Source: a virus | Direction: 5' to 3' (one strand) | Virus record (IMG/VR): IMGVR_UViG_3300045988_074254 | Span: 1-25,388 of that record | DNA: 25,388 bases | In this document: piece by piece, positions 1 to 25,388 of the stretch | How positions within the stretch are numbered: position 1 is the first letter of the stretch | Layout of the letters: every line of letters begins with the position of its first letter | Notes under the pieces: model-generated | Seen by the model: the letters and a program-made list of their open reading frames with translations, nothing else | Told to the model about the DNA's origin: nothing | Databases searched by the model: none | Position numbers and translations under genes: made by a program

Positions 1-90
1 TTGATGTTATTTACATCATTATCTACGTGTTTTGATAACACTTTGTTGTTTTGTACCCCAAAATGTACCTCACCGCTTCACGCAAGAAAG

Positions 91-119
91 ATAATACAGT
101 ATAAACTATATTATGTCAA
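91..119 (-). promoter_or_regulatory. Candidate sigma-A-type promoter pointing out of the left edge of the window
   Basis: Minus strand reads TTGACA (119-114), 17 nt, TATTAT (96-91), starting 24 nt downstream of the endolysin stop. No ORF follows in the remaining ~90 nt, so any target is off-window. AT-rich DNA gives such matches by chance. Confidence 0.3.
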
Positions 120-142
120 ACATTTTTTTGTATTTTTTTATT

Positions 143-1219
143 TTATTCAATTTCTGTTAACGGTGTTGGATCAACCCAAACACCACCAATCTTGACAATA
201 TTCTTTTGAACATTCACTGCATCGACTCTGATTCTAGATACGTAGACTACTGCATTTGTGGTATGCAGTACATTGTCATTATATCCATCTGAATTTGGTA
301 CTTTGTCGACCAAACGAATTGGAAACCAACCACCTAATTGAGATAAGTAGCAACATAAATCATCACCAATCTTTTTCAAGCCTTGATTACCAATCTTCAT
401 ATGCACAGAAGTAACATAGCTGCCTTCGTGCAAGATTTGGTCGATAGCTTCTGCGCTAGACTGTGTGGCGCCAACTGGCACATGAGGGTCTGTATCAATA
501 CCAGCATCATTAGTCCATCCAATCGCTACTCCATTACGATCAACACGATATGGATATTTGGTTCCTTTAATTACTCTACCAATGACACCTGACCAATCAC
601 CTTTTTTAACTGTAGAAGTTCCGTAGCAATTCACACTCAATGTGTTTGTACAGATAGGTAAATTAACTGAATATTTTTCTCCACTTGGAGTTGTAGGTTT
701 TGGTGTTTCAACCTTTCCATCTAACTTTGCATTTACTTCATTAGCCAATTGTGGCATACGTGCTTCCAACCATGCTCCAGGGCATGATGTAGCCGCAAAC
801 ATTTTGTGCATAGTCAATGATCCGCTAGAATTTCCTGTATAGTTCAATCTAAATCCATATCGTTTACAAATATCAACACATAGATTCACCAAGCTATCCC
901 AAGTAGCTTGCGTCATTTCTCCAGTTGCGTTATTAATGTTTCCACATTCAATTGTAATTGATTGAGAATCATTCAACCAATTTGAACTTGTCCATGCAGC
1001 ATTTTCTTCATCAACACTGCATGCAATGTCTCCATTAATTCCAATACAATAATTGGAAGATGCTTGACGAGTATTTCGTGCAAAATAATCTGCGCATTGT
1101 TTACCACTCCATGCCGCAGCCATGTAGTGTGGAGTGATTTTACAAACCTTATATCCAAAACGACCATCATAATGTTGTGATGTTCTGTTACAATATGTTG
1201 CTAATCCGGAATACGACAT
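143..1219 (-). CDS. Endolysin: N-acetylmuramoyl-L-alanine amidase (Amidase_2/PGRP type) with a C-terminal putative cell-wall-binding region
   Basis: 358-aa ORF, last gene of the operon, just after the holin. The N-terminal ~170 aa carry Amidase_2-like motifs (KITPHYMAA, SSNYCIGINGDI, AWTSS..ND.SITIE, TMHKMFAATSCPG with His/Cys Zn ligands). A Pro/Thr linker (ETPKPTTPSGE) is followed by a ~170-aa C-terminal region that looks SH3b-like (tentative). Confidence 0.85.
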   Translation of the reverse strand: MSYSGLATYCNRTSQHYDGRFGYKVCKITPHYMAAAWSGKQCADYFARNTRQASSNYCIGINGDIACSVDEENAAWTSSNWLNDSQSITIECGNINNATGEMTQATWDSLVNLCVDICKRYGFRLNYTGNSSGSLTMHKMFAATSCPGAWLEARMPQLANEVNAKLDGKVETPKPTTPSGEKYSVNLPICTNTLSVNCYGTSTVKKGDWSGVIGRVIKGTKYPYRVDRNGVAIGWTNDAGIDTDPHVPVGATQSSAEAIDQILHEGSYVTSVHMKIGNQGLKKIGDDLCCYLSQLGGWFPIRLVDKVPNSDGYNDNVLHTTNAVVYVSRIRVDAVNVQKNIVKIGGVWVDPTPLTEIE

Positions 1220-1314
1220 TCTTCATCTACACCTTCTTCCTTGCCATTGCTTAATTCTTCTTTTGCTTCTTCTGATAGATTCTCATAATCTACTACTTTT
1301 TCTTCATCATTCAT
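1201..1314 (-). CDS. Unlisted 37-aa highly acidic ORF between holin and endolysin
   Basis: ATG at 1314 lies 7 nt after GGAGG. It translates to MNDEEKVVDYENLSEEAKEELSNGKEEGVDEECRIPD, with TAG at 1203-1201. It fills the 97-nt holin-lysin gap and overlaps the endolysin start by 19 nt. It is below the ORF-track length cut-off. Confidence 0.3.
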   Translation of the reverse strand: MNDEEKVVDYENLSEEAKEELSNGKEEGVDEECRIPD

Positions 1315-1316
1315 TA

Positions 1317-1538
1317 TTATTCCTCCGGTACACTAATTTCAGGTAATCCGCCAATACTAGTCAGCAACGAGACGATGCCTGACAAAAACGCTGACGAAAT
1401 TACAACTCGCCAATCAACGGCTTCCAATAATGCAGATGCTCCAATAACACCAACAGCAGTTTGAGCAATTGTCTTTAATGCTCTAATACTTGCATAATAG
1501 CCATATTGAATCCACCATTCTTTACTATATTTTTTCAT
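1317..1538 (-). CDS. Holin (two-TM, r1t/LL-H-like)
   Basis: 73 aa with two hydrophobic helices (TIAQTAVGVIGASALLEAV; VVISSAFLSGIVSLLTSIGG) and an acidic C-terminal tail. GGAGG lies 9 nt upstream of the ATG. It sits directly upstream of the amidase. Confidence 0.7.
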   Translation of the reverse strand: MKKYSKEWWIQYGYYASIRALKTIAQTAVGVIGASALLEAVDWRVVISSAFLSGIVSLLTSIGGLPEISVPEE

Positions 1539-1578
1539 TTACAAATACCTCCTATCCTAATAATAGTATTTAAATCGT

Positions 1579-1596
1579 TTGTACACTGTACAAAAT
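1579..1596 (-). promoter_or_regulatory. Box A: TTGTACACTGTACAAAAT (TGTACA-C-TGTACA), candidate late operator or promoter element upstream of the holin
   Basis: Identical 18-mer to 25320-25337, in the same orientation. It is intergenic, 41 nt upstream of the holin ATG, and its 3' end overlaps the U-tract of the cassette terminator. Confidence 0.45.
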
Positions 1597-1619
1597 AAAA
1601 GACCGTATTTAACGGCCTT
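1592..1619 (-). terminator. Intrinsic terminator closing the orphan cassette
   Basis: Minus-strand RNA AAGGCCGU-UAAAU-ACGGUCUU forms an 8-bp stem with one G-U pair, followed by UUAUUUU. The stem includes two bases of the stop codon of the 1618-2091 ORF. Confidence 0.6.
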
Positions 1620-2091
1620 ATTGATACATATTAAACATGTCTCGTATATGTGTCTTAATCATTGTTTTTTCTTCATCTGAATCAACGCATCCATGAATCA
1701 TAGTTACGATTTGTTGCATACATTTCATAGTCTTATCTAATTCACGATGAGACTTTTCTAAATCCATATCACCTTTTGTACGCTCATATTCTTCTTTGAA
1801 CGCTTTATATTTTTTCAAATGTTCTGCAAGCTTATAAACAATATCTTCTGTTTCTGGATCATGAATATTATATCCATCATTATCTTCTTTTAATCTTGCG
1901 ACAGTTGAAACTCCATCTTTTCCTATCTCAATTTGATATTTATTTCTCATTGCTTCTATAGTTTCAATGTCTTTGATATTATCTAAAGCTTGAGATAATG
2001 CGTGGAAATAAGATTCTGCATATCCGTATTTCTCTAACATGTTTACTGACTCATGCATTATCTTTTCATTAACTTCCATTGCTTTATGCAT
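1618..2091 (-). CDS. Hypothetical all-helical, Met/His-rich protein (cassette gene 5)
   Basis: The ORF track starts at GTG 2100 with no SD. The ATG at 2091 (MHKAMEV...) is preceded by TAGGTGA at 5 nt and is preferred. No recognisable family; charged and coiled-coil-like in composition. Confidence 0.55.
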   Translation of the reverse strand: MHKAMEVNEKIMHESVNMLEKYGYAESYFHALSQALDNIKDIETIEAMRNKYQIEIGKDGVSTVARLKEDNDGYNIHDPETEDIVYKLAEHLKKYKAFKEEYERTKGDMDLEKSHRELDKTMKCMQQIVTMIHGCVDSDEEKTMIKTHIRDMFNMYQ

Positions 2092-2100
2092 ATTTTTCAC

Positions 2101-2520
2101 CTACGCAATCTTTTTAATGATGATATTTGCATTTTGAACAGATAGATCTAAACCACTGTTATTTGCTAATGCAATTGTATAAGATGCGCCACATGGAACT
2201 TGAATTAGAGTGTCTCCACTTACATTTCCATACGCACTTGCAGTTGCAACAGTATAAATAGATTGTGTTCCACCAATTGCTTCTCCATTTAGCTCAAGCA
2301 CTAGAGAAGCTTGTCCTGGCGTTGCACTCGTAATATCCGCAGTATAAGTTATTTCATAGATACCTGGCTTTGTTAGTGTAAACAATCCACTTCCTAGATC
2401 ATGAGCAAGCCAACCTTTACATGGGCACTGGCAAGATTTGCTTCTTACTCTGTCTGTTGGAAATAATACATTTTGTCCATTCGCTACTGTCTGAACAGCC
2501 GTAGCAATACTATTAATCAT
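2101..2520 (-). CDS. BclA C-terminal-domain-like (C1q/TNF-like jelly-roll) protein without a collagen stalk (cassette gene 4)
   Basis: 139 aa; AGGAGG lies 8 nt upstream of the ATG. Motifs PGIYEITY, LVLELNGEAIGGT and the C-terminal NANIIIKKIA parallel, as I recall it, the Bacillus BclA CTD (GFYKITV, LTIQVNGVPVPGT, SASIIIEKVA). There are no G-X-Y repeats. Confidence 0.6.
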   Translation of the reverse strand: MINSIATAVQTVANGQNVLFPTDRVRSKSCQCPCKGWLAHDLGSGLFTLTKPGIYEITYTADITSATPGQASLVLELNGEAIGGTQSIYTVATASAYGNVSGDTLIQVPCGASYTIALANNSGLDLSVQNANIIIKKIA

Positions 2521-2544
2521 TTCTTTTATCCTCCTATTAAAATA

Positions 2545-2566
2545 GGGATAGCCTTTCGACTATCCC
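2545..2566 (-). terminator. Intra-cassette GNRA-tetraloop hairpin (attenuator or RNA-stability element)
   Basis: Minus-strand RNA GGGAUAGUC-GAAA-GGCUAUCCC forms a 9-bp stem with one G-U pair, followed by UAUUUUAAU and then the SD of the BclA-like gene. Only 25 nt remain before the ATG, so gene 4 must be expressed by read-through. Confidence 0.4.
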
Positions 2567-2607
2567 GTTAAATCCAAAGGCAATTGCCTAATCACATATG
2601 TGCTAGA

Positions 2608-3231
2608 TTATAAGTTGTTGTAGCCATTACATCCACATCCGTTGTTGTAAGCGTAATATGGTGAACATGTAATGTAAGCTGGTTTTGGTGTTGGCTGCAA
2701 AGTATTAATGATATTTGCTGATTGTGCCTGTTGACTTAATTGGAAATTAGCCGTCAATAAATCACGGTCACGATCAGCTAAACGATCACGTAATTCTTGC
2801 ATAGTATTTGCATTGATCAATGCACGTGTTGCTTCACCTTCTGAATGAATTGCTGTTGTAATGTCACAAGTATTTTTGAAACTTTGAGCATTTACATTGT
2901 CAATTGCTCGTTGAGTGTTGCAGCAGCATTCTTGTTGCTGAGCTTGCAAGTTTTGAAGTCCTAACTGATTAGTATAGCGACTTTCTAATACATCACGTTG
3001 AGTTTGACAACCTGTTTGAGATACATTTGTGTTTGTGTTAAAAATGTCTCGTTTAATGAATTCTTCATTCAATAAAGAATCATTTGTTAGGTTTCCGTTG
3101 CCATATCCTCCATATCCAAATAATACGAAGATTAGCAAGATCCAAATCCACCAACCTCCTCCGTCTCCAAAGCCGTCATTTCTTTCGGCTAAGTTGTAAG
3201 TTGGTTGAATTCCCATTCCGTTTTCCATCAT
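2608..3231 (-). CDS. Single-pass membrane protein with Gly/Trp-flanked TM helix, coiled-coil and Cys clusters (cassette gene 3)
   Basis: 207 aa; AAGGAG lies upstream of the ATG. The TM segment is GGGWWIWILLIFVLFGYGGYG (about aa 24-44). A Q/N-rich helical region contains GCQTQ, ECCCNTQ and NTCD. The C-terminus is ITCSPYYAYNNGCGCNGYNNL. Confidence 0.6.
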   Translation of the reverse strand: MMENGMGIQPTYNLAERNDGFGDGGGWWIWILLIFVLFGYGGYGNGNLTNDSLLNEEFIKRDIFNTNTNVSQTGCQTQRDVLESRYTNQLGLQNLQAQQQECCCNTQRAIDNVNAQSFKNTCDITTAIHSEGEATRALINANTMQELRDRLADRDRDLLTANFQLSQQAQSANIINTLQPTPKPAYITCSPYYAYNNGCGCNGYNNL

Positions 3232-3272
3232 ATATGTTCTCCTTTCTTTCTATAATAACGGTTTAGCCGTTG

Positions 3273-3515
3273 TTACCTGATTCCAAACTGTTTTGCCATT
3301 TGTTGCAGTTGTTGCTTTTGTTGTGGATTTAAATTACCCATCATCTGATTTAAAATCATTTGTGGATTTTGGCCACTGTTCATAAGCATTTGAAATTGTT
3401 GAAATGCTTGTGGATTTTTCTGCGACAACATATTCATTAACATTTGTTGGGGATTTCCCATATTCATCATATTCATTGGATTCATATTACCCATAATACT
3501 TTTTAAAGGATTCAT
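3273..3515 (-). CDS. 80-aa Met/Asn/Gln-rich repeat protein (cassette gene 2)
   Basis: The ATG overlaps the upstream stop as ATGA (3512-3515). It has 16 Met, 13 Asn, 17 Gln, six Asn-Pro dipeptides (NPL, NPM, NPQQ, NPQ, NPQ, NPQQ), no Asp or Glu, and five basic residues. Confidence 0.55.
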   Translation of the reverse strand: MNPLKSIMGNMNPMNMMNMGNPQQMLMNMLSQKNPQAFQQFQMLMNSGQNPQMILNQMMGNLNPQQKQQLQQMAKQFGIR

Positions 3516-3961
3516 TTTGTTTGTGCTCCTTTCTTTGGCTGTTCATTAGCTTGTTTTGGTGGTTTGCTTAATGCACATATCAAATCATCTAATTTCTTTT
3601 CGATTCCATTTACACGATTTTCTATACTGTTAGAAGCATCTTCCGTGATTTCTTCAAATTTAAATTTTTTAAATGTTCCATCTAAAGATTTCATATAAAA
3701 AATAGATTTATTGTTATCAAATAAAATCGTTGGTAAATTTGCATTCGCAAAGTTTCTAGCTTCATTCTCATCATTCACCCATTTTCCATTAAAATCAAAA
3801 TTACCTTGTTGTTGTGGTGTAATCTGATTATTAATATTGATAGGTGGAATATTTGCATACTGTTGTACTTGCTGAATTTGTTGATCTATCATTTGTCTTT
3901 GCTGCATCAAACTGTCAATTCGTGCTTGTGCTGGATTATAATTGTTATACATTTCAACCAC
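3512..3961 (-). CDS. Gln-rich hypothetical protein (cassette gene 1)
   Basis: 149 aa; AAGAGGTGG lies upstream of the ATG. The N-terminus is a Q-rich helix (LMQQRQMIDQQIQQVQQ), the middle looks globular (FNGKWVNDENEARNF...IFYMKSLDGTFKKFKFEEI), and the tail is C-terminal coiled-coil plus a basic end. Confidence 0.6.
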   Translation of the reverse strand: MVEMYNNYNPAQARIDSLMQQRQMIDQQIQQVQQYANIPPININNQITPQQQGNFDFNGKWVNDENEARNFANANLPTILFDNNKSIFYMKSLDGTFKKFKFEEITEDASNSIENRVNGIEKKLDDLICALSKPPKQANEQPKKGAQTK

Positions 3962-3978
3962 CTCTTTATTACGCTTTA

Positions 3979-4007
3979 ATTATATGGTTACGCAACAAAT
4001 AATTTAA
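3979..4007 (-). promoter_or_regulatory. Candidate promoter of the orphan cassette
   Basis: A perfect TATAAT (3984-3979) lies 17 nt from the start codon at 3961 and downstream of terminator 4035-4067. The -35 at 17-nt spacing is only TTAAAT (4007-4002). Confidence 0.3.
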
Positions 4008-4034
4008 TACTCGAATAATACTCATAAAATACCC

Positions 4035-4067
4035 AAAATAAAATGAGCAACCATTATAGATTGCTCA
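4035..4067 (-). terminator. Intrinsic terminator after the sigma-region-4-like gene
   Basis: Minus-strand RNA UGAGCAAUC-UAUAAU-GGUUGCUCA forms a 9-bp stem with one G-U pair, followed by UUUUAUUUU. The gene's stop codon lies in the loop. Confidence 0.6.
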
Positions 4068-4287
4068 CATATTTATCGAACATTTTTCTTGCTTTGCATA
4101 CTCTGTTCCTTATGGTTTGTACTTCCATATGTAATGCATCTGCAATTTCGGTACATGACATATCATATACATATCTCATAATCAAAATCTGTTCATATTT
4201 CTTTCTTAATCCAACAGATTTGATAAGTATTAATGCATCATTAGGACGTATCTCTTTTAATCTGTTAGCTTTGTTAATATAAACCAC
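4054..4287 (-). CDS. Stand-alone sigma-70 region-4-like (or YlxM-like) HTH protein
   Basis: 77 aa. KKYEQILIMRYVYDMSCTEIADALHMEVQTIRNRVCKARKMF matches the region 4.2 HTH pattern, and regions 2 and 3 are absent. The GTG start has a poor SD, so the start is uncertain; it may be coupled to the upstream stop 9 nt away. Confidence 0.5.
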   Translation of the reverse strand: MVYINKANRLKEIRPNDALILIKSVGLRKKYEQILIMRYVYDMSCTEIADALHMEVQTIRNRVCKARKMFDKYVSNL

Positions 4288-4295
4288 CGCCTTAA

Positions 4296-4529
4296 TTAAA
4301 TTCGTTGGTTTGAATTAGCTTCGCAAGAACAATTATTCACATGATCATCTTTCCAATAACCACAACAAACAATAGTAGAATAAAGAACAATAATCACTAA
4401 AACCAATACTGTAATAATCGTTCTACTTGTTTTATAGTTTCTATCAATTAATTTTGAGCAAAAACCATAAATGTTATCTACTTTTTCTTCTACATTTTGA
4501 AGTTTCTTGTTTGCATCTTTAATATCCAT
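4296..4529 (-). CDS. XhlA-like membrane protein (N-terminal coiled-coil, C-terminal TM, Cys-rich tail)
   Basis: 77 aa. The coiled-coil is ANKKLQNVEEKVDNI, the TM is TIITVLVLVIIVLYSTIVCCGYW, and the tail is NNCSCE. It lies after the XkdX-like gene, as in PBSX. Confidence 0.45.
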   Translation of the reverse strand: MDIKDANKKLQNVEEKVDNIYGFCSKLIDRNYKTSRTIITVLVLVIIVLYSTIVCCGYWKDDHVNNCSCEANSNQRI

Positions 4530-4812
4530 TTTTATTACGATCCTCCAACGCTTCTACACGTTTAAACAAAGTAGTTATTTGTTCTTTTATTTGAGAAAGC
4601 TCCACTTCCATTGAATTGCTTCCTTTTTTAATTTCTGAAATTGAATCTTTAATATCACTTAAATCTGATTTAATATGTTCTAATTCATTCTTCAAAAATG
4701 CCATATTGGATATTTGCTCTCCATCCATCTTACGTGTGCCACGATTATACGTAATAAATGCAATTACAAGCATGCATGCAGAAATAATAACACTAAGATA
4801 TTCTCCACTCAT
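4519..4812 (-). CDS. Membrane-anchored coiled-coil protein (N-terminal TM)
   Basis: 97 aa. The TM is LSVIISACMLVIAFITY, followed by NRGTRK. The heptad-like region is ELEHIKSDLSDIKDSISEIKK...LSQIKEQITTLFKRVEALE. The SD is AGGTGAT. Confidence 0.5.
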   Translation of the reverse strand: MSGEYLSVIISACMLVIAFITYNRGTRKMDGEQISNMAFLKNELEHIKSDLSDIKDSISEIKKGSNSMEVELSQIKEQITTLFKRVEALEDRNKNGY

Positions 4813-4823
4813 AAAAACATCAC

Positions 4824-4946
4824 CTATTTATTAACGATAGAATTTTTTTGTTCTACACTAATCCATCCAATAGAAGCAAAAATTTCTAAATCATTATTTG
4901 TAAATAAACCTAATTCATAATACGATTTAATTAATTCATAACTCAT
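4824..4946 (-). CDS. xkdX: XkdX-family small phage protein (unlisted ORF)
   Basis: A 40-aa ORF, MSYELIKSYYELGLFTNNDLEIFASIGWISVEQKNSIVNK, fills the 4813-4947 gap. The pattern (YYE.GL.T..D...FV..G.I) fits XkdX as I recall it. GGGGTGA lies upstream of the ATG at 4946. Confidence 0.6.
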   Translation of the reverse strand: MSYELIKSYYELGLFTNNDLEIFASIGWISVEQKNSIVNK

Positions 4947-4947
4947 A

Positions 4948-5292
4948 CTACTTCACCCCATTCATCTGAGCTTTTAACTGTGCGATTTGTAACATTAATT
5001 GTGCGTTAATCTTCTCTTGCTCAGTTGGCACTGCTTTTGGTTCTTCGATTGTTGGTTTGTCTCCTTCTGCAACCTCAATCACTTTACCTTCTACAAATTT
5101 GTAGTTATATCGACCTAATTCATCAACTAATCCTTTTTCTAGATACTGACTTTGAGCATGAGCGTATTTATCACCTTGTCCTTTGTCAATCTCTGTCATA
5201 GTTGACATTTCTTCTTCTGATAAGAAGATTTCTGAATTAATAGATGTGATGTATCCATCTTGTAATGATACATATACTTTATATTCGTTCAT
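4948..5292 (-). CDS. Hypothetical protein in the XkdW position (possible fibre accessory or chaperone)
   Basis: 114 aa, between the receptor-binding fibre and XkdX, with a C-terminal coiled-coil (INAQLMLQIAQLKAQM). The assignment is positional only. Confidence 0.4.
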   Translation of the reverse strand: MNEYKVYVSLQDGYITSINSEIFLSEEEMSTMTEIDKGQGDKYAHAQSQYLEKGLVDELGRYNYKFVEGKVIEVAEGDKPTIEEPKAVPTEQEKINAQLMLQIAQLKAQMNGVK

Positions 5293-5301
5293 AGCTTCCT
5301 C

Positions 5302-6195
5302 CTAATAAATTTCTGCGTCTACACTTATTGTTGTATCGTTTAAATCTACACCAATTGCAGTATTGTTTAATGAGGTATCTACAGGATTTGTATATACACG
5401 TAAGTATTGATTATTTGCATAGCCATTGGTTGTGTTAAACGAGATTTGTTTACCTGTTCCGTTAACTCTAAGAAAAGTTTGCTTGTTAGCCCCTGTAAAG
5501 ATTACATTTCGACTATTTCGCATATAAACGCCCCTTGCAAAAGGAATATATATAGCGTTATTAGCTCCATAGCCGGCTAATGAACTCTCTAGAACTACAT
5601 AGAATCTTTGACACTTCAAAATTTCTTCCGCATAATTTGGAGCAATAAATTCCGTAGCTACTTTACCTTGTTCCAATTTAACCCATTTAAGAGTTATGTT
5701 AGTTCCTCGATTCAAAAAGATTGTAAATGCTTTTGTGCTCTTACTTGTATGTACAACATTTAATCCTTGTTTCAATACAACTTGTGAATTATCATCTGCC
5801 ACCATTGTTACCGTTCCGCTTACAGATGTTACATAGCATGATAATGTAGAATCACCTTCCGTCGCATTTTCTAAATATTGTAGAAAAGTTCCGGTATCTG
5901 TGTATTTGTCATTCTTGACTGTAATACCTCCATTAGCGTTTGACGTAACTGTTACATTCCAAATTTTCCAACGGTCTACTGAATAACCTTGTTTTTCGTA
6001 GCTCGTAGCACCTCTTTGATTGATTTTAAAATCCGGATTAATCAATAAATTCGGATTACTGAATTTTTTTCCTAAATAATCAGCTAGTTGCGATAATAAA
6101 CCTTTTTTCAATCCTGCACCATTGTGTACAGGCAATAAGCTATTATCAGTGAAACTAGGTAATGCGTCTAATTCTGTGACTTGTTTTCCTGGCAT
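5302..6195 (-). CDS. Tail fibre or receptor-binding protein (distal)
   Basis: The preferred start is ATG 6195 (MPGKQVTEL...), with AAGGAGG 6 nt upstream and 1 nt after the upstream stop. The motif NLLINPDFKINQRGATSY...YSVDRWK recurs in Firmicute phage fibre tips. The C-terminal half is beta-rich. Confidence 0.6.
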   Translation of the reverse strand: MPGKQVTELDALPSFTDNSLLPVHNGAGLKKGLLSQLADYLGKKFSNPNLLINPDFKINQRGATSYEKQGYSVDRWKIWNVTVTSNANGGITVKNDKYTDTGTFLQYLENATEGDSTLSCYVTSVSGTVTMVADDNSQVVLKQGLNVVHTSKSTKAFTIFLNRGTNITLKWVKLEQGKVATEFIAPNYAEEILKCQRFYVVLESSLAGYGANNAIYIPFARGVYMRNSRNVIFTGANKQTFLRVNGTGKQISFNTTNGYANNQYLRVYTNPVDTSLNNTAIGVDLNDTTISVDAEIY

Positions 6196-6196
6196 G

Positions 6197-6442
6197 TTAT
6201 TCCTCCTTAATTTTATACTTCCAATCCGTTCCGACTTCTCCACTTGCTACTTCGTAAGACCAGTCAGCTAGGATTGTATTTCCTTTTTCATCCACTAATT
6301 CTTGAGCGCTTGTTGCGTTCAAATTTGTAGTAAAGTGGTTATTCATAACCATTTGATTCAATGCATTATGTGATGTGGTTACAGACTTTATTTTCGAGAC
6401 AAGCCACTGAATAGAAGCTTTGTCTTTGAATACGAAAGCCAT
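6197..6442 (-). CDS. Small fibre-associated protein (chimeric N- and C-terminal motifs)
   Basis: 81 aa. Its N-terminus resembles that of 6446-7054, and its C-terminus carries the ILADW.YEV / DWKYK motif also found at the end of 7700-8608. Confidence 0.5.
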   Translation of the reverse strand: MAFVFKDKASIQWLVSKIKSVTTSHNALNQMVMNNHFTTNLNATSAQELVDEKGNTILADWSYEVASGEVGTDWKYKIKEE

Positions 6443-6445
6443 ATG

Positions 6446-7054
6446 CTAACCCCACATTGTGTTTAAATCATTTGTAGTAATCGCAGTTAATTCTGATTTC
6501 TTAACATACGCCGATAAATCAATGTCTGTATTACCAATCTTTTCAAATGTTTTAGTTTCTGAAAGCCAAATATACTCATCATAAATATCTTGAGTTCCAT
6601 GTGAATGTGCAACCAAATAAATAACACCATTTGAACCTGTAGCAGGTAAGCTTGTTACCTTTTCATATCTAATAGATGTGATATTACCGACTGCCGAATT
6701 AATCAACGATTGTACTTGTGATTGCGTTTGATACCCTTTAGCCGTGATAATTGACTCAACGCTCGTTGCCGACTGATATCCACTGTCATTCGTTAATTGC
6801 GATGTCTTTGTCGGTACTGTAACATCTACGGCTTTTGAGCTTGGCGTTAACTTCGTACCATTTACCTTTACCGACTCAATCACGTTCACTTGAGCACCAT
6901 TTGCGATACCACTTAATTTTTGCTTTTCTGCGCTTGTGTAGTCATTTGTCGATAAGCCTTTACCACTTACAACGTCAACTTTTCCACCTAATGCAGATTT
7001 AATCTTACTGATTAAGAGCGTCAATCCACTCTTATCTAAATATTCAATAGCCAT
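6446..7054 (-). CDS. Tail fibre protein
   Basis: 202 aa. Fibre-type motifs are YLDKSGLTLLISKIK, GKGLSTNDYTSAEKQKLSGI and TSQLTNDSGYQS. Confidence 0.65.
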   Translation of the reverse strand: MAIEYLDKSGLTLLISKIKSALGGKVDVVSGKGLSTNDYTSAEKQKLSGIANGAQVNVIESVKVNGTKLTPSSKAVDVTVPTKTSQLTNDSGYQSATSVESIITAKGYQTQSQVQSLINSAVGNITSIRYEKVTSLPATGSNGVIYLVAHSHGTQDIYDEYIWLSETKTFEKIGNTDIDLSAYVKKSELTAITTNDLNTMWG

Positions 7055-7065
7055 TCTTTTTCCTC

Positions 7066-7395
7066 CTATAGACTATTCCATAATTCATCTAGTTCGATTG
7101 TTGATACAGATGTTACAGAACCTTCTGCCATAGCCCCTACATCTTCCGGAGTGTATACCGGTCTTGTTTCTGCTTTTGCCCATTTCGGAACTGTTGGGTC
7201 TATTTCTTCAACTTCACCAATGATTTCATTTCCATTTAATTTAGGTTTGTTTCTGAGCTTGTTATAGTCGGATGTGCCTCCTCCATATTGTTCCTTGACT
7301 TCTAAATTCAAATCATCACTATTTCCATCTACTTCTATATCAATCTGCTCTGAGTCATCCTGAACATCCAACGTAACTTGATTCATTAAAATCAT
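7066..7395 (-). CDS. Tail fibre-associated protein
   Basis: 109 aa. Motifs DYNKLRNKPKLNGNEIIG and VPKWAKAETRPVYTPEDVGA are typical of Firmicute phage fibres. It has an ATGA overlap with the upstream gene. Confidence 0.5.
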   Translation of the reverse strand: MILMNQVTLDVQDDSEQIDIEVDGNSDDLNLEVKEQYGGGTSDYNKLRNKPKLNGNEIIGEVEEIDPTVPKWAKAETRPVYTPEDVGAMAEGSVTSVSTIELDELWNSL

Positions 7396-7691
7396 GTAAT
7401 CACTTCCTTATCAAGGATTCTATGTACTGTAGTTGTAGCTATTGAGCTTGCTATCGCTAACCCATCTTGTGTTATAGCTCTTAATTGTACGTTAACTATC
7501 CCTTTCTTGAATTTAAGTGTTTCTTCTTGTGTTAATGTGATTCTAATTTCATCATCTTCAATTTCAATTTGAGACATATCTTTTCTTAAAAGATGTCCAT
7601 CTTGCTCAAATGTAATGTAAACACTTTTTAATTCACTTAAATCTATATTGTTAACATTTATAACAATTGTCGGTGTTGTTCCTTGTCTCAT
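7392..7691 (-). CDS. Small Ig-like baseplate or fibre module (QG[DT]T type)
   Basis: 99 aa, beta-rich, with N-terminal MRQGTTPTIVINV. Its size and motif match the paralog-like ORF at 8611-8904. Confidence 0.45.
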   Translation of the reverse strand: MRQGTTPTIVINVNNIDLSELKSVYITFEQDGHLLRKDMSQIEIEDDEIRITLTQEETLKFKKGIVNVQLRAITQDGLAIASSIATTTVHRILDKEVIT

Positions 7692-7699
7692 AATCTCAC

Positions 7700-8608
7700 C
7701 TATTCAACTTTATATCGCCAATCTGCTTGCAATATGTTATTTTCTTCATCTATCAGTTCAGAATCTATATCAATTAATAAAGGTGTATAAAAATGGTTAT
7801 CTAATATCATTTCCATAATATTAGAAATCTGTATTCTTATCGCATTTCCAGCTGTTGAATAAATTTTTCCGTCATATCCTATACGAATATCCGTTATTTC
7901 AGTATTGGCATCAGGCAAGCTTCCTGAATCGAATAATTGATCTACTCTAGATTTCAGAACATTTAAATCCTCAAAGCGTATGCCATACTTGGAAATTAAA
8001 TCATTTAATTCTTCAATCCCTGAATCTTTTATATTTGTAATTGTTGTTACACCTGTATCACGTGCTTCTCTTATATCTTTCACTGCTTGATTGCACTTTT
8101 CGGACACTAGTAAAAGCATCATCGCAATCTCATCTCGTTCATTTTGATCTAATGAAGCAGATTTTGAATATATACTTTCAGGAGTAACAACTCTTGATAG
8201 TGTAGTAGCCCATCTTTTTTGAATGTTTCCATCATCATCTACAATAACCGCACTCACCACAAAATAAAGATCACCTTTATTTTTTAATGCGTTATTAGGT
8301 ACGATCCAAGCAAATTCACACGTATCATAGTAAGTAACTTTATCTGTAGTTATACTTGACCCAATAATGTTTTTTGAATCTCGATAATTAACTCGTATTA
8401 AAGCATCTTCCATTTTAAATATTTCTGAAACCGTATTTATAACCCTAAACCGAATATATTTAGAATCTTTATCGTATTGAACACCAAATACGTTTTCAGG
8501 ATCAGGGATATAAATCTCACGAGTACGTGCATCAATAACAAGTGTCTCATTATCTACACCTGCATATGTATCTAAGTCAAAGCTTAAAGTTGCATTTAAT
8601 TTAGCCAT
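7700..8608 (-). CDS. Baseplate or fibre structural protein
   Basis: 302 aa in the baseplate module. It has a central coiled-coil and ends in NNILQADWRYKVE. Confidence 0.45.
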   Translation of the reverse strand: MAKLNATLSFDLDTYAGVDNETLVIDARTREIYIPDPENVFGVQYDKDSKYIRFRVINTVSEIFKMEDALIRVNYRDSKNIIGSSITTDKVTYYDTCEFAWIVPNNALKNKGDLYFVVSAVIVDDDGNIQKRWATTLSRVVTPESIYSKSASLDQNERDEIAMMLLLVSEKCNQAVKDIREARDTGVTTITNIKDSGIEELNDLISKYGIRFEDLNVLKSRVDQLFDSGSLPDANTEITDIRIGYDGKIYSTAGNAIRIQISNIMEMILDNHFYTPLLIDIDSELIDEENNILQADWRYKVE

Positions 8609-8610
8609 TT

Positions 8611-8904
8611 CTACCCTCCTCTTACTATCAATGTACCAGATAACGGTGTATCATGAATACCATTTGCCATTACTCGAATAGCCCAAGAATAAGTTCCAAC
8701 TTCTAAATCATCTGTAGGACACCTGATTTTTAAATCATCTTTAATTTCAACACATTTAACCATTTTAAAATTTTTCATAATAACAAATAAACATTGATCT
8801 TTTTCTCCAGGTATAAATGTGTTTCCACTTTTGAAATTAAAAGATATTTCAGAAATGATAGTATCACCTTGACGAATAAAGATATGATCTCTTTTTATCT
8901 CCAT
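8611..8904 (-). CDS. Small Ig-like baseplate or fibre module (QGDT type)
   Basis: 97 aa, beta-rich, with IFIRQGDTIISEISF near the N-terminus. Confidence 0.45.
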   Translation of the reverse strand: MEIKRDHIFIRQGDTIISEISFNFKSGNTFIPGEKDQCLFVIMKNFKMVKCVEIKDDLKIRCPTDDLEVGTYSWAIRVMANGIHDTPLSGTLIVRGG

Positions 8905-8919
8905 GTATGCTCCTTCCTT

Positions 8920-9957
8920 CTACTTATATAGAATTGCCTTTTTCCATTCCAATCCATCAAAAACAAATAATCTACATAACTGATAATTACTTCTATTCTG
9001 TGTAACTGCTAATGAATAGCCCCGTTTCCATCTTGTTCCATCAAACCTCCACACTTCCATGTGTGTAAACGTTGTATTGAATTTAACGTTCACCCATGAA
9101 GATGTTCTGTCTAATGAATCTGTAACAAGTACTTGAATCGTTCTTTCTGTATTTTTTGGAACAGAATATAGCTTAAATTCTCTAGAATCCACTGTGTTTT
9201 GACTTGATCCATCTTTGTATGTTACTGATTTAACATGTCCATCATCCGATGTATGTACAGTGAATTTCACATCATCTGTATTTCCACTACCTTTGATAAT
9301 TTCAAAATCTACATAAGTTACATATACAGAAGCGTAGTTTTCCAATGTAGTGGCCTTTAATACCGTTTGTGACAATCTATTTCCGCTACAGTCTGCCATA
9401 TAAGATTCTACATGAAATTCATATTCTGTTTTCTGAGTAAGACCAGTAAAAGTATAATTTCCATTTAAATTATTACTTACAAATTGTTCATCCTTATTAG
9501 AATATAAACGTAATGTATATAAGTTATATGGATTCGTTTTCAACTTTCCAAAAATTGAAATGTCATTGTTTCCAACACCTGATATCCATGCATCATATGA
9601 TGGTAAATCAATTAATGGTGTAGTCAATCTTGCTTTCCCCGATAAATTAGGAAAGCCTTGACAACTCGCATCCCATTCAAAATACCGTTGTCTATTGCAG
9701 TACATAGGGTCATTAATTTGTCCTAGATAATACCATCCTGAATCCTGGATATAATTTAAATCCCATCTTGAAATAGTTTTAGAAAGTCCTCCGAGAGTAA
9801 CAACATTGTTTGCTTGGATTTTGAAATTTCCGGTGTATCTAAACCTTACATCCGCTTTAAATCTTAAATTAGGATACGAACCTTCGTATCTCTCGTTGTA
9901 AGATTCAAACGTAAGCATTAAATACGGATTATAGGTTAACGTTGCTAAAACAGTCAT
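8920..9957 (-). CDS. Baseplate protein with fibronectin-type-III-like domain(s)
   Basis: 345 aa. NGNYTFTGLTQKTEYEFHVESY is a classic FN3 F-G strand signature. A second Ig/FN3-like segment follows (FKLYSVPKNTERTIQVLVTDSLDRTS). Confidence 0.5.
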   Translation of the reverse strand: MTVLATLTYNPYLMLTFESYNERYEGSYPNLRFKADVRFRYTGNFKIQANNVVTLGGLSKTISRWDLNYIQDSGWYYLGQINDPMYCNRQRYFEWDASCQGFPNLSGKARLTTPLIDLPSYDAWISGVGNNDISIFGKLKTNPYNLYTLRLYSNKDEQFVSNNLNGNYTFTGLTQKTEYEFHVESYMADCSGNRLSQTVLKATTLENYASVYVTYVDFEIIKGSGNTDDVKFTVHTSDDGHVKSVTYKDGSSQNTVDSREFKLYSVPKNTERTIQVLVTDSLDRTSSWVNVKFNTTFTHMEVWRFDGTRWKRGYSLAVTQNRSNYQLCRLFVFDGLEWKKAILYK

Positions 9958-9960
9958 ACA

Positions 9961-10557
9961 CTATTCCTCGTATTTGATATAGATATCCCCAGCTTTATCA
10001 CCATCTTGTACAGTAGGATCTGTAGTTCCACTACGTACATTTACAGTAAGCTTTAATCGATCATCAAATTGTTTTTGATATCCTTCCAATGTTTTAATAG
10101 TTGTTTGTGCCTTTGCAATCGCATCTAACAGATTTTTAAAATTTTCTGTTGAATCAATACCACTATCTAACGCAAAATTCTTTACAACTTTAATTTTAAA
10201 TGAGAATGAAGTTACAAATGTATTATCTGAACTCAATACGATTTCAGCACTTACAATACCTGATTCTGCTAGAATATTTGCAAACGTTTCTGTGTCAGAA
10301 AATGTAATTTCATATGCATTTGAGTTTTCAAATCGTGATACGCTAGTCGCATCCACACTTATATTTAATCCACTTGGCTTTTCAATCCACAACGTAGCCG
10401 TTAATGATGAGTCAGTTTCTGACGGTTCATCTACAATCACATCATCACTCACAAATACAATAAGTCCTCGTCCTGTATCTCCTTGAAGCATTTCCAACAT
10501 TAAATCAGAATTATCTTTTGTAAGACTCACTGTTAAATGACTATATACAATCGCCAT
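9961..10557 (-). CDS. BppU-N-like baseplate upper protein
   Basis: The preferred start is ATG 10557 (MAIVYSHL...), 1 nt after the Tal stop, with GTGAGG upstream. LQGDTGRGLIVFV resembles the BppU N-terminal Ig-like motif. The C-terminus is coiled-coil. Confidence 0.45.
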   Translation of the reverse strand: MAIVYSHLTVSLTKDNSDLMLEMLQGDTGRGLIVFVSDDVIVDEPSETDSSLTATLWIEKPSGLNISVDATSVSRFENSNAYEITFSDTETFANILAESGIVSAEIVLSSDNTFVTSFSFKIKVVKNFALDSGIDSTENFKNLLDAIAKAQTTIKTLEGYQKQFDDRLKLTVNVRSGTTDPTVQDGDKAGDIYIKYEE

Positions 10558-10558
10558 G

Positions 10559-12148
10559 TTATACCTCACTTTCTAATACAAGATCTAAATCTTCAGGAAG
10601 TTCTTTAATCAAGTTATAGGTCATTTTGTTTAAATAGAATTTTTCCCTTTTACCAAACTCAGTTTCTACATAAATCGAATCATTTATTTTTAACATCTGT
10701 GCATCAGGAACATTAGATGAAAATAGTTCTTCAAATTTAATAGAAGTTTCTGTTTTTGGTTCTTGCAATTCTTTCTTTAAAGATTTTTTTGCTTGTATTC
10801 TAAGATAGTTTCTTAAGTTTGCTTCATTTATAAATACGCCCAATGTTGTTTTCTTTGCTCCTGAATCATCCGCAATCAATTTGATATCGGAATACTCTTT
10901 CACATCAATTCTGTGAATTTCATCCGTATCCCAATTACTAGCCTTAACGATCTCGTTATTCGGTAGAAGTCGTCCATTGTACGCTTTCGGTATAATTCCT
11001 GTTACAACATTTTCCATCGACTTCTTTTTAGTGTATTCAGACATTTCTTTATTACTTATAAAGAAATCATTTGGTTTCAAATTGGAAGCATAGTAATCTG
11101 GATTTCCAAAATAACAGTCATAATTGTTGAACATCGCAACATATCTGTTGTTTTCACATTCAGGCCATCTGTTCATCATGGAATTTTCTTCTGTGCCAAA
11201 CAAACATTGGATCAGATTATATCGAACCCAATATGCCGTTTGTGTGGAATCCACATCTTCAACCATCCATTTACACGCATTTCCAACTTCGGCAGTACCT
11301 CTATCAGCAACAATAACTTTATTTCCATTGCCAATACTCGTTGAACTAGGATAGATGCCATAATATATGTTTCCATATGGTGCAATCTCGTAACTAGAAC
11401 CATTGTTAATGAACCACCATTTCTCAGAATTATCTGATGGACTTTCAGATAGGCTTCCTAACACAACCTTTCCTGAATCCAATTTAAGCCATCTACATGA
11501 ACATAATGATAAAATTCCATATATGTCTCCATATCTATCTGAACCAACTTTTCTCAACATGAAAGTCTGTGCAGATGTCCTGTTTCTTTGATACATCTGT
11601 AATTGTATAGATGCATCTTCACTTGCACTTGGAACATCCAAACAATACCCGCTATTCTGAACATTTCGGAAATAAACGATTTTTTCATCCTCTGCATTAA
11701 CGTTGGCATAATTCGCATATTCCCCATGTCCATAAATTTTATAAGGATAATTCGGTTTAGACTTTGTGATAATATCATTTGCCGTATTTATCGCATCTTG
11801 CCACGTGCCACTCATAGTACGATCATCAAACACAAAGGCTTCTTTTTGAGAATCAAAGAACACATGTGTTGCATAGCATGTATACGTATCACTTTGTTTG
11901 TTGTATTTTGGATACGCAATTCTATATAGCTGTGGTTCTTCAAAATTTATATCCACTTTAAACACGGATTCATCACTGATTTCCATACCCATCAAATCAC
12001 TTTTTGGGAATTCTATTTCTACGCACCAAATAGAATTTCTTTCAAATACTGCTTTTGCACTAACACAATGTCGTAAAATCACATCTCCATTGCGTTCTTT
12101 CATTTGTGCAAATGTTGTTTTTTTTCTAGAAAAGAATAAATGAATCAT
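10559..12148 (-). CDS. Tail-associated protein Tal (prophage-tail type) with an inserted ricin-type beta-trefoil lectin-like domain
   Basis: 529 aa, directly after Dit. About aa 157-299 show three repeats with CLDV / Q-x-F, EKWWF and CKWMV signatures, resembling a (QxW)3 trefoil. Confidence 0.6.
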   Translation of the reverse strand: MIHLFFSRKKTTFAQMKERNGDVILRHCVSAKAVFERNSIWCVEIEFPKSDLMGMEISDESVFKVDINFEEPQLYRIAYPKYNKQSDTYTCYATHVFFDSQKEAFVFDDRTMSGTWQDAINTANDIITKSKPNYPYKIYGHGEYANYANVNAEDEKIVYFRNVQNSGYCLDVPSASEDASIQLQMYQRNRTSAQTFMLRKVGSDRYGDIYGILSLCSCRWLKLDSGKVVLGSLSESPSDNSEKWWFINNGSSYEIAPYGNIYYGIYPSSTSIGNGNKVIVADRGTAEVGNACKWMVEDVDSTQTAYWVRYNLIQCLFGTEENSMMNRWPECENNRYVAMFNNYDCYFGNPDYYASNLKPNDFFISNKEMSEYTKKKSMENVVTGIIPKAYNGRLLPNNEIVKASNWDTDEIHRIDVKEYSDIKLIADDSGAKKTTLGVFINEANLRNYLRIQAKKSLKKELQEPKTETSIKFEELFSSNVPDAQMLKINDSIYVETEFGKREKFYLNKMTYNLIKELPEDLDLVLESEV

Positions 12149-12150
12149 CT

Positions 12151-12933
12151 TTATTTCTCCCTATAATTACGTATAATTTCTGCACGAATAGCACCAATAT
12201 CTGTTGTGATCAATACATTATTTGAACCATAATTAAACTTAAGCCCATCAAACGAACCACTTGTTTTCAATGTGTCATATTTATACGTTCCATTTTTATA
12301 GTATGTTTTCATATAAGAATTTTCCGTATTGATTTCAACATAAGAAATATCCGATGTACCATTGAAAGGATTTGTGATCGTAAAATTATTTCCATTACAA
12401 TTGATCGTAATGTTTTTTGCGTTCATGGAAGTGTTATATAAACGATAGATTGGATATGCTGTTTCATAATAATTCGCAAGTTCTACCTTTTTACCACTTA
12501 CAATATCGTATGGTCTTGAATACTTATTTACGTATCTGTAAGGTTCACAAATAAATGTGATTGTAAATTCACTCGCTCGTCCAAAGTCTCTTGAATCCAT
12601 ATCGAACGTTACATTTTTTACCTTCCAATAATGTTCTCTATCATCACTAGTTAACTCCAATATTCCTTTATTTCCATTGAAATATTGTTGGATTTTATAA
12701 ATACGATCTAGATATTCTTTTTTGCTATTTAAAACAAAGTTGCATTTAATAGGAATTTTGCGATCTTGATATACACCTGTATGACGATACGATGTAGTAC
12801 CATCACCAAGTGTAGATGTTTCTACAATTTCCTCCGCCATAGGAATAACGGGGCGCTCACTTACCTTTAATAAATACATAATATTTTGTGTATAACGCAG
12901 TTTATTTTCAGGTGTAAATCTAAAATGATACAT
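12151..12933 (-). CDS. Distal tail protein (Dit, siphovirus tail family)
   Basis: It lies between TMP and Tal. The preferred start is ATG 12933 (MYHFRF...), with GGAGGT 7 nt upstream. The ATG at 12948 in the ORF track lies inside that SD and overlaps the TMP. Confidence 0.65.
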   Translation of the reverse strand: MYHFRFTPENKLRYTQNIMYLLKVSERPVIPMAEEIVETSTLGDGTTSYRHTGVYQDRKIPIKCNFVLNSKKEYLDRIYKIQQYFNGNKGILELTSDDREHYWKVKNVTFDMDSRDFGRASEFTITFICEPYRYVNKYSRPYDIVSGKKVELANYYETAYPIYRLYNTSMNAKNITINCNGNNFTITNPFNGTSDISYVEINTENSYMKTYYKNGTYKYDTLKTSGSFDGLKFNYGSNNVLITTDIGAIRAEIIRNYREK

Positions 12934-12934
12934 T

Positions 12935-15900
12935 CTATGAACCTCCATTTCCCCATGATTTCAACATATCTCGAATTGATATAATTTCTTGTACAGTATC
13001 TGTAACAACATTTCCATCCAATTGCATAGGTTGTAGATTGATTGTGATATTGCTATCCAATATTGCATTTAAAGCACTCGTTAAATTGTCCATTCTTTTG
13101 TAAATACCATCCAAGTTTAAATTGTATGCCGTAGAATTAGAGCGCGATACTGTACCACCCATAATAGATGTAGTAGCATCACTAGCCGCTGCATATGCGC
13201 TTGTATCAGCCAACGCTGCAATAGAATCAGCACTCATAGGTGCAACATCAGAATCAACAACAGGTCGAGATAAATTATCTAAAGAATGTTTTTCAGTTTT
13301 GTGTACAGTTTTCTTTATAGTTGTAATAACAATAGGATCTTTGGCAGCTGCTTTTGCGTTATGGATAGCTTTTTCAACTTTTTTTGCATAATCTATAGTT
13401 GCTTGCGCATACGGCTCATAAGCTTTCAATAATGCACTTCCACCTGATTTTCCCATAGAACCAGAAGATGCCTTTGCATTGGATTTTCCATCGCCCATCT
13501 TATCTCCAGTATCTTTGGATTTTTTTGAAGCTTTATCTTTAGCTTTATCTAATTCCTTTTCTAATTCGTCAACTCCGCCTTTTGCCAAAGCTTTCATAGC
13601 TTGATCAACAGTAATTGTTCCATCTGCAATACCTGCTGCACATTTTTGTGGAATTTGTTCACCATCATAATTTGATTTCGTTAATGCTTCCTCAAACTCA
13701 ATCAGGTTATTCAGCATTGTATTCGCTTCTGATACACTGCCTGCATTTGAAATAATACTGTAAGCCATGCCTTGTGGAATATTAAGCCCAGCTGCACTTG
13801 CATTATCAACTAACTGCTGAAATGTCATCATAGATGCCACAAAATTACTTGCCGTTTGATAACTTTCTGTGCCATTCATGATTCCGCTTGTTAACTTTTC
13901 AGGAATTTGAATACCAGCTTCACCAGCTTTATCTATAGCACCTTGTAATGATTGTTTTAACGAATCTCCAATTTTTGTATAGCCACCCGTTTCTGCCTGG
14001 TTGTTGAGATCTAGTAAAGTTTTATTTGTTTCTTGCATTTTAGTTGCCATAGTTGCTAAAGAAACGTTTGCTTCATCTATTTTCTTTCTCAACTGCTCAA
14101 TCTGAGTTTGATACCTTAATGCCTTTTCATTGTCTCCATCTTTAAATGCTTGTGACTGTTTGACTTTCAATTCATCCATCTTGTCATTTAATCCATGAAC
14201 ACTCTCTGTTACTTCACTATATTTCATCTGTTGCTTAATTAAAGCTTTTGTTTGTTCTTTAATCGCTTCTGCATACGCTTCTTGTTTAGCAGCTTCTTGA
14301 ACTTTTTGAATGTATTCTTCTAACGCTTGATTGTTTTCAAACACCTTGCCTGTATTATCGGCAACTTTTCCTGTATTTGAATCAATTGTTAAACCGAGAT
14401 CAGGATAGATTTCATTCAATTGATTAACAGCTTCTTGCAACATTTGTTTCTGTATAGCATTTTTGTTTTCTACACCATTTAATTGTTCAATCGTTCTCAT
14501 CAAAGAATTAGACTGACTAATATTCTGTTCATTTGTAGCCAAAATGGTTTCTGATTTTTCTTTATATTCATCAATTTTTTTGTTGAACGAACTAACACTG
14601 TCTACAACTTTTAAATAACTTTGCGCTACTGCATCATTCTTAACAGCATTTTCTAAAGCTTTTTTATTTGCCTTTTCAAACATAGGAACTAACACTGCAA
14701 TTTCAGCAGCTGCCAATCCAACAGCTATTCCAACTCCACCCAATGCAATACTTGAACTTTTTAATGCTTCAGTTGTAACACCAGTTCGCTTAAACAATTT
14801 TGTCAATAAGCCATCAGTTTTATCTACAGGGCCACTTAAATTGTTTAGTTCACTTGCCGTTTTGCCAATCCATGAAGAAACTTTTCCAAATCCATTTGTC
14901 AACTTCTGAGCGCCACTAAATATTTTTCCTAATCCTTTTGCGGTTGGATAAGCGGCTGCCGTCAACAACAACATCTTTGCGATTGTCTGTTGTGTTCCTT
15001 CATCTAAATCAGAGAATGCATTAGCTGCTTTTTTTACAACTTTTAAATTAGATGTAAGAGTAGGTGTAAATGCCTGGCCTAGTTCATCAGCGGCTTGTTT
15101 AACTGCTTCCCATGTCTGTGACATTTGAGATTTTAATGTTCCATATCGTTTTTCCGCTTCAGTTGCCATGGCTGAATTCGCTTGCCATGCATTTTGAGAA
15201 ACATTTAATGCTTTAGCCAATACATCCGAACTTTGTGCCAAAGCACCCATTGACTGTGCTTGTCGTACTTCCTTAATGCCTAATTCATCCAATGTTTTTG
15301 TAACATCCGCTGACTTTCCGATACCTTGAACAAACTTTAAGAATGTTCCCGCTGCATCTTCTCCCCAAGCCTTTTGGAATTGTTGAGAAGTCATGCCGGA
15401 TACTTCTGCAAACTTTTGTAGTTTCTTATCTCCCGTAGAAACAGATAGATCAATTGTCTTCAACATTTTAGAGACAGAACTACCACCAGCAGCGGCTTCA
15501 ATACCTAATGAAGATAATGCAGTTGATAACCCTAATACTTCATTAGAGTTAAAGCCTACCATCTTACCTGCAACACCTAATCTAGTAGCCATATTCATAA
15601 TATCTGCTTCGGTTGTAGAGAATTTATTTCCCAAATCTACGATTGTAGAACCTAAACGAGAATAATATGTATTCGTCTTTTTAGACTGCGAAACCATTAC
15701 GTTTGAGAACTTGGCAATACTTTGTGCTGCTTCTTCACCAACAAGATTTGTAGTATCACCCAATTCTGTAATAGTTTTAGTAAATCCAACAATAGAATCT
15801 GTAGGGATACCCATTTGTCCTGCAAGTTCTGCATAATGTGCAATATCTTGATATGTACTCGATGTATTCTGTGCAAGATCTTTTAATCCAGCATTGATTT

Positions 15901-16768
15901 TTTCAAACTGTTGAGGGGTTGCATTTACAGTTTTTGTAACACCAGTCCATGCATCTTCAAAATCAATTGCAGTTTTTGTTGCTCCGACAATAACCGCTGC
16001 TGACAACGCAGACAAGGGTTTAATAGTTTCTGAAAATTGATTTGCTTTCTGACTGGCAACACCAAATGAATGTGATAATTTTAATATATTTTCATTATCT
16101 GTAATAAAGCTTTTATTCAAGCTCTTTAGTTCATTGTTTAATGTTGCTGCACCAGCTCTTAGACCATTAAACGTCCTTTGTGATTCCTCATATGTGCTTC
16201 CTAAGTCAACAAGATTTTTCTTTTGTTCCGCAATTTTTGCATTGTATTCCTTTTGTGAAGCACTATTTGCCTTCATAGAAACTGAAAGTTCTTTATTTCT
16301 AGCAGTTAGAGTGGAAATTGCGTTTTCACATTGTTCTGTAGTGTGATAACTATCGCCAATCGCATCTTTCCATGCTTGGATTTGAGTTTGATTTGTCTTA
16401 TATTCTTTTTGTAAGGCACTCATCGCCGATTCAGTACTGTTTAATTTAGTCTGATATTGCGATAACGTGTCTTTTGATTTGTTAACTTGATCTGCCCATT
16501 GTTGTTGTGTTTTAGGATATTCTTTAAGCTTTTTGTTATAGACATCCAATTGCTTAGAAGTGCTCTGAATCTTATCCTTTAATAGATTTTGGTATGTCGC
16601 AAATGAAGAGAAATCATTCGGATTTAGCTTCATTGAAGCTTTTAGTTTAGACATTGTTTTGTCTAATCCTGATGTTTCTCTTTTGATTTCATTTATCGCT
16701 TTCTGAAATCCTGTAGTATCTCCATCAATCTTTACGGAGATACCTTTTATTTGACTATAACCTGACAA
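12935..16768 (-). CDS. Tape measure protein
   Basis: 1277 aa, helical and Ala/Gln/Lys-rich. It has a TP901-type core (GIPTDSIVGFTKTITELGDTTNLVGEEAAQSIAKF), a hydrophobic segment at about aa 674-696, and C-terminal ~42-aa repeats. The TTG start has GGAGG 8 nt upstream. At ~1.5 Angstrom per residue this predicts a ~190-nm tail. Confidence 0.9.
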   Translation of the reverse strand: MSGYSQIKGISVKIDGDTTGFQKAINEIKRETSGLDKTMSKLKASMKLNPNDFSSFATYQNLLKDKIQSTSKQLDVYNKKLKEYPKTQQQWADQVNKSKDTLSQYQTKLNSTESAMSALQKEYKTNQTQIQAWKDAIGDSYHTTEQCENAISTLTARNKELSVSMKANSASQKEYNAKIAEQKKNLVDLGSTYEESQRTFNGLRAGAATLNNELKSLNKSFITDNENILKLSHSFGVASQKANQFSETIKPLSALSAAVIVGATKTAIDFEDAWTGVTKTVNATPQQFEKINAGLKDLAQNTSSTYQDIAHYAELAGQMGIPTDSIVGFTKTITELGDTTNLVGEEAAQSIAKFSNVMVSQSKKTNTYYSRLGSTIVDLGNKFSTTEADIMNMATRLGVAGKMVGFNSNEVLGLSTALSSLGIEAAAGGSSVSKMLKTIDLSVSTGDKKLQKFAEVSGMTSQQFQKAWGEDAAGTFLKFVQGIGKSADVTKTLDELGIKEVRQAQSMGALAQSSDVLAKALNVSQNAWQANSAMATEAEKRYGTLKSQMSQTWEAVKQAADELGQAFTPTLTSNLKVVKKAANAFSDLDEGTQQTIAKMLLLTAAAYPTAKGLGKIFSGAQKLTNGFGKVSSWIGKTASELNNLSGPVDKTDGLLTKLFKRTGVTTEALKSSSIALGGVGIAVGLAAAEIAVLVPMFEKANKKALENAVKNDAVAQSYLKVVDSVSSFNKKIDEYKEKSETILATNEQNISQSNSLMRTIEQLNGVENKNAIQKQMLQEAVNQLNEIYPDLGLTIDSNTGKVADNTGKVFENNQALEEYIQKVQEAAKQEAYAEAIKEQTKALIKQQMKYSEVTESVHGLNDKMDELKVKQSQAFKDGDNEKALRYQTQIEQLRKKIDEANVSLATMATKMQETNKTLLDLNNQAETGGYTKIGDSLKQSLQGAIDKAGEAGIQIPEKLTSGIMNGTESYQTASNFVASMMTFQQLVDNASAAGLNIPQGMAYSIISNAGSVSEANTMLNNLIEFEEALTKSNYDGEQIPQKCAAGIADGTITVDQAMKALAKGGVDELEKELDKAKDKASKKSKDTGDKMGDGKSNAKASSGSMGKSGGSALLKAYEPYAQATIDYAKKVEKAIHNAKAAAKDPIVITTIKKTVHKTEKHSLDNLSRPVVDSDVAPMSADSIAALADTSAYAAASDATTSIMGGTVSRSNSTAYNLNLDGIYKRMDNLTSALNAILDSNITINLQPMQLDGNVVTDTVQEIISIRDMLKSWGNGGS

Positions 16769-16780
16769 TTTTAGTACCTC

Positions 16781-17400
16781 CTAAAATCTGTCAAAGTCGC
16801 TTTGGACTGCTTTACGGATATGTACTTTGTTACGAGATTGTTTGTCTGCTCTTGCACTCATATTGCTTTTAGCTATGATCAAGTCAAACATCATTCCAAT
16901 GTCCATATCATCTATTTCATTCATCTTAAGCCCTAAATTCATGCACCCTATAATCAAATCAGAGTAGCTAACTATTCTTTTTTTTTGTTTTTTTCTTCTA
17001 CATCTTCTGATTCACTATCGATAGTTGGACTGTTCGCAAAAACGATTTTTTCAAACACCATAATGCCTACTGTGACAAATGTGTCATAGTCTACAACATT
17101 ATCAATAAAATCTGAAAAATCTTCCGTTTCTTTTCCTTGAACAACATCATATGCTTTGATACATGCCCACAACACACGTTCAAAGAATTCTGAACCATTC
17201 GCTTCTAACAATACATAATATGCAGGTTCATCTTCTTCATCTGTTCCCACTTTCTTTTTGATAGCTTCCGAAAACTTCATCTGTGCTTTCTGAGTGTCAA
17301 CCAACATATCTCTATTGAAGTATTCTCTATAGATTTTCGCTGTTTTACCTTTATAAAGAACACCATATTCTTTTTCATCAATCTTAATTTTTGTTTCCAT
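16781..17400 (-). CDS. Tail assembly chaperone, -1 frameshift long form (gpGT-like)
   Basis: The slippery run AAC AAA AAA AAA G lies at 16978-16986. The -1 frame stays open for 65 further codons (RIVSYSDLII...AVQSDFDRF) and stops at 16783-16781, just before the TMP SD. Confidence 0.55.
16972..17400 (-). CDS. Tail assembly chaperone (gpG-like, short form)
   Basis: 142 aa, acidic, between the major tail protein and the TMP. It ends ...EEKNKKKE on the A7-C-A9 run. Confidence 0.7.
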   Translation of the reverse strand: METKIKIDEKEYGVLYKGKTAKIYREYFNRDMLVDTQKAQMKFSEAIKKKVGTDEEDEPAYYVLLEANGSEFFERVLWACIKAYDVVQGKETEDFSDFIDNVVDYDTFVTVGIMVFEKIVFANSPTIDSESEDVEEKNKKKE

Positions 17401-17411
17401 ATAACCTCACA

Positions 17412-17431
17412 AAGAGGGGGTTGCCCCTCTT
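17412..17431 (-). other. GC-rich stem-loop immediately after the major tail protein gene
   Basis: Minus-strand RNA AAGAGGGG-CAAC-CCCCUCUU forms an 8-bp stem that begins in the stop codon. It is followed by UGUGAGGUUAU, which contains the SD of the chaperone. The U-tract is incomplete, so it is more likely a partial terminator or mRNA stabiliser. Confidence 0.4.
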
Positions 17432-18074
17432 ATAATGTGCTCACTTCCTTTCCATCATCACTTTGTACAGCTACCGGTGTACTTTCTTCCTGGCTCATTT
17501 CACCAGCTTTTGGAGTAGGTAATGTTGGAGCAGTTGTAAAGAAACTCTCATAATTTGTATCCCCTTTACGACATTTTGCCTTTACCCATTGATGATCATC
17601 TTTCTCAATGGGAACTGCTGTAATATCCATTGATGTAGTAGTAGGATCAGTGCTTTCTTCTTTTGTTTCACCTTCTACATTTGGTCGTGCAAATACAACC
17701 TTATAGAAGATATGTTTAGTAGCACTTACATCACCTTCAAATTGGAACATAAGCGCAACATTATTAGGCAATACGTTTGCATCTTCTGCTAAGTTACCTT
17801 CTTCTGTTGTCACTGTATTGAAAATCATTTTTTCAATTTCTTCAGGAATCTCAGACATTTCCAAACTTCCTGAATATCCATTGTTTGTATTCGTTGTGAA
17901 ATACGCAGTGTTATCTGCATAATATGTATTTGTATCTCCTTCTGGATCTAGTGTTAATGATTTAGCACCTTTCCACGCAGTAGGCGTACCATATGTAATT
18001 GATCCTGCACTTTCTGTAATAGAACATACATGTACATTTTTTAGACCGAATCGTACTTTGTTTTTTTCTGCCAT
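17430..18074 (-). CDS. Major tail protein (phi13-like family)
   Basis: 214 aa, directly upstream of the chaperone and TMP. The N-terminus (KVRFGLKNVHVC) is typical of the family, and the C-terminal tail is low-complexity. Confidence 0.8.
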   Translation of the reverse strand: MAEKNKVRFGLKNVHVCSITESAGSITYGTPTAWKGAKSLTLDPEGDTNTYYADNTAYFTTNTNNGYSGSLEMSEIPEEIEKMIFNTVTTEEGNLAEDANVLPNNVALMFQFEGDVSATKHIFYKVVFARPNVEGETKEESTDPTTTSMDITAVPIEKDDHQWVKAKCRKGDTNYESFFTTAPTLPTPKAGEMSQEESTPVAVQSDDGKEVSTL

Positions 18075-18079
18075 AGTTT

Positions 18080-18490
18080 TTATCCTTTCAAATATTTTTC
18101 GATTAAACTTGGCAGTTCCTTGATTGCGTTTGTTTCTCCATCTTTCCAGTGCTTAAATGCACGTGTACGTCTAGGAGAATTCCATAAATTATGTCCGTTT
18201 TCTAGTAAATGAGTTAATGAGTATTCGTGGCCACTCGCATAAATAACACCGCGTGTATGTGCTAATTCACGTTCTATCTTATATGTTATAGACCTTTTAT
18301 ATTTGCCCTTTCTGCGTGTGTTTCTATGATCTACATTGGCCTTAGCTTTAATAATATCTTTAGAATCTTTTGTAGTTTCTTCTACTGCTCTATCAATCTG
18401 AGCCAAAGAATGCTCTTTATATTCTTGAATAATCTTTCTGATTTCAGGCCCAAGCTGCGACATATCGCAATATACATCATTGACGGCCAA
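18080..18490 (-). CDS. HK97 gp10-family head-tail connector or neck protein
   Basis: 136 aa. GKYKRSITYKI...GVIYASGHEYSLTHLLENGH matches the gp10-family pattern. The TTG start has GGTGA 6 nt upstream. Confidence 0.55.
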   Translation of the reverse strand: MAVNDVYCDMSQLGPEIRKIIQEYKEHSLAQIDRAVEETTKDSKDIIKAKANVDHRNTRRKGKYKRSITYKIERELAHTRGVIYASGHEYSLTHLLENGHNLWNSPRRTRAFKHWKDGETNAIKELPSLIEKYLKG

Positions 18491-18815
18491 CTAATGTCAC
18501 CGCCCATTCTGTACAGTGTACTTTTTGAGCTTTTATATCTTCATCTGTGATGGTTTGGTATGGTATTTCTAATTCATCAAACATACCTTCGACTTTAGCT
18601 TCTAATTCAAAGTCTTTTTGATCAGTCACTAATCTATATATGTAAGTTCCAATCTTACAATACGTTCTATTGTCTGCAAAGTAATTATTTGTATAATCCA
18701 ATGCATAATTCCCATAGGGGGTATGGGGTTTTGATTTGAAACTGCCATATACAAATTGTCCTTCACCTAAAAGTTCAGTGAATTTAGCTACAATCTGTTG
18801 TCTTACTGTTTCCAT
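18477..18815 (-). CDS. Head-tail connector component (possible tail completion or terminator protein)
   Basis: 112 aa within the connector block. The assignment rests on position and size only. Confidence 0.4.
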   Translation of the reverse strand: METVRQQIVAKFTELLGEGQFVYGSFKSKPHTPYGNYALDYTNNYFADNRTYCKIGTYIYRLVTDQKDFELEAKVEGMFDELEIPYQTITDEDIKAQKVHCTEWAVTLVGRQ

Positions 18816-19138
18816 TCTCCAGCATCCTGTTGAACATATAGTTCAATCGTATCTCCGGATGGGAATGTACGATAAACCGCATACTTTTTGTCGTTGTATT
18901 TCACTGTCGTTTCATCATTGTAATCAATAGTAGGAATAACAAGCTTATACGCTAACTGTATGCCTGCCTGGTAGGCTTCATTAAATTCTTTTGAATAAAT
19001 TCCACCGACACGGCAAAATACTTCCTTCTCAGTTTCATTAACACGTTCCACACCATCTGCATCCACATATCTTTCTTTTTCAATCAGATATGCCACATCG
19101 TAGTAAAGATTATTCTCACGAGTATATTCATATGCCAT
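18803..19138 (-). CDS. Head closure or head-tail adaptor protein
   Basis: 111 aa. The pattern ...EKEVFCRVGGIYSKEFNEAYQAG....KYNDKKYAVYR resembles the head-tail joining family. It is the second gene after the capsid. Confidence 0.6.
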   Translation of the reverse strand: MAYEYTRENNLYYDVAYLIEKERYVDADGVERVNETEKEVFCRVGGIYSKEFNEAYQAGIQLAYKLVIPTIDYNDETTVKYNDKKYAVYRTFPSGDTIELYVQQDAGEWKQ

Positions 19139-19139
19139 A

Positions 19140-19442
19140 CTATTTCACCTTCTTATGAGATTTATCTGTCATAAGAATCTGACGTAAATCCTCATATGTT
19201 TTAGCCATTGATTCTTTATTTGAAGCATCCGTTGTACCAAATTTTGACATTACATATGCTATTACCGCTACTACAATTTCATCTTCTAAATCATCTTCAT
19301 CAAATAAGATATTTAATCTATCCAAATCGTATAAACATGCATTGATATACGTTTTGATTTCATCATCATAAGCATGTGATTTAGCTCTTGTAGCAGCAGT
19401 TCTAACACGTTCTAGAAGGCTTTCAGAAATATTGAACGCCAT
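19140..19442 (-). CDS. gp6-like head-tail connector (DNA packaging) protein
   Basis: 100 aa, helical, first gene after the capsid. The SD is AGGTGAT. Confidence 0.6.
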   Translation of the reverse strand: MAFNISESLLERVRTAATRAKSHAYDDEIKTYINACLYDLDRLNILFDEDDLEDEIVVAVIAYVMSKFGTTDASNKESMAKTYEDLRQILMTDKSHKKVK

Positions 19443-19452
19443 TATCTATCAC

Positions 19453-19617
19453 CTAAGCTTTCTTCGCACTGCTTTTTCGAGTAGTTTTCTTAGGCTCATC
19501 ATCTAATAAAATAGGTTCATCATCAGTTCCAACAGGTTCTTCATCATTTAATGATTGTGTTCCTGTTTGACTTTCATCTTTTGTAACATCTCCATTGCTT
19601 AAGCTACTTTTTTTTTT
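19453..19617 (-). other. Putative -1 frame C-terminal extension of the major capsid protein, reached through an A10 run
   Basis: An A10 run (19608-19617) covers codons L-K-K-K of the capsid gene. In the -1 frame, 51 sense codons follow the run (SSLSNGDVTKDESQTGTQSLNDEEPVGTDDEPILLDDEPKKTTRKSSAKKA), ending at TAG 19455-19453. This frame has no ATG, GTG or TTG. Confidence 0.4.
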
Positions 19618-20915
19618 AACAAGAAGATGTATTGAGGATCTAATACTTTACCATCATTGATAACCAATGCTTGAGTTACTTCCTCATTCTTTTCATAATC
19701 CCAGTACTTCTTCACACCAAACTGCATATTTGAGTTGATCGCATAGGCTTCTTTTCCAACCCAATACATTCCGAAATATTCACCGTTTTTTGCTTCATCA
19801 AAATCTTTGAATGTATCATTTTCAACGAAATTAACTGTTCTAGCTTTGAATGTTGCACGTTCTGCACCATCAATAGGATTATATGTTTCTGCATAAACAG
19901 GACGATTATTATCGTCGGCCAACGTTTTAATGTTTGCTTCATATGTAGCAGGAGTCATTACAAACTCTGGTTTTAATTTACGCATTGATAAAGGAATCTT
20001 TGCGAACAATTTTGTTTGCCATGATTTCCAATCTTTCATTTCTGCTTCCGTAAATTCAATAATATGATCGGCTTTAATACGACTACCTGATACTTTATTA
20101 GCTTCTGTTAAGATGCCTTCACACTCATTGTTTGAAGATTCACCAGTTAAAATTTCACGATCCATAGCTTCCAAATAAGCTTCTACAATAACTTCTGCTA
20201 ATTTAGTTTCGAATGCATTTACAGTTAATACAGTTTGTAGTAATGTACGTGCTAAACGAATTTCACCAATCAAATATCCAAATTGTACAAATTCTGTAAC
20301 AGAACCAGCCTTTTGACGATCAGATACTGTTGTTTCAGTAATACGTTTAAATGTAGCCTTGAATGAACCGATAGGATATTTAACACCACCACGGAAATTT
20401 GTATGTAATACTGCATTGTATAAGTAACCACGTGATTTACTTAATTCAGTCATTACTTTCTGAACAATTGTTTCAGGAATTAAAATACCTAGATCAGCTG
20501 CTACACCCGCTTCTGCACTACGTTGTCTTAAGATTTCTGACTGTTTTCCTTTTTGAACGAATTCCATGAATGCACTACGATACTCCATATCGTCTTCCAT
20601 TCCTTTTTTACGTTCTGATAAGTTTGTAGGCATTGATGGATGTGCTTTACTACGAGCTTGTTGCTGTTGTGTAATAAAAGTACCTTCTTCATCTACAATA
20701 GATTTTGCCATAGTATCTAAGAACGCTTGACGTTGTGCTACCTTTCCTTTTAACTCTTTGTCACGTTTTTGCAAGATATCAAATTCTGCCTGTAACATTT
20801 CCAAGTTTGTATTAGGATCGTTTTTGTTGACCTCATCTTGAATTTCTTTAAATCTTTTTTGAATCTGTTCGTGATTCATTGCATTGAATGCTGCTAGTTG
20901 TTGCTCTGTAAACAT
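19599..20915 (-). CDS. Major capsid protein, HK97 family
   Basis: 438 aa, directly after the prohead protease. The N-terminal ~100 aa form a coiled-coil delta-like domain, followed by an HK97-type core. The start codon overlaps the protease stop (TAATG). Confidence 0.9.
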   Translation of the reverse strand: MFTEQQLAAFNAMNHEQIQKRFKEIQDEVNKNDPNTNLEMLQAEFDILQKRDKELKGKVAQRQAFLDTMAKSIVDEEGTFITQQQQARSKAHPSMPTNLSERKKGMEDDMEYRSAFMEFVQKGKQSEILRQRSAEAGVAADLGILIPETIVQKVMTELSKSRGYLYNAVLHTNFRGGVKYPIGSFKATFKRITETTVSDRQKAGSVTEFVQFGYLIGEIRLARTLLQTVLTVNAFETKLAEVIVEAYLEAMDREILTGESSNNECEGILTEANKVSGSRIKADHIIEFTEAEMKDWKSWQTKLFAKIPLSMRKLKPEFVMTPATYEANIKTLADDNNRPVYAETYNPIDGAERATFKARTVNFVENDTFKDFDEAKNGEYFGMYWVGKEAYAINSNMQFGVKKYWDYEKNEEVTQALVINDGKVLDPQYIFLLKKKVA

Positions 20916-21526
20916 TAATTAATAGCCTCCTTAATCTGCAACAACAAACTCAGTCTTTCTCGTTTCTTTTCATTTTCTTTTTTAGTCCGTTCTTCATCCA
21001 TTAAAGACTTTGCCCTTGCTTCAATAGATGTTTGATCATTTGCAGGAATCGACACTGCCGAAACATCATAAATTTTTGATACTTTACGTGTTGTCCACAT
21101 CTTTTTAGATCTATCATATGATTCCTCATCCACCATGTACCTCCATGACATCTGAGTAACCATTCCTGCCTGAATACTGTCGTACAAACGTTTTGCAGCT
21201 TCTGTTCTTCCTAAATCTGCTGCAACAAACAATCCGTGTTCATCTACTTCAACAATAAGTGAACCATTGCTTGTACGTGCATATACCATTCCTCCATGAT
21301 CAAATTGGAAGATGATATCACTCATATCAGCGTTGTCCAAACTTGAACGCTCAATCAACTCATATACATCATTACCTTCGTAATCTCGATAAAGAACATA
21401 AGGTTCAAATGTTGTAGCATATCCTTCAACATAATATTGAGTATCAATTCGTTTGTTTTCCGTCACCGGGTTCATTTGGAACGGGATCGAGCGCATTTGG
21501 ATTTTGCTGTGGTTCGGTTTCCCCAT
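20915..21526 (-). CDS. Prohead protease, HK97 (S78) family
   Basis: 203 aa. VEGYATTFEPY...IIFQFDHGG motifs are present, and the C-terminal tail is charged coiled-coil. AAGGAGG lies upstream of ATG 21526, inside the portal 3' end (83-nt overlap). Confidence 0.85.
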   Translation of the reverse strand: MGKPNHSKIQMRSIPFQMNPVTENKRIDTQYYVEGYATTFEPYVLYRDYEGNDVYELIERSSLDNADMSDIIFQFDHGGMVYARTSNGSLIVEVDEHGLFVAADLGRTEAAKRLYDSIQAGMVTQMSWRYMVDEESYDRSKKMWTTRKVSKIYDVSAVSIPANDQTSIEARAKSLMDEERTKKENEKKRERLSLLLQIKEAIN

Positions 21527-22727
21527 TGTAACTAATTCCTCCTTGATTTGATTTAGTTACCTGGATATATTCACCTCGAATAAAACGTTTCTTACCTTCA
21601 TCATCTGGTAAAGGCGCTTTGTTCATGATATTTAATGCCCCATTCGTATCAATCATTCCTCTATCGAACATTTGAGTCGCAACATTTAATTTTGTTTGTG
21701 TCGAATCATACTGTAAACGATCACTTGTAAGAATGATTTCACTACCATTCATAATCTGATTTACGGAATATAACATTCCACTCAACACTTCTCCAACTTC
21801 AATAAAGAATGGTTCAATAATTGATTCATAAAATGCATTCCATTCATCAGGTTTATATTTATTTTGTAAAATAGCTTCACTAATTCCAAAATAGCTATAT
21901 ACACTATTTTCAATTGCCTGCTTCTGCTTGGCATCCACTAATAGTGGTTTACTTTCAATCGGTTTTACTTCATCAAATCGATTGTCGACAAGGAATACAC
22001 CTGTTTCATTCTTGTTCAGGTTGTTTCTCAAAATCATGTTTTGTTGTTCTTTATAATCCTCATCATCGTCAATTGGTGTTGAAATTTTAGCTAAGAATCG
22101 AACAATAGAACTAGATTTGATTGCATTGATTGCTCCTTCTTCCTGAGCAAGCATCAATTTAGCTGTTGTATCAAATGCATCATTAATTTCACCAAAGTAA
22201 TCATTTTTATACTGCATCTGCCTTAGATGTCCTACTTTGCTATATTCAATCAATTTTGTTTCGCCATAGATGAAATTAAAATAAATATAAACTACACCAT
22301 TGATTTCTTTTAACTGACACTGACTTGGTACTGCGGGCCATAATCCCTTTATCATTCCATATTCATCTTCAATTGGAATAATGAAAGCATTGTTTTCTGT
22401 AAAATAGATAGTTGCCAATCTTTTATAAAATTGACTAGCTGTCATATAAGGATTTGGCTTTTTCTTAACCAAATAGTTATATATCTTGCTTTTGTAGTCT
22501 TTGTTTGTCAGTTCAGGTGAAGCTTTTCCACATGATGTGGCAATTCGATTGATACATGCTCTGCAAAGTCCAATCTCATATATTCCACCATCATATGATG
22601 AATACACTGGTGAATATCCACCTAAGCTTGCAAACATTGAATGTAATTGATTTTGTTTAGGTGCTGGCTTATTTAGTCCTAACAGACTTCCTAGCAAACC
22701 AAATCTTTTTCTTCTGCTTTTAGCCAC
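21444..22727 (-). CDS. Portal protein, HK97 family
   Basis: 427 aa, immediately after TerL. The GTG start shares the G of the TerL TAG, and the SD is AAGGAAGGTGA. Confidence 0.85.
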   Translation of the reverse strand: MAKSRRKRFGLLGSLLGLNKPAPKQNQLHSMFASLGGYSPVYSSYDGGIYEIGLCRACINRIATSCGKASPELTNKDYKSKIYNYLVKKKPNPYMTASQFYKRLATIYFTENNAFIIPIEDEYGMIKGLWPAVPSQCQLKEINGVVYIYFNFIYGETKLIEYSKVGHLRQMQYKNDYFGEINDAFDTTAKLMLAQEEGAINAIKSSSIVRFLAKISTPIDDDEDYKEQQNMILRNNLNKNETGVFLVDNRFDEVKPIESKPLLVDAKQKQAIENSVYSYFGISEAILQNKYKPDEWNAFYESIIEPFFIEVGEVLSGMLYSVNQIMNGSEIILTSDRLQYDSTQTKLNVATQMFDRGMIDTNGALNIMNKAPLPDDEGKKRFIRGEYIQVTKSNQGGISYNGETEPQQNPNALDPVPNEPGDGKQTN

Positions 22728-24385
22728 TAATTCACCTTCCTTTTCTTGTTTTCAAGGCGGTACTTGAATGTATCCCACCATTTTTGTCTTACTGTATATG
22801 CATCAATAACAGATGCATATCCATCAATATGTTTTCTTGGATCAGTTTTAATCATGCGGACACGATTGTCCTCCGCAACTTTCTTTAATGCCACACTAGA
22901 CATATGTGCTTGTAATAATCCATTTGTTCCTGTATGAACAAATCCATCTCTTACATACCCCGTAAATTCATTAATAACCGGTGTAAGGTTAGTACCCTGA
23001 ATTACATCATCCATCTTGTATCCATATTTCTTCATATCATCCACAAGATACTGAGCCGAATAACGGTCATATCCAACGACCACGCAATAAATCTTGTATT
23101 TCTTACGTAGCATTTCAAACCATTCCGTTACATCTTCATACCGTACAAAGTTTTCCCCACTTGGACTTAAATATCCCAATTGAATAAATCTTGTATATGG
23201 TATTTTGTCTCTTTCTTCTAGCTCCTTGATTTTTAATGTTGGAAGCCAAAAATGAGTAAATATGTAATCCTGTTCTTGAATTCGTATAACAACAGATGCG
23301 GCTGTTAAATCGGTTGTTTGTGACAAATCAATTCCACCAACTGCATATGTATGTGCAAAATCTTCAAATCTAAGTTCTTCACCTTTAACTTTGTTAATAT
23401 CTTCTGCACTAAATAACGCTTCTGTTGAATTCTGTTTGATATTCGCATATTTTGTTATGAATTCAGCCTTATATGTCGGTGAGCTATGTGCTTTTAAAAT
23501 TTCATTCTGCAAATATTCATAAGAAACCGATATTCCAAGGTTTGGCATTGCTTTTCTCAATTCAATAGGATCATCCCATTTTTGAATATCATCAATCATA
23601 TAAAAGAAAGGCAACATTTGTTTTTCATCAGACGTACCAAGTAAAACAGATGTTCCACGAACAAATAATTCATCATATAATCCTTCATCAATATAGTTTG
23701 CGGTACTTACAGGAATATAAAGTGGATCAGGTCTCGCACCACCTGCCGACAACATAACGTTGTACATTTTCATACCAGCTTCACCTTCCCATGCTGCAAA
23801 CTCATCAAAGATTGTCAAATATGGGTTGAATCCATCTGATTTTTTAGACGCAAAGGCAATTGGCTCCCATCTACAGTTGTTCTGTTTCATGTAGATATCT
23901 GTTCTACGTTTTTTTACTCTTAGACTCAACGCTTTAGAGTGTTCCATCATTTGATACAGAACATTGTAAATGATCTGCGCTTGTTTTAACTTTGGCGCTA
24001 TATTGTATATCTGCATACCTGCTTCATCAGATGTAAATCCAACATCAAGTTCAATACCTGCACAAAGAAATGATTTTCCTTGTTTTCGGCCCATGACCGT
24101 AGGTATTTCACGAAACTGCCTTTTTCCATTCTTATCAACAAGTCCGAATATGCACGCAATATAGTATTTTTGCCAAGGCTCAAGCTTCACTTTTGTTGTT
24201 TTTCCTTCTACGTGGTGACAAAACGTTTCAATAAACGCTATATGCATTTCCGCTTTTTTCTCATCGTAGAAGAAATCTCCATTTGCTAAACCTCTTTCAA
24301 CATATTGAAGATTAAGCTTTATCCACTTACCGACTACATCTTCACCCGATTTAATACGTTCTTTATAAATATCTAGATATTTCAT
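22727..24385 (-). CDS. terL: Terminase large subunit
   Basis: 552 aa. It has a Walker-A-like RKQGKS, Walker B LTIFDEFAAW, and C-terminal nuclease Asp motifs (VGGIDLSQTTD, VVGYDRYSA, HIDGYASVIDA). It has an ATGA overlap with terS. Confidence 0.92.
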   Translation of the reverse strand: MKYLDIYKERIKSGEDVVGKWIKLNLQYVERGLANGDFFYDEKKAEMHIAFIETFCHHVEGKTTKVKLEPWQKYYIACIFGLVDKNGKRQFREIPTVMGRKQGKSFLCAGIELDVGFTSDEAGMQIYNIAPKLKQAQIIYNVLYQMMEHSKALSLRVKKRRTDIYMKQNNCRWEPIAFASKKSDGFNPYLTIFDEFAAWEGEAGMKMYNVMLSAGGARPDPLYIPVSTANYIDEGLYDELFVRGTSVLLGTSDEKQMLPFFYMIDDIQKWDDPIELRKAMPNLGISVSYEYLQNEILKAHSSPTYKAEFITKYANIKQNSTEALFSAEDINKVKGEELRFEDFAHTYAVGGIDLSQTTDLTAASVVIRIQEQDYIFTHFWLPTLKIKELEERDKIPYTRFIQLGYLSPSGENFVRYEDVTEWFEMLRKKYKIYCVVVGYDRYSAQYLVDDMKKYGYKMDDVIQGTNLTPVINEFTGYVRDGFVHTGTNGLLQAHMSSVALKKVAEDNRVRMIKTDPRKHIDGYASVIDAYTVRQKWWDTFKYRLENKKRKVN

Positions 24386-24756
24386 TTAAATCTGCTCATG
24401 AACTCATCCAATTCATCACCTTTTTTTCCGGATACTTCTGTCGTTTTCGATAGTGAAGTAGGTGACAAGCCAAGTTCTTTGCAGTATTTCATGATCTGAT
24501 CACGTAATTGAACGGTAATAATGTAGTATGGCGAGCGCGATAAATTCGTTGCACCGCCCTTGTTCGTATATTCAACAACCATCTGTAGTGATTTGTAGCC
24601 ATTTGCTTTACTTGAATCTCTCCATTGCTTCATTGTTGAATCATATTGGGCCAAGGCATCTGCAAGTGAATCAACCGCAACCGAATATTCAGGAGAAAAT
24701 GTGCCTAAATTCTCTAGTTGTGAATTGATTCTTTTTTTCCATGCTCCTTTTTGCAT
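24382..24756 (-). CDS. terS: Terminase small subunit (P27 family)
   Basis: 124 aa. The pattern NKGGATNLSRSPYYIITVQLRDQIMKYCKELGLSPTSLSK fits the family. GGGAGGA lies 7 nt upstream of the ATG. Confidence 0.8.
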   Translation of the reverse strand: MQKGAWKKRINSQLENLGTFSPEYSVAVDSLADALAQYDSTMKQWRDSSKANGYKSLQMVVEYTNKGGATNLSRSPYYIITVQLRDQIMKYCKELGLSPTSLSKTTEVSGKKGDELDEFMSRFK

Positions 24757-25157
24757 TCATCATCCTCCCTTCCACATCCTATAAGCATTCCGTTTTCATC
24801 AAATTCAAAAGATGGTTTACGTTTGGAATGTTCTTCAGCATGGCATAAGTCACACAACGCTTCCAAATTAGAATCGCCAAATAGAATGTGTATATCTCTA
24901 TAGTTGTCCTGGTCAATGTGCACTTTGTGGTGCACGCAAGTCGACCTGGTATAGATACCTTTTTTCAAACATCTTTCACAAAGTGGATGTGCCTTCCTAT
25001 ACGCTTTGCTTTTCTTTTCCCAAGCCTTGCTTGAGTAAAATTTTCTAGCATAATTTCTAGCACCTGTTTTTGTTGCTTCTGAACCATAATATTTTTTCAT
25101 ATCGCTACATTCAAAGTTTTGACCATAACTACAGTTAACAGATTTAAAGGACGACAA
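24714..25157 (-). CDS. HNH endonuclease (terminase-associated)
   Basis: CERCLKKG...VHHKVH...NLEALCDLCHAEEH forms a Cys4 plus H-N-H motif. The start is uncertain: TTG 25157 lies one codon after an in-frame TAG, ATG 25100 is the alternative, and neither has an SD. Confidence 0.8.
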   Translation of the reverse strand: MSSFKSVNCSYGQNFECSDMKKYYGSEATKTGARNYARKFYSSKAWEKKSKAYRKAHPLCERCLKKGIYTRSTCVHHKVHIDQDNYRDIHILFGDSNLEALCDLCHAEEHSKRKPSFEFDENGMLIGCGREDDECKKEHGKKESIHN

Positions 25158-25192
25158 AAACTAACAGTAAATACTTTGAATGCAGTGATATG

Positions 25193-25224
25193 AAAAAAGA
25201 CCCATGTTTCCACAGATCTTTTTT
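25193..25224 (-). terminator. Leader intrinsic terminator between box B and the first late gene
   Basis: Minus-strand RNA AGAUCUGUG-GAAA-CAUGGGUCU forms a 9-bp stem with three G-U pairs, followed by UUUUUU. It pairs markedly worse on the plus strand. Only 35 nt separate it from the HNH ORF. Confidence 0.45.
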
Positions 25225-25319
25225 CAACGGGCACTAAAATGAAACAATCCAAGAACTACCTTGTTTGTTCTAGAAGATGTTTTCCAATCTTCACGACTAC
25301 AGAATATCACGGTTTTTCC

Positions 25320-25337
25320 TTGTACACTGTACAAAAT
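25320..25337 (-). promoter_or_regulatory. Box B: TTGTACACTGTACAAAAT, candidate late operator or promoter element upstream of the packaging operon
   Basis: Identical 18-mer to box A (1579-1596). It is intergenic, ~160 nt upstream of the HNH ORF. Confidence 0.45.
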
Positions 25338-25388
25338 GAAGAAATTCAGATTTTACCCCCTCTCATGCACTCATGACCCAGTTTTTTT

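Follow-up and report, generated by a model that had tools for sequence, protein, structure and literature searches.

A conserved accessory module of Firmicutes phages predicted to combine a membrane protein with a stand-alone BclA_C domain

RESULTS

Organization of the locus

The window, that is, the whole stretch of 25,388 nucleotides analysed here (IMG/VR record IMGVR_UViG_3300045988_074254), belongs to a phage whose host is Holdemanella biformis. Between its XhlA-like genes and its holin gene lies a unit (1592–4287) that reads R4, T1, O1-O2-O3, T2, O4-O5, T3. The features of this unit and of its flanks are, in order along the minus strand:

4296–4812, minus strand: two coiled-coil membrane proteins (97 aa and 77 aa) at the XhlA position, upstream of the module (matches to phrog_937 and phrog_1193, 'hemolysin', E = 6e-5 and 7e-3)
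4054–4287, minus strand: R4, first module gene, a 77-aa protein with a sigma-70 region-4-type HTH only (PF08281 Sigma70_r4_2, E = 2.2e-10)
4035–4068, minus strand: T1, intrinsic-terminator-like hairpin and T-run, with the R4 stop codon in the loop (−15.4 kcal/mol, z = −5.0)
4005–4023, minus strand: tandem direct repeat GAGTATTA-N3-GAGTATTA at the expected −35 position, a candidate R4 operator (the only two copies in the window)
3979–3984, minus strand: −10-like TATAAT without a recognizable −35, the O1 RBS following about 20 nt downstream
3512–3961, minus strand: O1, with a Gln/Asn-rich coiled coil followed by a small alpha/beta domain and a C-terminal helix (AF2 model)
3273–3515, minus strand: O2, 80 aa, with Met/Gln/Asn/Pro-rich 'NPxxM' helical repeats, its start overlapping the O1 stop
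2608–3231, minus strand: O3, the hallmark core protein, in which a short N-terminus leads to a single Gly/Trp-flanked TM helix, a helical domain and a Cys tail
2537–2566, minus strand: T2, internal terminator-like hairpin and T-run, directly before the O4 RBS (−17.9 kcal/mol)
2101–2520, minus strand: O4, the second core protein, a stand-alone BclA_C domain (TNF/C1q-like jelly-roll, PF18573)
1618–2100, minus strand: O5, helical and fast-evolving, with a D..EEK.MI motif conserved at its C-terminus (profile alignment, 14 loci)
1592–1619, minus strand: T3, terminator-like hairpin and T-run at the end of the module, with the holin start 54 nt further downstream (−12.3 kcal/mol, z = −4.25)
1317–1538, minus strand: holin of the r1t type, downstream of the module (PF16945, E = 4e-11)
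143–1219, minus strand: Amidase_2 endolysin, downstream of the module (PF01510, E = 7e-17)

An earlier note on this DNA had described a five-gene orphan cassette, bracketed by two terminators and splitting a PBSX-type lysis module. The five minus-strand ORFs were all present at the coordinates given there, and the likely starts of O1 and O5 are ATG 3952 (146 aa) and ATG 2091 (157 aa), respectively, which agree with the RBS spacing and with how these genes are called in the near-identical locus L004. The T1 hairpin (4068–4043) and the T3 hairpin (1619–1599) were confirmed, each with its T-run and, in the case of T1, with the R4 stop codon in the loop; terminator-like sites were enriched in positions 1–9000 (11 observed vs 3.1 expected). 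While both bracketing hairpins are there, a third one (T2, 2566–2545), which splits O1–O3 from O4–O5, had been overlooked. The boundary had also been drawn too narrowly, as the sigma-region-4 gene (4054–4287) is the first gene of the module, which has six genes in the window and up to eight in other phages. The TATAAT at 3984–3979 was found as well; a sigma-70 scan missed it because it has no −35.

The flanking genes were likewise recovered, with the holin and the Amidase_2 lysin on the left and an XkdX-like ORF and the coiled-coil membrane proteins on the right, the latter pair being found at this position in each of the 52 related IMG/VR contigs. The 'PBSX-type' layout is only loosely supported, since the XkdX-like ORF scored 21 bits against TIGR01669, below the cut-off of 28.2, XhlA is represented by weak PHROG 'hemolysin' matches, and the holin and amidase are of other families.

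Recurrence of the module and its conserved core

Homologues were numerous for every gene, so the label 'orphan' was wrong. The O3 family is very large: clustering at 90% identity gave more than 5,112 groups and clustering at 50% gave 847, and all its members are stand-alone proteins of 180–300 aa. An HMM census of 116 related loci gave the consensus order R4, terminator, O1-O2-O3-(S), terminator, O4 or O4b, (ferritin-like F), O5, and tblastn recovered O3 together with O4 in MT837318, MT838536 and Dulem virus 39. That the genes co-occur elsewhere, as a cassette would imply, was borne out by this order being kept across the loci. The insertion site varied: the module was located between holin and endolysin in L085, adjacent to lysis genes in both L024 and L116, in head operons between minor capsid protein 2 and scaffold protein in six Lachnospiraceae-type loci, after an integrase, and in the early region of the Clostridium perfringens phage CPD1, where nearly all annotated genes are on one strand; a minimal O3+O4 pair was also found after the tail fibre. 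Carriers included contigs labelled sipho-, podo- and myovirus alike, as well as phage contigs assigned to Bacilli and Mycoplasmatota MAGs. Finding the same genes in the same order in unrelated phages, at differing genome positions, agrees with the proposed intercalated accessory unit. As judged from these sequence comparisons, 1592–4287 was shown to be one instance of a mobile accessory module that is conserved among Firmicutes phages, mostly from the gut, and recurs in thousands of them.

Protein identity between the window and L085 was 86% for O4, 80% for O3, 66% for O2, 53% for O1, 36% for O5 and 22% for R4, and O3 and O4 were among the slowest-evolving parts of the module. By conservation, the invariant core is O3 plus one small beta-sandwich protein, either O4 or the unrelated O4b; R4, O1, O2 and O5 are accessory, faster-evolving parts, to which S, F or a DUF7841 protein is added in other modules. 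Variants with O1–O4 fusions or deletions were also found. L127 is a natural 1.8-kb deletion variant, indicating that the cassette is not needed for the remainder of the prophage to be kept.

Proteins of the module

O3 has eight Cys residues in the window, with conserved Cys across the family alignments, a conserved CCC in the helical domain and a C-terminal P.PAY[LI][TS]CSPY...GCGC tail. Its AF2 monomer model was unusable (pLDDT 46.9). The charge bias around the TM helix (2.1 K/R on the N side vs 0.9 on the C side) is a weak indication that the N-terminus lies inside and the C-terminus outside. The O3 tree branched independently of whether O4 or O4b was the partner and therefore gave no signal of co-evolution.

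The earlier reading of O4 as a BclA-CTD-like jelly-roll was strengthened: residues 3–139 aligned with positions 5–128 of the 128 in PF18573 (E = 8.2e-12, 45.6 bits, gathering cut-off 38), making it a true, full-length BclA_C domain. O4 also matched phrog_20016 (E = 6e-20) and is named 'BclA C-terminal domain-containing protein' by NCBI, with weak direct PDB sequence matches to BclA (E = 0.2). The 139-aa protein is a bare C-terminal domain whose sequence contains no GXY repeats, exosporium leader or signal peptide. It was rejected as a BclA-type exosporium glycoprotein, as the collagen-like GXY stalk and the N-terminal leader are both missing. In other modules O4 is replaced by O4b, an unrelated Cys-rich beta protein. 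Endospore appendage families are marked by DUF3992 (Ena) and DUF4183 (F-ENA) (PMC12357932); neither matched O4 or O4b at E<=0.5–1 in Pfam, and both proteins were discarded as appendage subunits.

The odd compositions reported for the remaining proteins were as described. O2, with 21% Gln and 20% Met, is kept upstream of O3 in 17 aligned loci and gave no family match in Pfam, PHROG or NCBIfam. O5 (7.6% Met, 8 His) had only six word-index homologues and was without PDB or Pfam match; some O5 proteins carry Tyr/Gly/Arg-rich inserts. For O1 the AF2 model reached a pLDDT of 72.8, exceeding 85 in the domain at residues 59–101; a PDB search with this fold gave no match, BFVD matches were uncharacterized gut phage proteins only, and the protein is a member of phrog_21718, a family without assigned function. 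Alignments of O1 and O5 contained almost no invariant residues. None of O1, O2, O4 and O5 has a signal peptide. Regarding proteins absent from the window, S is small, with an N-terminal hydrophobic segment and a charged helix, and the profile of F matched about 20 PDB ferritins over helices A and B only (E = 8e-4 to 0.05), with invariant H31, H50, E119 and E155 and no Pfam match.

The module proteins gave no match to solved structures (PDB, E<0.1), and their PHROG matches were only to families without assigned function and in no structural category. Against PADLOC-DB 2.0, none of the ten module proteins scanned had a match better than E = 0.009; with no significant match in any component scanned, a known anti-phage defence system was discarded. 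The profile-HMM and structure searches proposed earlier thus identified O4 as BclA_C and returned no known virion or lysis homologue for any of the five proteins, and the Pfam, PHROG and PADLOC searches agree with the view that no virion, lysis or defence family is among them.

Regulatory elements

R4 matched only the Sigma70_r4_2 and r4 profiles, with no region 2 found, and its NCBIfam sigma matches covered only the C-terminal 45–50 residues, far below the cut-offs. A sigma-70 family sigma factor requires regions 2 and 4, and R4 was rejected as such; having region 4 only, it would be unable to act as a sigma factor alone. A weak match to Phage_antitermQ (PF06530; E = 1e-4, 22.5 bits, cut-off 26) covered model positions 64–110 only. 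An R4-type gene was present upstream of O1 in most diverse loci, although in several phages it was not adjacent but 1–2.5 kb upstream.

A hairpin and T-run were present at the T1 position in 10 of the 12 scanned loci with an R4–O1 gap <500 nt, with unrelated stem sequences, and TAAAAT/TATAAT-like elements followed T1 in divergent modules too. Where the window has the GAGTATTA repeat, the relative L009 has AGTAT three times; we infer that R4 binds the tandem repeat. The T2 slot of the window corresponds to the place of the small S gene in other modules, and a hairpin at this position, before O4 or O4b, was found in 12 of 19 divergent loci scanned, again with unrelated stems. The recurrent hairpin positions and the −10-like element after the first of them are in line with the earlier suggestion of an own transcript, the unit looking transcriptionally autonomous.

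DISCUSSION

Proposed function of the module

Our main reading, to which we assign a probability of roughly 0.4, is that the module may be a position-independent, self-regulated, moron-like cassette building a non-enzymatic, membrane-anchored protein assembly. T1 would insulate it from the operon of the landing site, and R4, made from the upstream transcript, would act on the repeat at the −35 position to switch on the O1 promoter, while T2 would reduce the amount of O4–O5 relative to O1–O3. Efficient terminators within essential head operons would be harmful unless read through. Because no enzyme-like conserved residues were found, assembly is a more probable role for the products than catalysis: O3 would anchor the structure in the membrane, perhaps with its hydrophobic segment bound by the Met-rich O2, O5 and the coiled coil of O1 could serve as adaptors, and an O4 trimer would form the terminal unit. 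The most likely site of action is the envelope of the infected or lysogenic cell, rather than spores or the virion, where the assembly might, for example, block entry or mask receptors. Since O1, O2, O4 and O5 lack signal peptides, a surface assembly would need holin-dependent or non-classical export, or else a location on the cytoplasmic face.

A bolder version, which we consider doubtful, is that the module could be a portable 'coat-building' kit in which a sigma-region-4 mimic acts at a −10-only promoter and the products self-assemble in vegetative cells to give a membrane-anchored, cysteine-linked layer, capped by TNF/C1q-like trimers. If true, this would be an exosporium-nap-like structure outside sporulation, and the layer might protect the infected or lysogenic cell against additional phages or offer a gut-facing binding surface.

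The lack of a signal peptide in four of the five proteins also bears on another explanation, lysis-released cargo resembling that of Shiga-toxin phages. As cargo without secretion signals adjoins holin and lysin, the O4 trimer and its partners could be made late and freed by lysis to act as an adhesin, lectin, bacteriocin-like or host-interacting factor. The order R4, terminator, cargo, holin, lysin in the window, the holin–module–lysin order of L085, the proximity to lysis genes in L024 and L116, and the weak R4 match to Phage_antitermQ (E = 1e-4) are consistent with this, and the TNF/C1q fold is typical of extracellular binding trimers. However, the Q match is under the Pfam cut-off, the promoter-like element is downstream of the terminator, unlike the Q/pR'/tR' arrangement, and the module is often distant from lysis genes (head operons, after the integrase, early regions). 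Moreover, O3, which is the best-conserved protein, has a membrane anchor and would stay unreleased, and we regard this explanation as improbable.

Also improbable is that the proteins are virion-associated accessories (decoration, auxiliary fibre or ejection proteins) coded outside the core structural genes. The module strand is always that of the late genes, and the module lies between minor capsid protein 2 and scaffold protein in the six Lachnospiraceae-type loci and directly after tail-fibre genes in the window and in L015; TNF-like heads are common as receptor-binding tips, and the O4/O4b exchange resembles host-range cassettes. Yet O4, unlike receptor-binding proteins, is among the slowest-evolving parts, the carriers are labelled sipho-, podo- and myovirus alike, no PHROG structural category was matched, and a module with its own regulator and terminators, an early-region placement in CPD1 and deletion variants does not fit such a role.

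Repeated insertion in or next to lysis cassettes, even between holin and endolysin, would suit a device for lysis timing or control, in which O3 and the small hydrophobic S, partnered by the soluble proteins, would act like a class-III-type holin, antiholin or lysis modulator. O3 is bitopic and has a large, possibly extracellular C-terminal domain (about 165 aa), and S looks like BhlA-like peptides, a resemblance only. We give this little credence, as no holin or antiholin family was matched by sequence, standard holins already exist in these phages, many modules are distant from lysis genes, and six to eight genes would be large for such a device.

The earlier idea that a lysogen-expressed module decorates or remodels the spore or exosporium surface is weak and very unlikely. 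In its favour, O4 has a BclA_C domain, its partner O3 is Cys-rich, some O5 proteins carry Tyr/Gly/Arg-rich inserts, the ferritin-like F of other modules recalls the ferritin-fold coat protein CotJC, and some hosts, e.g. C. perfringens, are spore-formers. Against it, the host here is H. biformis, which is described as non-spore-forming, O4 contains neither a collagen-like stretch nor an exosporium leader, and O3 carries a TM anchor, a feature that sets it apart from coat and exosporium proteins. Neither a sigma factor nor a promoter of the sporulation type was found, and some contigs with the module were binned to MAGs of Bacilli and Mycoplasmatota.

Comparison with known systems

In the PBSX/SPbeta lysis cassette (XhlA-XhlB-XlyA), as in the window, fibre genes, an XkdX-like ORF and coiled-coil membrane proteins are found with a nearby holin and amidase. 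The window differs in an XkdX under the NCBIfam cut-off, no Pfam XhlA among the matches listed, an r1t-type holin and an Amidase_2 lysin; a PBSX-type late/lysis module, with XkdX, XhlA, XhlB and XlyA in order, was discarded on these grounds. Nor is the interruption peculiar to this layout, since the L085 module splits a different holin–lysin pair.

The late region of Shiga-toxin phages (Q, terminator, stx, lysis genes) is comparable in its succession of HTH gene, terminator, signal-less cargo, holin and lysin, and the clostridial toxin and bacteriocin loci TcdR/TcdE and UviA/UviB combine a small sigma-like regulator with a holin-like exporter, some modules carrying the holin-like S. In contrast to these loci, R4 has region 4 only with a Q match under the cut-off, the promoter-like element of the module comes after the terminator, and the module is often away from lysis genes.

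With the BclA/exosporium nap proteins of the Bacillus cereus group and Clostridioides difficile, O4 shares a true BclA_C domain, and exosporium basal-layer proteins are cysteine-rich, like O3. In contrast to the nap proteins, O4 is the bare 139-aa domain without GXY stalk or leader, its partner O3 is membrane-anchored, and the genes are phage-borne in a non-spore-forming host.

Phage morons are autonomous promoter–gene–terminator units that lie between essential genes in lambdoid and other phages. The module likewise lies between terminator-like hairpins with its own −10-like element, at junctions of functional modules and at a site that differs by phage, appears dispensable from the deletion variant, and has the base composition of the surrounding phage. 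It differs from morons in being an ordered set of six to eight genes, rather than a single gene, that encodes a regulator of its own and has a conserved terminator inside it, and in also occupying the early region of CPD1.

Layout of the module within the prophage late region

All sizeable genes of the window lie on the minus strand and make up the late region of a siphovirus-type prophage. The gene order is HNH, small and large terminase, portal, prohead protease, major capsid protein, a 1,277-aa tape measure, and distal tail and fibre genes, followed by an XkdX-like 40-aa ORF, two coiled-coil membrane proteins, the module, an r1t-type holin and an Amidase_2 endolysin. The HNH endonuclease gene (24714-25157, minus strand) immediately precedes that for the small terminase subunit, as is usual for HNH and terminase genes, and a very acidic 37-aa ORF (MNDEEKVVDYENLSEEAKEELSNGKEEGVDEECRIPD; 1201-1314, minus strand) is located between the holin and amidase genes, overlapping the amidase start. 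Exact-sequence look-ups found the genes in Holdemanella biformis and identified O3 as WP_302129787 and O4 as WP_302129786, the latter named 'BclA C-terminal domain-containing protein' by NCBI. In a near-identical 99.7-kb contig the host genes RadC, MreC and PolA start just past the lysin, placing the module region at the prophage end. Megablast of positions 1-6300 against GenBank phages gave no match, and no RNA families were found with Rfam in positions 1-6500. The features of the module are as follows.

4054-4287, minus strand: R4, sigma-region-4-only helix-turn-helix gene
4035-4068, minus strand: T1, terminator-like hairpin with T-run
4005-4023, minus strand: tandem GAGTATTA-N3-GAGTATTA, 11-nt period, at the -35 position of the TATAAT
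3984-3979, minus strand: TATAAT
3512-3961, minus strand: O1
3273-3515, minus strand: O2
2608-3231, minus strand: O3
2537-2566, minus strand: T2, terminator-like hairpin with T-run
2101-2520, minus strand: O4
1618-2100, minus strand: O5
1592-1619, minus strand: T3, terminator-like hairpin with T-run

The earlier note had read this region as an orphan cassette of five compositionally odd genes, bracketed by terminators and preceded by a sigma-like gene. All five ORFs were confirmed in the window, with start codons at ATG 3952 (O1) and ATG 2091 (O5) favoured by RBS spacing and by the gene calls of a near-identical locus (L004), and their compositional oddities are real. Both bracketing hairpins (4068-4043 and 1619-1599) carry a T-run, with z scores of -5.0 and -4.25, respectively, against shuffled controls; the stop codon of the sigma-like gene does sit in the loop of the former, and the TATAAT is present. 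The upstream 77-aa protein matches sigma-70 region 4 only, and the BclA-CTD-like call for O4 was upheld by a full-length BclA_C domain scoring above the Pfam cut-off. The earlier note had overlooked a further terminator-like hairpin (T2, 2566-2545), which has a folding energy of -17.9 kcal/mol and immediately precedes the O4 RBS.

Composition and breadth of the module family

The description of the genes as orphans did not hold, as O3 homologues form more than 5,112 clusters when grouped at 90% identity and 847 when grouped at 50%; each is a stand-alone protein of 180-300 aa without a Pfam domain or an informative name. Using tblastn against GenBank phages, O3 and O4 were found adjacent in Dulem virus 39 and in contigs from the human gut, O3 was also present in several C. 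perfringens phages, and homologues of all five proteins occurred in the same order in these loci. We then scored iterative HMMs, one per component, on all six-frame ORFs of 27 related loci taken from species-representative genomes and a further 80 taken from IMG/VR. The recurring order was R4, O1, O2, O3, (S), O4 or O4b, (F), O5, (F), a unit larger than the five genes originally proposed and one that includes R4, which is very divergent across loci, always small and always of the sigma-r4 HTH type. The components found in other modules are listed below.

S: about 70 aa, hydrophobic N-terminus and charged helix
O4b, in place of O4: 125 aa, beta-rich, Cys-rich N-terminus, unrelated to O4
F, in many modules: protein of 175-200 aa, ferritin-like by profile, phrog_17879 (L003 4604-5197, L002 7322-7849 and seven other loci)
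DUF7841 (PF25223) protein, in the O5 slot of some lineages (L168 5821-6285, L115 11200-11709, L116 10299-10547)

The F profile matched PDB ferritins (E = 8e-4) and has invariant His and Glu residues. A full-text literature search yielded no paper mentioning DUF7841. Homology between O4 and O4b and between O5 and F was rejected (hhalign probability <1% in each case), as was co-evolution of O3 with its O4 or O4b partner, since partner type does not track with the branching of O3. The window module carries neither S nor F, and T2 occupies the slot held by S elsewhere. The smallest version (L015) consists of O3 and O4 alone. Between the window and L085, a locus of a second Holdemanella-type group, identity was 80% for O3 and 86% for O4, as compared with 66% for O2, 53% for O1, 36% for O5 and 22% for R4, so that O3 and O4 form the constrained core and the other parts are lineage-specific.

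Regulatory layout

A hairpin with a T-run was located 3' of R4 in 10 of the 12 scanned loci with an R4-O1 gap below 500 nt, and a hairpin preceded O4 or O4b in 12 of 19 scanned loci, the stems having no sequence in common among divergent modules. In divergent modules a TAAAAT/TATAAT-like element directly follows T1 and precedes the O1 RBS. The GAGTATTA octamer has only two copies in the 25-kb window, both in the tandem repeat, and a close relative (L009) has three AGTAT copies at the same place. The layout suggests that T1 would shield the unit from upstream transcription, that R4 would work at the GAGTATTA repeat to fire a -10-only promoter, and that T2 would fix the ratio of O1-O3 to O4-O5. 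Alternatively, given a sub-threshold match of R4 to antiterminator Q, R4 may control read-through at T1 to T3, which would also account for the tolerance of terminators within head operons. As a separate observation, one phage (L010) whose module has a region-4-only gene also encodes, upstream of the terminase, a 106-aa ORF (269-589) matching Sigma70_r2 only (E = 3e-14); the two genes may form a split or two-part sigma-like system.

Properties of the module proteins

Searches of all module proteins against Pfam, NCBIfam, PHROGs and PADLOC returned only BclA_C and sigma-r4 as informative matches, the PHROGs matches being to families of unknown function and PADLOC giving none. Profiles of O1, O3, O5, O4b and O4 found nothing significant among PDB sequences. 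The AF2 model of O1 (pLDDT 72.8, moderate) showed an initial helix joined through a disordered linker to a small, confidently predicted alpha/beta domain and then another helix, with no Foldseek match in the PDB below E = 0.3; in BFVD only uncharacterised homologues were found, in contigs labelled sipho-, podo- and myovirus. O2 consists of 'NPxxM' helical repeats rich in Met, Gln, Asn and Pro and is always just upstream of O3; that it acts as a chaperone for the hydrophobic segment of O3 is only an idea. In O3, a TM helix flanked by Gly and Trp is accompanied by repeated helical units that contain CCC and by an invariant tail, P.PAY[LI][TS]CSPY...GCGC. Its charge bias, although weak, points to an N-in, C-out topology, and the AF2 monomer model was unusable (pLDDT 46.9). 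Invariant residues are almost absent from O1 and O5, which argues for structural or adaptor roles over catalysis. The O5 homologues of L001, L021 and L031 contain an insert of about 90 aa rich in Tyr, Arg and Gly (…ERRYYDNYRYANGRFAPKGSGTYRGR…EPPYYHMTPE…MYYTE) that resembles low-complexity structural or cross-linkable proteins. Assignment of O4b to the endospore appendages (Ena, F-ENA) was discarded, as it matched neither DUF3992 nor DUF4183.

Genomic positions and dispensability

In Holdemanella phages the module is located between the XhlA-position genes and the holin (52 of 52 contigs found with the 97-aa protein); no close relative without the cassette was found among the 52 contigs with the XhlA-like gene, a single internal deletion being the exception. 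In the second Holdemanella-type group (O3 79% identical) it separates a multi-TM holin from the endolysin (L085 5492-9375), splitting a different lysis cassette from that of the window, and in L024 and L116 it follows the holin genes. Elsewhere it is found after the integrase (Dulem virus 39), among early genes with KilA on one side and a recombinase on the other (C. perfringens phage CPD1), between minor capsid protein 2 and the scaffold protein (six Lachnospiraceae-type loci) and after tail genes (a 118-kb contig). CPD1 also has a 216-aa HNH-like ORF inserted between the O2 and O3 homologues (L002 5005-5655), which looks like a homing endonuclease within the module. In L127 (IMG/VR 3300045988_089490) a 1.8-kb deletion, equivalent to window 2418-4218, runs from inside R4 to inside O4, and two independent in-frame O1-O4 fusions (P0155, and P0206 in L168) have lost O2 and O3, indicating that the rest of the element can be maintained without the cassette. 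Carriage of O3 may come at a cost. A distinct base composition that would mark recent acquisition was rejected, the GC content of the cassette (0.29-0.38) being like that of the rest of the phage.

Discussion

Taken together, our results show that the region is a widespread, mobile accessory module that has an ordered layout, a small regulator of its own and conserved positions for its terminators. We favour, with a probability of roughly 0.4, a self-regulated, moron-like unit encoding a non-enzymatic complex that acts at the envelope, with O3 as membrane anchor and O4 as trimer cap. That the proteins are instead cargo released at lysis, in a layout like that of Shiga-toxin phages, we consider unlikely, and the same standing is given to a role as virion accessory proteins; a lysis-control device appears slightly more doubtful than either. 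The spore-surface function advanced in the earlier note ranks last and is very improbable, since O4 has neither a collagen stalk nor an exosporium leader, O3 resides in the membrane, the module is present on contigs of non-sporulating lineages, and the host, Holdemanella biformis, is described as a non-spore-former.

Among gut phages of humans and animals the module is very common, and it was found in unrelated phages on contigs of Erysipelotrichaceae, Lachnospiraceae, Oscillospiraceae, Clostridium and Bacilli; every one of its components is nevertheless annotated as 'hypothetical'. The predicted regulatory design is compact and conserved, combining an HTH limited to region 4 with an insulating terminator, a promoter that has only a -10 element, and an internal terminator. 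Such a design could serve generally for the expression of cargo at any insertion site in a phage genome. Should the O3-O4 core form a structure in the envelope, or act as a TNF/C1q-like effector once released, it would add to the gut microbiome a new class of trait conferred by phages; a virion accessory role would provide annotation for a large block of 'dark matter' phage genes. Full-text literature searches found no description of the module. The closest known kind is the moron or lysogenic-conversion cassette, from which the module is set apart by its size, by having its own regulator and an internal terminator, and by protein families that are all uncharacterised.

Follow-up and report, generated by a model that had tools for sequence, protein, structure and literature searches.

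The question raised by this locus is why one 18-bp sequence should stand, letter for letter, both ahead of the packaging genes and ahead of the lysis genes of the same phage. Within the window, by which is meant the whole stretch of 25,388 nucleotides that was analysed, every gene lies on the minus strand, and the 18-mer TTGTACACTGTACAAAAT (plus strand; ATTTTGTACAGTGTACAA when read along the coding strand) has two exact matches, such that the identity of the two copies claimed in a first-pass annotation holds in full. The answer that appears probable from the sequence is that a late activator encoded by the phage recognises the box, and that the box thereby replaces the -35 element in two late promoters. 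Its copies are as follows.

1579-1596, minus strand: box A, exact 18-mer, candidate activator site of the lysis promoter
25320-25337, minus strand: box B, exact 18-mer, candidate activator site of the packaging and structural late promoter, at about -43 to -26
18506-18523, no strand assigned: partial copy (15 of 18 positions), in coding sequence and in opposite orientation

The box, its copies and its distribution

The core of the box is a palindrome of 7-1-7 form, the 15-bp TTGTACA-N-TGTACAA, and the box may also be parsed as a tandem pair of 7-nt units, TGTACAG and TGTACAA. No exact direct repeat in the window is longer, the runner-up being 15 nt. An exact 18-nt repeat somewhere in the window is, taken alone, unremarkable and not rare by itself, and repeats of 18 nt or more arose in 14 of 300 Markov-1 simulations. 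At up to 3 mismatches the box pattern is expected 0.02 times and was seen 4 times in the window, a count in which the match of the palindrome to itself and the 15/18 copy are included. Moreover, both exact copies are intergenic and co-oriented, as had been described and as the gene map bears out; the intergenic share of the window is ~4.4%, and we estimate the joint chance of both copies falling there at ~1e-4. As for the third copy which had also been reported, it is present, but there is no evidence of a function for it; the site is coding, reversed and lacking a -10 on the coding strand. Its coding stretch is highly conserved, it is substituted in one relative, and it is probably non-functional.

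Box B is found in 10 of 10 loci picked by terS identity, and box A both in 10 of 10 loci picked by holin identity and in 39 of 40 contigs picked via an unrelated handle 1 kb away. Among 60 sequences chosen independently of the box, 59 have it unchanged; contig L153 carries a substitution in box A. The lineage is ~95-99% identical, and the conservation of the box is not statistically distinct from that of its flanks, which vary slightly more. A third, independent setting is afforded by a relative (L144) with the same cassette and a different holin and endolysin, in which a 23-nt identical island sits between diverged flanks and the order is that of box A, namely terminator, box, 13 nt, TAAAAT, 7 nt and RBS.

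Beyond these loci the box is sparse. Two copies per genome occur in at least 12 IMG/VR contigs, and the stretches of early-region and host-flank DNA that were examined contain no further copy. The exact 18-mer is found 9 times among 185,579 species genomes, 2 of these on a single contig of the phage, and in the host-species genome it is confined to the prophage. The motif scan proposed in the first-pass annotation returns two boxes per genome and no host motif. None of 80 related holins from other phages has the box upstream, on which ground the idea that the box goes with the holin family was rejected. No match to the window was returned by megablast against 50,697 phage genomes, nor to the candidate regulator p155 by tblastn against the same set, in which the protein p77 has two weak matches only; in consequence there is no annotated relative on which to lean. 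Neither the window nor the upstream locus contains an Rfam family.

Promoter anatomy on the packaging and lysis sides

The features behind box B are:

25301-25309, minus strand: TG-extended -10, TGaTATTCT, read from the sequence, 13 nt past box B
25100-25294, minus strand: untranslated leader of three hairpins and then a variable-loop stem, ending at the HNH ATG (25100)
25193-25218, minus strand: terminator-like RNA hairpin (25218-25199) and T6 tract, within the leader
22727-25100, minus strand: HNH endonuclease, terS and terL (Pfam matches), the first genes behind box B

Those around box A are:

1599-1619, minus strand: intrinsic terminator closing the accessory cassette (terminator scan; hairpin -10.1 kcal/mol)
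1560-1565, minus strand: -10, 13 nt past box A, TATTAT (many relatives have TATCAT)
1552-1548, minus strand: RBS, GGAGG, 7 nt past the -10 of promoter A
1317-1538, minus strand: r1t-type holin (Pfam match)
143-1219, minus strand: Amidase_2 endolysin (Pfam match)

From this arrangement the start of promoter B is predicted near 25294 and that of promoter A near 1553. At site B there is no sigma-A -35 at 16-18 nt spacing, the sequence there being CAGTGT, and at site A both the -35 and the TG extension are absent; both -10 hexamers are moderate matches only. The spacing of 19-22 nt to the -10 given previously was imprecise, in that the TAnnnT hexamer lies 13 nt from the 3' end of the box at both sites (21 nt from the first TGTACA), and the 13-nt interval recurs in three contexts, A, B and L144. 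On the packaging side, the Pfam-supported gene order agrees with the placing of box B ahead of an HNH/terS/terL late operon. On the lysis side, the accessory cassette between the tail and lysis genes holds three intrinsic terminators, and box A directly adjoins the closing one, whose T-tract overlaps the 5' ATTTT of the box; its described position between cassette terminator and holin is thus correct. The holin ATG at 1538 follows 40 nt past box A, and the lysis genes which the box serves (143-1538, minus strand) include a small ORF.

The leader of the packaging operon is nearly invariant among relatives, has a fold z-score of -3.4 and is non-coding, since relatives carry indels that break the frame of the small ORF which was considered there and rejected. 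In the terminator-like hairpin, comparison of relatives shows pairs preserved through CG/UG/UA, GU/GC/AU and UG/CG changes, and the G-U pairs among these point to an RNA structure on the late-transcript strand. Placed as it is ahead of HNH, such a hairpin would end some of the transcripts that start at promoter B.

In distant relatives the element at the box position differs along with the p155 homologue. In L259, whose homologue is 32% identical, the palindrome GTTTACA-C-TGTCAAC (GTTTACACTGTCAAC) lies 13 nt before cGTGATATATT and upstream of HNH; the inverted-repeat symmetry is kept and the direct repeat is lost, and the order is box, extended -10, hairpin with T-tract and HNH. In L263, whose homologue is 28% identical, there are a homologous cos region, the motif gGTGATATAAA and a different element at the box position, with no TGTACA box and no leader hairpin. 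The gGTGATAT motif upstream of HNH is common to the box B promoter, L259 and L263.

Candidate readers and a proposed late switch

The first-pass annotation placed a presumed late regulator of RinA/ArpU/LtrC type beyond the right end of the window. A candidate gene does lie there, in the early region; it belongs instead to the DUF1492/LtrB type. This is p155, a 155-aa protein which is the best candidate reader of the box. Its Pfam match to DUF1492 is borderline (22.4 bits against a cut-off of 21.5) and it also matches phrog_36, these being the only families found for it in Pfam, PHROG and NCBIfam scans. In 16 loci the end of its gene is 4.4-8.3 kb upstream of box B, with accessory genes, a reverse-strand Ard module and cos in between. 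The protein is present in every locus extending far enough, and its recognition helix is identical even in a 77%-identical variant. An AlphaFold model (pLDDT 86.5) consists of a long helical N-terminal coiled coil and a C-terminal three-helix HTH resembling sigma region 4. The reading of p155 as a full sigma factor was dropped because the model has this coiled coil and HTH only, without a sigma-2 fold, and has no significant PDB match. The contigs of a 53%-identical homologue, P0007, stop short of the packaging genes.

A second candidate reader lies within the window:

4054-4287, minus strand: p77, free-standing ECF-type sigma region-4 protein of 77 aa, followed by a terminator (4068-4043)

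It matches Pfam Sigma70_r4_2 (E=2e-10) and the sigma-4 domain of SigW (E=6.5e-5), and is intact in 12 of 12 cassette loci, L144 included; p77 may be the reader of the box in place of p155. Two other readers were rejected. The first is p68, a protein with a Fis-type HTH whose gene lies 600 nt upstream of box B. It was set aside because relatives with an exact box either lack it (it is missing from half of the relatives) or have a version only 39-57% identical. The second, an immunity repressor, was discounted on the different type of the switch-region operators, the immunity region of a relative having AATGTATTAT-type repeats and not TGTACA.

In the mechanism proposed here, a dimer of p155 would bind the 15-bp palindrome, whose centre is near -33, and would recruit or position host RNA polymerase on the adjacent -10. 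Promoter B would then drive HNH, terS, terL and the head and tail genes, and promoter A, placed after the last cassette terminator, would restart transcription of holin and endolysin. Packaging and lysis would share one switch because the second box would restart transcription after the cassette terminators. The binding of p155 to the box, the activation and the start sites are all predictions. Points against the mechanism are the leader hairpin behind promoter B, the moderate -10 hexamers, the borderline Pfam score of p155 and the distance of its gene from the box, the departure from published Ltr sites described below, and the uniformity of the lineage. Of the one-regulator reading first put forward, what stands is the palindrome at the missing -35, the two late promoters, the box after a terminator and a regulator candidate beyond the right end; the quoted spacing was imprecise, a function for the third copy has no evidence behind it, and neither the cos end nor the leader hairpin figured in that reading.

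Alternative readings and known late-control systems

The leader hairpin gives rise to a different view of box B. Promoter B might feed a hairpin/U-tract attenuator, with a DUF1492/Ltr-type protein making box-started polymerase at least partly resistant to termination, a scheme we regard as doubtful, as we do a related variant in which p77 would play the part of the host's sigma region 4 at the box. If true, the attenuator scheme would amount to a Q-like mechanism in Firmicutes phages, and it could account for a long-standing oddity of RinA, its need for DNA lying over 155 bp ahead of the mapped start of terS, beyond an intervening terminator (PMC3152322). The same need speaks for the broader proposal that the box is the loading site of a Q-like processive antiterminator, which would carry polymerase from B past the leader terminator, as do the conserved hairpin and U-tract with their pair-preserving changes, the repetition of the whole order in L259, and the weak Q-like HTH matches of p77 (phrog_79; Phage_antitermQ at 22.5 bits). 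Site B and L259 have a terminator-like hairpin in the leader behind a DNA element at the late promoter, where lambda pR'-tR' has its intrinsic terminator. The antiterminator proposal is nonetheless unlikely, since the p77 match is under the 26-bit cut-off and confined to the HTH, which places no protein in the Q family; site A has no downstream terminator; L263 lacks the hairpin; and a terminator-proof polymerase from B would make a second box after the cassette terminators needless.

It is similarly improbable that the box is the operator of a phage or host repressor shutting the late and lysis promoters in the lysogen. Operators are typically palindromes of this kind, 15 bp long and overlapping promoters; in an unrelated phage (L065) the same 15-mer lies beside a strong sigma-A promoter; and the TG-extended -10 of site B might fire without a -35. 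Against this, with no -35 at either site and no TG at A, basal activity should be low; the operators of a relative's immunity region are of the other type noted above, and the exact 18-mer in the host-species genome is confined to the prophage.

That the box has no regulatory function, being a recombination linker at module boundaries or a chance repeat, appears quite unlikely. The occurrence of an 18-nt exact repeat in about 5% of simulated windows and the break of L144 homology on both sides of the island, as at a module joint, would suit it; what it leaves aside is that both copies are intergenic, co-oriented and palindromic, that the -10 spacing is identical in three contexts, and that in divergent relatives this place in the promoter is taken by another palindrome. 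Least of all is box B likely to be a packaging signal (cosB-like, or a small-terminase or HNH site) with box A coincidental or vestigial: box B is ~59 nt from the physical left (cos) end of the phage, which is the right end of the window (two contigs, L089 and L127, begin at this point, and in L123 a sequencing adapter is joined to it), and the whole cos-to-leader stretch is highly conserved, yet this leaves unexplained box A, 23.7 kb away and kept in L144 with promoter-like -10/RBS spacing, and L263 has a homologous cos region with no box.

The favoured reading, a late activator acting at two promoters, makes the box system probably a variant of the Ltr late-activator system, working like phage Mu C. 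The general principle of one late activator is already established and the site is of a known type of control, with a somewhat unusual layout. Ltr proteins, the DUF1492 family included, activate terS promoters via upstream repeats and control packaging and lysis (PMC3753634, PMC13123087). Their published sites comprise 2-4 direct repeats, with units of 7 nt or 18 bp, located from -32 to -107 or still further upstream, and the ltr genes stand directly upstream of terS or the packaging module with the target repeats just distal (PMC3753634, PMC3152322, PMC13123087).

Like the members of that superfamily (RinA, ArpU, LtrA/Sigma70_r4, LtrB/DUF1492, LtrC), p155 is small, phage-encoded and equipped at its C-terminus with an HTH resembling sigma region 4, and by family both p155 (DUF1492) and p77 (Sigma70_r4_2) fall within it. 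Here too the promoter before the packaging genes has a -10 and lacks a -35, and a single regulator is proposed for packaging, morphogenesis and lysis. The differences are that the ltr-like gene is 4.4-8.3 kb off rather than adjacent, that the site over the -35, although it may also be parsed as two tandem units, is read here as one 15-bp palindrome and not as 2-4 direct repeats, that two promoters bear boxes as against one late transcript, and that a terminator-like leader lies downstream of the box. The Ltr paradigm would thus be extended three ways, by a remote regulator gene, a palindrome over the -35 and a split late unit.

In phage Mu, C (and Mor) act at several late promoters, Plys among them, each having a -10 without a -35 (PMC2582627, PMC4461284). 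The resemblance, which is functional only, lies in the same dyad-symmetric site over the -35 at late promoters including that for lysis, bound in Mu by a small dimeric HTH activator, as is proposed here for a p155 dimer. Unlike C, p155 is outside the Mor/C family (its only matches are DUF1492 and phrog_36, with no significant PDB fold match), the host is Gram-positive, the site centre is near -33 rather than about -43, and there are two promoters rather than four. The T4 MotA box with sigma appropriation, and lambda cII, are further cases in which a phage factor reads an element centred at -30 to -35 that replaces the -35; they differ from the present case in protein family, and no AsiA-like partner is seen here.

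What emerges is a testable wiring diagram, in which one activator and one 15-bp palindrome at two promoters would tie packaging to lysis across a terminator-rich cassette. It would also offer a compact, phage-specific, inducible promoter-activator pair for poorly tractable gut bacteria. The phage itself is among the prophages most often assembled from an Erysipelotrichaceae bacterium of the human gut, and an index of public assemblies contains its terS protein, letter for letter, in 4,294 blocks.

Two copies of the box and their distribution

All genes of the window lie on the minus strand, in the order box B, HNH, terS, terL, portal, S78 protease, capsid, head-tail and tail genes, accessory cassette, box A, holin and endolysin. 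The cassette encodes small membrane proteins, a 77-aa sigma-region-4 protein (p77), glutamine-rich proteins, a 207-aa membrane protein, a BclA_C protein and a 160-aa protein.

Table. Features of the late region
Site B, minus: box, 13 nt, TATTCT preceded by TG (TGaTATTCT, 25309-25301), leader, HNH
25193-25218 (stem 25218-25199), minus: terminator-like RNA hairpin and T6, between box B and HNH in the conserved leader
25100, minus: ATG of HNH
18506-18523, opposite strand: partial box copy (15/18) inside a head-tail gene
4068-4043, coding strand (minus): cassette intrinsic terminator 1
2566-2545, coding strand (minus): cassette intrinsic terminator 2
1619-1599, coding strand (minus): cassette intrinsic terminator 3, its T-tract running into ATTTT of box A
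Site A, minus: box, 13 nt, TATTAT (1565-1560; TATCAT in many relatives), 7 nt, GGAGG, holin ATG
1538-1317, minus: r1t-type holin
1219-143, minus: Amidase_2 endolysin

The first-pass annotation placed an identical 18-mer ahead of both the packaging operon and the lysis cassette. This is borne out, since a pattern scan of the window finds TTGTACACTGTACAAAAT exactly at 1579-1596 and 25320-25337, and the gene map puts both copies, co-oriented, within the intergenic DNA that makes up ~4.4% of the window. Read on the coding strand the box is ATTTTGTACAGTGTACAA, with the core TTGTACA-G-TGTACAA, a 7-1-7 palindrome. The chance expectation missing from that annotation can now be supplied: with up to three mismatches the pattern has four matches in the window against 0.02 expected, these being the two exact copies, a palindromic self-match and the 15/18 copy. 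The 18-mer is also the window's longest exact direct repeat (the runner-up has 15 nt). A repeat of at least 18 nt was reached in 14 of 300 Markov-1 simulations of the window's composition and is thus not rare per se; the joint chance of an exact repeat with both copies intergenic is, by our own estimate, ~1e-4. As for the inverted partial copy noted earlier near 18510-18522, it exists at 18506-18523, but no function can be assigned to it, its conservation being that of the surrounding coding sequence; it is changed in one relative.

When loci were picked by protein identity, a selection blind to the box, all 20 had it in exact form. Of 40 viral contigs picked by means of an unrelated 27-nt handle 1 kb off, 39 likewise had the exact box, and the remaining one has a single C-to-T change. 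At least 12 viral contigs carry two copies, and no more than two. Apart from the copy at 18506-18523, the early regions, lysogeny module and host flanks examined have no match at up to three mismatches. In a set of 185,579 species, each represented by one genome, the exact 18-mer occurs only nine times, and the matches outside this phage and the contig L144 (see below) lie in isolated, unrelated contexts and are probably due to chance. Moreover, none of 80 phages with related holins (49-77% identical) has the box. From this distribution the box is a lineage-specific element, neither a host regulon site nor a holin-family feature.

Predicted promoter geometry and the leader

No sigma-A -35 element stands 16-18 nt upstream of either -10, where CAGTGT or similar is found; given this and the 13-nt spacing to the -10, the box spans about -43 to -26, with its centre near -33. 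The same arrangement recurs in L144, a 12-kb contig binned as Waltera intestinalis, which carries the same cassette (p77 83% identical) and differs in its lysis region, with another holin, an extra gene and a 585-aa endolysin. The L144 DNA around the box has diverged, terminator hairpin included; a 23-nt island, CTTTTATTTTGTACAGTGTACAA, is nonetheless identical, counts as one of the longest exact matches that the two cassettes share, and is followed by 13 nt, TAAAAT, 7 nt, GGGAGG and ATG. As a third independent context, L144 settles the choice of predicted -10. Overall, we hold it moderately probable that the box is an activator site of the late promoters.

Between the predicted start (about 25294) and the HNH ATG lies a leader of 194 nt, which is nearly invariant among relatives and is non-coding because indels in relatives break any frame. 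It has a folding z of -3.4, and its hairpin stem is kept through pair-preserving changes (CG/UG/UA, GU/GC/AU and UG/CG), and the frequent G-U pairs suggest that the structure forms in RNA of the late-transcript strand. A hairpin and T-tract likewise lie between promoter and HNH in the distant relative L259, and no leader hairpin precedes HNH in another, L263. The element may serve in attenuation, in RNA stability or as an antitermination target.

Just before the HNH start (25108-25182, minus), a conserved 9-10-bp inverted repeat, CATTCAAAG...CTTTGAATG, surrounds a highly variable segment of ~55 nt, which in one of 47 sequences (L009) has the opposite orientation to that in L127, the closest relative of L009.

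The cassette has further features of its own. Punctuated by its three terminators, it has odd content at 1618-3961 (minus), with two small proteins rich in glutamine, asparagine and methionine and a 139-aa protein with a BclA C-terminal (C1q/TNF-like) domain. A 27-nt intergenic stretch at 2569-2595 (minus), situated shortly upstream of both the BclA_C gene and the terminator at 2566-2545, is identical in this phage and L144 and includes a perfect 12-bp palindrome, AGGCAATTGCCT, which may be another protein-binding site. Directly after the terminator trailing p77, a sigma-A-like promoter with a perfect -10 (TTAAAT-17-TATAAT, 3979-4007, minus) could allow independent, moron-like expression of the glutamine-rich and BclA_C genes.

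Candidate regulators and competing explanations

The late regulator expected by the first-pass annotation was either of RinA/ArpU/LtrC type, encoded off-window, or the region-4-like protein. An off-window candidate does exist, albeit of the DUF1492/LtrB family: the 155-aa protein p155, whose gene closes the early region, 4.4-8.3 kb upstream of box B, in all relatives extending far enough. Its Pfam score for DUF1492, 22.4 bits, is above the 21.5-bit threshold, and it also hits phrog_36, which carries the annotation 'transcriptional regulator'. Within the Ltr superfamily, DUF1492 corresponds to the LtrB family, members of which were shown to activate terS promoters and thus control packaging and lysis (PMC3753634). 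In the AlphaFold model of p155 (pLDDT 86.5), three helices form a coiled-coil body and another three a C-terminal HTH; a sigma-2 fold is absent, and no PDB structure matches significantly. This predicted architecture would suit a dimer on a palindrome. The family is tiny, with nine representatives among 1.84 billion proteins. The second candidate, p77 (4054-4287, minus), consists of a free-standing ECF-type sigma-4 domain, and each cassette locus has an intact copy. Since its own gene belongs to the late operon, p77 cannot be what first switches that operon on. p155 is the preferred putative reader in view of where its gene lies, its dimer-like architecture and its family. An unrelated phage (L251) has a sigma-4-like gene directly upstream of its holin. 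The Fis-type HTH protein near cos (p68) was rejected as reader, since relatives whose box is identical lack it or have a strongly divergent version.

Two distantly related phages were recovered in which, as here, an ltr-like gene is followed by accessory genes, a long intergenic region and HNH. In one, represented by L259 and L260, the regulator is 32% identical and GAGTTTACA occurs only twice in 20 kb, each time upstream of HNH; the proximal copy is a 7-1-7 palindrome, GTTTACA-C-TGTCAAC, 13 nt before cGTGATATATT. Of the earlier description of the box as two TGTACA copies also forming an inverted repeat, this palindrome favours the inverted repeat over the direct hexamers. In the other, L263, the regulator is 28% identical, the cos region is recognisably homologous, gGTGATATAAA precedes HNH, and the box-equivalent stretch reads GTCTGAAAATATCTGGAG. 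The recognition helices differ among the three regulators. A framework that stays conserved while box and regulator have both changed is what a cognate regulator-site pair would predict, and it argues against the box being part of cos.

Among the alternatives, polymerase from promoter B may undergo processive antitermination with the leader hairpin as target, but if that polymerase ignored terminators, there would be no need for a second box directly behind those of the cassette. A repressor operator is at odds with the lack of a -35 at both promoters and with the unrelated repeats in the immunity region of a relative, and box B as cosB leaves both box A and L263 unaccounted for. A recombination scar or chance repeat explains neither the same geometry in three contexts nor the L259 palindrome at the same position.

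Read as an activator site, the box would place the system functionally with the Ltr activators. It differs from the published Ltr systems in four respects. The regulator gene is remote; a single palindrome lies over the -35, where the published sites are direct repeats of 7 nt or 18 bp located at -32 to -107 or further (PMC3753634, PMC13123087, PMC3152322); a second promoter with a box serves lysis, which splits the late unit; and the leader is terminator-like. The mode is much like that of Mu C, where several late promoters, Plys among them, have one and the same dyad site overlapping their -35 (PMC2582627).

Genome ends and prophage setting

Two independent viral contigs (L089, L127) start at GTT(C/T)AAAAAAACTGGG, and in a third (L123) an Illumina adapter is fused to exactly that starting base; the window's right end (25380-25388) lies about 4 nt inside this point. 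The window thus ends on the right at the physical left (cos) end of the virion DNA, with box B ~59 nt away. Just ahead of the end, a GC-rich GGGGAACGGCGTGGGGA (L002:9330-9375), homologous in L263, is the probable cos site. Some 150-200 nt before cos, outside the window (L002:9160-9230), are conserved inverted and direct repeats, TTTCAACA / TGTTGAAA; L263 has four to five repeats of CGCTAT-ATATAAAT type at the equivalent place, and both sets may be terminase-binding or regulatory.

In public assemblies, mostly human-gut metagenomes, 4,294 indexed blocks contain the exact terS protein, and the single species genome with both boxes is labelled uncultured Solobacterium sp. In relatives the phage is a prophage adjoining tRNA-Asp and the host genes radC, mreC and polA. 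A strong sigma-A-type promoter (TTGACA-17-TATTAT, 91-119, minus), 24 nt past the endolysin stop, is directed out of the prophage; ~200 nt beyond it, prophage contigs have tRNA-Asp(GTC) (L011:11599-11674), and the attachment site is thus probably at this tRNA. The replication region of one relative (L140:4745-4800) has three tandem 24-nt iterons, CTGTCCAATGTACAAAAGACAAAT, probably the origin.
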